DNA of 64,000 nucleotides, taken from IMG/VR virus record IMGVR_UViG_3300009068_004979; one strand, 5' to 3'. The notes below the pieces were generated by a model. The model did not search any database, was not told where the DNA came from, and saw only the letters and a program-made list of their open reading frames with translations. Made by a program: the position numbers and the translations under genes. The stretch comes from a virus. Shown here in pieces: positions 1 through 64,000 of this stretch (positions within the stretch are counted from its first letter, which is position 1; each line of letters opens with the position of its first letter).

Positions 1-1403
1 TAAAGTGATTGCTTGAAGAATCGAGTCAGATAACTATACTGTGGTTGCGCGATCCAGCCAACTAAAGAATCTTTAGGAAAATTAACTGGGTCAATGAGTG
101 TCATCTGTGCTGTTAGCTTCACATTCATTGTTGATTGTGCTGGAACAAAATATCCTTTATAAAATGCACCAAGAGATTGAGGTGCATCTGGAGTAAAATC
201 TTCATAAAAAGACACTGCAGTATACGGGTGTGTCCCTGTATTGTCAGTGTATACTAATCCAAATTCCATATTGTAAGACGTGAGTGATGTAAGAGCTGTG
301 TTTGTAGTAGAAGAAGAGAGAGGTGGGTATGTTTTTGTTGTGAAATTAGCTTCATCTTTTAATCGAATCACAAAAGGGATCTGTGTTTTTTGCCAACTAA
401 TTTCAGGAATATTAAACAGCGTAGATGATAGTGTACCTTCACCATCTATGCCAGTGGTTGTAATGGACATATTTTGCGCGGGGTTGTGTCGTACTTTGAT
501 AATGGGCTGTACAGCAGGTGCAATATTCTGAAACCCATATGGTGGATAGTCGATGTAGTCAAATAAATTTGTTCTCTGTGAAAATTCATCTTTGTAGAAT
601 CTATTATCTAATGTACAAAAAATTAATATGGGTGGCTCTCTGGAAGTAAAATTCTTTACACGATCGTCCACATAGTAAAATTCGCCTGTTCCAGTTGTAC
701 CTGCAAATTCGCAACCAAGGGTACCTTTGGGTACAACTTGTATTTTGTTATTAATTATTCCAGCGTAAAATTCTGTATTTGTTGTAGAGAGTTTATCTAC
801 AAGAACATACTGCTCTGTTGCACCAAGCTTTTCTTTAACATAAAATCTGCTTAATGATCTCAAATGAGACCATTTATCGTTCTCAAAATTAACTGAATCT
901 TCAAAATCGCCTGCAGCGCCTGATGCATAGAGACCGATTGTATAACCGCCATTGGCGCTCACAGCATTATAAGATTGCCAGCTGGAATAACGATCTATAA
1001 CCAAAGGATCAATAATTCTACTAGCAGGCACGTCATATATAAATTTACCAAAGTCTTTAAATAAAATCTGCTCATGGATAAAATCATATATGTTAATAGT
1101 GGGTTGAAAGGAACTATCATAAGCAAATCCATTGCTGTCATAAACAGTAAGTGTAACTTTATATTGTCCAGGCCATTTATATGTGTGGTAGCCTGTAAGT
1201 ACCGTCGACTGTGTACCATCACCAAAATCCCATTTAATTTTTTTGTTAGAAATCTTATTAGAACCAGAAAGTAAAGAGGACGATGTGAAATCAGGTATGA
1301 ACCGAAGTGGTGTCAAGTCAAGAGTATATGATGATAGTATGCTTGTGCCGCTATAATCTCGCACATCAAAGTACAGATATGTCAAATTCACATTTGAAGC
1401 CAT
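1..1403 (-). CDS. PKD (Ig-like) domain virion/baseplate protein, partial (runs off left edge)
   Basis: Not in the ORF track. Manual translation from ATG at 1403 gives MASNVNLTYLYFDVRD...KIKWDFGDGTQSTVLTGYHTYKWPGQYKVTLTV (PKD signature), and the frame is open to base 1. It starts 1 nt after the gp6 stop. Confidence 0.8.
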   Translation of the reverse strand, partial: MASNVNLTYLYFDVRDYSGTSILSSYTLDLTPLRFIPDFTSSSLLSGSNKISNKKIKWDFGDGTQSTVLTGYHTYKWPGQYKVTLTVYDSNGFAYDSSFQPTINIYDFIHEQILFKDFGKFIYDVPASRIIDPLVIDRYSSWQSYNAVSANGGYTIGLYASGAAGDFEDSVNFENDKWSHLRSLSRFYVKEKLGATEQYVLVDKLSTTNTEFYAGIINNKIQVVPKGTLGCEFAGTTGTGEFYYVDDRVKNFTSREPPILIFCTLDNRFYKDEFSQRTNLFDYIDYPPYGFQNIAPAVQPIIKVRHNPAQNMSITTTGIDGEGTLSSTLFNIPEISWQKTQIPFVIRLKDEANFTTKTYPPLSSSTTNTALTSLTSYNMEFGLVYTDNTGTHPYTAVSFYEDFTPDAPQSLGAFYKGYFVPAQSTMNVKLTAQMTLIDPVNFPKDSLVGWIAQPQYSYLTRFFKQSL

Positions 1404-1404
1404 A

Positions 1405-3261
1405 TTAGTATTCCTTTTGTAGTGTCTGGATAGAAGGTGTTACTACTCTTATTTTATTTGTAAAATCTAAAAGGTTATTCAAGAATGGAAACTTAAAATA
1501 CGGTAATTGTATATCTTGAGATGTTACTTGAATATCATCATAAGGGTACACAGGATTATAGATTATAACACTTATGCCTGGTGCTGTATAAGTTGTACCG
1601 TTCTCTACTCTCTTTGTATTAACATCAGTTACACCTTCAAGAGCCAAAATACTATTAGAAATATTTGTTAAGCTAATTAACGAGCCGAGATTATCATTAG
1701 TTGTAGCAAAATACTGTCTAAATATCTCGTAAACCTGCTGTTTGATTGTTTGAGGGTTTCTTTTAGCAGTTACATCACGTGTAATTTCAATATAACTATT
1801 ATCAGAGATGGAAGGGGCCAATGCTTCACCAGGTGCTCTTACACCAACATCCACTGTAACGTAAACAGGATCATTAATAATAGTTTCAGCAGTGGTTAGT
1901 TTAATATTGTAGAGATCATTAGTAATAAGCTGCTTTTGCGCAGCATTGAGGTAATTTGCACGAGTTGTGAGTGATGTTAACTTTTCTAATCTAGGCACTG
2001 CATAGATATAAACATTATTAAAATTACAGGCATCTGCAAATTTTACTTGGTTAAATAGTACTCTCGAATTTAAATTTGGTTTATCAAGACCTAGATCAAA
2101 GAAATACTTTTGATGACCGGAGATGTAATCCCAATTGTTAGCTACTTTTATAGATCCAATAATATTGCTATAATTCCTCTTCACGTAATTTTCATAATCA
2201 TCTGTTGTGATTAAGCGATATTGACTACGAAATGTATTTGTGGCATTATTTTTGATATTAGCTACTGGCTCGCGTGGTGTAAAAGGTGTGGATGGATCAA
2301 TGTTAGAAAATGTAATTTGCTGGACCTGCTGTCTGGAAATAACATTTAAATTAATAGGCGTTGTATCGGTTTTAATTTGATTAAAACGATTAGAGCTAAA
2401 GAAGAATAGTTGATTATTGTTTAATAATCCTGGGCCCACTTCACCTTGCGAGCCGTTGGACTTGAGATAATAAATTGCTACTTCATCTCCAGGGTTAAGT
2501 TTTTTCCCATTTACATTATTGCCAAACTTGATTTCATAGCGCTCATTTTCATTTAATCGAATTTCATATCTGAGTGCATTTGATCTTTCTAAAAATAATG
2601 ATTGTGTCGACGACCACTTTTCCCAAACAGGATTAAGAGCTGTGTTGTCTTTGACATATACTTCTGTATTAAAATGATCAATAGTAATATTATTATTATT
2701 GTTATCGACAACAACCATGGTGATTACTTCAAAGGGTTCACCTGTTGCAATATAAGATGGATACTCGGTAAATATGCCTTGATAGAGCAAATTATTATCT
2801 TGCAAGTCTGTTAGTTGCACAGCACCGCTGTTAGGTTTTGTAAACGTTACATCTTGGTTAAAGGAGTAATAGGTACCGTTAATTGTAAAATACGAATATC
2901 TTGGGATGGTGTATGTTTCAGGAGGCAATTGTTCATTTGCGTTAGCTAAGAAAGTAAGAATTGATGTCTGGTTACCAACGGGGTTATAACCAATCAATTT
3001 AACAATCTTGTTTATGTTTTCGTAAAGCTCAGCAGTAGTAAATGTGCTCTCTGCACCAGTTCTGTTCAAATAAAATAATAATGTATGGTAAGAATAAGCA
3101 ATAATATCAATTATTGCAGAAATATTACTCCCTTCAAAATTTTGATCTGTAAAGATATTGCTCTGATTTAACCGAGAGACAATGAGTCCTTTTAAGCTGA
3201 GAGCATCGAATGCTGCATAGCCATTTGCTGGTAAGCTAAAATCGTTAAATTTTTCTGCCAT
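1405..3261 (-). CDS. Baseplate wedge subunit, T4 gp6-like
   Basis: FTDQNFEGSNISAIIDIIAY, KLIGYNP, YEIKFGN, RLITTDDY motifs typical of gp6; 618 aa; follows gp25. Confidence 0.9.
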   Translation of the reverse strand: MAEKFNDFSLPANGYAAFDALSLKGLIVSRLNQSNIFTDQNFEGSNISAIIDIIAYSYHTLLFYLNRTGAESTFTTAELYENINKIVKLIGYNPVGNQTSILTFLANANEQLPPETYTIPRYSYFTINGTYYSFNQDVTFTKPNSGAVQLTDLQDNNLLYQGIFTEYPSYIATGEPFEVITMVVVDNNNNNITIDHFNTEVYVKDNTALNPVWEKWSSTQSLFLERSNALRYEIRLNENERYEIKFGNNVNGKKLNPGDEVAIYYLKSNGSQGEVGPGLLNNNQLFFFSSNRFNQIKTDTTPINLNVISRQQVQQITFSNIDPSTPFTPREPVANIKNNATNTFRSQYRLITTDDYENYVKRNYSNIIGSIKVANNWDYISGHQKYFFDLGLDKPNLNSRVLFNQVKFADACNFNNVYIYAVPRLEKLTSLTTRANYLNAAQKQLITNDLYNIKLTTAETIINDPVYVTVDVGVRAPGEALAPSISDNSYIEITRDVTAKRNPQTIKQQVYEIFRQYFATTNDNLGSLISLTNISNSILALEGVTDVNTKRVENGTTYTAPGISVIIYNPVYPYDDIQVTSQDIQLPYFKFPFLNNLLDFTNKIRVVTPSIQTLQKEY

Positions 3262-3263
3262 AA

Positions 3264-3746
3264 TTAGTTGTTAAAGTTGAATCCTGAATTACTTAATGTG
3301 CCAGCAAGTTGAAAACTAGCGTTATTATTGAGTGTTGGTACTGAAAATCTAAGATTAATAATATACTGCGCATTATCTGGATCTGCAATAACTTCCACAT
3401 TTAATCCTGCAATTCGAGGCTCAAAAACTGTAGTGTTATTGTAAATCATGTTACCAATATCCTGAGCTGTTGTTTCATTTACTTCTTCAAAAATATACTG
3501 AACTAGGTTTAAACCAAACACAGGATTAAGAATCTTCTGACCTGGAATAGTAGTAAACAAATTGTAAAGTGAGTTTCTTATACAGGCATAATCATAATCT
3601 TCCTTTAAATCTCTTATTTCTCTTTTTCTAAGCAGTTCGTTATTAATAGTATAATCAAATTCTAAATCTAACTTTAAATCCTGATAAGTGTAAGTGCTTA
3701 CTGCGACTACAGGTTGTGCTACAGACTGTATTTTAATAGATGCCAC
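3264..3746 (-). CDS. Baseplate wedge subunit, gp25-like
   Basis: IRNSLYNLFTTIPGQKILNPVFG...FEPRI; start moved to GTG 3746, 5 nt after a TAAATA box. Confidence 0.85.
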   Translation of the reverse strand: MASIKIQSVAQPVVAVSTYTYQDLKLDLEFDYTINNELLRKREIRDLKEDYDYACIRNSLYNLFTTIPGQKILNPVFGLNLVQYIFEEVNETTAQDIGNMIYNNTTVFEPRIAGLNVEVIADPDNAQYIINLRFSVPTLNNNASFQLAGTLSNSGFNFNN

Positions 3747-3816
3747 AAAAGTATTTATTTGCAGTTTGTATTTCAAAAACTGTTTTATTTAATACTTTAA
3801 AGCATAAATAATTTAA

Positions 3817-4416
3817 ATGAAGAGAAAATTTACTGTTCTAGTAGAAAACATCACAAGACATGTACATGGCGGATTCCTTGCTGGTGATGTAGTTAAATTT
3901 AAGAAGAATGCATTTAGTCATCGTTTCTTTAAAGAATGCCCTGCAGAATGTGCAGAACAAGCTAAGAAACTCATTGAAAGTGGCGTAAATTTAAGAGCCA
4001 AGAACATTAAAACACTCATGCCTGCAGTTATGGGTGCTGGTAACACTGATAACAATGGGTACAGTTTTTCTGTTGAAGTAACACCTGAAATTGCACCTGG
4101 AAGATATGATATCAATCAGTCTCTCACAGTTCCGCATGATACTCTAGAAAGAGTGGACTATTATCCAAGCTTACCTGAAGTGCCTGAGAAGTTTAAAAGA
4201 GACAACAAGACACAGATCAAGCCAACTGAAGTAAAGGATGAAGCAGAAGAAGTACCTTTTTATTCACCTTTTCGCACCCGTACTTCCGATGCAGGTCATA
4301 AGCAAATTGCCGGAGATCGCACATTGTTGAATCAGAACACAAAGATCCCTGCATCGCCTGCTGAAGGTCAGAAAGACCCAGCTCAATATACAGCTAGATA
4401 TCTTCCTAAGCAGTAA
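3817..4416 (+). CDS. Late hypothetical protein (putative head-associated)
   Basis: 199 aa; TAAATA 3805-3810; N-terminus MKRKFTVLVE. Confidence 0.75.
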   Translation: MKRKFTVLVENITRHVHGGFLAGDVVKFKKNAFSHRFFKECPAECAEQAKKLIESGVNLRAKNIKTLMPAVMGAGNTDNNGYSFSVEVTPEIAPGRYDINQSLTVPHDTLERVDYYPSLPEVPEKFKRDNKTQIKPTEVKDEAEEVPFYSPFRTRTSDAGHKQIAGDRTLLNQNTKIPASPAEGQKDPAQYTARYLPKQ

Positions 4417-5344
4417 GCTTAGAATCTGCTAAAGCCAATAAGCAGCTGTAACAATTAATTTCATTATCCACAACAAAACTACTTCTGTAGATATATTCTG
4501 ATAACGTTAGCAGATAGTGCTTCTTAAAGTCTAAATTGGTTTCATTGCTATCAATAAAATTAAACAAATTGCGCATTAACGAAACATAGTCATTATTAAA
4601 AGCGCTCTCATTCTCTATAAGAGCTTTGCGCAATTGACCAATATTCTTTTTCTTTATTTCGTTGAAAATGAGTTCAAGAACTTTATCATTCTTTGTATCT
4701 TGCAGCTGCAATGCACCAGAAGATGAATACTTCTGCAGTTCATTGATACACATTCTAAGATCCGGGTATTTTGACTTGATGAATTCAAGTAATTTAGCTT
4801 TCTGATCTTCAGGTATTTCAACTTTTTCTGATTTAAGAACATGCACACAACGCTTCACAACACCTTCAATGGGTGGTGTGAGATCAATGCTCTGACATCT
4901 GCTCTGCAATGCAGGAATGACTCTGTATCTATAATTTGCAGTTAGAATGAAGCGAGTAATTTTAGCAAATTCTTCAATAGTGTTACGCAAAGCGCGTTGC
5001 GCTTCCATGCTAAGACCATCTGTTTCATCTAAAATAATAGCTTTAATTTTACCGTCAATGCTTAATGTTTGAGCAAAGCTTGTAACTTTGGTTCTTATGG
5101 TATCAATGCCATTCTCATCACTTGCGTTAATATACAAGTACTGGCATTCTAAGATATCATTAACAATAATTTTAGCTAATGATGTTTTACCTAGACCAGG
5201 TGTACCAACAAAGAGAAGGTTGGGTATTTCTTTCTTTGCTTTGAAAGAGTTAATATATGATAGATTTTTATCAGATATTACAAATTCTTCTAGCTTGCGC
5301 GGGCGATATTTTTCCACCCAGAGATTATTGAAGTTGTAACTCAT
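4406..5344 (-). CDS. Clamp loader ATPase, gp44/RFC-small-like
   Basis: LWVEKYRP, GTPGLGKT, INASDENGID, ILDE, SRC motifs. Confidence 0.95.
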   Translation of the reverse strand: MSYNFNNLWVEKYRPRKLEEFVISDKNLSYINSFKAKKEIPNLLFVGTPGLGKTSLAKIIVNDILECQYLYINASDENGIDTIRTKVTSFAQTLSIDGKIKAIILDETDGLSMEAQRALRNTIEEFAKITRFILTANYRYRVIPALQSRCQSIDLTPPIEGVVKRCVHVLKSEKVEIPEDQKAKLLEFIKSKYPDLRMCINELQKYSSSGALQLQDTKNDKVLELIFNEIKKKNIGQLRKALIENESAFNNDYVSLMRNLFNFIDSNETNLDFKKHYLLTLSEYIYRSSFVVDNEINCYSCLLALADSKLTA

Positions 5345-5805
5345 TATTTACCAGAAGAACCAAAGCCCTTGTCACCACGATCTGTAGCTTCAACAGTACC
5401 CCATTCAATCTGCATACCTAAGTTAAAGTACACAACAAACTGAGCAATTCTATCGCCCGCTTTTATACCATAATCAGTATCAGTTAAATTGTATAATTTT
5501 ATACCTGCATCACCACGATAGCCGCTGTCAATAATGCCCGGGTGAGCTGTAATGCCGTGCTTGAATCCCAATCCGCTTCGAGATTCAACTTTAATCCAAT
5601 ACCCTTCTGGAATATAAGCAAATTTTAAGCCAACACCCACAACAGCACTACCACGAGCCGGTATCAGTTTATCTTCAATACTATACACATCATATCCTGT
5701 GTCTGATTCATGATTTTTTGATGGTAATTTAGCTAAATCATGTGTTTTCTCAAACTTTAATACAGGCATATACTGCATATTTGGATCTATATCACTATTA
5801 CTCAT
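5344..5805 (-). CDS. dut: Trimeric dUTPase
   Basis: GYD, SRSGL, GIIDSGYRG, GDRIAQ, RGDKGFGSSG (motifs I-V). Confidence 0.95.
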   Translation of the reverse strand: MSNSDIDPNMQYMPVLKFEKTHDLAKLPSKNHESDTGYDVYSIEDKLIPARGSAVVGVGLKFAYIPEGYWIKVESRSGLGFKHGITAHPGIIDSGYRGDAGIKLYNLTDTDYGIKAGDRIAQFVVYFNLGMQIEWGTVEATDRGDKGFGSSGK

Positions 5806-5858
5806 AATATGATTCTATTATATGTTTGAATAAAATCAATATCTACTAAATAATTCTA

Positions 5859-6332
5859 ATGAGTGATGAATTAAATGAAATGGTTGGTGATTTATTGGAT
5901 CAATTGAATGATGCTAATAAGAAGGTAGATCAGGTTGCTAAAGAAAAAGATCCTTTGAAGAAAGAGGATTTAGAAAATTTTGTTATTGCTAAAGCTGGTG
6001 AATTAGTCGAACAAAGTTTATCCATGGTTGGCAATGTGAAGGATTACGTATATTCAACACCTGAATCGAAAGATGTGTCTTCGCTTTCTGATCTCATTAA
6101 TGCAACAGCAGCTGCATTAGAAACTTTGAATAAAATAGTTGTTTCAAATAAGAGGAATGAGACAGTAATTAAAGCTAAAGAGATGGACATTAATTCACGC
6201 AAAGATTTGCAAGATGCTGCTACTACAGGTAAAATGTTGGCTACAAGAGAAGATATCTTCAAATTAATTCTAAGTGATGTAAAAGATGCAGAAGTCGTTG
6301 AAGTTAAGAAAATTGAAGATCAATCTCGGTGA
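5859..6332 (+). CDS. Probable terminase small subunit (gp16-like)
   Basis: 157 aa helical protein with LSDLINATAAALETLNK and C-terminal ATREDIFKLIL, resembling gp16 architecture; late promoter 5847-5852. Confidence 0.5.
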   Translation: MSDELNEMVGDLLDQLNDANKKVDQVAKEKDPLKKEDLENFVIAKAGELVEQSLSMVGNVKDYVYSTPESKDVSSLSDLINATAAALETLNKIVVSNKRNETVIKAKEMDINSRKDLQDAATTGKMLATREDIFKLILSDVKDAEVVEVKKIEDQSR

Positions 6333-6910
6333 TTGTCGCACGTGAATAACTGCTTAAAGAAATTCTTGAAAATAGTTTTATAATCAGGCAATAGTCTTTT
6401 AAGTGTTGCACGAATTGAATCTGTATTGAAACTAACCGGGAATTTATATTGACCGGATTTTAATTTGTCTATGAGACCAGGAATATTAATAGTTTGTAGG
6501 AACCCTAGAAGCGGTATATTCACAATAGGCAGTTTAAAGTTACATGCTATATTGGTTAGTCCTCTGACTATGCCGAATAGACCTCCGCCAACAGAAGTAC
6601 CTTGTGTAGCAAAGCCTGCAATGTCTTGAAATGAGCCAGGATCTATGGATGGTAACCCAAGTGGTGCGTTCAGATTAATAATCTCAAGCGGATTTACTTC
6701 AGGCAGTGCCAATGCTTCTTCTTGATACAATAATGTTTGTTCATTATCTAACTGCATTTGTTCTAATGCTGGTGGCTGTTCATCTACGGGAACAATCCAC
6801 TGTGTCTGAGCATCATAATTTCTACTATTTAAGTCTGGTAATTTAGGCAGTGATAATTTCTTTAAAGAAAATTCAGGTATGCTTGAATAAGGATCTGGGT
6901 AGTCTGCCAT
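6320..6910 (-). CDS. Hypothetical tail/baseplate-operon protein
   Basis: 196 aa ORF at the end of the tail operon. Confidence 0.65.
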   Translation of the reverse strand: MADYPDPYSSIPEFSLKKLSLPKLPDLNSRNYDAQTQWIVPVDEQPPALEQMQLDNEQTLLYQEEALALPEVNPLEIINLNAPLGLPSIDPGSFQDIAGFATQGTSVGGGLFGIVRGLTNIACNFKLPIVNIPLLGFLQTINIPGLIDKLKSGQYKFPVSFNTDSIRATLKRLLPDYKTIFKNFFKQLFTCDNHRD

Positions 6911-6911
6911 G

Positions 6912-7883
6912 TTATAAAGAAGTATTTAAGAACGTACTATCAATCGACTGTGTTGATAGCTGCGGATCGCTTGTTCTGGGTTGCACTGCCAATGACTGTT
7001 TAATTGTTAATTCAGATCTTACTGATTTTATTTTCTTTTGTAGAACATCTAGTGTTTCGTATATGCCTTCTACATTTTCTTTAAAAGTAATATTGCTTAT
7101 ATACTGTTTATTGACGCTATTTTTTTCATATGCATCCCGTGCATTATAAGCAGTTAAATTATTAATATTGCTAAAGTAATTTACATATGAATAAATTCTT
7201 CCAAAATGTCTTGAAAGTGTTGTTATGAATTGAGGAAGAGCAGTTGTTCTTATTATAAAATGATGCAAATCAGTAATAAGATTCATTTCATGTGGTTGTG
7301 TTGAATCAACAGCAAAACTAAAATCTTCATTTATTTTCTGTATTTTAATTATATTAGTTCTAAAGAGTGTGGTTGTTTTGGAGCTCAAATCATTATTAAT
7401 ATCTTTAGTGATATTGCTTATTTTATTGTTTAATGATGGTGGATATGTTGCGGGTGGTCCGTATTTAGTACAATTGATATCAAAGAAAGGAATAACAGAA
7501 GTATCCAAAAGATATTTTGTATTTGCAAGTAAACCTATGCTATCACTCATTTCATCAAAAAATGATTTACTACCTGATGTATTTTGTATGACAATTTGCT
7601 TAACATCATCTACAGCGTTCTGATATTTTTTAACCCAAAAATATATAAACTCGCTATTGAAGCTTGTGAATCTATTTTGATCCAAGTCAATGAAAAAATT
7701 AGCTAGAGTATTGACTCTGTCACCTTCAGCAGATGAGCGCCAATAATCAATAGCTGCTTTGAATTCATTAACTAATGAGCCAACAACACTTACATATGTG
7801 GTATATGTAGTTAGAAAATCATAAGAATTAGCAACATTGTTAAATACCAATTCTGGTGATACTGATTTAATTAGAGATGTCAT
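6912..7883 (-). CDS. Hypothetical baseplate-operon protein
   Basis: 323 aa; ATGA overlap with the upstream hub gene. Confidence 0.7.
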   Translation of the reverse strand: MTSLIKSVSPELVFNNVANSYDFLTTYTTYVSVVGSLVNEFKAAIDYWRSSAEGDRVNTLANFFIDLDQNRFTSFNSEFIYFWVKKYQNAVDDVKQIVIQNTSGSKSFFDEMSDSIGLLANTKYLLDTSVIPFFDINCTKYGPPATYPPSLNNKISNITKDINNDLSSKTTTLFRTNIIKIQKINEDFSFAVDSTQPHEMNLITDLHHFIIRTTALPQFITTLSRHFGRIYSYVNYFSNINNLTAYNARDAYEKNSVNKQYISNITFKENVEGIYETLDVLQKKIKSVRSELTIKQSLAVQPRTSDPQLSTQSIDSTFLNTSL

Positions 7884-9463
7884 ACACTATCCTTGTTTAT
7901 AAAGATGTCTTTAAAGTTATACGTCTTGGCGCATCTCAGTTCATTATAATATTCACTATCTGTAAAAACATGCTTCACTTCAACAACAAAATAAATACCT
8001 AAAAGTTTATTATCAAAATCACTAGATGCGACAGCATCATCTCTCTCAATAGCTATAAATTTACCTGATTGTCTGTGAGATGAACCGGGAACTTTAAAAT
8101 TGATTATATTATTCATGAATACGCTATTGAATAAAAATCTATTTCTACCAATTGCTAATCTTTGATTTTCAACATTATCTACAACAGAAAATATATTCTG
8201 TATATTTTTTCTTAATGTTCTATAAGCACCAGGTATAAAATTCTCAGTTGGTGGGTTACCATTATCACCTTTCATGCAATCAACATAATTCTTTTTATAT
8301 ATCGCCATGGCTTCTGTAACGTCATTGCGATATGATTCTATGCTAAACTGCTTGTCTTCGTAATTGTAGCTATGCACATCTCTTGATGTGAGTCTATCTT
8401 GTGAAAAATAACCAGGCATATTTTCAAAAGAAAAATTTGAAATAGTAGCAAGTTTTTCTAAAAATAAAGCATATTTTGGTCCATAGTTTACTTTGAGCAC
8501 TGGTATTACAGCAGAGTTGTCATTGTAGCCACCAATTTTGTATGTTTCAAGAAAGTCGTCACCGCCTTGGTCATCTAATGATGATCCTTTATCGTATGCA
8601 CCGTTAAAAAAGCTTTTTAAACTTCTTAAAATAAATTGTCTTGGATAGCGCTCCAAGCTTAAAAATGCAGGGTCAAAATCATTATCAGCAGAAGAAACAT
8701 GGCGTGATAGTATATATTCTACAGAATCAATTCCCTTATAGTTTGCAGGTGATGAGAAGAACATGGGTGTCGAGCCTTCTTCAAAATTTTCTTCATCTAT
8801 GGTAACGGGGTACCCATCATTAGGATCAAACGCAGTTCTTAAGAACTCCTTTAATGCAGTGCCAGTTCTAACTCCACGCTGAGAGTTTGATAAGCCATTA
8901 ATATCTTGACCGCTGAGAATATTAGCTGTAGAAAATGCAACATTTTTTTCTTTTAAGAGTTCATAATAAAGATCCCATAGATACAGCTTAATATACTTTC
9001 TGCCTGGTTCATCAGTTAAAATTTCTTCTGTATTATATACCACCATATCAAGAGTAATTCTAAAAAGTTTATTTGCATCGTCGTCATTATCAGTAGTAAA
9101 TGGACCATCAGCTAATTTTGGCATGATGTCAATAGACACAATATCGCGGCTGTCGCCTTTAAATATAAAGCCTTTATTTTGCTGCTGTGATAGTGGTGTA
9201 TAGTATTGAGGAGATGAAGCTGGCGGTGCTGATTCAATATTACGTTCCAAAGCACCAAATGAATTATCAACAATCATATAGCCACGGTGAAATGTATTAT
9301 GAATTTGATCTTCAAGTACTAATGATTTTATTGCCGCCGGCTTTATTTCCCTATAGCGTTGATCTGTATTAATAATTCCTACATTAAAGCTATATGTTGT
9401 ACCATGAAATACAATTGTATTTTCATCAGTAAATAGCTGGTCATTTTGAAAGACGTCTGCCAT
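7880..9463 (-). CDS. Baseplate hub protein (gp27-like)
   Basis: 527 aa; C-terminal VPGSSHRQSGKFI...GIYFVVEVKHVF hub motif; follows gp53. Confidence 0.65.
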   Translation of the reverse strand: MADVFQNDQLFTDENTIVFHGTTYSFNVGIINTDQRYREIKPAAIKSLVLEDQIHNTFHRGYMIVDNSFGALERNIESAPPASSPQYYTPLSQQQNKGFIFKGDSRDIVSIDIMPKLADGPFTTDNDDDANKLFRITLDMVVYNTEEILTDEPGRKYIKLYLWDLYYELLKEKNVAFSTANILSGQDINGLSNSQRGVRTGTALKEFLRTAFDPNDGYPVTIDEENFEEGSTPMFFSSPANYKGIDSVEYILSRHVSSADNDFDPAFLSLERYPRQFILRSLKSFFNGAYDKGSSLDDQGGDDFLETYKIGGYNDNSAVIPVLKVNYGPKYALFLEKLATISNFSFENMPGYFSQDRLTSRDVHSYNYEDKQFSIESYRNDVTEAMAIYKKNYVDCMKGDNGNPPTENFIPGAYRTLRKNIQNIFSVVDNVENQRLAIGRNRFLFNSVFMNNIINFKVPGSSHRQSGKFIAIERDDAVASSDFDNKLLGIYFVVEVKHVFTDSEYYNELRCAKTYNFKDIFINKDSV

Positions 9464-9467
9464 AATT

Positions 9468-9830
9468 TTATCTCAATGATAGTCTAATTTCGTCTATAAT
9501 AGATCTTATATACTCCGGTCTTATAATTTTTAAAACTGTTCCTGCTGAAGGGCCTTTTACAGGATTATATATTTTATTTACCAGACAAATCAACCACCAT
9601 AGCTCTATGGTCTGATAAGCATTGTAGCTTATGGCTGTCCATGGTAAATTCTGTCTTACCTGAATATAGAAAATTTTTGTATCATCAATAAAATCTGGAA
9701 AATTAATAGCTTGCAGGATGCTATAAAAGTATTGATTATCTGGTGTTTTATACATTTTAAAGATATTTTCATATCTTAAATCATTAAGTTTTGGCAATGT
9801 ATTAATTTGATTTTGATATTGGCCATCCAT
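9468..9830 (-). CDS. Baseplate wedge gp53-like (LysM-like)
   Basis: ISYNAYQTIELWWLICLVNKIYNP...GTVLKII. Confidence 0.85.
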   Translation of the reverse strand: MDGQYQNQINTLPKLNDLRYENIFKMYKTPDNQYFYSILQAINFPDFIDDTKIFYIQVRQNLPWTAISYNAYQTIELWWLICLVNKIYNPVKGPSAGTVLKIIRPEYIRSIIDEIRLSLR

Positions 9831-9833
9831 ATA

Positions 9834-11333
9834 TTATCCTAATACGCGATTAGCTCCTGCTGTGTTGATTATGGCTTGATCAGATTGCGAGAAACCAGAA
9901 TTAATTGGTGTTGTTAGAGGTATGCCATCAGGTACTGGTACCAAGCTATCGGAATTATTTGGTGTAGTAGCTCTCAATAGTTGTTCAGCTACTGTTCCAA
10001 CGTTTTGATTGAACAATGTGCTGACAGTTACTTTGGTTTTCTCACCAATAGCATGGTACATGAAATTTTTTGTCTCAGAAACAAGGCTTTTTATTGTGAG
10101 CCGTACTTGATAAGCATCCGGTATAATAGCTGTTACATCGATTGGTGTAATTGCCATGGATTGAGAACCAATGACACTGTTAGTTTGACCGGGTATTATA
10201 TTGTTTGCTTGAGGCAGATTGGGATTATATGGTACACTTACATTTGTATTGAGCTGCAATGTGGTTGGTATAGTAAAATTCATTTCACGTCTAGAACCTA
10301 CAAAATCAACAGCCATGCCTGTGATATAAGCAAATGGCATAAATTTTTGACCAGGTATCTCCAATTGATAAAGTACAGGTGGTTCAACTATTGTTTTGCT
10401 TATGCGACCTGGTTTATTTTGATAAAGCAATAAAAATAAGAACTGCCAGTTCTTTATCACATCATCAAATGTTGCAGAGCCAGTATTGATGAGAGGAAAT
10501 GTTACAGTTATTTCTTCACCATCAGTAGGAAAATTATAAAATTTAGCTTTTTCTTGAAATGCAAAATTTGCTTTAATATTTGTGTTCAGTAAAGCTATTG
10601 ATTCTGCAAACCCACCAGCAATCTTAGATGCAGCGCTAAAAGCACCAGAACCGAAAATACTATAATTTGACGATTCACCATAAGAATTCTGGGCTGCATT
10701 AGCGTAATTTTCAAAATATGGCAGAATATAACTCCATCCTGTGTTTTCAGTTATGTAGAGGTTTCTGTAGGGTTTTAACCAAGGTGATGAATTTACTGTA
10801 GCATTATCATCGTATATACTCTGTTGCACATTTTTGATAGCATCATTAAGTGCTTGAGAGGCTCTACTATAAAGCTGTGTACCACCGGGACCAAATTGCG
10901 CTGCTGTTTTATTTGCAATATCGCCTGATGCTGAGCCAGCCTTTATTGCTAGTCCTTTAACAAAATCGATTAATCTTTTTTGCGTGCTTTTAGAGACACC
11001 CAATTGATTCAGCGTTTGTGTTGAAATTTCAGTAGCTGCTCCAATAGAATATGCTAACTGTGCTACTAGAGAATTTACTTTGAGTCTCTTTTCTGTTAAA
11101 ATAACACGAGGTACTTCTTGCCTTGATTGAATTAATTTTGAATATGTCCAGTAGAAGTCACTTACAACATTAACTGTTTTGCCACTATTGAGTGTACCAG
11201 GGCGCTGCAAATTGCCTATGTTTGCGGCATTGCTAGCTGCTACAAGTGAAGGTGGCTGGATTGAATCAGTTATGCTGGTATTACCTGACCCAGCATTCTT
11301 AGCAGCATTAATAGCCCATAAATAATTTGGCAT
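9834..11333 (-). CDS. Baseplate tail-tube cap/initiator-like protein (gp48-like)
   Basis: VTFPLINT, EPPVLYQLEIPG, AYITGMAVDF, IPDAYQVRLTIKSL tube-fold motifs; lies between tape measure and gp53. Confidence 0.6.
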   Translation of the reverse strand: MPNYLWAINAAKNAGSGNTSITDSIQPPSLVAASNAANIGNLQRPGTLNSGKTVNVVSDFYWTYSKLIQSRQEVPRVILTEKRLKVNSLVAQLAYSIGAATEISTQTLNQLGVSKSTQKRLIDFVKGLAIKAGSASGDIANKTAAQFGPGGTQLYSRASQALNDAIKNVQQSIYDDNATVNSSPWLKPYRNLYITENTGWSYILPYFENYANAAQNSYGESSNYSIFGSGAFSAASKIAGGFAESIALLNTNIKANFAFQEKAKFYNFPTDGEEITVTFPLINTGSATFDDVIKNWQFLFLLLYQNKPGRISKTIVEPPVLYQLEIPGQKFMPFAYITGMAVDFVGSRREMNFTIPTTLQLNTNVSVPYNPNLPQANNIIPGQTNSVIGSQSMAITPIDVTAIIPDAYQVRLTIKSLVSETKNFMYHAIGEKTKVTVSTLFNQNVGTVAEQLLRATTPNNSDSLVPVPDGIPLTTPINSGFSQSDQAIINTAGANRVLG

Positions 11334-11343
11334 ATATTAATAT

Positions 11344-13563
11344 TTATACAGTCATGTAAATACCACGGCTTGCATCAGCTCGGAAGTCTGTATTGCCTTT
11401 GCTGGATTCGTTAAACACCATGGTATTTGGTTGATTATTGACCAATACACTTGAAGCTGCTTCTTTATCTTTGATATCTTCAAGGTGATCATTGCCTTGC
11501 TTGACAGCATCTACTTGTTCTTTGGCAGCTTTAAGTAGTTGTTTAAAATCATCTCGTACGCCTGTCATGGTTTTACTCATTTCGCTTACATCCATGGAAT
11601 TTAAAATCTTATTCAATTCTGCAGCATCTTGAACATCTTTTAATTTGCTTTTGACTAATGCATTCACACCTGCTGCAGCAGCATCTGTTACTGCACCTGT
11701 CAAAGCAGAGCCAGCACCTAGTCCACTTAAAAACCCAGTAATTTTGCTTAATTTATCCAGATCTTTAATTGTTGTGAGACTTTCTATTCCTTCTCTTACT
11801 AGCATCATTTGATCTTTGAATTGCTTTCCTACTTGTTTTGTAGAAATTTCAACAAATGTATCATTCATGCCTCGAACAACGCCTGGTAATTTTTCAATTT
11901 TATCTACTCTATCAGCCATGTCTATAATGGATTGAATGTAATCCTTTTTACCTGTCATTATACCGAGAGCACCGCTTATGCCACCTACTATTCCTGAAAC
12001 TGCTTGCCCTGCAGAGCCAGCTAGTAATGCTACAGAAAGTTCAGCCATGGCGGGAATAATTTTTGCAAAAGAATTTAAATCTAGCTTATCTACTGCAGGT
12101 CCTAATTTTTCAAAACCAGTCGCGAGTGAAGTTAGCCCATCGCCAAACATTTTTATGTTATATGCTAGACCAGCAAGAAGTGCTTCTGTTGCTCCAGCTG
12201 CTAGAGCTGCAGTTCCACCTGTTGCATATACTGCAGCACTGCCTGTAATAAGTAGTGCAAAGAAGCCGCCCAAGATACCGACAGCTTTGCCAAACCCTTC
12301 TGTATTGGTTGCTCGGGTCAAATCTTCTATGCCTTTACCAAGGGCGGTAAGAGCTGGTCCAAAGCTTTCTATAATTTTAGGCAGGAAATAAGCAGCTGCA
12401 AAAACTGCAGCAATACTTGCAGCTGCTTTTAAATCAAAAGATTTTGCTAGTTGCTCCATTATGAAAATAAACCCTGCTCCTGCAGCTCCACCGCCAATTA
12501 TAACACTAAACCCTTTAATAATGGCATTCGTATCCATGCTACCAAACTCTTGTAAAGCTTTACGAAATTGATTGATGGCTACAGCTAGACCAACAAGAAC
12601 AAGAGCGGTTTTAGCAAGTGGTAGCTGTTTGATAAATCCTGCAATTGTGTCGCCTGTTTTCTTTAATAAATAAAAAAATACTTCAACTCCAACTGCACCT
12701 GCTGCTATAGCAGCAAGGGTACCAAAAAAATCTTGTACCTGTTTATCAAAGCTTTCAGCAAAAAATGCTTTAAATTTTTCTGTGAGTATGCTAATAAACC
12801 CACCCAAAGCAGCTCCAAGTGCAGGTAAATTTTTAAGTAGCATATCAAATAATACCGGTAATTGTTTTATTGCTGTATCTACAGAATCCATTATCCTATC
12901 AAAAAATGGAAAAAGTGAATCTTTCATTGCTTTGAGTATGGGTGGTAGCTGACTGCCCACTACTGGAAGAGCGCTTATTACAAAATCTTGAATAAGAGGA
13001 ATTACTGTTTTTGCAAAGTCAGTAATCTTATCAAAGTTTTGAATTAAAGAAAGTATTATTGCAATGCCACCACCTATCATGAGTAAAGTTTTCAAGCCAC
13101 CGAATAAGCCACCTAGACCAGCTAAACCTTGAAAAATACTTCCAAATATGCCAGGTTTGTCTTGTTTCTTATCTGTTTTTAGAATCTTTTCTAATAAATC
13201 ATTGGTTCTTTTATTGGATAGAACTTTAGCTAAATTATTGACAACTTCTTTTGAAACAGATTCTAACTGTACTTTAATTGTTTGTCTTTTAAAAATATTT
13301 TTTAATGTGTTATTTGCGTTTTTCTTTTCATCGTCTTCTGCACCCATGGTTTTATTAAAGGTTTTTGCATAAATTTTAGCAATTTCTTCTGTGCGTTTTT
13401 TTTCTGCTGAAGTAAGTTTATTCTGTGCTGCAGTTTTTTTATCTTTTTTAGTTTGATCTGCTTTATTATCAATTAGTTCTTCATTTGCGTCTGCAATTTC
13501 TTTGAGAGACGCAGAGATAGTATTGAGCTTATCTAAAAAATTCTGAAACTGTGTTTCATCCAT
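11344..13563 (-). CDS. Tape measure protein
   Basis: 739 aa, Ala/Gly-rich amphipathic helices with a hydrophobic middle, C-terminal VLVNNQPNTMVF; position in tail operon. Confidence 0.75.
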   Translation of the reverse strand: MDETQFQNFLDKLNTISASLKEIADANEELIDNKADQTKKDKKTAAQNKLTSAEKKRTEEIAKIYAKTFNKTMGAEDDEKKNANNTLKNIFKRQTIKVQLESVSKEVVNNLAKVLSNKRTNDLLEKILKTDKKQDKPGIFGSIFQGLAGLGGLFGGLKTLLMIGGGIAIILSLIQNFDKITDFAKTVIPLIQDFVISALPVVGSQLPPILKAMKDSLFPFFDRIMDSVDTAIKQLPVLFDMLLKNLPALGAALGGFISILTEKFKAFFAESFDKQVQDFFGTLAAIAAGAVGVEVFFYLLKKTGDTIAGFIKQLPLAKTALVLVGLAVAINQFRKALQEFGSMDTNAIIKGFSVIIGGGAAGAGFIFIMEQLAKSFDLKAAASIAAVFAAAYFLPKIIESFGPALTALGKGIEDLTRATNTEGFGKAVGILGGFFALLITGSAAVYATGGTAALAAGATEALLAGLAYNIKMFGDGLTSLATGFEKLGPAVDKLDLNSFAKIIPAMAELSVALLAGSAGQAVSGIVGGISGALGIMTGKKDYIQSIIDMADRVDKIEKLPGVVRGMNDTFVEISTKQVGKQFKDQMMLVREGIESLTTIKDLDKLSKITGFLSGLGAGSALTGAVTDAAAAGVNALVKSKLKDVQDAAELNKILNSMDVSEMSKTMTGVRDDFKQLLKAAKEQVDAVKQGNDHLEDIKDKEAASSVLVNNQPNTMVFNESSKGNTDFRADASRGIYMTV

Positions 13564-13602
13564 AAGTCATTAATACTTATGGAAAAAATTGTGTTTTATA
13601 CT

Positions 13603-14382
13603 TTATTCTTTGGTGAAGAATACTGTATCTAAATTAATAGTATATGTTGTTTCTTCGTTTTTAACTTTAAGAGCGCTTTGCTCAGCATCTCTTACAGTAG
13701 AAATAAAATCGATGAGCCTACCATTAAGAGCCATGGGTAAATTCTCAATAACTTCTATTTGCTGAGGGATAGAAAGTGTACTAAATTTTATTTCTTCAAT
13801 ATTGGCACCATCAGCAAGCTTAATGCAATCAATAAACTTGATTAATTCGTAGATATAAACTTCACCAACGAGCTCTCTTAGTTTATCTTCATTTGTTGAC
13901 TTCTTGCTATCGAGAATGCGTTTACACTCAGCGTTAGTGCGAAGGTCTTCATCAAGTGTGGGTACTTTGGTAATAACTTCTATTTTATCTAAAAGAATGC
14001 TGGTAGTAAAGGCTGTCAAATCAATTTTATTTTTTATTTTTAAATTTTCTGCATAATCAAACTTAATTTTTACGCCTTCGACTTCTTGTGTAACTTCTGT
14101 GCCAAGTGCATCAGCTCTTAGTGCTAGCAAAAGATTGGGTTTGTCTAAGATAGTTAATTTAGCAGGTGCTACTAAATTTTTAATTATAATATCAGTTGTA
14201 GCAAGAGCAAATGTTATAGGCGTCATAACAATATCTAGAGCTGTTTTTAAAAGCTCTTTTTGTTGCTTTACCGATAATGAATGCAGCTCAACATTTGTAT
14301 TTAAAGAAGGGGCATAAGCGGATACTTTCTTTGCTCCTGTTATTTGTTTTAGCTTGTTAATGGCCAAATTATTATTACTCAT
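13603..14382 (-). CDS. Baseplate hub assembly protein (gp26-like)
   Basis: LSVKQQKELLK, LTILDKPNLLLALRADALG, IDTVFF-like end. Confidence 0.65.
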   Translation of the reverse strand: MSNNNLAINKLKQITGAKKVSAYAPSLNTNVELHSLSVKQQKELLKTALDIVMTPITFALATTDIIIKNLVAPAKLTILDKPNLLLALRADALGTEVTQEVEGVKIKFDYAENLKIKNKIDLTAFTTSILLDKIEVITKVPTLDEDLRTNAECKRILDSKKSTNEDKLRELVGEVYIYELIKFIDCIKLADGANIEEIKFSTLSIPQQIEVIENLPMALNGRLIDFISTVRDAEQSALKVKNEETTYTINLDTVFFTKE

Positions 14383-14405
14383 GTTACTAATAACTTAAGC
14401 GCGTT

Positions 14406-15254
14406 TTATAGTTTTCCAGGTATCTTTGGTTGATTTTGCTTATTTTGTTGCTCTTCGATTTTTTTCTGCTCTTTCTCGAACAGATTGAGTAGCATTATGT
14501 TTTCTACAAAAGTATTTTTATCAACATAATCAGGCGTATAAAATATTTTACTTACAATAAAATATTGCATCTCATATAGGCTAGTTAGATTTGTTTTAAA
14601 GAAATATTTTATAATATCCAAAAGCGATTTGTTAAACGGATTAAGCTCTATATCCTCTTCAATTGTTGGTAGTTTAAATTTTATTTGCTTGAAACTTTCA
14701 ATAATAGTTTCATAAAAATTTTTAATTTCAAAAATAACAGATGCAGGTAAAAGTTTTAATACTTCATCTTTTTCATTATCTTGCAATGTATTAAAATTAA
14801 TTGTTTCATTTTCAAATTTTATTTGTTGTATAATATAGGTTGTTAGATCCAGAAAATTATCATATACAAAATGTGTTGGTAGCCCTAACTCTACAGTAAT
14901 ATTATCCATAGTTAGAATCTTTTTAAATTGAATATTGAATTCAAATATTTGTTTTAAGAAATTTGTTAACGGTAATCTGTGTGTTTGATTTTTTTCAGAA
15001 AATTCTAAATCAGGCGCAATGCATATGGTTCTTTGTAATACCATGAGACAAAATTTATCGTAATTTGTAAATTCTCTGATGTCTGTTTTAAACTCTAAAT
15101 TGTTTTCAATTATTTCGTCTATATATTTTTCTAGTAGTAAATCGTTATTATTCAATATGTATTTATTGAGTTCTTTGAACTGTAGGAAGTTTAATTCGCT
15201 AATTTTATGTTTAGTTCTGGTAGATGGTGCTTCAAAATTAAGATAAAATGCCAT
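14406..15254 (-). CDS. Baseplate hub assembly protein (gp26/gp51-like paralog)
   Basis: TNYDKFCLMVLQR; C-terminal LYEMQYFIVSKIFYTPDYVDKNTFVE resembles gp51. Confidence 0.55.
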   Translation of the reverse strand: MAFYLNFEAPSTRTKHKISELNFLQFKELNKYILNNNDLLLEKYIDEIIENNLEFKTDIREFTNYDKFCLMVLQRTICIAPDLEFSEKNQTHRLPLTNFLKQIFEFNIQFKKILTMDNITVELGLPTHFVYDNFLDLTTYIIQQIKFENETINFNTLQDNEKDEVLKLLPASVIFEIKNFYETIIESFKQIKFKLPTIEEDIELNPFNKSLLDIIKYFFKTNLTSLYEMQYFIVSKIFYTPDYVDKNTFVENIMLLNLFEKEQKKIEEQQNKQNQPKIPGKL

Positions 15255-16162
15255 TATAAGAATCCCAAAGGATTTATATTGCCAATACCATTTTGCAATG
15301 TTGATATCCTTGGTATTTCGCCGTTTGAAATTCTATTCACTATATCTTGCACTGGAAGGTACAAGCTGTTCTCTACAGTATAATTCGAATATGTCCAGCG
15401 CGTTGAGTAAACTGTTTTTTGTTCTGTTTCGTATTCAAAATTTTGTTCTGCAACATTAAATGGCATGCAGTTATAAAAAGTCCAGACTTTTCTAGGTATC
15501 ATGGAGATATTTTGCAGAGTGCGTGTATAGTTTAAAATGGTCATATTTACTTTCATATTTTTGGCATCGCGTAACCCGTTTCTATCGCCAGGTCTAGCTA
15601 CCATGCCAAAATGCGATCCAAGAATAACCCATGGTCTAATAACAAAATCAATAAAGGATGTATTGGTTTCTAGGAAGTCTAGTACTAATGTAGGCGGCTC
15701 AGCATTACGAGCTCCACCAAGCACACCCGGTAAAAAACCTCTGTTATTAGGAATAGTTATAGATTCAGGAGAAAACTGCTCAGTGGGGATTGTAGCGCCT
15801 TGAGCAAATAAACACCCAATTACCTTTTGCAATGGAAAACTTTTTAAAATATTGGCAGCACTATCAATATTAAATCCTTTTTTACTGCCATCTGTGCGTT
15901 CTAGGCTTTGTATGATACTTGTGCGCAGTGCTGGTGGATAGCGATCGATTACAACAATCCACTGTGTCGCCATTGGAATTGATGTAAACCATGATTCCAT
16001 TTGTGTGAGAAAGTAATCACGAACACTAATGAGCGGTACACCTGGTATGTTAAAACCAAAGAGATTGGTAACTTGTGGAGCAAATAAAGGATTAGTGCCA
16101 CGACCAATACCTGTAAAATTTTGGCCTAACGAGTTTAGAGCATCAGTGAACGGATTATTCAC
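15254..16162 (-). CDS. Tail tube-like initiator (gp54-like)
   Basis: Tube-fold motifs LDFLETNTSFIDFVIRPW and WTFYNCMP; follows the tube gene; GTG start after TAAATA. Confidence 0.65.
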   Translation of the reverse strand: MNNPFTDALNSLGQNFTGIGRGTNPLFAPQVTNLFGFNIPGVPLISVRDYFLTQMESWFTSIPMATQWIVVIDRYPPALRTSIIQSLERTDGSKKGFNIDSAANILKSFPLQKVIGCLFAQGATIPTEQFSPESITIPNNRGFLPGVLGGARNAEPPTLVLDFLETNTSFIDFVIRPWVILGSHFGMVARPGDRNGLRDAKNMKVNMTILNYTRTLQNISMIPRKVWTFYNCMPFNVAEQNFEYETEQKTVYSTRWTYSNYTVENSLYLPVQDIVNRISNGEIPRISTLQNGIGNINPLGFL

Positions 16163-16189
16163 TTAAATATTTAGAGCAAGTTGCTTATT

Positions 16190-16738
16190 TTAGGAGAGTT
16201 TTCTCCAGTAGTGATAGGAGATAGTAGAAGTAAATTCAATTGTGTTACCAACACCTTCAGCAATATTATATGTTAAGGGCCCAACACTTCTCACGGAAAC
16301 ACCTACAAGCTGGTACTGAGCTTGTTTATTCATCTGATTATCAAGTGTTACTAGATCGATGATAGCTGTCTGCTTTGGTGCAAAATAATTGCCTGTACTA
16401 GATGAATCATCAAATACTGCTTGTGACCACTGTTCAAATTTCTGACGAATCTTTGACTGTGCATCAGCATAGAATGTTAATGAATAAGCTTCGCTGCCTG
16501 GATATGTAGCATTGCCAGGAATGTTAAAATTCAATCCCATGTAAGGAACTGGAACATTTGTTATGGCGCGCTCTGGAAGTGTGGCTGTTTTTACGTAAAC
16601 TAAATCATCTTGATCAAAAGTAACTGTACCAACACCACCTGTGTTGATTGAAAGCACTCTGAAGTTAAAATCACGAGTAAACTCGCGATTGGTAGCGACT
16701 CTGTAAAAGTCTGTTATGAGTTGATTTACATCTGCCAT
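16190..16738 (-). CDS. Tail tube protein gp19-like
   Basis: VKTATLPE, VPYMG, YSLTFYAD, IEFTSTISYHYW. Confidence 0.9.
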   Translation of the reverse strand: MADVNQLITDFYRVATNREFTRDFNFRVLSINTGGVGTVTFDQDDLVYVKTATLPERAITNVPVPYMGLNFNIPGNATYPGSEAYSLTFYADAQSKIRQKFEQWSQAVFDDSSSTGNYFAPKQTAIIDLVTLDNQMNKQAQYQLVGVSVRSVGPLTYNIAEGVGNTIEFTSTISYHYWRKLS

Positions 16739-16743
16739 AAAAT

Positions 16744-16749
16744 TATTTA
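16744..16749 (-). promoter_or_regulatory. Late promoter of tail tube
   Basis: TAAATA 5 nt before ATG. Confidence 0.75.
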
Positions 16750-16763
16750 TTTCCTTTCGCTAC

Positions 16764-19049
16764 TTACGCGACAATCTCCTGGAAGTTGGTACCAGTTCTT
16801 GTTGCGTAGAAGTTACAAAGGATAAATTCTGCAGTGCGTACTGGTTTGAGATAGATATCCACAACAAGTGAATTGTCATCTACTACTGATGTTGGGTTGT
16901 TTCTCTCGTCGCAAATAAGCAAGAAGTCATATACACCTTGTGTATTCTTTGCATTCTCAAACAATGGTGTGAGTGTATTGAGCACTTGTGTTCTTGTGAA
17001 GAGTGTGTTTGGTTCGAATACAAAATACTTGACAGTTTCTTTTGTAGCAATCTCAAGATTCAAGAACAATCTACGAACATTGATTCTATCAAATGCGCTT
17101 GGCTTCTTCTGCAAGGTCTTTTTACCAAAGATCACAAATCCTTCTGCAGGGAAGAATGCAACTGGATTCAAGCTAATCTTATAGAGTTGATCGCGTTCTT
17201 TCTGCTTAGGATAAAATCCAATATCTGTAACACCTGTTATGATGCCACGTGTAAAGCCTGCTGGAGCATACCATGGCTGGAAGTTTGAATCGGTATTAGC
17301 CATGGCCGTTGCAGCAAATCCTGAGAATGGTACCCAAACTTGCTGATTAGTTGCAATATCAGCCACCTTGGCACAGTTTGCAAATGTACAAACATAGTTT
17401 GAATCAATAGCATTAAACTGATTGCGCAATGGCCAGTAAATGTTGTTTGAGAACGTATTGCCAGGATTATCAAGTGTCTTAATATTGTTTTCTACAAATA
17501 TGTTGGTGAGAGGATCGGCAATAAAGATATGATCTTTGCGCTTGCTTTCAGCCAGGCTAACAAATTCATTAGCAACTGCAAGGTAATTTGATACAACAGC
17601 TGGTACAGATGTTGGATTCTGCGCTGTTAAGCTAGCAGTAGCTGTTGGATAAGGCACTGAATCATCAAAGTAACCAGATGTTGCAGGGTTAAACGAATTT
17701 GCATAGATTGTACCCAATCCAGCTTCAACTGTTACATTGATTGGATAAAGGTCTGTATTATCAAGTCTAGCAAATGCATTCTGTAGCTTAGCTGGAACAT
17801 TACCAATGATCTTAGTATTGATGTCCTGCTGTGAAAAATCACCCAAAGCAATCAATGCATCAGTTGCACCTATGCGATTAATAAATCCTGCATATGTTGC
17901 AGATGGTGCGCCGACGCGGGTTGCATATGCAACAGCATCTTCATTATTAACTGGAAATTGCATCGGTGTGCTTAAGAAGCGAACTTTCTTTATAGGTACA
18001 CCTGAAAGATCTAGCCATGTGCTTGTGTTCTTATTAGAAATATATGGATTGATCAGTGTTGTAATTTGTGTGGAGCTATTGTCAACTGTTTCCATGAAGA
18101 AACTAATGGCAGGTCCACCATTAGGACTGTTGATCTGTCTGAATGTATCAAATGATGCATTGTAACTTTCTTCTAACACGTAATCTAAAGCAATTGTATC
18201 AGGTGAGAACACAGACTGACGTAGTTTGAATATACCAAATGTGGCTGTGTCGTCAAACTGATTGCTTGAAGTATCAAATGTTGGTACATTTTCAAGTACT
18301 TCTGAAACACTGCCTGGTGCACCACCAGATGATGCTGAAAGTGAAAAGTTGAGTCTCACATCAGGAATTGTTACATAGTTACTAATGGCAGCTGCTGTTG
18401 TATTGATTGATAGTACACTATTAACACCATTGAATGGTGTTGCTGGGTTTAGGTTTGTATTGTCAATGGCACCAAAATAATAACCTTCATATCGAGAATT
18501 AATAGTCGATTGTGACTTGTTAAGAATAATCATACCAGCAGCGCTCAATGAGGCTACTGTATCGAAAGTTGAAGAACCAGATGTGTTATTAGACCATGTG
18601 AAGCCATTACCACGAATAAGATTCAAATACTGTGTGGTGTTAAGTTTGAGATGTGTGGGCTTACCAAAGAAATATGCACCAGATGTCACATCCAGAGCTG
18701 TTGATGATGCTCCGTTAACATACGATAGCACTGGGTATACCAAAGCGCTATAATTTGCGCTTGTATCAATACCAGCTGCAGAGCCATATGGCAATCTATA
18801 TACTAAAATATCTGCTGGGCTGTTGAAAACTGATTTAACTGAATGATAAAAATATCTTTCTGCAGCATTTGTAGGCTGTCCAAAGATTTGCTCGTGTTCA
18901 GAAAGGCTTGATACTTTGATTGGTTCGGAAAGTGGGCCTCTTGGAGCAAAGCCAGGGATAAACACTGTAGTTGCTGGAGATCCTACTGCTCTTAATGAAA
19001 GGTCAATTTCTTGAATTTGTACGCCGGGGCTTTGGATCGTTCTTGCCAT
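16764..19049 (-). CDS. Tail sheath protein gp18-like
   Basis: SPGVQIQEIDL, PWYAPAGFTRG, FDRINVRRLF, FEPN, KPVRTAEFI. Confidence 0.97.
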   Translation of the reverse strand: MARTIQSPGVQIQEIDLSLRAVGSPATTVFIPGFAPRGPLSEPIKVSSLSEHEQIFGQPTNAAERYFYHSVKSVFNSPADILVYRLPYGSAAGIDTSANYSALVYPVLSYVNGASSTALDVTSGAYFFGKPTHLKLNTTQYLNLIRGNGFTWSNNTSGSSTFDTVASLSAAGMIILNKSQSTINSRYEGYYFGAIDNTNLNPATPFNGVNSVLSINTTAAAISNYVTIPDVRLNFSLSASSGGAPGSVSEVLENVPTFDTSSNQFDDTATFGIFKLRQSVFSPDTIALDYVLEESYNASFDTFRQINSPNGGPAISFFMETVDNSSTQITTLINPYISNKNTSTWLDLSGVPIKKVRFLSTPMQFPVNNEDAVAYATRVGAPSATYAGFINRIGATDALIALGDFSQQDINTKIIGNVPAKLQNAFARLDNTDLYPINVTVEAGLGTIYANSFNPATSGYFDDSVPYPTATASLTAQNPTSVPAVVSNYLAVANEFVSLAESKRKDHIFIADPLTNIFVENNIKTLDNPGNTFSNNIYWPLRNQFNAIDSNYVCTFANCAKVADIATNQQVWVPFSGFAATAMANTDSNFQPWYAPAGFTRGIITGVTDIGFYPKQKERDQLYKISLNPVAFFPAEGFVIFGKKTLQKKPSAFDRINVRRLFLNLEIATKETVKYFVFEPNTLFTRTQVLNTLTPLFENAKNTQGVYDFLLICDERNNPTSVVDDNSLVVDIYLKPVRTAEFILCNFYATRTGTNFQEIVA

Positions 19050-19055
19050 ATAAAG

Positions 19056-19061
19056 TATTTA
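19056..19061 (-). promoter_or_regulatory. Late promoter of tail sheath
   Basis: TAAATA 6 nt before ATG. Confidence 0.75.
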
Positions 19062-19090
19062 TGTTTCTTCAAGTAAAACTTTTTTACTTT

Positions 19091-19726
19091 TTATAAATTA
19101 TCTACATTTTCAACTAAATTTGCAATAAATTGTGAGTAAGCAAACGAGAAAGTGGTGTCAATTTCACTGCCATCTCTATAGTTAAATTCAATGCCTCCAA
19201 GTTCTGTTGGGAAGGCTTGTGTGTATCTAAACTCTATGGTTCTCTTGTCATATTCATCAAGAGCAAATATAGATATATCTGATCTGTACAAAAGCTGTGT
19301 GGGTGATAATCCTTGATCTTTAGTAATTTTTACAAGAGGAACACCGTCTGTTGTTAAGTTGTTAACATCAAATGTGCTTGTCTTATCATTGTTTAGTAAG
19401 TTTAACCAAGAATATAATACCCAATAGTTATAAAAACGGTTATCCACTGTAAAATTAATAGTCAATGGAGGATAGGGGCTTCTAGAATTGCTTGAATGCT
19501 GCAGTGTTTGCCCGGAATATCTGGTTTGTACTTCGGCCACATCAACATTCGGCACCACCGCACCATATATGGAGAACTGCAGTGAATCAGGGTTGATGCC
19601 TTGTTCTCCGCTTCTAAACTTTGATGCTACTTTCTTCAATGCATCAGGCAAGTTTAATACAAAAAGAAATTTATCTTTGCGTGACTTGTTAAAAGGGCTC
19701 TGCATGTATGCTGTATTGTTGGGCAT
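19091..19726 (-). CDS. Tail completion/tube terminator (gp3-like)
   Basis: Tube-like motifs LTINFTVDNRFYNY and YTQAFPTELGGIEF. Confidence 0.65.
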   Translation of the reverse strand: MPNNTAYMQSPFNKSRKDKFLFVLNLPDALKKVASKFRSGEQGINPDSLQFSIYGAVVPNVDVAEVQTRYSGQTLQHSSNSRSPYPPLTINFTVDNRFYNYWVLYSWLNLLNNDKTSTFDVNNLTTDGVPLVKITKDQGLSPTQLLYRSDISIFALDEYDKRTIEFRYTQAFPTELGGIEFNYRDGSEIDTTFSFAYSQFIANLVENVDNL

Positions 19727-19729
19727 ATA

Positions 19730-21436
19730 TTAATTTATTCTTTTCCACCCTTGTGACTCTAGATCTTCTATCTCAGAAAATTCTTTTTCACCATTACCAG
19801 AGAATACAATAGGTGGTGGTATGAAGCCCTCTTTGTTCTTCTCATTACTGTAAATTGAAGCTGGGTTAACAAAATATTTGATGCCATAGTCAAGTGGTTT
19901 GAGTTTAAGTGGTTTTTTATTATCATCAACTTCTACAATTTCAAAATACTTCTCTGTGAGCTCATTTTCTAAGATCATAAGCGTCCATACTAAACTCATG
20001 ACACGATCATCCCAACTATCAGCACCAGATTTTGCAGACCATGTACCATTGGGATGACGAACAAACCCTTTGAGTTCAATGAGTGTATTAATATCCCTAA
20101 TCTTTACAGATCTGAGTTCGTTGACCCAGTACCGCATGTTCATTACACCTTTGTATTTTGTGTTGGTGTGAGCTTGTACACCAATCTTTTTATAATCAGT
20201 ACCTGCAATCTTAGGCCCGTAACTCACCAGATTTTCATAGCCAAGAGTGTGTCGCAACTGGTCTACTACTTGTGCGCCACAATTATTTCTTTCAACTAGT
20301 GCTGGTGGTGAACCCCAATGTTGAAGAATTTCATGTAGCTTGGTTGTAAAATTGTATGGGCTAATGTTTCTATTGTGATATACTGCCACTTGTTTGATGT
20401 TGCGTAAATCTGTTATATCGAGAATTTGAGCTACGCTAGCAGCTTCGCCGACGCCTTCACTAATATCTACACCAACCACATACAAATTTTCTTTTTGCGG
20501 TTCTTCCCACATGAGGTAATGGCCGTCTTCGAAAATAAAATTTGGTTCAGTACATTCAGTTTTCAATTCTTCAAAAAGCTTTTCATCAACGGCGCTTTCG
20601 CCAGACTGTAGGAACACATTACCATACTCTTGATCAAATGCTTCGCGACTGCCCATGGATCGTATGGTGTGTTCTTTCCATTCTTCGTCACGACCGGGAA
20701 CTTCCCACCAATCAACTTTTTCTGCTTTCCAGCCATTGGTACCTTCTGTTGCTCCTGAATATAGTGTATGAAATAAATTACCAGTTCCATTGGGTGTACT
20801 GGCAACAAAGATTTTACTTCTCTTGGAGCTTGAAATAATTGGATATACTGATTTCCAAAATTCTTCAACCAGGTGGTTGTCAATAAAGGCCAACTCATCC
20901 AATATGAGAACATTGCAACTATCGCCTCGGCCTGCGTCACTACTGGTTGTAGATATGCCTATGCTACTTCCATTGCCTAGCACCATGGCAGTCTTTCCAT
21001 ATTCAACAGCACCTGGTTTCAAGTAGTTGGGCAATTGTTCGTACGCAAGCCTGATACGTTTGAATATATTAATTGCTGTCTGCTCTTTGTTGGCAACAAC
21101 AAGTATTCTCTGGTCTTCATAAAAACATGCAATCCACAGGGCATAGATTGTCATGAGAGTTGTTTTGCCTATTTGTCTTGATGCCAGACAAACAATAAAT
21201 CTACTGTCTCTCAAGCTTCTAAGAATTTTCTTTTGATAGCCATGCAATGCTATCTTCTCCTTGCCACGATCTAAGTTTATAATGTAGAAAAAATTCTCTG
21301 CAAAGTATAATATGTTCTTTCTGCACTTAGCTATATCTTTAACCCACTCTGGGTGCTCTGCATAATCAAAAGTAGCATCTGGCCGAGGCAGACTAGTGTT
21401 TCCTAAATAAAATTGATTCTCTTGTTTTTTAGGCAT
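19730..21436 (-). CDS. terL: Terminase large subunit gp17
   Basis: SRQIGKTT Walker A, LILDE Walker B, STPNG, FDQEY, GVDIS, DDRVMS. Confidence 0.97.
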   Translation of the reverse strand: MPKKQENQFYLGNTSLPRPDATFDYAEHPEWVKDIAKCRKNILYFAENFFYIINLDRGKEKIALHGYQKKILRSLRDSRFIVCLASRQIGKTTLMTIYALWIACFYEDQRILVVANKEQTAINIFKRIRLAYEQLPNYLKPGAVEYGKTAMVLGNGSSIGISTTSSDAGRGDSCNVLILDELAFIDNHLVEEFWKSVYPIISSSKRSKIFVASTPNGTGNLFHTLYSGATEGTNGWKAEKVDWWEVPGRDEEWKEHTIRSMGSREAFDQEYGNVFLQSGESAVDEKLFEELKTECTEPNFIFEDGHYLMWEEPQKENLYVVGVDISEGVGEAASVAQILDITDLRNIKQVAVYHNRNISPYNFTTKLHEILQHWGSPPALVERNNCGAQVVDQLRHTLGYENLVSYGPKIAGTDYKKIGVQAHTNTKYKGVMNMRYWVNELRSVKIRDINTLIELKGFVRHPNGTWSAKSGADSWDDRVMSLVWTLMILENELTEKYFEIVEVDDNKKPLKLKPLDYGIKYFVNPASIYSNEKNKEGFIPPPIVFSGNGEKEFSEIEDLESQGWKRIN

Positions 21437-21442
21437 ATATTG

Positions 21443-21454
21443 TATAAATACTTA
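21443..21454. promoter_or_regulatory. Overlapping divergent late promoters (TATAAATA on +, TAAGTA on -)
   Basis: TATAAATACTTA lies in the 20-bp gap between terminase and ORF 21457; the T4 gp55 consensus is TATAAATA. Confidence 0.75.
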
Positions 21455-21456
21455 AG

Positions 21457-22401
21457 ATGAACAACACAAGAACGCTAGTAGAGATGGGTGATTTCTATGA
21501 AAAGAATATCATCGAGGAGAAGAAATCAGTATTCCCTCCCAAGGGTACTTTTGAGTTAGCCACGGCTAAGAAAGCTGGTCCTGGTGAAGCTAAAAAAGAT
21601 CCTTTTGTTGATACCAAGGGTTCTGGTCCATGTGCTGAAGGCAATGGATTTGATGAGAAAAAGCTACTTGATCCAAAGAAAACAAAAGGTAAAGATTTTC
21701 CTCAGACAGCTAAATTTTCTGCTGATACTGTAAATATTACAAAGACTCTTGAAAAAACAGAATCAGAAACAATAAATAATTTTATGAGCAAATCTATATT
21801 TGATAAACTATATGAAGAAGTGATGGGGGGTCACGAAGATGAGGCCGACGCAGCAGCCCTCGGATTACCTGCTGAAGTTGGAACACCTGAAGGTGAAAAA
21901 GAAGAAGAAAAGAGTTTAAAAACCATTCTTGCTGATGCTATTGCATCATTGCAGAAGGTACATGATGCTCTTCCTGCTGATCTAGAATCAGAAGAGAAGG
22001 GTGGTGAAGAAGCTTCTGACGAAGAAGGTTCCGATGAAGATGCTGAACAAGCATTTGCTCCTTCTGAAGACGCCGAAGCCAAAGCTAAGAAGGATGAAGA
22101 AGAAGATGAAGAAGCCAATGAAGCAACTGAAATGAAAGAAGTTCCTGCTTCAGCTGGTGAAGGTCTTGCAAAAGTTGGTGGCGCAGCCAATCAAGTTGGT
22201 GACGAAACAAAAAAGCTCGTCTCCAAGGGTGGCGGCGATGGTAAGATCAAAGATGGTATCGATGCTAAAGGTGAAGATAAAGGTCATTCTTTAGTTGGTG
22301 CCGGTGTTAAGGGTGGTGCTCCTACATCAGTTAAAGGTAAAGCTAATGTAGTTAACTCCAAGACATCCAAAGTTGGTGCTTATCTAGCTGGTCTAAAATA
22401 A
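21457..22401 (+). CDS. Acidic low-complexity late protein, probable prohead core/internal protein
   Basis: 314 aa, E/K/G-rich; TATAAATA 21443-21450; followed by a strong terminator. Confidence 0.7.
   Translation: MNNTRTLVEMGDFYEKNIIEEKKSVFPPKGTFELATAKKAGPGEAKKDPFVDTKGSGPCAEGNGFDEKKLLDPKKTKGKDFPQTAKFSADTVNITKTLEKTESETINNFMSKSIFDKLYEEVMGGHEDEADAAALGLPAEVGTPEGEKEEEKSLKTILADAIASLQKVHDALPADLESEEKGGEEASDEEGSDEDAEQAFAPSEDAEAKAKKDEEEDEEANEATEMKEVPASAGEGLAKVGGAANQVGDETKKLVSKGGGDGKIKDGIDAKGEDKGHSLVGAGVKGGAPTSVKGKANVVNSKTSKVGAYLAGLK
21773..21778 (+). promoter_or_regulatory. Internal late promoter for in-frame ATG 21784
   Basis: ATAAATA-ATTTT-ATG, the same spacing as the other late promoters. Confidence 0.6.
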
Positions 22402-22424
22402 CATTAGATAACCAAATATAGATT

Positions 22425-22462
22425 AAAAAAGGGCCTTGACGCAAGTTAAGGCCCTTTTTTTT
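22425..22462. terminator. Intrinsic terminator (potentially bidirectional)
   Basis: A6-GGGCCTTGAC-GCAA-GTTAAGGCCC-T8: 10-bp stem with one G-U pair and a GNRA tetraloop. Confidence 0.92.
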
Positions 22463-22476
22463 GCTTAAATAATATT

Positions 22477-22803
22477 GTGCAAAGCTTTCGTAATTTCTTT
22501 AATAAGACTGGTGCGGGAGTAGAACATCGTCATATGAAAGATGTTGTACCAGATGCATCTTCTCATCCACAAAGCCCTGGTAAAACAGTACCAGAATATA
22601 TACGCACAAAGAATAAGAATCAAAAAGTCGAGCAGCTCAAAAAGCAGCAAAGTGGTAGAATAACACTCAATAAAAGCGATATTGCACAGATACAGAGTGA
22701 ATTTCAAGCTCAGCTAGACATCCATAAACCAAAAAAACTAGGCAATACAGGCATAACTTTACGCTACGATGCGTCAATAAATGCGCCTATCTTGGAGAAA
22801 TAA
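22477..22803 (+). CDS. Late hypothetical protein
   Basis: 108 aa; TAAATA 22466-22471; N-terminus MQSFRNFF. Confidence 0.7.
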   Translation: MQSFRNFFNKTGAGVEHRHMKDVVPDASSHPQSPGKTVPEYIRTKNKNQKVEQLKKQQSGRITLNKSDIAQIQSEFQAQLDIHKPKKLGNTGITLRYDASINAPILEK

Positions 22804-23544
22804 ATGGCAAATGAGCTGATAGCAATGGATCAGTATACAGGTAACAATACACCTAACGTATATCCTTTTGCTTTTGTTGACAATGAATGCTTTCGTTATA
22901 CTAACAAAGAAAATAATGCTTCAGAAAGAAATGTATACTCTAACTATTTCAGAGAGCAGATTAATTTATATGGTCAGAAAATAGGTTATTATGTAAACAA
23001 TTTTAACTTGTTATCCGCAGATAATCTGTACGGTGAACAACCAACACAGAAGTTTTCTCCGCCCCAATATATCATAATGGCTATCAATTTAAATGAAAAC
23101 GCTACTATGCTAAGCAAATATGGATTGATAGCAGAAGATGAGATCACAGCTTTTATACACATAAGCGCGTTCTATGAAACATTTGGCTACCAAGCTGAAC
23201 CAAAATCTGGTGATGTATTCCAGCTTGTTGAATATGGTAGTGATAGACCTGGAGGCAGAAATGGTAATTATTATGAAATAACACAGAGATTGGATCAAGA
23301 TATAGCTCAAATTAACCCACTCATGGGTCATTATGTTTGGTTGATTAAAGCTAAACGTTTTGAATATTCCTTTGAGCCTGGTTTATCTGGCTCAGCTCAA
23401 AACCAGCAAATATTTGACGATACTAAAAATCCTGCAGCATCAGGTGCTACTAAGCCATATGACTACAGCGCAGACATTGCATCAAGACAAATATTTGATT
23501 ATACACAGACTGACTATGGTGATGTGTACGGTGGCTACTACTAA
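22804..23544 (+). CDS. Neck/head-closure protein (gp14-like)
   Basis: EQINLYGQKIGYY, DNLYGE, LSKYGL, EPKSGD, AKRFEYS. Confidence 0.8.
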   Translation: MANELIAMDQYTGNNTPNVYPFAFVDNECFRYTNKENNASERNVYSNYFREQINLYGQKIGYYVNNFNLLSADNLYGEQPTQKFSPPQYIIMAINLNENATMLSKYGLIAEDEITAFIHISAFYETFGYQAEPKSGDVFQLVEYGSDRPGGRNGNYYEITQRLDQDIAQINPLMGHYVWLIKAKRFEYSFEPGLSGSAQNQQIFDDTKNPAASGATKPYDYSADIASRQIFDYTQTDYGDVYGGYY

Positions 23545-23816
23545 TCGGATCTTTCCAAGCTATCGTAATCTGGCAATTCTTCTTGACGGTGTTTGGCAAT
23601 GAATTTATCTCCCTGTCTGCAAGATTCAAATTGCATCTCAACTGCGGGGCCTCCGCGACAGACAAAGTTATACATGACACCATTTTCGGTTCTTTTGATA
23701 TTAATAAGTGAATATGTTACACCGGGTTTAAAATTTTTCTCACCGCGAAAAAAATTCTTAGGATCAACGCGTTGAGCTGGTGTTACTTTGAGATTGGTTC
23801 CAATGATGTAGTGCAT
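23541..23816 (-). CDS. Hypothetical protein
   Basis: 91 aa ORF at the end of a minus-strand operon. Confidence 0.6.
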   Translation of the reverse strand: MHYIIGTNLKVTPAQRVDPKNFFRGEKNFKPGVTYSLINIKRTENGVMYNFVCRGGPAVEMQFESCRQGDKFIAKHRQEELPDYDSLERSD

Positions 23817-24097
23817 TTTACTTTTACTGGTATGCTAGTGATAGTGCTCTTATCAAACAACTCTACTTCATCTACCATAGAATCAAATCGCTCGGTAATA
23901 TATTTTTGAAATGAAAGTGGTTTGACCCAATCTACGTCTTTCAAATCTACCTTCATTTGAGCAGCTTTTTTATTCACATGCTCCAATGCTTCTAGTAGAC
24001 AAATCCATCTACTGTATTCATCAACTGTTAATTGATGATTCTTCGTTTTAGTTTCAACTGTTATGTATTTTTTTGAATGTTCCGATTGCATATCCAA
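23783..24097 (-). CDS. Hypothetical protein
   Basis: 104 aa; WVKPLSFQKYITER. Confidence 0.65.
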   Translation of the reverse strand: MDMQSEHSKKYITVETKTKNHQLTVDEYSRWICLLEALEHVNKKAAQMKVDLKDVDWVKPLSFQKYITERFDSMVDEVELFDKSTITSIPVKVKCTTSLEPISK

Positions 24098-24506
24098 GGA
24101 TTATCAAGGAAAGCTTCCTAGCGTCAAGAATATTCTTCTCCTTGTTTAAAGTCGTCAGTAAAGTGTAGTAGGATTCTAGTAAAGCTTCAGCACCTTTATG
24201 AGCCTGCACAGTGGCACTCACTGTCTGATCTTTTAACGCCTCATCAATTGTACCAGCACGTATGCTCTTTGTTAAATGGTCTATTACCAAGCTGATAATG
24301 CTTTTAATAAAGGTACGTTCATTGGATATATCTTTCTTGAAATATGCTAATCCCTCATCTAGAGATGCAAGATCTTTATACTCCAGACCACTCTTTATGC
24401 TATGTAATATTTCGTCAAAATTAATTTTAGCTCGAGCTTGGGTAGGATTAAATTTGTCGTTTTGTGTGGTGGTAGTTAAATTGGAAATGCTTTCAGGTAT
24501 ATCCAT
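24054..24506 (-). CDS. Hypothetical protein
   Basis: 150 aa; TAATG coupling to the upstream gene. Confidence 0.65.
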   Translation of the reverse strand: MDIPESISNLTTTTQNDKFNPTQARAKINFDEILHSIKSGLEYKDLASLDEGLAYFKKDISNERTFIKSIISLVIDHLTKSIRAGTIDEALKDQTVSATVQAHKGAEALLESYYTLLTTLNKEKNILDARKLSLIILGYAIGTFKKIHNS

Positions 24507-24955
24507 TATGATGCTTTCTGCTTGACTTGCTGTTCAACAAGTTTATTAAAGATTGCTTCAACATCACCTGTTGCAGTATTCGCAATAGGCTCTGTTACCA
24601 GTGCTGTCTCTGCTGCAAGCACAATACCTACAGTCTTGCTACACTCTTTGCATTTGTAGTAATTGGAAGAGTTTAATTTTACAGGAACGAAGTCTTTTAT
24701 CTTCTTGGAACAAGGACACTCAACAGCAAGGCCCTGGTAGGAGAACTCTTTGATGCGTTCATTCTCTAGCTGCTTATTTTTAAGTGTAGCATATACTTCC
24801 AGTCCATATGAAAAAGCACGAAAGACAGCAAATTGTATCACAACACCAAAAGCAATGCCAAGGTAAAAATTTAAACTAACAGCGTTAAACAACAAGCCAA
24901 AGCATAATGCAACGGCTATAATAATACATAGCTGCGATACCAATCGTCTGAGCAT
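24506..24955 (-). CDS. Membrane protein with zinc ribbon
   Basis: Two N-terminal hydrophobic segments, then CPC...CKEC; sigma70-like promoter upstream. Confidence 0.7.
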   Translation of the reverse strand: MLRRLVSQLCIIIAVALCFGLLFNAVSLNFYLGIAFGVVIQFAVFRAFSYGLEVYATLKNKQLENERIKEFSYQGLAVECPCSKKIKDFVPVKLNSSNYYKCKECSKTVGIVLAAETALVTEPIANTATGDVEAIFNKLVEQQVKQKAS

Positions 24956-24961
24956 ACGTTT

Positions 24962-24989
24962 ATTATACGAGATTTTTCTACTTAATCAA
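24962..24989 (-). promoter_or_regulatory. Early/middle promoter of the 24955 operon
   Basis: TTGATT-N16-TATAAT-N6-ATG. Confidence 0.75.
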
Positions 24990-25362
24990 CAATATTTTCT
25001 AATGAATCGCTAATCTGCTTTATTTCGTCAATAATATTGCCAAGCTTGCTAATGATGGTGTCAACGCTTGCTTTTGCTTTCTCTTTCTTATTGATCAATG
25101 GATACTGCATAGCTTGTTCAAAAAGCCGTTTAGAATTGGCAGCATTCACATACAAAGAAGATAACTCGTTGAGTACGTTAGAAATAGGATACGGTAATGT
25201 TTTTTGTGCCTTGGCATCATTTGGATACTGGCTGGTAGACATGGTTTTATCGAATAAATCTCTGAGTGACAACCTTTGAGCATTGATTTCTCTTGATGAG
25301 ATACCTTGTGTCCATTTGTTAAATTGCATGGTCATATCTTCAAAAACGATCTTCTTTTTCAC
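24982..25362 (-). CDS. Late hypothetical protein
   Basis: 126 aa; TAAATA 5 nt before GTG; MKKKIVFED. Confidence 0.7.
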   Translation of the reverse strand: MKKKIVFEDMTMQFNKWTQGISSREINAQRLSLRDLFDKTMSTSQYPNDAKAQKTLPYPISNVLNELSSLYVNAANSKRLFEQAMQYPLINKKEKAKASVDTIISKLGNIIDEIKQISDSLENIVD

Positions 25363-25395
25363 TGAATTATTTAATCTAATGTAATAAATAATAGT

Positions 25396-25791
25396 ATGAG
25401 CAACTTTGAGAAAATATTTAAAACTGTGTTAGAAGCAGACGAGCCACAAGCAGCTCCAGTAACTGATAAAGAAGCTATGGCACAGCAGTTAGATACAGCA
25501 AAACCAGAAGATTTTGATGTTCAGGTAGCTAAAAGAGCAGAACAAATTGATCACAACAAAGTTGAGCAAGTGGGAAAACTTAAAGAGTGGATTGGCAGAA
25601 TCGATGAATTTATTAATTATTTGAACGGTACAGATGGTGCTTCCATTCAAGCTCAGCTACACGCTGCACCATGTGATACAGCTTTTGAAGAAATTGCTCG
25701 TAGTGAAAAGAAGAAGATTGCTCGTCTTGCTGCTGAACTTAGCTCTCTAAGTGAATCCTTGAAGGGCTATCTAATTTCTTCTAACGACTAA
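25396..25791 (+). CDS. Late hypothetical protein (putative head internal)
   Basis: 131 aa; TAAATA 25385-25390; MSNFEKIFKTVLE. Confidence 0.75.
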   Translation: MSNFEKIFKTVLEADEPQAAPVTDKEAMAQQLDTAKPEDFDVQVAKRAEQIDHNKVEQVGKLKEWIGRIDEFINYLNGTDGASIQAQLHAAPCDTAFEEIARSEKKKIARLAAELSSLSESLKGYLISSND

Positions 25792-26815
25792 TTACTGATA
25801 GTACCAGCTTAGCTTTTAAATCACTATGCGAATTGCAGATTAAAAATTCAGGATCTAGCTGGTTAATATTTTTTGCTATACACAAATCGTTAATATCCTT
25901 ATACTGCTTGCCTTTGCTTTCAGGCCAAATGAACACACTCTCGCCAATGTTTACAAGCTTTTCTGTTTTCTTTCTGCTAGCTTTATCAATCCACTGCGAA
26001 TCGAGTACCCATATTCGTTTGTGAAATTTATATTGTGATATCTGACGCTCTTGTAGTGGTGTAAATGTATTGTAGCTATCCTCCTGAATACCTGCTACAG
26101 CTGTGCCGTTTTTAACAAAAAAAGAATTTATAGGTCCTTCAAAAATAAAAATATAATCAAGCTCTGCGCTTACCTTATTAATGTTATAGAGTGAGCGTTC
26201 ACCGTTTATTTTACTCAAATATTTTGGTCTTAAGCGCATATCTTTATCATAAATTGCACGAGTTTGGTAAAATATAATGTCGTTGCTCTCACTGTAGAAT
26301 GGAATTACAAGTCTGTTCTTATGCACGGGATCAACAAGAGATATCCAGAGTGTATCCGGTCGATTCACTGCAGTATCAAGTTTTCTATTCTTAATAATAT
26401 TAAGAGCATCTTTTACAACAGCATTATTTGAGTAGTACAATAGCTGACTCTTATCAAATAAGTTTATAGAATCTGCTGGCAGACTTTCTGTATTCTTTCT
26501 TACTACAGGTGCAATCTCATCTTTAAGAATATCAAGCGGCAGTACATCATAGTTCTTGGTTTCATCTATTATTTCAGGTAATGATAACCCGGACACTTCT
26601 TGAATCCATTTGCTTGGGTTGCTGTACCACCCACAATTATGACAGCATATGGCATTATTTTCTACAATATAATAACAGCGTCTTTTCTTACCCCAAGAGC
26701 GACCTTCACGGCAAATAGGGCAGCTGGCTTCATATGTATTCGATAGCCTTTTAAAACGAGGCGAACCTGCGTATTGATAAAATTTCTGAACAATATAATC
26801 CTGAGGAAGAATCAC
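25781..26815 (-). CDS. DNA primase gp61-like
   Basis: CPIC...CHNCG zinc finger, RLVIPFY, FEGPINS, TOPRIM VLD, KDIND. Confidence 0.92.
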   Translation of the reverse strand: MILPQDYIVQKFYQYAGSPRFKRLSNTYEASCPICREGRSWGKKRRCYYIVENNAICCHNCGWYSNPSKWIQEVSGLSLPEIIDETKNYDVLPLDILKDEIAPVVRKNTESLPADSINLFDKSQLLYYSNNAVVKDALNIIKNRKLDTAVNRPDTLWISLVDPVHKNRLVIPFYSESNDIIFYQTRAIYDKDMRLRPKYLSKINGERSLYNINKVSAELDYIFIFEGPINSFFVKNGTAVAGIQEDSYNTFTPLQERQISQYKFHKRIWVLDSQWIDKASRKKTEKLVNIGESVFIWPESKGKQYKDINDLCIAKNINQLDPEFLICNSHSDLKAKLVLSVISR

Positions 26816-26851
26816 TACTATAGGTTACAGGCACCTAAGAAAAAAACAAGA

Positions 26852-27040
26852 TTATTTTTTCTCAGGCTGAGGCAAATCTCTGACAGAAACAACGCCTTTG
26901 CGGATAAAGGAGCCACTAGATGGGTCGATATAGTGAGCTTCAACAATTTCTTTATTGTCACGAATGTAAGTTTTTAATTGCGGCTTAACAGGTTGTCCGC
27001 TAATAGGTGAAACAATGATTTTTGGTTCAATTAAGTCCAT
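26852..27040 (-). CDS. Small late protein, zinc-ribbon-like without cysteines
   Basis: 62 aa; SPISG and DPSSG knuckles; TAAATA 5 nt upstream. Confidence 0.7.
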   Translation of the reverse strand: MDLIEPKIIVSPISGQPVKPQLKTYIRDNKEIVEAHYIDPSSGSFIRKGVVSVRDLPQPEKK

Positions 27041-27070
27041 ACTAGTATTTACTCTGATAGTTTGTTTATT

Positions 27071-27334
27071 CTAGCTTTTATTCTTCTTATATTGCTTAAC
27101 ACATGTACCATACACATCTGCAGGTAGTTTCTCGACTATATCAATAATTTTATGTTTTAAGCCATGGCTAAAATTTTCTATTGTTGTATTGCGTAATTGC
27201 ATTTCAGGTAATGCAAGAAAACAATGTTCATGCTGCTGATCTTCAATATATACCCACATTTCTCCCAAGTATTTACCTTGAGTTACAGCGTACAGATACT
27301 TCTTTTTAGGATGACTGGTTGTAAAAATTCTCAT
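27071..27334 (-). CDS. Hypothetical protein
   Basis: Start likely ATG 27334 (MRIFTTSHPKKKYLYAV), which shortens the overlap with rmlB. Confidence 0.6.
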   Translation of the reverse strand: MRIFTTSHPKKKYLYAVTQGKYLGEMWVYIEDQQHEHCFLALPEMQLRNTTIENFSHGLKHKIIDIVEKLPADVYGTCVKQYKKNKS

Positions 27335-28295
27335 TGTGCCGATCTGTGTACCACTGTATGGTACATAACATATTAGCTTCAAATAAATTTTCATCAACTG
27401 ACCAATCGAGCTCTTTGGATATTTTTTTAGAGCAAATTCTATAGGCTTGATCATGACCTTTTCTGTCTTCTACAAATGTGATTAAGTTCTCGCTTTTGCC
27501 GAGCATGTTGAGAATTAGCTTGATGATAGCGATGTTTGTATATTCACCAATTGTGCTAACGTTGTATATTTCGCCAGGTAAGCCCTCTAGAAAAACATTA
27601 AGAATAGCTCTGCAATGATCTTTAACATATATCCATTCACGTGTATTCGTGCCATTACCATACACAGGTATTTTTTTGTCACACAATGCATTCAGGATAA
27701 CTTTAGGCAGTAATTTTTCATGATGCTGATAGGGGCCATAGTTGTTGCTACACCTTGTAATATTCACATGCATACTATGTGTCTTGTAGTAGGACATTGC
27801 AAGCAAATCTGCAGATGCTTTAGATGCAGAGTATATAGAGCTAGGGTTTAACCTTTCGGTTTCGTCAAACATATCCATATCAGAAGCTGATCCATATACT
27901 TCATCAGTACTAATTTGCAGAAACTTCTTAATGTTATGCTTTTTGCTAAGTTCTAGCAAATTAAACGAACCTACAATATTGGAATAAACAAAAGGCTCTG
28001 GTCCTGAGATGCTATTATCTACATGGCTCTCAGCAGCTACATTAATGACACCGTCTATTTTATTATCATTAAAAATAGAACCAAGAGCCGCAGCATTTGC
28101 GATATCTACGTAGTAAAATTTAATTCTGTCTTCATTATGATTATTTTGTTGTGTAAACTTGCTAATATTTCGAGCATCTGCTGCATAGGAGAGTTTATCT
28201 GCTACAAGAATTCGATAATCTGTTTCCTTGAGAAGTAGCTCTAATAAATGAGTACCAATAAATCCACAGCCACCAGTAACAAGAACCGTTTTCAT
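27306..28295 (-). CDS. rmlB: NDP-glucose 4,6-dehydratase (RmlB/RfbB)
   Basis: VTGGCGFIG, AAESHVD, ISTDEVYG, YSASK, NNYGPYQ, DRKGHD. Confidence 0.95.
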   Translation of the reverse strand: MKTVLVTGGCGFIGTHLLELLLKETDYRILVADKLSYAADARNISKFTQQNNHNEDRIKFYYVDIANAAALGSIFNDNKIDGVINVAAESHVDNSISGPEPFVYSNIVGSFNLLELSKKHNIKKFLQISTDEVYGSASDMDMFDETERLNPSSIYSASKASADLLAMSYYKTHSMHVNITRCSNNYGPYQHHEKLLPKVILNALCDKKIPVYGNGTNTREWIYVKDHCRAILNVFLEGLPGEIYNVSTIGEYTNIAIIKLILNMLGKSENLITFVEDRKGHDQAYRICSKKISKELDWSVDENLFEANMLCTIQWYTDRHNENFYNQSS

Positions 28296-29155
28296 TATTT
28301 TTGTAGACTAAGAGCGCTAGCACAAAGCTCTATAGATTGACGAGCTTGAGGAAGTCTTAATCCTAATTTATCAATTTTTTCTGTAGATATAACACAGTTG
28401 GATCTATTGGCCTTGAGGCTCAGATGCTCTATTTCTACAAATTTCCAATTAGGATTCTGTAGGCCATATTCTTTTAAAATCAAAACTATTTGCTTGGCTT
28501 CAAGTGCAAAAGGATTAACAACATTATAAATGCCCGGGCTAGTAATATGGTATTGTTGATTAATAAATTTTTCAATAAAAACGCAAAAATCTTCTAAATT
28601 AGTCATGCTATTTTTATATGAAATTAAATTATCATAATTCAAGAGCTTATTAAGATAATTTCTTGGGGAATTATATTTGCAGAAAGGCATGCGCAGTCTG
28701 AATACTGTAGTATGTTTTTTATCTAAAGTAATTTCTGCCAGATGCTTGGATTTACTATATGTGCTACTCGAGGCAGTATATAATCCAAAATTTGGTACAT
28801 CTTCTTCTGTATAATCCTTTTCATATCCTGTATAAATGCAGCCACTAGAAATGTTGATAAAGGGAATGCTGCACTCTTTAGTTGCAAGCTCTAGAATAAT
28901 TGGCAGTACACTGTTATAAAGCATACATTTGTCTTTCTCGTTCTCACATGCATCGACATTAGGCTTGCCTGTCATGCCGGAACAGTTTATGACAACTCTT
29001 GGCTTTAGCTCTTGAATTTTTGCTTTGACTAAGCTTAGATTAAAATAATTAAACTCTGCATGAGACAAGCAAACAACCTTTGAGGATTTTGATTGTAGAT
29101 ATTTTGTTAAATGCAAGCCTACAAAGCCTTGCCCAAAGATGAGTATGTCAGTCAC
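28295..29155 (-). CDS. NDP-4-keto-6-deoxyglucose epimerase/reductase (RmlD/UER1-like SDR)
   Basis: GQGFVG, GMTGKPNVDACE, SSGCIY, YSKSK, RLRMP. Confidence 0.85.
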   Translation of the reverse strand: MTDILIFGQGFVGLHLTKYLQSKSSKVVCLSHAEFNYFNLSLVKAKIQELKPRVVINCSGMTGKPNVDACENEKDKCMLYNSVLPIILELATKECSIPFINISSGCIYTGYEKDYTEEDVPNFGLYTASSSTYSKSKHLAEITLDKKHTTVFRLRMPFCKYNSPRNYLNKLLNYDNLISYKNSMTNLEDFCVFIEKFINQQYHITSPGIYNVVNPFALEAKQIVLILKEYGLQNPNWKFVEIEHLSLKANRSNCVISTEKIDKLGLRLPQARQSIELCASALSLQK

Positions 29156-29176
29156 CCTAATATTATATGCAATTAA

Positions 29177-29518
29177 TTACGAATCTCCAGAGTCTTCTTT
29201 AGAATGCAGATGTGTAAAAAATTTATTAACTAGTGTTGCTAGTGAATCTGCTTCTTGTTGATTGTGTGCGAAAATTGTTTGCACAGGCTCACCTTCCATG
29301 GTGTAGCCTAGAATGATAAACGAGTTTAAAAACTCTTGAACTGTTTCAGTAAGAGCTGCTATATTCTGACGATTATGAGCCTTTTCTTTTATTTGATGCT
29401 GAAGAAATGTATTTAAAGCTCTCTTAGCCAATTCATTTACATCCTTGTTCTCACCAGGCTGAAAAGTTTCAGCACTATTCTTGGCTGACTTTTTGGATGG
29501 TTTCTTGTCTCTCATCAT
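29177..29518 (-). CDS. Late hypothetical protein
   Basis: 113 aa; TAAATA 29522-29527 inside the upstream gene. Confidence 0.7.
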   Translation of the reverse strand: MMRDKKPSKKSAKNSAETFQPGENKDVNELAKRALNTFLQHQIKEKAHNRQNIAALTETVQEFLNSFIILGYTMEGEPVQTIFAHNQQEADSLATLVNKFFTHLHSKEDSGDS

Positions 29519-39030: not shown

Positions 39031-39390
39031 TTACTCGTCAAATAGCTTAATTGTTTTTTCGCCTTGAGCAGCAGGTGTAACTGCAGAGGCAGCAATAAAC
39101 AGTTTATTATATTGATCAACGAGACGTGGGTCGTTGTCAATATCAACACCGATAACAATATTATTGAGATTGAATTTCCAAACAGTGCCTTCATTTTTGG
39201 CCTTTTCACCAACAAACTCTCTAAAAAATAGAGGAATTGTCTGAACGTTTAGCTGGCCTTGCTGCGTTGGCTGCACGTGAATAATAGCGGGATTCTTAAC
39301 AGTAAGAAACTTTTCGTCAGAAGAGATAAGTTCTGCGAGAATAGTTCTACCGATGTGATCAATAAATGTAACGATGTTCTGTTTGCTCAT
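39031..39390 (-). CDS. Small beta-barrel (Sm-like) hypothetical protein
   Basis: 119 aa; GRTILAEL...LTVKNPAII...LVDQYNKLF; has its own promoter and terminator. Confidence 0.75.
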   Translation of the reverse strand: MSKQNIVTFIDHIGRTILAELISSDEKFLTVKNPAIIHVQPTQQGQLNVQTIPLFFREFVGEKAKNEGTVWKFNLNNIVIGVDIDNDPRLVDQYNKLFIAASAVTPAAQGEKTIKLFDE

Positions 39391-39425
39391 ATGTTTTATA
39401 TTATAATATGTTTATTAGAAATCAA

Positions 39426-42014
39426 CTATACTCCAAGTAAATCAAATAAGTCTGTTTGAACTTGGCTACCAGGTGTTTTGAGTTTCCATTTAACGGCATC
39501 ATAAAACCGTTCAATCACTGAGAAAACAATTTTTTCAAACATGAGCTCATGATCTGGTTCAAATTTATCGGCAAATTCTTTCGGGAAGTAATATTTGTAT
39601 CCAAGAGCAGTAAGACCGTATCTGTTTGGTTGTCTTACATAGAAATATCTTACTTTATCACCAGAGGTAATATTTTCGTATTTTTTATCAATGCCAAACT
39701 TTTCTAAAAGTATATTGTGATAATACGCAGCCTTAACATGAATAGGCATCTTCTTGGCTACATTAAACCCATCACTGTTTGCAGCATATCCTTCATACCC
39801 CTTAATGCCCATTACAAAGGCAATATCTTCAACAGGCAGTTTCTTGAAGATATCATAGGTCTCTGTAAACACCTTGTTAGTTTCTGTGAAATCTTTTGTT
39901 ATTAACATCGTTTCAATGATCCTTTTTACATGCGGCTTAATGGGAGCAGGCATTGTTGTACGTACAACTTCGACCCCGGTATACTTAAACTTACTGCAGG
40001 GAATGCCTTCCTCATCAAGTACATGCAATACATATCGTTTCTTCTGTAAAAAGAGACCTACATCTGCAATTGCTTCTCTCTTAAACATTAGTCTGCAATC
40101 TTCTGAAGCTAGAGCTTGCTTGCCCCAGACTTTAATTTTTTCATTCAAATAATCTTCAATATCTTGAACTGCTTTATAATATTCTTTTGTTATTTTACCT
40201 TTGCTATCAAGCATTTGTAGTCCTGTCTTTTTTACGAGATGCTTAATAGAGATATAAGAACTATCTGTGTCATTGTAGATGATGGGTGTATCTAAACGAA
40301 GCTCTTCTTCAGTTAAATTGGCTTTTTCCATTATGTACTTTTCAAGTAAAATATTCGATTCTTTGATGACTGCCTGTCCTGTGAGTGTGATGGATTCTGC
40401 AAGCTCATCATCACCGAGCGGGCTGTGCTTATTACCAAAGTACCCATAGATTGTATTAATGAGAATTTTAATTGTGTGTTGCTTGATATTTAAATTATCA
40501 ATTTCGTTCTTAAGCTTCTTGTATTCTGCTGTGCCTTTTTCAAGATTAAGAAGTTGTTTTTTAGCATTCTTAAGCAATTTTTTTAATTCAACGCGTTTGT
40601 CATAATAGTAATCTACTGCTTGAGGAATAATTCCTTTTTCTTTTTGGGAGAAAAGAACTTTAGCTCGTGAAATTGCAATGCGTTCTTTCTTTACAAAATT
40701 TACAAACTTATCATTTGAAAGAGTGAACGTTTGTCCATTTACATGTTTAATAGTAATATCATTGTCGGTCTTATCTACAATACTCCCAATTTTAGTTTCT
40801 GGTGATAAGTTCAATGTTATCATCACATTGGGGTATAGAGAGTTTGCATCAAATGAGACAACATACTCCTGGAAGCCTTGACGAGGTTCACCAACATAAG
40901 CACCTGCATTTTTTGTATCATCTTCACGTATTTCTTTGCTAAAAGTAGGAATTCTCTGATTACGCTCTCTAGCTTTGATAGCACATAAACCGGTAATAAC
41001 AGATAAAGAACCTAGGGCTCCTTCTAGAGTTGTTAGACCAGCGTATGCTATCATTCGAAGAAGCTGTAGATACTGAAGTTTTTCTTCAAGATTTACAAGC
41101 AAGTTTACGTCTTGGATATTATAATCAACAAACGTTTCCCAATTTGTATCTGCTAATGCAGATAAGTTTGTATCTCCATAATCTATCTTACGTTGGCCTA
41201 GCTCAATTTCACCAATGCGATCCAATTTATATGAGTCACGTAGCGTAGGGCAAAACCGTTTGTAGATATCAAGATAATCCACACATGATACACCTTCAAT
41301 GTGCCAGTGCACTTGCTCTTTACCGAATTTTCCTCGGAAAGTTCTTGGTCTTAGATTCCTTACAGGAGATAATCTTTTGGTCTCATCTTCTCCTAAAATC
41401 TTTGTGCACCTATTGATAATATAAGGAATATCAAAAAATTCACTATTCCATCCCGACAGAATATCTGGGTAATCTGATTCAATATAATCAAGAAATTTGC
41501 TAAAGAGCATCTTCTCATCAGCACAATACGTATAGGTCGTATTAGGCGTTGTCTTGGCATACTTTTTTAATCCCCATGTATAGAAGTGCTTCTGCAGGGT
41601 ATCATATGCAGTAATCACATTAACTGTATGCTGGGGATCGTCAGGCTTGGGAAACTCATCCGGGCTATAGGTTTCAATATCGATAAACAATACGCGGAGA
41701 GAATGACGATTAAAATCCGGTTTTTCATTATCACGCCAAAAAGCATCAAGAAGGAATTGTTGATGCACTGAGAAATTTTCAAAAATTCTTGTAACTTTAT
41801 TATCCTTTAAATATCTGCTGCGTTCAGCTTGATTCCGAAATTTCTTCTTCTTTAGCGGGGTGTTGAATATGCTCTTGCAATCAGCATGATTATTTGTCTC
41901 TAAGTAAATATAGGGCTCGTAAGTGGAGTCGACGACAATGCGTTTGCCTGTCTCGTCCCAGGTAAATAAGCGGACCACCTGATCACGCGGAAGATATGCA
42001 ACATTACGGTACAC
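39426..42014 (-). CDS. Family B DNA polymerase gp43
   Basis: Exo DIET, GWNSEFFD, YNIQDV; pol SFDANSLYP, KILINTIYG, YNDTDS, KKRY. Confidence 0.97.
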   Translation of the reverse strand: MYRNVAYLPRDQVVRLFTWDETGKRIVVDSTYEPYIYLETNNHADCKSIFNTPLKKKKFRNQAERSRYLKDNKVTRIFENFSVHQQFLLDAFWRDNEKPDFNRHSLRVLFIDIETYSPDEFPKPDDPQHTVNVITAYDTLQKHFYTWGLKKYAKTTPNTTYTYCADEKMLFSKFLDYIESDYPDILSGWNSEFFDIPYIINRCTKILGEDETKRLSPVRNLRPRTFRGKFGKEQVHWHIEGVSCVDYLDIYKRFCPTLRDSYKLDRIGEIELGQRKIDYGDTNLSALADTNWETFVDYNIQDVNLLVNLEEKLQYLQLLRMIAYAGLTTLEGALGSLSVITGLCAIKARERNQRIPTFSKEIREDDTKNAGAYVGEPRQGFQEYVVSFDANSLYPNVMITLNLSPETKIGSIVDKTDNDITIKHVNGQTFTLSNDKFVNFVKKERIAISRAKVLFSQKEKGIIPQAVDYYYDKRVELKKLLKNAKKQLLNLEKGTAEYKKLKNEIDNLNIKQHTIKILINTIYGYFGNKHSPLGDDELAESITLTGQAVIKESNILLEKYIMEKANLTEEELRLDTPIIYNDTDSSYISIKHLVKKTGLQMLDSKGKITKEYYKAVQDIEDYLNEKIKVWGKQALASEDCRLMFKREAIADVGLFLQKKRYVLHVLDEEGIPCSKFKYTGVEVVRTTMPAPIKPHVKRIIETMLITKDFTETNKVFTETYDIFKKLPVEDIAFVMGIKGYEGYAANSDGFNVAKKMPIHVKAAYYHNILLEKFGIDKKYENITSGDKVRYFYVRQPNRYGLTALGYKYYFPKEFADKFEPDHELMFEKIVFSVIERFYDAVKWKLKTPGSQVQTDLFDLLGV

Positions 42015-42042
42015 TTAGTTAGTATAATGGAAGAAATAAAAA

Positions 42043-43257
42043 TTACAACCCATTAATAGCATTCAGTAGCTTTCTATCTGAATGGCCATATGGAAGTGTA
42101 TATAACTCAACATATTTGTTAATGTTATCTTCATTCTCAAGCCAACGACTCTCGGCAACTTTTCTTGCTTTAGCACAAGTATTCATATATTTGCCTTTCT
42201 TAGCAAGTGTTGTTTCTATTTGATCTACCATTTCATCACCTGTTTTAAATTTGATTGGTGCATCTTGATATGTAACCATGTCCTGGCAAGCAATAGGAAG
42301 ACCATAGCTACAAGCTTCAATGTATTTTAGATCACTCTTTGCACGATTAAACACATTGTCCTGCAGAGGAGCTACCATCATATTAACGTTGAGGTTATGA
42401 ATTTTTTCTGGGTAATTATAGAGTGACGACCAGGGGTGAAACTCAAAAGTTTTGTTATGTATATAAGACTGCAATGGTAGCGGGAATGCACCTAAGAATA
42501 CCCACTGAAACTTGTCTTTTGTCTTAATAATTGTTTCACATACATGTTCGAAGTCATCTTTTTGACCGACTCTATTATCAACATCAAAGTGTGCTCCTGA
42601 TCCTGCATAAAGAATGCGAGGTTTTTTCTCGTACCGATCATAATTTTCAGATATGCGCTTCTCGTTATAAAACTGGCCCATCCACCACTTCGGAGGATAA
42701 TTAGGAATTACCGTCACATTTCTGTTGCCCGTTTTATCGGCATAGTAATCTTTCATGTAATCACATGTGACAGTAACTTCATCACATAGTGACATAATTT
42801 CTTGTGCACATCTTCTAATCTCTGGATCAGTAAATGCTGGTTTGAATTTATTATACTCAGGAATATCTTCACTAAACATAATATCGTCAATTTCAAAAAT
42901 AATTCTAAACCCAAGCTGTTTGCTAAGCTCTTTAAGAAATTGTACAAACTTGAGCTGGTGTGGTGTAGCTTGTCTTTGTATTCTCACTGCTTGTATGCCA
43001 CGAAAATAATTGGCATCGAAACACATTACTGTACTGCCGTGTACAACCATCTTTTGGTGAGCATTGAGAAGATGTTCAGGCCAAATCATTCTCCAGAAAC
43101 CACAACCTGAGAAATCTGCATAATAATTTAATGCTCTTTTGAGGGATAATTCTGGTGGAGCGGGTACTGATGGCTGCGCTGGTACAATCTGCGACTGTAA
43201 GCCAAATGGTGTAGGAAACGGACTGGCAAAAGGGCTTACAAAGGGAGAGGGATGCAT
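42043..43257 (-). CDS. Glycosyltransferase, GT-B-like
   Basis: SGCGFWRMIWP, EIDD, VIPN, APLQDNVFNRAKSDLKYIE. Confidence 0.85.
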   Translation of the reverse strand: MHPSPFVSPFASPFPTPFGLQSQIVPAQPSVPAPPELSLKRALNYYADFSGCGFWRMIWPEHLLNAHQKMVVHGSTVMCFDANYFRGIQAVRIQRQATPHQLKFVQFLKELSKQLGFRIIFEIDDIMFSEDIPEYNKFKPAFTDPEIRRCAQEIMSLCDEVTVTCDYMKDYYADKTGNRNVTVIPNYPPKWWMGQFYNEKRISENYDRYEKKPRILYAGSGAHFDVDNRVGQKDDFEHVCETIIKTKDKFQWVFLGAFPLPLQSYIHNKTFEFHPWSSLYNYPEKIHNLNVNMMVAPLQDNVFNRAKSDLKYIEACSYGLPIACQDMVTYQDAPIKFKTGDEMVDQIETTLAKKGKYMNTCAKARKVAESRWLENEDNINKYVELYTLPYGHSDRKLLNAINGL

Positions 43258-43269
43258 ATGTTGTATATT

Positions 43270-45081
43270 TTATGATTTATATTCGATGTAATCAACTCTC
43301 CGAGTGATGCCATTATTCTTTTCTAAGAAAATAATATCTCCAGTTGCGGCTTTGATGCTTTCTTTACGATGACTAATTACCATTATACATTCATTATATT
43401 TTTCTACTCGTTCTTTCAGAATACCAATTACGAGTTCCACACCTTTTTCATCTAAACTGGAATCAAAGAGTTCATCATAAATGCTGAAATTAAACGACAC
43501 GTCGCCTTGTAATCTTCTAATATCCATGAACGTAAACAGACAAGACAGATCAATATTTTTTCTTTCTGCACCACTAAAATTAAAGTAAGAGCTTTGTTTG
43601 CCTTTATCGTCTACTATTTCTTCTTCAAAGTATTCATTGAAGCTGCAAACACAATTTGCATCCATTTTTTTCAAGTAATAGGTAAGCTTGCTATTAAACA
43701 ATTGTAAGATTTTCTTTACAATATAGGATTTAACTCCTTCTTCAGAAACAACAAATTTAACTACTTCAAGCATGTTCATCACTTGATTAATTTCATCAAT
43801 TGAAGTTTGAATATTTGTGAGACGTTTCCTCTGTTCATCGATAATACTATCAAACGAATTAGACTGTGTATCCAGATCAGTTAAATCTTGATCTAATTCT
43901 ATTTGCCATTTCTTGAGTTGTTCTAGGCGCGTAGCAATATTAGCCTTATCTTGAAGCTTAAGATTATATTTGTGTATATTGTCTTTTAAATCAGTTATAT
44001 TATTATTCAGCTTTATTTGCGCAGCCTTAATAAGGGATTCTTCATCTGTAAGCGTTTTGATAGAAACTTTGCGTTCTTCTATTTCTTTCTTAATAGTCTG
44101 TTTTTCCTCGCGAATATGTTTTTTATCTATCTCCTCAATGCCTCTTAAGCATACTGGGCATTTATCTTTATCGGTGCCTACAGAGTTTAGCTTCTTTTCA
44201 AGTTGGGTTATGAGTGTAGAGTTCTCTGAGATATTGTGACGTGTATTCTGTAGCTTGGTATCAAGTTTAGTTAAATTCTTTTCAATGCCTTCTATTTCAC
44301 TGTTTATCTTATCGATACTCTGTATTTCAAATGCTAGTAACTGTTTTTCAATAGTAAGAATCTCTGCTGCGTTATCGGTCTTACGTGTTTTATATTTTTC
44401 TAACTTACGTGTCTTCTCTTGAGCTGACGCTTCTTTTTGCTTTTCATAGCTACTTAGTGTTTTTGTTGCTTCATCAAATTTAGTTGTTTCAATATCAAAC
44501 GTTTTCTTTTTATCATTAGCATCTGTTTTTAGGATTGTAAGCATTTGTCCAAAAATACCAAGGTTAAAAATATCTTCAATAAATTTTCTCTTCTCTTGCT
44601 TCTTTTTGGCCATGAAAGGTATCGTATTGTTGATGGTCATTATGACACAGTTTTGAAAAACTTCAGGAGTACAATTGAATTTCTCACGAATAAATTCATT
44701 AGTATTTGAAATGCTATCCCGTGTTTTATCTTCACCATTAATGTAGAGATAGCATTTGGATGGCTCAAGAGTGCGGATAATTTGTATATTCTCTATTTTA
44801 TCAAAATGTTTTATTTGTACTTCAATATTAACTTCGCAATTCTTTTTATTGATATTATTAACAATAAACTCTTTTTTTAGATCGCGGAGAGTCTCGCCAA
44901 AGACAGCAAAATAAACTGCATCAGCAACAGTAGATTTACCGACACCATTGCGACGGTCTTCTTTATCTTTGTTTAGTCCAGTAATGATATGTAAGCCTGG
45001 CTTAAATTCTATAACTACAGGCTGATTGCCTACAGATAAGAAATTTTTAATTGTTACTTTTTTGAAATTAATATTTTTCAT
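43270..45081 (-). CDS. Recombination ATPase gp46 (SbcC/Rad50-like)
   Basis: KNFLSVGN, NGVGKS, CPVC hook, FSGAE, DELFDSSLD, ISH. Confidence 0.96.
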   Translation of the reverse strand: MKNINFKKVTIKNFLSVGNQPVVIEFKPGLHIITGLNKDKEDRRNGVGKSTVADAVYFAVFGETLRDLKKEFIVNNINKKNCEVNIEVQIKHFDKIENIQIIRTLEPSKCYLYINGEDKTRDSISNTNEFIREKFNCTPEVFQNCVIMTINNTIPFMAKKKQEKRKFIEDIFNLGIFGQMLTILKTDANDKKKTFDIETTKFDEATKTLSSYEKQKEASAQEKTRKLEKYKTRKTDNAAEILTIEKQLLAFEIQSIDKINSEIEGIEKNLTKLDTKLQNTRHNISENSTLITQLEKKLNSVGTDKDKCPVCLRGIEEIDKKHIREEKQTIKKEIEERKVSIKTLTDEESLIKAAQIKLNNNITDLKDNIHKYNLKLQDKANIATRLEQLKKWQIELDQDLTDLDTQSNSFDSIIDEQRKRLTNIQTSIDEINQVMNMLEVVKFVVSEEGVKSYIVKKILQLFNSKLTYYLKKMDANCVCSFNEYFEEEIVDDKGKQSSYFNFSGAERKNIDLSCLFTFMDIRRLQGDVSFNFSIYDELFDSSLDEKGVELVIGILKERVEKYNECIMVISHRKESIKAATGDIIFLEKNNGITRRVDYIEYKS

Positions 45082-46139
45082 CTACACTTTTTATAGAGTT
45101 CAGTACAGTACTCTATAACCTCTTTTTTATTCTGTATATCTAAAATGTTTATAAATTCTTCTATTGCTTTATTGATGTCAACACCTGATAAGTCGCAGTC
45201 TTGATCATCATTTACTGTAATATTATCATTATAGAGTGAATAGTCTACAGATAAAGAAAATGGATTATGTAAGGAAAGTTTTTTAAGAAGAATGTCAATA
45301 TTATCACTTGTAATTTTCTTGTCTACAATTAGCTTAACAATGTTGCTATTAAAAATGTCTTGTGCATCGTTACCGCTGAGACTTTTAAGCTGTGTTAAAT
45401 CTGTGAGTGTTACTTTTTTGTGTTTAGGTGAATTCTTGTTCTCATAAAATTCATAAGAGGAATTATTTAGATCAAGAATATAATAGCCTTTAGTTGAGCC
45501 AGTATCACCGAAATCCATTTCAAATGGGTTACCTACATAAACAATAGTTCCCTTGTCATACTTGCGTTCGTCTCTTAAGTGAAAGTGACCTGTAAGGATA
45601 AGTGGTGCTTTATTGAGCAAATCTTTTGTCTTCATGCCATGGTCACAAAGCTTGAAGGAGTTCATCTTGAAGCTTTCAATTTCTAGATGACCGAAGATAA
45701 TATCAGCTTTTTGAATATCCGCAACCTCTGCACCCCATGGCAAGAAGGCACAATTTTTTCCAAATAGTTTAGTATCTGTAGCTGTGCTTATAATAGTAAT
45801 ATTTTTCCAGCCATTTAAAATAGAAAGTGAGTTAATATCAGATCTATCTTTATAGAAAGCATCATGATTACCTACAATAATAACAATATTAAAGCTACTC
45901 CAGAGTTTTAATATTTCATTAACTACATGAATTGTGTTAACAGCAATTTCATCTCTATAATGATACAAATCACCGAGAATAAAGATATCTTGAATACCTT
46001 TTTGCTCTAAATCCTGTTTTAACCAGGCAGCCCATTTGAGGGTTGTCTCATGCCAAAATATACTGTTCTGATGAATGCCTATATGCAAATCAGCAATACA
46101 GCATATTTTTGGCTGTCTTACTGCTATTTCTTTAATCAC
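45078..46139 (-). CDS. Recombination nuclease gp47 (SbcD/Mre11-like)
   Basis: DLHIG, LGD, GNHD, GHLE, GHFH. Confidence 0.95.
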   Translation of the reverse strand: MIKEIAVRQPKICCIADLHIGIHQNSIFWHETTLKWAAWLKQDLEQKGIQDIFILGDLYHYRDEIAVNTIHVVNEILKLWSSFNIVIIVGNHDAFYKDRSDINSLSILNGWKNITIISTATDTKLFGKNCAFLPWGAEVADIQKADIIFGHLEIESFKMNSFKLCDHGMKTKDLLNKAPLILTGHFHLRDERKYDKGTIVYVGNPFEMDFGDTGSTKGYYILDLNNSSYEFYENKNSPKHKKVTLTDLTQLKSLSGNDAQDIFNSNIVKLIVDKKITSDNIDILLKKLSLHNPFSLSVDYSLYNDNITVNDDQDCDLSGVDINKAIEEFINILDIQNKKEVIEYCTELYKKCR

Positions 46140-46744
46140 TAATCCTCCTGATTATAATTTTCGTCGAGTGGTTCAATGTAAATGTAGCAATTGCCGTCTT
46201 CGTCTTTTTTGGCCATAGTTTCTGTATAAACCTTTTCCTTATACTCTGTGAGTGCCTGGTGGTGTTTTTTCTCTTTTTTAATTCTATTAATAAAAGCATG
46301 AAATGCAATTGTAGTAAAATATGAGAATGGACTGAATCCTGAATCGAGTCTAAATTTTTTATTGCGTAATGCGGAGAACATCTTAACAATTGCATCTCCG
46401 ATCATGTCATCTTTATAGGAGTAATTAATAAAATTAGGGGCGTATGATAATCCGTTAGCGATCTTAGTTAGACTTTCACCGAGCTTTTCAGAAATTTTAC
46501 CTGTATTGTAGTATACGCGTATTTCTTCCTCAAACTCACGGCTATTGACATAATGAACTTTATCGCGAGGTCTGATCTTCTTCTTTGGTGCTTCTGTTGC
46601 ATCCAGAGTAGGTACCGGCGGAACTGTCTCTACAGCTACTTCTTTATCCTCTTTGCGTGTGTGTGGCTTGCTCACACTTTTTGGAGATTCAGCTTTAGCT
46701 TTCTTTAATTTCTTTAATCGCGAAGTTGATGTTTTCTTTTTCAT
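46139..46744 (-). CDS. Late-transcription sigma factor gp55
   Basis: HYVN, IANGLSYAPNFINYSYKDDMIGDA, PFSYFTTIAFHAFINRIKKEK. Confidence 0.93.
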   Translation of the reverse strand: MKKKTSTSRLKKLKKAKAESPKSVSKPHTRKEDKEVAVETVPPVPTLDATEAPKKKIRPRDKVHYVNSREFEEEIRVYYNTGKISEKLGESLTKIANGLSYAPNFINYSYKDDMIGDAIVKMFSALRNKKFRLDSGFSPFSYFTTIAFHAFINRIKKEKKHHQALTEYKEKVYTETMAKKDEDGNCYIYIEPLDENYNQED

Positions 46745-48161
46745 AAAGTTTTATGCGTTTATCCATATGGGATTGGCCATACTTGAGATTATCTGCAATG
46801 TCTACTATTATAAGCTTATCTTTATCCTTATGCAAGCGAAGACCTCTGCCGATTGACTGTACAATTTTTATCTTAGCTTTTCCACCGCCTGCAAATATAA
46901 TATAATGTAAATTTTTGATATTAATACCTGTAGAAAATATCTTTGAAATTGCTACAACAACAACATCATCACGCTCTTCCATTAATTTTTTAACTTTTTC
47001 TCTCTCATCTATTTCTACTTCACCTCTAATAAAATAAACATGCTTATTAGGGCATGTTGTTTTTACTGCGTTGTATATATTTTCCCCATGTTCAATATAA
47101 TCGATAAGAATAAGAGCATTTTTGTTTAAACCGCAGGATAATTTAGCTAAAAAATTATTTCTAAATGTATTAGATATTAGAAAGGATTGTTCAGCTCTGT
47201 AGCGATCTGTTGCGGACACATCGTGTATTGCATCTCTAAATGGGTCTCGGTTGTATGATATTCTTACAATCTGGACACTCACATTGCTAACATAATTTTC
47301 TAATCTGAGTTCATAGCTACTTTTTTCGTAAATTATCGGGCCAATTTTTCCAATAATATTCCATTGGTCAAGAGGGCCCTCAGGCATGGTGCCTGTGAAT
47401 CCAAACCTTACTGGTGTTTTTATCTTTTTAAACAGTTTATTGATTTCATTTCCACGACGAATCTTATGAACCTCGTCAACAACTACAACATCAACATTTT
47501 CAATCCACGTTAAATCACTGTTCTTACTTTGTAATATTCCGAGATTAGCCACAATTACATTAGTAGAATTGATTGTACCATTATCAATTGAATGTGATCC
47601 GGTCCATCTGCAAACAGAGAACGGGACCTTATATGAAGAGAAATCGTTAAACGTTTGTTCTACTAGACCGAGATCTGGAACTATAATGATACATTTAAAT
47701 TTGTTGTTTGCAGCCCAGATATTAGAAAGCACAGAAGCCATGGTAAGTGTCTTGCCACCAGCAGTCGCTAAAACAACAGTTCCGCGGCCTCTGTTCAAAC
47801 ATGTGCGCGTTATTTCTTCTTGGTAGTCTCTAAGCTGTAAAGATAGCGGGTATGGATCAAGCTTAAAATTTGGTAGGTCAAGCCACCTTGTTGGTGCAGG
47901 TGTACACTCGTGCTTAAATTCGTCTCCAAATTTTATCTCACCTGTATATTGCCTGTTGATGAGGTATTTTTGTATTTCAAAAAATAAGCACGGTTCAAAT
48001 TTTCCGGTAGGTGTTATTGCATATGTGCGCTGCGGTATGAAGCGACCATACTTGCGCATAAAAGATGCAGCTTCATTCTTAACAGAGAAATGCTCGCGAA
48101 TTTCATCTAAGAAATCGCAGGTTAGTTGTGCTTGGTTTTTTTCAAATTTTATCTCTATCAT
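46695..48161 (-). CDS. uvsW: SF2 helicase UvsW
   Basis: LRDYQ, ATAGGKT, DEVH, GFTGT, FSTGINI, QSIGRGLR. Confidence 0.95.
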   Translation of the reverse strand: MIEIKFEKNQAQLTCDFLDEIREHFSVKNEAASFMRKYGRFIPQRTYAITPTGKFEPCLFFEIQKYLINRQYTGEIKFGDEFKHECTPAPTRWLDLPNFKLDPYPLSLQLRDYQEEITRTCLNRGRGTVVLATAGGKTLTMASVLSNIWAANNKFKCIIIVPDLGLVEQTFNDFSSYKVPFSVCRWTGSHSIDNGTINSTNVIVANLGILQSKNSDLTWIENVDVVVVDEVHKIRRGNEINKLFKKIKTPVRFGFTGTMPEGPLDQWNIIGKIGPIIYEKSSYELRLENYVSNVSVQIVRISYNRDPFRDAIHDVSATDRYRAEQSFLISNTFRNNFLAKLSCGLNKNALILIDYIEHGENIYNAVKTTCPNKHVYFIRGEVEIDEREKVKKLMEERDDVVVVAISKIFSTGINIKNLHYIIFAGGGKAKIKIVQSIGRGLRLHKDKDKLIIVDIADNLKYGQSHMDKRIKLYEKENINFAIKEIKES

Positions 48162-48550
48162 GTTGTTTCGAGCTTCATGATGTCAATGAGATTTTTGATA
48201 TCATATGAAGTGCTGTTTAATGTTCTTTCAGATTTTTCTAATAACTCAATTACCAGTTCAATTTCTTTAATCCTTGCATCAGCTTCTGTTAATTCATTAC
48301 TATTTTCTGCTGTTCTTTCGGCAACAGGTGCTGTTAACTTAACAGGGCTCATTTCGTTAATCTTATCAACAATGGCTCTTTTGAGTTTATCTCTATTCTT
48401 TTTAAGAGTAATGAGTTCTAGCTTATGACGTATGCATCTGCCTGCCCATTTGTGCTTGATACCCGGTAATCTTTGCTGATAATCCTTAAGGTTAAGTTCA
48501 TCAAACTTAAGATCATTTTCTAGTTCAGTTATGTAATCTTCTAGGCGCAT
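48158..48550 (-). CDS. uvsY: Recombination mediator UvsY-like
   Basis: Coiled coil ending YDIKNLIDIMKLE; next to UvsW; start moved to ATG 48550 after a TTGATT-N16-TATTAT promoter. Confidence 0.75.
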   Translation of the reverse strand: MRLEDYITELENDLKFDELNLKDYQQRLPGIKHKWAGRCIRHKLELITLKKNRDKLKRAIVDKINEMSPVKLTAPVAERTAENSNELTEADARIKEIELVIELLEKSERTLNSTSYDIKNLIDIMKLETT

Positions 48551-48586
48551 TAACTTAAATAATAATATAAAGATACATAAAATCAA

Positions 48587-48844
48587 ATGAAACTATTTGA
48601 ATCAGCCTTTAATAACGCTTTAAATGAAATGGCAAATACTGCCGGTGGGGCAGGTGGTGTGTTTACTGCATATGCGGGCACAGTAAATGCAGGAGAATTT
48701 GGCAATCAATTTCCTTCGCAAAATGATAAAGCGTATGCACCTGGTGATGCAAGAGTTCCAAAAATCTTGGGAGCCAAATTTTCTAAGAAAAAGAAAAAAT
48801 TAAAGTATCCTATTCAGCGACGTACATTTCTTCCTGGCAATTGA
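48587..48844 (+). CDS. Small hypothetical protein (putative head internal)
   Basis: 85 aa; MKLFESAFNNALNEM; YAPGDARVPKILG. Confidence 0.7.
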   Translation: MKLFESAFNNALNEMANTAGGAGGVFTAYAGTVNAGEFGNQFPSQNDKAYAPGDARVPKILGAKFSKKKKKLKYPIQRRTFLPGN

Positions 48845-48873
48845 CTTGTAGGTAGTATTGGTTAATTATTGAT

Positions 48874-49287
48874 ATGGATTTAGGTCATTGGCAGCTTCAT
48901 GAAGGCATAGTTATAGATGAAAATACTTTTGGTTTTATCTATGAAATAGTTAACACAATAACAAATAAGAAGTATATAGGTAAAAAACAGTGTAAGTCTA
49001 AGTTGAAGCGAAAGCCATTGAAGGGCAAAGTAAACAAAAGAATAGAGATAAAAGACTCGGATTGGAGAGAATATACAAGCTCCTCAAATGAGTTAAATGC
49101 TGATATACAGAAATACGGTAAAGACAAATTCATTTTCAATGTTATACGTATATGTGGTAGCAAGTGGGAGCTTGCGTATTATGAAATTAAAGAGCAGATA
49201 GAGCGCAGCGTCTTGTTGAGTGACGGCTATTATAACGGCATAATAAATGTAAGGATTGGCAGGCCTCCAAAGAAATTGCTTGAATAA
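48874..49287 (+). CDS. Stand-alone GIY-YIG family endonuclease-like protein
   Basis: FGFIYEIVNTITNKKYIGKKQ, WREYTSS, YYNG. Confidence 0.8.
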   Translation: MDLGHWQLHEGIVIDENTFGFIYEIVNTITNKKYIGKKQCKSKLKRKPLKGKVNKRIEIKDSDWREYTSSSNELNADIQKYGKDKFIFNVIRICGSKWELAYYEIKEQIERSVLLSDGYYNGIINVRIGRPPKKLLE

Positions 49288-49313
49288 TTTTTTATATCTT
49301 GTAATAATATCTC

Positions 49314-49877
49314 GTGTTAAAAGAGCTAAATTTTAAGCAATACAATATACATATTGTCGACTTTAATAGTATTCTGCAAAAGAATATCGATAATGCTCTT
49401 ATCGACGATTTGCATAAATTTCATCTTCTAAATGGTAAGATGCGGAGTGCTACAAAACGCTTTTTTTATCATCACATTATTTTGCATGTTTGTGAGCATG
49501 TTCTTAATATAAAGTCAAGAGAACGGGTCATTCTTTACTTTCATGGAAATCAATTGCCGAATTTAAAACTATCGGAGTACTTTGCAGAAGAGCATATTCT
49601 TAAGCTTATAAATGAAATAATGCGTAAAATGATTAACATTCTCCCGCTACGTATATATCAGAGTACGCTTTCTTATGAACATTTTATGCACCTTTTGCGT
49701 AGAGATGAAGGTAGAAGTAAAGAGATAGTCAATGGATTGAGAGAGCTGGCATCTATATCATGTATTGAGAGGTATACCTTTGAAAAGGTTAAAAAGTTTA
49801 CTAAGCGCAATGAATTAACGTTTTTAAATGCAGATTACTTTAATAGAATTAAATCTAAACAGCTTTTAATCGTTTAG
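49314..49877 (+). CDS. Hypothetical protein, possibly degenerate PIN/5'-exonuclease fold
   Basis: 187 aa; IHIVDFN and VILYF strands but few acidic catalytic residues. Confidence 0.55.
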   Translation: MLKELNFKQYNIHIVDFNSILQKNIDNALIDDLHKFHLLNGKMRSATKRFFYHHIILHVCEHVLNIKSRERVILYFHGNQLPNLKLSEYFAEEHILKLINEIMRKMINILPLRIYQSTLSYEHFMHLLRRDEGRSKEIVNGLRELASISCIERYTFEKVKKFTKRNELTFLNADYFNRIKSKQLLIV

Positions 49878-49895
49878 AGGACTAAATATAAATGT

Positions 49896-50330
49896 ATGAA
49901 CTTCAATGATAAAGTTAATAGTATATATAAGGTATTTTTAGAACAAGAACCTCCAAAGGATGCAACAGAACCGCAGGTTCCAGATGCATCAGCTATACCT
50001 GAGCCAGCAGCTGCTGCACAACCAAAAACCCAGGTGCCACCTGAAGGTTACGTGGATATAGTGAGACTTCTTGCCAAAGCACTTGTGATGGATATTCCTG
50101 CAGGGACGATAGATGATTTATTTACATTGCCTGTTACTGCAGAAAATGCAGAAGAAGTCCGTGAAGGTCTAGAGAAAGCTATTAAACAAAATGAAATGTA
50201 TGCAGATAATCCAGAAAAATTAGATAATGTACATTTTAAAAAGTTTGTTTCTTCTATTAATGAGAATAACTTCATGCAGCGCTACAAGAATATTCTTGCT
50301 ATTATGAAGAAATATAGCAATTCAATTTAA
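49896..50330 (+). CDS. Late hypothetical protein
   Basis: 144 aa; TAAATA 49883-49888; ...YKVFLEQE. Confidence 0.72.
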   Translation: MNFNDKVNSIYKVFLEQEPPKDATEPQVPDASAIPEPAAAAQPKTQVPPEGYVDIVRLLAKALVMDIPAGTIDDLFTLPVTAENAEEVREGLEKAIKQNEMYADNPEKLDNVHFKKFVSSINENNFMQRYKNILAIMKKYSNSI

Positions 50331-50333
50331 ACC

Positions 50334-51779
50334 ATGAACGAGGGTAAGAAATATAGAAGCCTGGATGAAGTGTACTTGCAGGAATCTTTCGCAAAAAAAG
50401 TACCCGAACTTCCGAGAACACGTGTGGTTTTTATAAAAGAAAATGCAGACGTTGTAATACAAAAAAATCCACCAAATGGTCAGGTTAGAGAGTTTGATGT
50501 GAGTGATGAAGTTGCTAATCAAATTATTAGTAGCATAGCGAGTCAGCAGAAACGCTCTACAGAGGAGGGGGAGCTATCTGTAAGCGAAATAATAGATAAA
50601 GTATTAATTAATGATGGATGGAAAGCAGGTAATAAGGAATATACAGCATTATTAGATAGAGTTATTAAAATTTTTACTTCAAGTAATTTTATAGCTGAAA
50701 AATTTAATAATTTAATTAAAATTCAAAAAGATAAAAATAATAAATTTCGTACTGCACTATTGGCAGCTCCAGGGGAAGTTTTTGCATACAAATCTCTAAT
50801 ATCTGATGCATTTATGCAATTGTTTGAGGGTGAAGATGGCTACAAAGTCGCCGAGAGCTTGTGGCCAATAACTTTTAAAGCTAGAGTAAATGTTGGTCCA
50901 GGAGAGCTTGCAATTACACTTTTATCAGATTCTATCAAAGGTAAAACTGGTGATTTATTATTTAACGGATTTGGTGAAGTGGAGGTAAAAGGATCAGATG
51001 CACGCATGGGCGGAGGTGGCTATTGTCATAATAATACACCTACAGAACTTAACAATATAATATCAAGTGAACAAGGAAAATTATCAGAAAAAACATTACT
51101 AAGAATAAAAGCTGAAACCTATAAGAGAATTGAAAATTTTATAAAAGAAAGAGAGCAGCTTAAGGGTAGAGTTGTAGTTCCAAAAGAAAAACAAATAGAA
51201 TATTTATCTAGTATAAAAGATTCTCTTGATAATGCGGATAGCTTAACTCAATTATTACAAGCTGTTGATAAATCTGGTCTTCCTAAGAATATTGTAAAGT
51301 CTTTAAGAACATCAGTTGAAGAATATACAAAATATAAAAAAGGCGAAGTCAAGGGTCAGTTTGCACCTGCATTTACAACTTTTTTCTCTATGGCTAGTGA
51401 ATTAACCGATGAACAGCTCGTAAGAGGTATTGTAGCATCTAGAAGTTATGACAGTTCAAACATCTTTAACGATTTAACAGCTGCAATAAACTCTTTGTAT
51501 TTAAAATACAAAGAAGAATTAATAGCAAACGGTACATTTACAAGAAATTTAACACGGCTTGTTGGCGCTATGCATACAGCAATTTATCATCAAGTTCAAA
51601 AATTTAGGGGGATATTATTTTTAAACGATAGTACAAAAAATATGTTATATTATGAATTTTCTAATAATTTAGAAAAAGATATAGATTCTCTTTATACTCT
51701 TTATAAAAAAACAAATGCAGTAATAAATTTAAGTATTGATAGCAAATTTCAATCTGCCGGCATTTTACTTTCAATATGA
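50334..51779 (+). CDS. Putative PD-(D/E)xK nuclease-fold protein
   Basis: GPGELAITLL...GDLLFNGFGEVEVKG = E..D..ExK catalytic pattern. Confidence 0.6.
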   Translation: MNEGKKYRSLDEVYLQESFAKKVPELPRTRVVFIKENADVVIQKNPPNGQVREFDVSDEVANQIISSIASQQKRSTEEGELSVSEIIDKVLINDGWKAGNKEYTALLDRVIKIFTSSNFIAEKFNNLIKIQKDKNNKFRTALLAAPGEVFAYKSLISDAFMQLFEGEDGYKVAESLWPITFKARVNVGPGELAITLLSDSIKGKTGDLLFNGFGEVEVKGSDARMGGGGYCHNNTPTELNNIISSEQGKLSEKTLLRIKAETYKRIENFIKEREQLKGRVVVPKEKQIEYLSSIKDSLDNADSLTQLLQAVDKSGLPKNIVKSLRTSVEEYTKYKKGEVKGQFAPAFTTFFSMASELTDEQLVRGIVASRSYDSSNIFNDLTAAINSLYLKYKEELIANGTFTRNLTRLVGAMHTAIYHQVQKFRGILFLNDSTKNMLYYEFSNNLEKDIDSLYTLYKKTNAVINLSIDSKFQSAGILLSI

Positions 51780-52990
51780 ACTCCTTTAAATATTTTTATT
51801 TCTTAACTGAAGGCGGTGCTGCCGGGCATATGCTTCATCCTTTTGATTTACCACAGGTTACAAATGGTAATGCTTTGATCAAAGTTTATAAGCAGACAGA
51901 GGCAAGCGTAAGGGAAAAACCAGCAGCAGTAAAAATTGATGGCTTGAATGCATCAATTAAGCTAATCACTAATGCTGATGGCAGTAAGGAATTTGCTCTT
52001 GATCGTGGCTCAAACAAGCAAGAAGATATACAGGGTGTGACGCTAGCCACGTTATCAAACCGGTTTCCACAAGGTCATGGAATGCTCGCAGTAGGTACTG
52101 ATGTTCTGTCAATTTTTAATAAAGCTCTTCCGACAATAACAAATGAACTAAAACGGTTAAAAATGCTTGATAATAGTAGCATACTTTTTAATATGGAATA
52201 TGTTAAGGGTAATACAAACGTTATAGGTTATAAGGATAATTTCTTAGCTATTCACGGTCTAAATGAGATTTATCAGGTGACTAGTCCAATTAAGAAATCA
52301 GTAAGCAGGGCATCAAGAGAAATTTCTTATGATAAGAAGGCGTTATCAGATTTAATAGAAAAGGTAAATAAAATAGCAAGGAGTTTTGACTTTAATGTTG
52401 TGGGTGAAATAGCGGCTACATTAACTCATAATATAAGCTTTGATTCAGAGTTAAATTCAGAATTTGCAGTAAAATATAATGCTGAACATGTTGAAGTGAA
52501 GACATTGCGTACCTGGTTACAAAAAGCAAAAAATCCGAAAGGTGTAACAATCGCTCTTTCTAGTGGAAAGCGTGTAGATGCGCTTTCAAAGCAAATTTAT
52601 TTAGCTGTGCTAGAGGGTCAAGAGCTCGACTCTTTGATAAAAGATAGAGATCAAACAGGTATAAAGAATGCCATTGATGGCGCGGTAATCTACCATGCAA
52701 CACGTTTAATGGGTCAGAAGCTTCTCTCCTCCATGAAATCGCCTCTTGGTGATATAGAGACGCAAGAAGGTATTGTTATACGTGATCCTAAGATTTCTTC
52801 TGTTCCTTTTAAAATCACCGGTGAGTTTATAGTGCGCGGATTACAGAGCAAATTTAAAAAGAATGAACAAGAGGAAGGACCATTAACGAGAAGTACGCTG
52901 AATAACGTTAATTATATTAATACACCGCCTTATGAATATGAGGGCAGCAATTTGCGCTCAACACCGGGATTCAATATAAACCCAACATGA
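51776..52990 (+). CDS. ATP-dependent ligase-like nucleotidyltransferase (RNA-ligase fold)
   Basis: Motif I KIDG, III FNMEY, IV EGIVIR, V FKITG; N-terminal EGGAAGHMLHPFD. Confidence 0.7.
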   Translation: MNSFKYFYFLTEGGAAGHMLHPFDLPQVTNGNALIKVYKQTEASVREKPAAVKIDGLNASIKLITNADGSKEFALDRGSNKQEDIQGVTLATLSNRFPQGHGMLAVGTDVLSIFNKALPTITNELKRLKMLDNSSILFNMEYVKGNTNVIGYKDNFLAIHGLNEIYQVTSPIKKSVSRASREISYDKKALSDLIEKVNKIARSFDFNVVGEIAATLTHNISFDSELNSEFAVKYNAEHVEVKTLRTWLQKAKNPKGVTIALSSGKRVDALSKQIYLAVLEGQELDSLIKDRDQTGIKNAIDGAVIYHATRLMGQKLLSSMKSPLGDIETQEGIVIRDPKISSVPFKITGEFIVRGLQSKFKKNEQEEGPLTRSTLNNVNYINTPPYEYEGSNLRSTPGFNINPT

Positions 52991-53535
52991 AGTTTAAGTT
53001 TGACATTCTAGTAGAACAGCTTCTTGGTGAGAAGAAAGAACGCATAGCTCTCTTACCGGGTGGGTTTAAGCCACCACATAAGGGCCATTTTAAAGCATTA
53101 AGTTATATCTTGCAAGATGCAGATCGTGGCATTGTTTATATTGGAAATAAGGAAAGGGATGGTGTAACGGCTGAACAGGCAAAGCAAATTTGGGAAATAT
53201 ATAAAAAGTATTTACCAAAGCCTATTGATATAGAAATTACAAAAATTACACCAGTAAAATCGGTCTATGATTTTGTCGATAGTAATCTAGATAAACCTGT
53301 TATTGTTGGAGCTTCAGGTGATGAGGATTTAAAGCGTTTTGAATATTTTAAGAAACATGCAGAAAAATATCCGTTAGTTACTGTTGTCAATATACCACCT
53401 CAGTATAATAGAATTTCAGGTACTGAAGCAAGAAAGAAAATTATAGGAAAAGAATCAGACGCCGTAGAGTATTTTGTACCTGAAATATCTGATCAAGATT
53501 TACTTAAGATAAAGAATATACTTCTTATTTCTTAG
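52987..53535 (+). CDS. HIGH-superfamily nucleotidyltransferase (cytidyltransferase-like)
   Basis: PGGFKPPHKGH (HxGH) and ISGTEAR (SxT). Confidence 0.85.
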   Translation: MKFKFDILVEQLLGEKKERIALLPGGFKPPHKGHFKALSYILQDADRGIVYIGNKERDGVTAEQAKQIWEIYKKYLPKPIDIEITKITPVKSVYDFVDSNLDKPVIVGASGDEDLKRFEYFKKHAEKYPLVTVVNIPPQYNRISGTEARKKIIGKESDAVEYFVPEISDQDLLKIKNILLIS

Positions 53536-54295
53536 TTTCTAGTACCTTAATTGCTTCTAGAAGAACCTTTTCCACAATTTCACGAGATTCACTCTTGAGT
53601 GATTTTTTTAATGCATCTAATAGGGAGCCACCGCCTGAATTAATAGCTGAAAATAAATCGTTCTCCGTTTCTTCTTCTACATTTTCAAGGCTATGATTAA
53701 GCACTTCTCTGTGTTTTTCATAGTCCTTATAGCCAAAGATAGAATTCAAATCGCCTTGCGCTCTTGCAATTTTATCAAGAACCCATGGTTCAACATTTTC
53801 TTCATCACCGAGCAAATCGTGCAACATTGCTGCAATTTTAACAATACGAAATAAGTTTTGCTTTGTCATGTAGCCGCCGTGTTCTTCACTGGAATGCTCG
53901 GATCCGTGCATCATATCGCATCCTTCACAATCTTCATTACTCTTTAGCGGAAGCTTGCCAGAGCCACCCATGGATTTATCAATGGCTCCGCCTCTTGCTT
54001 TTTCATACCCGGAAAGTTTACCATCTTTGTTTAAATCAGATTTCTTTACGTCTATTTCATCTTGATTTGCATGCTGATTAGCTTTGCATTCTGCACATCC
54101 ATTGCATTTGCAACCTTCTGCAGCATACTTACATGTACATTCTTCATTTTCACAATTGCACTTCTTTGTGACTGCAACAAATTTATCAGGTGTATACCCT
54201 GCAGCAGGGCTATTTTCACCCTGAGGACCTAGATTCATTTCATTGATTCTAGCGTTATAAAGCTCATTCAATAGATAGAAATCCTTATTAAACAT
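53525..54295 (-). CDS. Late protein with Cys cluster and EF-hand-like loop
   Basis: CNCENEECTC...CKCNGCAEC; DLNKDGKLSGYE; TAAATA upstream. Confidence 0.72.
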   Translation of the reverse strand: MFNKDFYLLNELYNARINEMNLGPQGENSPAAGYTPDKFVAVTKKCNCENEECTCKYAAEGCKCNGCAECKANQHANQDEIDVKKSDLNKDGKLSGYEKARGGAIDKSMGGSGKLPLKSNEDCEGCDMMHGSEHSSEEHGGYMTKQNLFRIVKIAAMLHDLLGDEENVEPWVLDKIARAQGDLNSIFGYKDYEKHREVLNHSLENVEEETENDLFSAINSGGGSLLDALKKSLKSESREIVEKVLLEAIKVLETKK

Positions 54296-54338
54296 ATGTT
54301 ATATTAATATTTAGTCTTATGGCACATAAATATTTTAT

Positions 54339-54626
54339 ATGTTGTTTGAAAATGCATTTTATTTGGCACTTGATAATGAACTAGTTGAAGAGAGAAGCAC
54401 AGGAAAATGCACAAAAGTTACCGGACAAATGTCATCATCTCGATCTGATAAAAAATACATGCGTTGTGCGCGTGTTGGTGGTAAGCTCAAGCGTGTACAT
54501 TATGGGGATCCAAATCTAAGAATAAAGAAATCCAACCCAAAGCGTAGAAAAAGCTTCAGAGCTCGACACAAGTGTTCTTCTGCAAAACCCGGTACTGCAA
54601 AATATTTTAGTTGTAAAAACTGGTAA
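54339..54626 (+). CDS. Small basic conserved phage protein
   Basis: VHYGDPNLRIKKSNPKRRKSFRARHKC...YFSCKNW, a motif I recall from T4-like aquatic phages; TAAATA upstream. Confidence 0.8.
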   Translation: MLFENAFYLALDNELVEERSTGKCTKVTGQMSSSRSDKKYMRCARVGGKLKRVHYGDPNLRIKKSNPKRRKSFRARHKCSSAKPGTAKYFSCKNW

Positions 54627-54640
54627 CCTTAAATAATAAT

Positions 54641-55054
54641 ATGACATCTTTTAAGCAATTCTATAAAAGACCTGTACTCGGTGTTGGTGAAGTAATAGAT
54701 ATTGCTGGTATAGGGTCTGTAAAAGCCAAGGTTGATAGCGGTAATGAGGCTTTTAATGTTTTGCATGGTACCAATATAAAGGATGAAAATAACGAAGTAA
54801 GCTTTACAACAATTAATAATAAGAACATTAAAAAGCCTAAGCACGATACTATTACAATTCATATAGGCAGCGGTGTGAAGGAAGACAGGCCTGTGGTTTT
54901 ATTTGATATAAAGATAGATGGTAAAGAGTATAAAAATATACCTTTTAGTATAGCTGATAGAACGGAGAACGATGAGCCTGTTCTAGTAGGTGAGCCGTTT
55001 GTGAGACAGCTAAATGCTCTTATTGATGTGAAGAGAGATAATACAGAAGATTAA
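54641..55054 (+). CDS. Retropepsin-like aspartic protease (RimK-associated family)
   Basis: AKVDSGN catalytic D(S/T)G, EDRPVV, IADR, VLVG. Confidence 0.82.
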   Translation: MTSFKQFYKRPVLGVGEVIDIAGIGSVKAKVDSGNEAFNVLHGTNIKDENNEVSFTTINNKNIKKPKHDTITIHIGSGVKEDRPVVLFDIKIDGKEYKNIPFSIADRTENDEPVLVGEPFVRQLNALIDVKRDNTED

Positions 55055-55704
55055 TTATTCTTCATGTTGGCAACAAAAGTATAAAATTCTGCTCGAACAG
55101 CAGCATCATTCATAAAGTCACCACTTAGCTTGCTTGTCTTCATCTCACAACCATCATGCTTAATACCGCGGAGACATGCACATGTATGAGTTGCACTCAC
55201 CATAACAGCTACACCGCGATTCTTCTCGCATACTTCATTAATTGCATCATGAATTTGAATAGTAAGACCTTCTTGTATCTGAGGTCTGCGCGCATAAAAC
55301 TCCACAATACGATTCAGCTTACTCAAGCCAATTACTCTGCCTTCAAGAGAAGGAATATAGGCTACATGTGCTTTACCGGTAAAAGCGAGATGATGATGAC
55401 TGCACAAGCTCTTGACTGGAATACCACCTTGAAACACCATGCCATCATAACCATTGCTCGGAAATGATGTTACTTTTGGTGGTTCATTATAACATCCTGC
55501 AGCAAGATCCTGCACAAAAGCTTTAGCAACACGACGAGGTGTATTGGTACTATTCGGATCATTACGCCAATCAAAGCCTAGAGCATCAAGATATGCTTCA
55601 TAAGCTTTTGCAGCTTTCTCAATAATCTCAACTTTCTCTCCCTCTGTATGAGGATGGTTTCCGTTGGCAAACTTCAATCTTACAACTTTACTATATTCTG
55701 ACAT
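55051..55704 (-). CDS. folE: GTP cyclohydrolase I
   Basis: TPRRVAK, SLCSHH, GLSKLNR, RRPQIQE, HTCACLRG. Confidence 0.96.
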   Translation of the reverse strand: MSEYSKVVRLKFANGNHPHTEGEKVEIIEKAAKAYEAYLDALGFDWRNDPNSTNTPRRVAKAFVQDLAAGCYNEPPKVTSFPSNGYDGMVFQGGIPVKSLCSHHHLAFTGKAHVAYIPSLEGRVIGLSKLNRIVEFYARRPQIQEGLTIQIHDAINEVCEKNRGVAVMVSATHTCACLRGIKHDGCEMKTSKLSGDFMNDAAVRAEFYTFVANMKNN

Positions 55705-55712
55705 ATTGTGTT

Positions 55713-55740
55713 ATTATAATATATGTTTTACGTAGTTCAA
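55713..55740 (-). promoter_or_regulatory. Early/middle promoter of folE
   Basis: TTGAAC-N16-TATAAT-N8-ATG. Confidence 0.75.
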
Positions 55741-55753
55741 CATAAATAATAGT

Positions 55754-56746
55754 ATGAAGTATCTTTCTCTATTACAAGAAAGCCTCAGAAGTCTCACACT
55801 AAAGCGCGTGAGAATAAAAATCGATCCTGCACAAGTTACAAAAGAATGTGATTTTACGAAATGCACAGGTTATGAAGGTTATGTGCTTGAAGAATGTGGA
55901 GGCTCAATGAAAATATTGGTTCTATCCCCGGAGATGCCTGTGCATCAAATACCTGATGAATTTTTAGAAATTATATCAGATGTTCATGAGCATGATACTT
56001 TTGATGAATTTAAGGCTCTAGTTATAAAGCATCTGGTAGCAAGAGGTAAGACAGAGACAGATCCTGTATCACAGGATGTTTTAAGATCTGAAACTGTAGG
56101 CGAAATAGAGAGTGCACTCAGACAAGCAGGTGCTACTGAAGAAGATTTGACAAAATTATATCGTCATTTTATTGAACATGAAGATGAAATACATGAAGCA
56201 AAAGATGAAGATTTGACTCTCAAGGATTATAAAGCTGCTGTAAAGCAGAAATACCAGGATTTAAAATCTAAAGCAAAAGACCCAGCAACATATCTCAAAG
56301 TACCCGGGAAAGCAGTGGGCTTAGCAGGCAAAGCTATTAGTGGTCTAGGATCTTTAGCGGGCGCTATTGGAGGCAAAGCTTCACAACCAGAGACTACACC
56401 ACAAGCATTAGCATCAACTGTACAGACAATTGGTGGTGCTGTACAGAAGGTAGGTGCAAAGCTTCAGGAACCAGTAACAAAATTTCAACAGGCCGCAGCT
56501 AGACAAAAGTATGCTCCAGCAGAATTTGATTTGGGTGAAATTCTGAATCCAAATGGCTTCTTTACCAAGAAAGATGCAGCAGGGAAGGTAATACCTACAT
56601 ATACACAAGCAGATATTAAATCAGGCAAAGTCATAAGCTATACAAATAGATATGGCAAAAAGATCAGTTATAAGATTATCGGCACAGAAAAAGACAAAGC
56701 TGGTAATGTTGTTGTTAAGGCCGAACCACAAACAAAAGGTTACTAA
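55754..56746 (+). CDS. Late hypothetical protein
   Basis: 330 aa; TAAATA 55743-55748; MKYLSLLQE; Gly/Ala-rich helix. Confidence 0.75.
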   Translation: MKYLSLLQESLRSLTLKRVRIKIDPAQVTKECDFTKCTGYEGYVLEECGGSMKILVLSPEMPVHQIPDEFLEIISDVHEHDTFDEFKALVIKHLVARGKTETDPVSQDVLRSETVGEIESALRQAGATEEDLTKLYRHFIEHEDEIHEAKDEDLTLKDYKAAVKQKYQDLKSKAKDPATYLKVPGKAVGLAGKAISGLGSLAGAIGGKASQPETTPQALASTVQTIGGAVQKVGAKLQEPVTKFQQAAARQKYAPAEFDLGEILNPNGFFTKKDAAGKVIPTYTQADIKSGKVISYTNRYGKKISYKIIGTEKDKAGNVVVKAEPQTKGY

Positions 56747-56760
56747 ATACAACAAAACAG

Positions 56761-56789
56761 TTGATTTCTGTTGCATATTTGGTTATAAT
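56761..56789 (+). promoter_or_regulatory. Sigma70-like promoter with no adjacent start codon
   Basis: TTGATT-N17-TATAAT. Confidence 0.65.
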
Positions 56790-56887
56790 AATACAGTAAT
56801 AGAAAGCCTAGTACCATTCTGGATTTGTCTTGATATTACTCGATATACTAGTTGATTAATAGATAAAGGAGTTTAAACTGATATTAT

Positions 56888-57670
56888 ATGAATTACGAAA
56901 GTACAAAGATAATTGAATTAGGTTCTTGCGCATTTAGACAATGGAGAGCTGATAGTCATTGCAAATTTATACATGGTTACAGACTAGTAGCTAAGTTCTG
57001 GTTTAAATGTAATCATTTAGATGATAGAAACTGGGTTGTTGATTTTGGTGGTCTAAAAGAACTCAAACAAGTACTCGAAAAACAATTTGACCATACATTA
57101 TGCGTTTCAGCTGACGATCCTCAGATAGAGCTTTTGAAGCAATTACATACTGTCGGAGCATGTGATTTGCGCATTATGCCGAAGGGAGTTGGTATTGAGA
57201 GAACAGCGGAATGGTGCTTTGATGTTGCTGATGGACATATTAGAGGTCTTACAAGCAATAGATGCTGGGTTGATAGAGTTGAGGTATGGGAACATGAAAA
57301 GAATTCTGCAATTGTGAGCTATGAGCATACATGTATTGCAAATCATAATTCTTACGCTGCAGATAGACATATTGCAGAGCAATATGAATTACCATTTAAT
57401 GGAAATGAAACAATATCAACAACCATACAGCCAAATTTACACATGTCAACAACAGTAGCTGCTGGTATTAATATCGATAATGCTAATATAACACCAGTTG
57501 ATGCCCCGACAGATCCAAATACTACTCGTCCAGCTCCTGTGGGTAATCAGAAATCTGTAATTACACAGAGCAATACTAAGCCCGATCACGCTGCTCCAGC
57601 TCGAGTAGGCAAAGCTCCTGTTACACAGGGCTGGTCTAATCCATTTGCTGGAACAAGCTGGGGCGCATAA
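56888..57670 (+). CDS. queD: 6-carboxytetrahydropterin synthase QueD-like with C-terminal extension
   Basis: HCKFIHGY, WVVDFGGLK, FDHT, VEVWEHEKNSA. Confidence 0.88.
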   Translation: MNYESTKIIELGSCAFRQWRADSHCKFIHGYRLVAKFWFKCNHLDDRNWVVDFGGLKELKQVLEKQFDHTLCVSADDPQIELLKQLHTVGACDLRIMPKGVGIERTAEWCFDVADGHIRGLTSNRCWVDRVEVWEHEKNSAIVSYEHTCIANHNSYAADRHIAEQYELPFNGNETISTTIQPNLHMSTTVAAGINIDNANITPVDAPTDPNTTRPAPVGNQKSVITQSNTKPDHAAPARVGKAPVTQGWSNPFAGTSWGA

Positions 57671-57859
57671 TTGAATCCAGAAGAGTTAGCTCAAAAATAC
57701 GGTGGTGATATCTCAGATTATTACACCGCAAAACAAAAACAAGAGCTGCCAGGTCATGATAATAAAAATTTGCAGGATATATATCAACAACAAATAAAGC
57801 CTAAAAACAATAAAACAATTTTTCTGAGCAAAGATATTATAAGATTTAAACCAGAATAA
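57671..57859 (+). CDS. Small hypothetical protein
   Basis: 62 aa; TTG start abutting the queD stop; fills the gap to phoH exactly. Confidence 0.5.
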   Translation: MNPEELAQKYGGDISDYYTAKQKQELPGHDNKNLQDIYQQQIKPKNNKTIFLSKDIIRFKPE

Positions 57860-58624
57860 TTATTTTTTATTTGTTGATATAGTTCTTATACCTGATATTA
57901 CCCTTACAATAAACTTTAATAATTTGCTTCTTGTTATATCATCTTCTGTGAAGTGAAACGGGTGTATGCCATTTTCTCGGCTTTGATCTGTATCAAAAGC
58001 ATCCATCATCCTAGCAAAGCCTGATTTATCAAATATGTCTGCTTGCTGTGTATCACCAATAACAAAGAGCTTACAGTTTCTTCCAAATCTTGTTAAAATA
58101 GTAACCAGTTCACTATGCTCTAAATTTTGAGCTTCATCAACTATTACTACACTATTAGCGAATGTGCTTCCTCTTAAGAAATTAACAGGTATGCATTTCA
58201 TATAATCACTCTCAAATAACATATTCGTAATCTGCTTGCCAACCAATTCATCACACTTCTCAACTAAAGGTATGCTCCATGGTTTGAATTTTTCGTCAAC
58301 TTCTCCTGGAAGGCTGCCTAGTTTTCTTGTTGCTGATTCAACAATACTACGAATATAGATGATTTCATCTATCTTCTTCTCTTTTAGCATGGAAAGTGCT
58401 ACATATACGGCACAATATGTTTTTGATGATCCTGCAGGGCCGTCTACAAATAATATGTGTGAAGAATCTTCTAGCGCTTTATCTACAAACGTCTTATGAC
58501 GCTCATTGAAGTGAAATTTCTGGTCAATTTTAAAATTAAGAAAAATATCATTCCTCAGAATGCCGCTTTCATCCCGTGCCTGCTGTTTGACCGATTTTTT
58601 AAGCTGCCTGTCTTTTTTAGACAT
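57860..58624 (-). CDS. phoH: PhoH-like ATPase
   Basis: GPAGSSKT, LGSLPG, FLRGSTF, VDEAQN, LTRFG, GDTQQ, DITRS. Confidence 0.93.
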   Translation of the reverse strand: MSKKDRQLKKSVKQQARDESGILRNDIFLNFKIDQKFHFNERHKTFVDKALEDSSHILFVDGPAGSSKTYCAVYVALSMLKEKKIDEIIYIRSIVESATRKLGSLPGEVDEKFKPWSIPLVEKCDELVGKQITNMLFESDYMKCIPVNFLRGSTFANSVVIVDEAQNLEHSELVTILTRFGRNCKLFVIGDTQQADIFDKSGFARMMDAFDTDQSRENGIHPFHFTEDDITRSKLLKFIVRVISGIRTISTNKK

Positions 58625-58642
58625 CTACTATTACTTATTCTC

Positions 58643-58670
58643 TTGACTAGCTACAAATATACTTTATAAT
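58643..58670 (+). promoter_or_regulatory. Early/middle promoter of queE
   Basis: TTGACT-N16-TATAAT-N6-ATG. Confidence 0.8.
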
Positions 58671-58676
58671 ACACTT

Positions 58677-59417
58677 ATGATCAATAATTCTACCATCTTC
58701 CTCAGTGACGATAAGATATTCTATACAATTGAAGGTGAAGGAGAACACATAGGTAAGCCCTCTGTATTCATGAGATTATCCATGTGCAATCTCACATGTC
58801 AGGGCTTTAAATCAGCTGATGCTCCCTATGGTTGTGATAGTTTTATAAGCTGGTCAGTTAAAAATAAGCTCACAATACAAGACATTTTAAATATGCTTGA
58901 ATCTAATGGATATACGCGATATTTGCAGAATGGTGCTATTTGGAAGATAACTGGTGGTGAACCGCTTATTCAGCAGAATAAGCTTCTAGAACTTGTTGAT
59001 CAATATATATTTAGATTTGGTTATATACCGAAGATTGATTTTGAAACTAACGCTACCATTATGCCTGATCAGCAATGGCTTGATTGGAAGGCTACATTTA
59101 CAACATCACCAAAGCTGAGTAATAATGGTGATCCCGTTGAGAAGAGATATAAACCTGAAGTATTGAAATGGCATGCTAAAAATGGATCAGGGTTTAAGTT
59201 TGTTGTGAATGGGCCCACCGATCTAAATGAGGTAATGTCACGATATATCAATGATCTTGGTGTTCCAAAGCATCGTGTATGGCTCATGCCATGCTGCGGC
59301 AGCAGAGATGAACATACAGTAAAAGCTGCAGCAATCGCAGAGATTTGTAAAGAAAATAATTTTAATTTCAGTCCACGGCTACAGCTAGTCATCTGGGATA
59401 AAGCGCTCAAGGTATAA
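58677..59417 (+). CDS. queE: 7-carboxy-7-deazaguanine synthase QueE (radical SAM)
   Basis: FYTIEGEG, PSVFMR, CNLTC..CD, ITGGEP, ETN, SPKL, FKFVV, SPRLQ. Confidence 0.92.
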   Translation: MINNSTIFLSDDKIFYTIEGEGEHIGKPSVFMRLSMCNLTCQGFKSADAPYGCDSFISWSVKNKLTIQDILNMLESNGYTRYLQNGAIWKITGGEPLIQQNKLLELVDQYIFRFGYIPKIDFETNATIMPDQQWLDWKATFTTSPKLSNNGDPVEKRYKPEVLKWHAKNGSGFKFVVNGPTDLNEVMSRYINDLGVPKHRVWLMPCCGSRDEHTVKAAAIAEICKENNFNFSPRLQLVIWDKALKV

Positions 59418-59421
59418 TGAG

Positions 59422-59655
59422 ATGAAATTTGTACCACGCAGAAGAACAGAATATGACAACAATGGAGTCATGACTACATATGATTATGTTACATCTGCAG
59501 ACATATTGGCACGACATGGTCAAGCATTTGCAACACAATTCCTGAGCTTTGCAACAGGATTACCGCAACTGTCTGCTGATGGTAAAATTGGTTATTATTA
59601 CGAAGATTACAAGAAAATAGCATATCGTACAGACATGTTTATCAGCAATGGCTAA
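59422..59655 (+). CDS. Hypothetical protein
   Basis: 77 aa ORF directly after queE. Confidence 0.6.
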   Translation: MKFVPRRRTEYDNNGVMTTYDYVTSADILARHGQAFATQFLSFATGLPQLSADGKIGYYYEDYKKIAYRTDMFISNG

Positions 59656-59692
59656 TTGTTGCAAATATTCCATAAACCATTAAAATAGTATA

Positions 59693-60430
59693 ATGAGAAT
59701 TGCCATATGTGGAAGTGCTTGCCAAGGTAAAACTACTCTTGTTAACGATTTTATAAAAGCCTGGCCTAATTATAAAAAATCTGCAGAATCATACCGGGAG
59801 GCAATAAAGAAAGAAAATCTCAAGATTAACAAAGAGATCAACAAAGACAGTCAATGGAAAATTTTAAATTGTCTTATTGATGATGTTCAGAAGACAAACA
59901 AGAACGACTATGTAATTTTTGATCGGTGTCCAATTGATAATCTTGTATATTCTCTCTGGAGTTTTGAGAAACAAACATCAGATATTGATAGAGAATTTAT
60001 TGACAAATGCATTCCACTAGTTCGTGAAAGCATGAAGTTTATTGATATTATCTTCTTTGTACCCATTACAAAAGTTGCCCCGGTGCAGATTGAACCAAAA
60101 GATAATCGAGAGATTGATAAAGAATTTATAGAAGAAACAGATAATATTTTTAAGGCTATTGAATATAGCCTGATGAACAAAGGAACCTGCCCCTTCTTCA
60201 ATGATGATGATAGACCACCAATCATTGAAGTGTTTGGTTCACCAGAGCAAAGAATAGAAATTATTAAGCTATATGTTAATAAGGACGGGGATGTTGTTGA
60301 TGACGGGAGTAGTGTTTTGAGCACAGAAAATATTGATATGATGGAAAAGCTTCTCAGAGAACAAAGAGAAGCCGGTTATCAAGAGAAAATCGAACAAAAA
60401 TTAAAAAATAAAATCATCCTTGGTGAATAA
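59693..60430 (+). CDS. P-loop nucleotide kinase (dNMP kinase/NadR-like)
   Basis: GSACQGKTTL, FDRCPIDNLVYS. Confidence 0.8.
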   Translation: MRIAICGSACQGKTTLVNDFIKAWPNYKKSAESYREAIKKENLKINKEINKDSQWKILNCLIDDVQKTNKNDYVIFDRCPIDNLVYSLWSFEKQTSDIDREFIDKCIPLVRESMKFIDIIFFVPITKVAPVQIEPKDNREIDKEFIEETDNIFKAIEYSLMNKGTCPFFNDDDRPPIIEVFGSPEQRIEIIKLYVNKDGDVVDDGSSVLSTENIDMMEKLLREQREAGYQEKIEQKLKNKIILGE

Positions 60431-60438
60431 ATATTTTG

Positions 60439-60654
60439 GTGAGCGATTTCACTAAAAACTACGAGAGTATCCTTGAGAATTATGGTTGCATAAAAACAAC
60501 ACGTAGAGAATTTTATCCAAAAAATTTCAACCTTTCAGAAGACTTTGTCAATTCCTTTAAGAAAGAATACAAAAGACTAGTAGGCGAGGGTGTACACCCA
60601 CGCAGAGCTTTGCAGCGCATTAACAAAGCGCTATTGTTTCACGCAAGAGATTAA
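60439..60654 (+). CDS. Small late hypothetical protein
   Basis: GTG start 5 nt after TAAATA 60428-60433; MSDFTKNYESILE. Confidence 0.65.
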   Translation: MSDFTKNYESILENYGCIKTTRREFYPKNFNLSEDFVNSFKKEYKRLVGEGVHPRRALQRINKALLFHARD

Positions 60655-61349
60655 TAGGTATATAGCATTCTCCAATAAACATTGGATGTTGTTACAACAC
60701 CAGCTACATTTATTGTAAAGTTTAGCGCCTGGCCCACCTGTGTAATAGAGCTCACATAAGGTGCACCAGAAAGACTCACATCAGCTGCTACTGTAAAATG
60801 TGAAGGCTTGATAACTGTTGCATTTCCTATGTCTGGGTAGTTTGTAAAAAAGCTTCCGATGCTGATAGTCTGCGGTGTATTATTGGAGAATTGTGTTGCA
60901 CTATATAGATCAATTATTCTCTTATAGACTGTGCTTTGATATGCTGTAACAGCAGGAACAAATATTTGTGTTATAGATGTATAATCAGGCGAACCTGATA
61001 ACACATATGAGGCACTTGTCACAAGCCCGTTTACTACAGAAAAAAAGTTATTATATGTTGGAGTAGGAGCTAGTGATGTTGTAGTGCCCTGTACACCATT
61101 AGAGAAGAATGCTGCTCCAGATATAGATTGTGAGTTTAATGATGTTATTGTAAAACCATTGCCTGTCAAATCGCCTGTAACAGTAGCATTACCAGCTATA
61201 TCTGCACGCACAACATTAAAATTCTGAAAAGGAATAGTCTGTGTTCCATTCTGTGTCTGCAGAATAACGAGATCTCCATCTACTGCTTCTTGAGCTTGCG
61301 GAAGATTGCCGATATTTACGTAGATGCTATTTGATTTATTAATGGCCAT
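60651..61349 (-). CDS. Late structural (fibre/baseplate-like) protein
   Basis: INIGNLP-like N-terminus (IGNLPQAQEAVDGDLVILQT), T/S/N-rich beta content; TATAAATA upstream. Confidence 0.65.
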   Translation of the reverse strand: MAINKSNSIYVNIGNLPQAQEAVDGDLVILQTQNGTQTIPFQNFNVVRADIAGNATVTGDLTGNGFTITSLNSQSISGAAFFSNGVQGTTTSLAPTPTYNNFFSVVNGLVTSASYVLSGSPDYTSITQIFVPAVTAYQSTVYKRIIDLYSATQFSNNTPQTISIGSFFTNYPDIGNATVIKPSHFTVAADVSLSGAPYVSSITQVGQALNFTINVAGVVTTSNVYWRMLYTY

Positions 61350-61382
61350 CGTTAATATTTATATTATAATATAGTATTATAT

Positions 61383-62198
61383 ATGGGAAAAATAGGTATT
61401 GGTATAGTTACATGCAACAGACCTGAATTCTTTCTAAAGTGTTTAAGATCAATTCCTGATGATAATCTAATAGCTGTAGTAAATGATGGAAGCGATTTTG
61501 AAGATATAAGTAGACTTCAGAAAGAGAAAGCGTTTACATATTTTCATAACGAGAAAAACATTGGCGTAGGCAGGTCAAAAAATAAACTTTTCCGCTATCT
61601 TCTAGATAGCGATTGTGACCATATTTTTATAATAGAAGATGATATCATAGTAAAAGATTCAAAAGTATTTGATGCTTATATTCAAGCACGCAATATTACT
61701 GGCATTCAGCACTTCAATTTTGGATATCATGGCCCTGCCAATAAGAATGGTGTATCTGGCGGCCCGCCAAAGCCACGATTCATTGTTGACTACGGTGACA
61801 TGAAGATTGCTATAAATCAACACAGCGTTGGTGCATTCTGTTATTACACAAAAGAGTCACTCGAAAAAGCAGGTCTAATTGATGAAGAGTTCACAAATGC
61901 ATTTGAGCATGTGGAGCATGACTACAGGCTACATAAAGCGGGGTTTGCACCACCATATTGGAATTTTGCAGATTTAGCCAACAGTATGGATTATCTTGAT
62001 GAGATTGAATGTTCTGAAAAGAGTAGCGCTATTCGTCCAAGAAGTGATTGGATGGATAATATAAAAAGAGGTGTAGAAACCTTTAAAAAGAAACATGGCT
62101 ATTTACCTGCATGGCAAGGCTGTGTGCCTGATTCTTCAGAATCTCAAGTAAAGGATATATTGAAAAAAATCTATAAAAAACATTCTATAAAGAATTGA
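61383..62198 (+). CDS. Glycosyltransferase family 2
   Basis: IVTCNRP, VVNDGS, NIGVGRSKN, IIEDD, EHVEH. Confidence 0.88.
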   Translation: MGKIGIGIVTCNRPEFFLKCLRSIPDDNLIAVVNDGSDFEDISRLQKEKAFTYFHNEKNIGVGRSKNKLFRYLLDSDCDHIFIIEDDIIVKDSKVFDAYIQARNITGIQHFNFGYHGPANKNGVSGGPPKPRFIVDYGDMKIAINQHSVGAFCYYTKESLEKAGLIDEEFTNAFEHVEHDYRLHKAGFAPPYWNFADLANSMDYLDEIECSEKSSAIRPRSDWMDNIKRGVETFKKKHGYLPAWQGCVPDSSESQVKDILKKIYKKHSIKN

Positions 62199-62228
62199 TT
62201 TTATAACATTTTATATTACAATATTATT

Positions 62229-62663
62229 ATGGAACGCAAATACCTGCCAACTTTTTCCGAATTAGTAGATCGCTTAACCATTGTTCTGCTTAAGAGCATC
62301 TTTATCCCGCAAAATAAAAAACAATACGACCAGGAGATAGTCGATATTAAGCATGATATTGACGTAATAATTAAAGAGAAAAATCTTGTACTCAATAGTG
62401 ACATCATCAAGTCTGTTTGTATTATTATGCTTGCCAATAGATACATCTGGGAGAACGAAAGCAAGTGCCGCACAGGAGAATCCCAAGACCTATCATTACT
62501 CAAACTCACGCACTCAATTAATGGCATTCGCAATACAGCAAAAAATATCTTAGCAAAAGAATTTAAAGAACGCCAGGATCTTAAAATTGATTGTCTTGCT
62601 GCTGAGCTTCTTTCAGATTTTCAAAACTGGGATATTTTCAAAGATTATGAAAACAAAAAATAA
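62229..62663 (+). CDS. Hypothetical helical protein of glycosylation clusters
   Basis: SELVDRLTIVLLK...N..IWE.E...R...N..R pattern. Confidence 0.65.
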   Translation: MERKYLPTFSELVDRLTIVLLKSIFIPQNKKQYDQEIVDIKHDIDVIIKEKNLVLNSDIIKSVCIIMLANRYIWENESKCRTGESQDLSLLKLTHSINGIRNTAKNILAKEFKERQDLKIDCLAAELLSDFQNWDIFKDYENKK

Positions 62664-62988
62664 GAATAAAAAAGATATGCCTTTTGGCGAATATTATAAA
62701 CACTATCTCAAGAAGCATACAAACTTAATCAACAGGCGCTTGCATGTTATCGGCCAGCTCACAACAATCGGATATGTGACTACCGCTATCTATCTTGCAG
62801 CTACGCATAATCTCGGATGGTTGCTTCTCCTCATAGGAGCACCCTTTGTTGTATATCCTTTTGCATGGTCAGGTCATTTTTTCTTTGAGAAGAATAAACC
62901 TGCTGCGTTTAAGAACCCATGGAAAGCTAAAGCTGCTGACTGGGTTATGCTCAAAGATATTCTCCTAGGTAGAATTAAGCTTTTTTAA
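62647..62988 (+). CDS. DUF962/Mpo1-like membrane protein
   Basis: YLKKH...NRRLHVIG...YPFAWSGHFFFEKNKPAAFKNP; start moved from TTG 62587 to ATG 62647. Confidence 0.82.
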   Translation: MKTKNKNKKDMPFGEYYKHYLKKHTNLINRRLHVIGQLTTIGYVTTAIYLAATHNLGWLLLLIGAPFVVYPFAWSGHFFFEKNKPAAFKNPWKAKAADWVMLKDILLGRIKLF

Positions 62989-63518
62989 TGAGAATAAAAG
63001 AAGCAAGTAACACCATACAAGATCTTCTTGTATTTGAGCCTACTGTTTACAGAGATCACAGAGGTGAAAACGTTGAAACATTTAACCCTGAATTTTTCGA
63101 AAAAGCACTTTGCATTGTTGATGAGATACGGACTAACAATCTCAAATTTACAATAGATTCATTTTCGTTTTCCAGAAAAAATGTATTACGTGGGTTTCAT
63201 GGTGACACAAAAGCATGGAAATTAATTCAATGCGTGCAAGGTAGCATATATTTTGCTGTGGTCGATCTTCGTAAAGACTCACCCACATATAAAAAAGTAC
63301 AGACTTTTACTATAGATGATAAAAACCGCTATCAAGTACTTGTGCCTCGCGGGTGTGTTAACGCGCATCTCTGCTTAACAGATACTTGTATTTTTAACTA
63401 TAAGCTCACTTATGGATATGTTCAGCAACATGATCAGATTACATTAAAATGGAATGATCCAGAATATAAAATATTCTGGCCTATTAAAGAACCTATTCTA
63501 TCATTAAGAGATTCATGA
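62988..63518 (+). CDS. rmlC: dTDP-4-dehydrorhamnose 3,5-epimerase
   Basis: DHRG, VLRGFHG, VVDLRKDSPTY, VPRGCVNAH, WNDP, PILSLRD. Confidence 0.92.
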   Translation: MRIKEASNTIQDLLVFEPTVYRDHRGENVETFNPEFFEKALCIVDEIRTNNLKFTIDSFSFSRKNVLRGFHGDTKAWKLIQCVQGSIYFAVVDLRKDSPTYKKVQTFTIDDKNRYQVLVPRGCVNAHLCLTDTCIFNYKLTYGYVQQHDQITLKWNDPEYKIFWPIKEPILSLRDS

Positions 63519-64000
63519 AAAACACAGTACTTATCACCGGCGGAGCCGGCTACATTGGAACAAAGTTAGTTCAAAAACTAGCAACACTAGATAGCGTAAA
63601 AAAGGTTATTGTTTATGATAATCTTATGTATAAACAAGATGGGCTGTTTCCGTTTCTTTGCGATCCAAAAATTGAGTTTGTTTATGGCGATGTCAGAGAA
63701 GAAAAAAAGCTTGAGAAGCTTGTTCAAGAAGCTGATGTCATTATACCATTAGCAGCCATAGTAGGATTTCCTGCTTGTGCCAAAGACCCTGATACAGCTA
63801 ATAAAATTAATAACCTGCACGTTCAGCTTATCGTAAATAAAGCTCGTAAAGATACAAAAATAATCTATCCCAATACAAACAGCGGATATGGCGTTGGTGA
63901 GGATGGTGTATATTGTACAGAGAAAACACCTTTGAATCCTATTTCAGTCTACGGTGTAACAAAATGTGCAGCAGAAAAAAGCGTACTCGATACTGGCGGT
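63515..64000 (+). CDS. NAD-dependent sugar epimerase/dehydratase, partial
   Basis: Not in the ORF track; manual translation gives MKNTVLITGGAGYIG...LAAIVG...YGVTK, open to the window end. Confidence 0.9.
   Translation, partial: MKNTVLITGGAGYIGTKLVQKLATLDSVKKVIVYDNLMYKQDGLFPFLCDPKIEFVYGDVREEKKLEKLVQEADVIIPLAAIVGFPACAKDPDTANKINNLHVQLIVNKARKDTKIIYPNTNSGYGVGEDGVYCTEKTPLNPISVYGVTKCAAEKSVLDTGG

What the first reader, a model, noticed from the sequence alone, without database searches (positions are those of the whole stretch)
3746..61361. Late regulon: TAAATA box fixed 5-7 nt before start codons, implying leaderless late mRNAs
Seen: on + strand, TAAATA precedes starts at 3817 (6 nt gap), 5859 (6), 21457 (6), 22477 (5), 25396 (5), 36256 (7), 49896 (7), 54339 (6), 54641 (5), 55754 (5) and 60439 (5). 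On - strand it precedes 3746 (5), 11333 (7), 16162 (5), 16738 (5), 19049 (6), 25362 (5), 27040 (5) and 61349 (6). Variants are TAAGTA before phoH, terminase and tape measure, and TAAATT before 19726. None has room for a Shine-Dalgarno. Established: T4 gp55 recognises TATAAATA, and the window encodes gp55. Inference: transcription starts at or within a few nt of the AUG, so even the most abundant structural proteins come from leaderless mRNAs, unlike T4.
Basis: partly seen in the sequence, partly recalled or inferred. Interest (0 to 1): 0.72.

Follow-up and report, generated by a model that had tools for sequence, protein, structure and literature searches.

The report
Phage promoters fused to start codons
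In this uncultured freshwater T4-like phage, both the late-gene promoter box (TAAATA) and ordinary early promoters sit 5-8 bases before start codons and no ribosome-binding sites are used. Its messages therefore most likely begin on the AUG/GUG itself, unlike T4, but no RNA 5' end has been mapped.

Summary
All 19 listed TAAATA sites are at the stated coordinates and gaps, and I found two more (21784, 29515).

- **Enrichment:** 21 of 76 TAAATA copies end 5-7 nt before an ORF start, against about 2.6% for 12 permuted control hexamers.
- **Depletion:** the hexamer is under-represented overall. Inside genes it is avoided on both strands, which points to a DNA-level signal.
- **Gene class:** L-class genes with an identifiable function are virion genes (baseplate wedge, two tail tubes, sheath). 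gp55 is encoded at 46139-46744.
- **Second class:** TTGatt-N16/17-TAnnnT ends 6-9 nt before about 14 replication and nucleotide-metabolism genes.
- **Remaining genes:** genes with no box almost all overlap or abut the upstream stop codon. SD-like words are at chance level.
- **Relatives:** both layouts are conserved while flanking sequence diverges.
- **Comparators:** T4 and P-SSM2 show 12-44 nt leaders with SD. Pelagibacter phage HTVC008M is mixed.

Best reading, confidence about 0.75: gp55-type late promoters and sigma70-type early promoters place +1 on or within 2 nt of the start codon. This gives a leaderless, SD-free programme with coupled downstream genes. No 5' end is mapped, because the lake metatranscriptomes were available only as contigs.

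I found no paper describing this. This scan has reported the same layout on other phage genomes. I class it as a new variant of known kinds.

The parts
3752..3757 (-). TAAATA box, 5 nt before GTG 3746 (baseplate wedge, 3264-3746)
3805..3810 (+). TAAATA box, 6 nt before ATG 3817
5847..5852 (+). TAAATA box, 6 nt before ATG 5859
11341..11346 (-). TAAATA box, 7 nt before ATG 11333
16168..16173 (-). TAAATA box, 5 nt before GTG 16162
16744..16749 (-). TAAATA box, 5 nt before ATG 16738 (tail tube paralog, 16190-16738)
19056..19061 (-). TAAATA box, 6 nt before ATG 19049 (tail sheath, 16764-19049). Box, spacer and ATG are near-invariant in 62 of 73 relatives examined. The start codon is confirmed by the N-terminal SPGV motif and an in-frame TAA inside the box.
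19732..19737 (-). Variant box TAAATT, 5 nt before ATG 19726 (second tail tube paralog)
21445..21450 (+). TAAATA box, 6 nt before ATG 21457 (314-aa unknown; best-covered gene in two lake RNA libraries)
21773..21778 (+). TAAATA box, 5 nt before an in-frame internal ATG at 21784 in the same gene (would give a 205-aa product)
22466..22471 (+). TAAATA box, 5 nt before GTG 22477, directly after a terminator-like hairpin plus T-run
25368..25390 (.). Two back-to-back TAAATA boxes in a 33-bp divergent spacer: 25368-25373 (minus strand, to GTG 25362) and 25385-25390 (plus strand, to ATG 25396), both gap 5
27046..27051 (-). TAAATA box, 5 nt before ATG 27040
29522..29527 (-). TAAATA box, 6 nt before the second ATG (29515) of ORF 29177-29518. 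Orthologous boxes in relatives support 29515 as the start.
36243..36248 (+). TAAATA box, 7 nt before ATG 36256
49883..49888 (+). TAAATA box, 7 nt before ATG 49896 (head of a 4-gene coupled operon, 49896-53535)
54327..54332 (+). TAAATA box, 6 nt before ATG 54339
54630..54635 (+). TAAATA box, 5 nt before ATG 54641
55743..55748 (+). TAAATA box, 5 nt before ATG 55754
60428..60433 (+). TAAATA box, 5 nt before GTG 60439
61356..61361 (-). TAAATA box, 6 nt before ATG 61349
46139..46744 (-). gp55-type late sigma factor, the presumed reader of the TAAATA box
   Evidence: phrog_234, E 2.6e-26; 34-39% identity to HTVC008M and P-SSM2 gp55
29873..30604 (-). Candidate gp45-like sliding clamp (weak similarity only), headed by an early-type promoter at 30612-30639
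58643..58670 (+). Early-type promoter TTGACT-N16-TATAAT, 6 nt before ATG 58677 (QueE)
59659..59686 (+). Early-type promoter TTGCAA-N16-TAAAAT, 6 nt before ATG 59693 (thymidylate kinase)
62195..62222 (+). Early-type promoter TTGATT-N16-TACAAT, 6 nt before ATG 62229
55713..55740 (-). Early-type promoter TTGAAC-N16-TATAAT, 8 nt before ATG 55704 (GTP cyclohydrolase)
38949..38976 (-). Early-type promoter TTGATT-N16-TATCAT, 6 nt before ATG 38942 (UvsX)
34822..34849 (-). Early-type promoter TTGATT-N16-TACTAT, 7 nt before ATG 34814 (gp41-like helicase)
31952..31979 (-). Early-type promoter TTGAAC-N16-TATTAT, 7 nt before ATG 31944 (gp32 SSB). The orthologous promoter is conserved in a relative.
24962..24989 (-). 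Early-type promoter TTGATT-N16-TATAAT, 6 nt before ATG 24955
5812..5839 (-). Early-type promoter TTGATT-N16-TAGAAT, 6 nt before ATG 5805 (dUTPase)
42021..42048 (-). Early-type promoter TTGTAA-N16-TATACT, 6 nt before GTG 42014 (gp43 DNA polymerase)
32646..32852 (-). Phage-encoded ribosomal protein bS21 homolog. It sits in this SD-free genome; a role in the expression programme is possible but untested.
   Evidence: a 99%-identical protein carries PF01165

Best explanation
TAAATA is the core of a T4-family late promoter, read by host RNA polymerase carrying the phage gp55 sigma. In T4 the box TATAAATA occupies -13 to -6, so transcription starts 6 nt after its last A. Here the box ends 5 nt (11 sites), 6 nt (7) or 7 nt (3) before ATG/GTG. 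The late mRNAs should therefore begin on the A/G of the start codon or 1-2 nt before it. They would be leaderless and translated without a Shine-Dalgarno, presumably by direct 70S or 5'-AUG recognition.

The same geometry holds for a second, sigma70-type class (TTGatt-N16/17-TAnnnT ending 6-9 nt before the ATG) that heads replication and nucleotide-metabolism genes. Genes without either box are read by termination-reinitiation coupling, with stop/start overlaps of -4, -1 or gaps of 0-4 nt.

Shown directly: the motifs, their spacing, their enrichment and depletion, their conservation, the split by gene class, and the presence of gp55. Inferred: who reads the box, where the RNA starts, and how it is translated.
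For: 1. **Enrichment against a depleted background.** 21 of 76 copies lie at gap 5-7, against about 2.6% for permuted hexamers.
2. **Avoidance on both strands inside genes.** Against synonymous-codon shuffles, sense is 22 observed vs 48 expected (z -4.7) and antisense 25 vs 44 (z -3.3). Five control hexamers show no such two-strand depletion. This is expected for a DNA signal and not for an mRNA signal.
3. **Gene class.** L-class genes with a recognisable function are baseplate wedge, two tail tubes and sheath. E-class genes are dUTPase, gp32, gp41, UvsX, gp43, FolE, QueE and Tmk.
4. **Reader present.** gp55 is encoded in the window.
5. **An independent promoter type shows the same fusion.** Of 127 TTGnnn-N16/17-TAnnWT sites, 16 lie 6-9 nt before an ORF start, about 14 of them real gene starts. 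With wrong spacers the count at gap 5-9 is 0-4 of 107-131.
6. **Operon logic.** 17 of 20 genes at divergent junctions carry a box. Box-less genes nearly all overlap or abut the upstream stop.
7. **Conservation, late class.** The sheath box, 6-nt spacer and ATG are near-invariant in 62 of 73 relatives (51-97% protein identity) while flanks vary. In 595 kb of relatives, 224 + 108 of 1181 boxes sit at gap 5/6. 40% of 499 unique ORF upstreams carry the box at gap 5-7.
8. **Conservation, early class.** The gp45-like and gp32 promoters keep their hexamers and ATG distance while the spacer sequence is replaced.
9. **Start codon is right.** The sheath start is fixed by the N-terminal SPGV motif shared with T4, P-SSM2 and HTVC008M, and by an in-frame TAA inside the box.
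10. **Start codon type.** Starts are ATG (16) or GTG (5), never TTG, so the predicted +1 is a purine.
11. **Precedent.** A -10 box 6-7 bp before the ORF is experimentally shown to give leaderless mRNA in Deinococcus (PMC12340547). The T4 box position is from PMC2988020.
Against: No transcript 5' end has been mapped. Two lake metatranscriptome runs contain contigs for the sheath, the tube and gene 21457-22401. They are assemblies whose ends follow strain variation, and one RNA contig of a relative runs through a box-ATG junction, which could be read-through or DNA carry-over.

gp33 was not found. The gp45 candidate is weak (24% identity; no Pfam clamp match in two relatives).

The host is unknown, so its ability to translate leaderless mRNA at high level is assumed.

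Sites with gap 6-7 imply 1-2 nt leaders or a shifted start. The TAAGTA variants at gap 10-12 do not fit a strictly leaderless model.
Confidence: 0.75

Rival explanations
1. TAAATA acts on the mRNA as an AT-rich, non-SD translation enhancer. It would lie inside a longer leader transcribed from promoters further upstream and be bound by S1 or by ribosomes carrying the phage bS21. It would not be a promoter.
For: The genome uses no SD and encodes bS21. AT-rich upstream regions help initiation in SD-poor bacteria (general knowledge). One RNA contig of a relative spans a box-ATG junction.
Against: - The box is avoided on the antisense strand of genes as well.
- It is absent from about 28 coupled internal genes, which also need translation.
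- It is restricted to one functional gene class, while early genes carry a -35/-10 pair at the same distance.
- Divergent spacers of 20-33 bp leave no room for another promoter.
- The sequence equals the gp55 box, and the gap equals the T4 distance from box to +1.
Confidence: 0.08
2. The boxes are promoters fused to start codons, so the mRNAs are still leaderless. But they are read by the host primary sigma, or by another phage factor, as a -10-only promoter rather than by gp55.
For: TAAATA is AT-rich and resembles a -10 element. -10-only promoters drive leaderless genes in Deinococcus (PMC12340547). An earlier scan note reports the same box in small phages that lack gp55 (e1-5326346, not tested here).
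Against: The invariant final A replaces the most conserved T of a sigma70 -10 hexamer. A distinct sigma70-type class with its own -35 exists in the same genome and serves different genes. gp55 is present with a conserved core. The box matches the late-promoter variants of the T4 family (PMC2988020).
Confidence: 0.12
3. It is a compositional or annotation artefact: AT-rich intergenic DNA and wrongly called starts create the apparent spacing.
For: The genome is 35% GC, and the ORF starts were called mechanically.
Against: Same-composition hexamers give about 2.6% against 28%. Spacing is conserved over hundreds of kb of relatives. The sheath start is verified by conserved N-terminal residues. T4 and P-SSM2, with the same GC content, show no peak at gap 5-7.
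Confidence: 0.01

Closest known systems
Bacteriophage T4 late transcription (TATAAATA at -13 to -6; gp55 sigma, gp33 co-activator, gp45 clamp; PMC2988020)
   Same: Same core box, with no conserved -35. A gp55 homolog is encoded. The box controls virion genes. Boxes also occur between co-directional late genes.
   Different: In T4 and cyanophage P-SSM2 the box lies 12-44 nt before the ATG, with an SD in between. Here it lies 5-7 nt before the start and there is no SD. Only TAAATA is invariant, with A at -12 in 14/21 sites and a T two bases after the box in 20/21. gp33 was not found and the gp45 candidate is weak.
Pelagibacter phage HTVC008M (cultured pelagimyophage)
   Same: About a dozen annotated genes start 4-6 nt (mostly 5) after TAAATA(G). 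They include head closure, tail tube cap, baseplate wedge, tape measure and tail completion. It also encodes bS21 and gp55.
   Different: HTVC008M keeps SD-bearing leaders for sheath, tube, portal and major head protein, with a T4-style box 31 nt before portal. The window phage uses the fused layout even for sheath and tube and has no SD at all. The two are only about 30% identical in gp43. The published attempt to predict late promoters in pelagimyophages failed (PMC7029224).
Leaderless genes with a -10 box adjacent to the ORF in Deinococcus-Thermus (PMC12340547); by recollection also Actinobacteria and Thermus phage phiYS40 middle/late genes
   Same: A -10-type element 6-7 bp before the start codon, no SD, and ATG/GTG starts. 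The early class here has the same geometry.
   Different: Here the phenomenon is in a T4-like phage and involves two promoter classes. One of them is specific for a phage sigma. The early class retains a clear -35 (TTGatt). Essentially every promoter-proximal gene follows the rule, rather than about a third.

Membership tests
T4-type gp55-dependent late promoter | AT-rich -10-type box (TATAAATA or a family variant) with no -35 element | tested here: met
   TAAATA is invariant at 21 sites. A precedes it in 14/21. Positions further upstream show no conservation.
T4-type gp55-dependent late promoter | Cognate late sigma gp55 encoded by the phage | tested here: met
   46139-46744 (minus strand): phrog_234, E 2.6e-26. 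The core is conserved with HTVC008M and P-SSM2 gp55.
T4-type gp55-dependent late promoter | Co-activator gp33 | tested here: inconclusive
   None of the ORFs scanned with PHROGs or Pfam, which included most small ones, matched a gp33 family. Some small ORFs and the rest of the genome were not scanned.
T4-type gp55-dependent late promoter | Sliding clamp gp45 as activator | tested here: inconclusive
   29873-30604 is 24% identical over 142 aa to the HTVC008M processivity factor (E 1e-6 pairwise) and is syntenic with gp32. There was no Pfam clamp match.
T4-type gp55-dependent late promoter | Heads virion (late) genes | tested here: met
   Baseplate wedge, two tail tubes and sheath are L-class. 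Most other L-class products have no known family.
T4-type gp55-dependent late promoter | Transcription starts 6 nt after the last A of the box | not testable with these tools
   Only assembled RNA contigs were available.
T4-type gp55-dependent late promoter | Transcribed leader carrying an SD between box and start codon (T4 and cyanophage layout) | tested here: not met
   The gap is 5-7 nt here, against 12-44 nt in T4 and P-SSM2. SD-like words are at chance level.
Leaderless genes with an ORF-adjacent -10 box | -10-type element ending about 5-8 nt before the start codon, with no SD | tested here: met
   21 late-type sites and about 14 sigma70-type sites.
Leaderless genes with an ORF-adjacent -10 box | mRNA 5' end on or within about 2 nt of the start codon | not testable with these tools
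   No raw RNA reads were available. Read laying gave contigs only.
Non-SD mRNA translation enhancer (AT-rich upstream element) | Present before genes regardless of operon position or temporal class | tested here: not met
   It is absent from about 28 coupled internal genes. Early genes carry a different element.
Non-SD mRNA translation enhancer (AT-rich upstream element) | Selection acts only on the transcribed (sense) strand | tested here: not met
   Antisense-strand depletion inside CDS: 25 observed vs 44 expected, z -3.3.

The most novel reading that the evidence does not exclude
A whole, widespread clade of freshwater T4-like phages has given up Shine-Dalgarno-led translation entirely. Every transcription unit, early (host sigma70) and late (gp55), would start on its own start codon. 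All internal genes would be read by stop/start coupling. The phage-encoded bS21 would help tune host ribosomes to this leaderless programme. That would make high-level virion protein synthesis from leaderless mRNAs a normal bacterial-virus strategy, and would give gp55 promoters a second role as the determinant of the translation start.
Probability: 0.35. Interest if true: 0.8.

Novelty: new variant of a known kind. Interest (0 to 1): 0.62.

Why it matters
T4 late transcription and SD-led translation are textbook. A large environmental branch of the T4 family appears to fuse promoter and start codon, for early genes as well as for sheath and tube. If so, leaderless mRNAs can carry the heaviest protein-synthesis load of an infection.

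This has three consequences.
- It changes how such genomes should be annotated. The box fixes the start codon, for example 29515 rather than 29518 and UvsY 48550 rather than 48586.
- It may explain why late-promoter prediction failed in pelagimyophages (PMC7029224), since the boxes abut the start codons rather than sitting upstream of a leader.
- It gives a concrete, testable context for phage-encoded bS21.

HTVC008M and its Pelagibacter host offer a cultured system in which the prediction can be tested directly.

Tried and rejected
- **RNA evidence.** The look-up of sequencing runs found two lake metatranscriptome runs with small shares of the stretch. Read laying showed only short assembled contigs over sheath, tube and 21457-22401. 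Contig ends at 21792-21796 coincide with strain-variant branch points that are also seen in the DNA runs. Nothing can be said about 5' ends, and uncovered parts are not evidence.
- **Host identification.** bS21 found no relative in genome contigs and only two metagenomic proteins. It is 24% identical to HTVC008M bS21. There are no tRNA genes in the window or in 21 related loci. The host remains unknown. A Bacteroidota host looks unlikely, because the early -10 boxes are TAnnnT and not, by recollection, the TAnnTTTG of that phylum.
- **Clamp and co-activator.** Pfam PF09116 found no clamp in two 157-kb relatives. No gp33 was recognised.
- **Function of L-class unknowns.** PHROGs and Pfam gave almost nothing.
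- **Literature.** Searches for leaderless plus late promoter, gp55, cyanophage, Pelagibacter or HTVC008M RNA-seq found no description of this layout. Subscription journals are not covered.
- **Sigma70 reading of the TAAATA box.** I considered and set this aside because of the invariant final A and the separate -35/-10 class.

Full report
**What the window is.** The window is 64 kb of a T4-like myophage at 35% GC. It encodes the following.
- Baseplate wedge, tail sheath, large terminase, gp43 DNA polymerase, gp46 and a gp41-like helicase.
- Two tail-tube paralogs.
- gp32, UvsX and dUTPase.
- UvsY, a helicase, QueC and a gp55-type late sigma at 46139-46744, minus strand (alignment).
- Deazaguanine-pathway genes and PhoH.

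Its gp43 is only about 30% identical to any deposited phage, the best matches being cyanophages and Pelagibacter phage HTVC008M. The DNA is found in freshwater and lake metagenomes.

**Check of the observation.**
- TAAATA is depleted overall: 76 copies against 116.9 +/- 10.5 expected.
- Yet 21 copies end 5 nt (11 sites), 6 nt (7) or 7 nt (3) before an ATG (16) or GTG (5) that opens an ORF of 60 aa or more.
- Twelve permuted hexamers of the same composition give 48/1845 = 2.6%. About 2 cases are expected and 21 are seen.
- Two sites are new. One is an in-frame internal ATG at 21784. The other is the second ATG (29515) of ORF 29177-29518.
- The extended consensus is a-TAAATA-n-T, with T in 20/21 sites two bases after the box. 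Nothing is conserved further upstream.
- The variant boxes exist, but three of them sit further away: phoH 7 nt, ORF 11344-13563 10 nt, terminase 12 nt.

**A second fused promoter class.** Reading all upstream regions showed a sigma70-type pair, TTGatt-N16/17-TAnnnT. It ends 6-9 nt before the start codons of dUTPase, gp32, the gp41-like helicase, UvsX, gp43, FolE, QueE, Tmk, a glycosyltransferase, an amidotransferase and others.
- Of 127 TTGnnn-N16/17-TAnnWT sites, 16 lie at gap 6-9 from an ORF start.
- The same pattern with spacers of 11-14 or 20-23 gives 0-4 of 107-131 at gap 5-9.
- A -35 element at the correct distance has no translational explanation. This class is therefore independent evidence that promoters in this genome abut start codons.

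**Operon logic.** Of 20 genes at divergent junctions, which must have their own promoter, 10 carry TAAATA at 5-7 nt, 4 carry the early pair and 3 carry a variant or more distant box. Genes with neither box are almost all co-directional and overlap or abut the upstream stop, at -4, -1 or 0 to +4 nt. SD-like 4-mers occur upstream of 6-10% of ORFs in this clade. I estimate by hand that base composition alone gives about 9%. The picture is promoter-fused first genes plus coupled followers, with no SD.

**DNA signal or RNA signal.** Against synonymous-codon shuffles of 70 CDS, TAAATA is depleted on the sense strand (22 vs 48.1 +/- 5.5) and also on the antisense strand (25 vs 43.9 +/- 5.7). Five control hexamers are not depleted on both strands. 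Avoidance on the strand that never enters the gene's mRNA fits a promoter and not a ribosome signal.

**Geometry.** PMC2988020 places the leading TA of the 8-bp T4 late box at -13/-12, which puts TATAAATA at -13 to -6. Five bases therefore separate the box from +1. A 5-nt gap puts +1 on the A/G of the start codon, and 6-7 nt gives a 1-2 nt leader. For sigma70 promoters a gap of 6-7 nt does the same. In Deinococcus a -10 box 6-7 bp before the ORF has been shown experimentally to act as the promoter of leaderless mRNAs (PMC12340547). All fused starts here are ATG or GTG, never TTG, so the predicted +1 is a purine.

**Start codons are right.** The sheath protein begins MARTIQSPGV. The SPG(V/I) motif sits at the same place in T4, P-SSM2 and HTVC008M gp18. 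An in-frame TAA lies inside the box, so the ORF can neither extend upstream nor start later.

**Conservation.**
- In 62 of 73 relatives for which the sheath start could be read (51-97% protein identity), the sequence ATAAATA-(6 nt)-ATG is kept almost letter for letter while the DNA further upstream changes.
- Pooled over 595 kb of the 65-71% identity group, 224 and 108 of 1181 boxes lie at gaps 5 and 6.
- 40% of 499 unique upstream regions of ORFs of 100 aa or more carry the box at 5-7 nt.
- Early promoters of the gp45-like and gp32 genes in two 157-kb relatives keep TTGATT, the -10 hexamer and the 7-8 nt distance to ATG, while the spacer between them is completely different.
- More distant relatives (L063-67 from a 229-kb contig; L071-74 and L076) put a GGAG-type SD before the sheath gene and have 22-39% SD-like upstreams. 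They still show the box peak at 4-6 nt at other genes. The fully SD-free state is therefore clade-specific.

**Comparison with cultured phages.** Using the same ORF-based measure, the T4 late region and P-SSM2 show no peak at 5-7 nt, with box-to-ATG gaps spread over 12-44 nt. Their sheath, tube and capsid genes have SD-bearing leaders.

HTVC008M is intermediate. About a dozen annotated genes start 4-6 nt (mostly 5) after TAAATA(G), but sheath, tube, portal and major head protein keep SD leaders. The pelagimyophage survey states that late-promoter prediction was unsuccessful (PMC7029224). I found no paper describing promoter-fused, leaderless late genes in T4-like phages.

**RNA data.** Two lake metatranscriptome runs contain contigs for sheath, tube and gene 21457-22401, so these genes are probably transcribed in nature. 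They are assemblies, and their ends coincide with strain-variant branch points. One contig from a relative crosses a TATAAATA-N5-ATG junction, which could be read-through or DNA carry-over. No conclusion on 5' ends is possible.

**Machinery.** gp55 is present. A gp45 candidate (29873-30604) is only weakly supported. gp33 was not found. The host is unknown.

**Relation to earlier scan notes.** After I had found the HTVC008M parallel myself, a look-up showed that this scan has already reported the same 'late promoters fused to start codons' layout on several other uncultured T4-like phage genomes. Those are unchecked AI notes. My results agree with them independently.

**Verdict.** The most likely mechanism is leaderless transcription from gp55-type late promoters and sigma70-type early promoters, with coupled downstream genes (confidence about 0.75). 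It is a new variant of two known things, T4 late promoters and ORF-adjacent -10 boxes of leaderless genes. It remains unproven at the RNA level.

Noticed in passing
window 21773-21786 (inside gene 21457-22401): An in-frame internal TAAATA-N5-ATG at 21784 would give a 205-aa C-terminal product. In two lake RNA libraries a relative's contig shows a different upstream sequence ending in TATAAATA-ATTAC-ATGAGCAA that joins the window sequence at this point. The C-terminal part may therefore be a separately started gene or module.
   Followed up: partly
window 29515-29527; L085 and L086: The box geometry suggests the start of ORF 29177-29518 is the second ATG (29515, gap 6). Orthologs in two relatives have the box 6 nt before the corresponding ATG. 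This is a late-type promoter sitting inside the replication gene block.
   Followed up: partly
window 48550-48586: The UvsY ORF was called mechanically from TTG 48586. An early-type promoter (TTGATT-N16-TATTAT) ends 8 nt before ATG 48550, so a 130-aa product from 48550 is more likely.
   Followed up: no
window 46580-46744: gp55 has a lysine-rich N-terminal extension of about 55 aa that is absent from the HTVC008M and P-SSM2 homologs. Its first 50 nt overlap the upstream helicase gene.
   Followed up: no
L063-L067 (229-kb contig), L071-L074 and L076: More distant relatives (52-55% sheath identity) put a GGAG-type SD before the sheath gene and have 22-39% SD-like upstreams, yet keep TAAATA 4-6 nt before other genes. 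They form a natural mixed state between T4 and the SD-free clade.
   Followed up: partly
window 32646-32852: A phage bS21 homolog. A 99%-identical protein carries PF01165. It is very divergent (24% identical to HTVC008M bS21) and has no close relative in 185,579 species genomes by the pattern scan.
   Followed up: partly
window 16190-16738 and 19091-19726: Two tail-tube paralogs (both phrog_45) flank the sheath gene. One is headed by TAAATA and the other by TAAATT, both at gap 5.
   Followed up: no
window 19730-21456: The large terminase has no box at 5-7 nt. The 20-bp divergent spacer it shares with gene 21457 holds only that gene's TAAATA and a TAAGTA 12 nt before the terminase ATG. How terminase is expressed is unclear.
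   Followed up: no
window 22432-22463: A GC-rich hairpin plus T-run (terminator-like) follows gene 21457-22401 and is immediately followed by the next TAAATA box.
   Followed up: no
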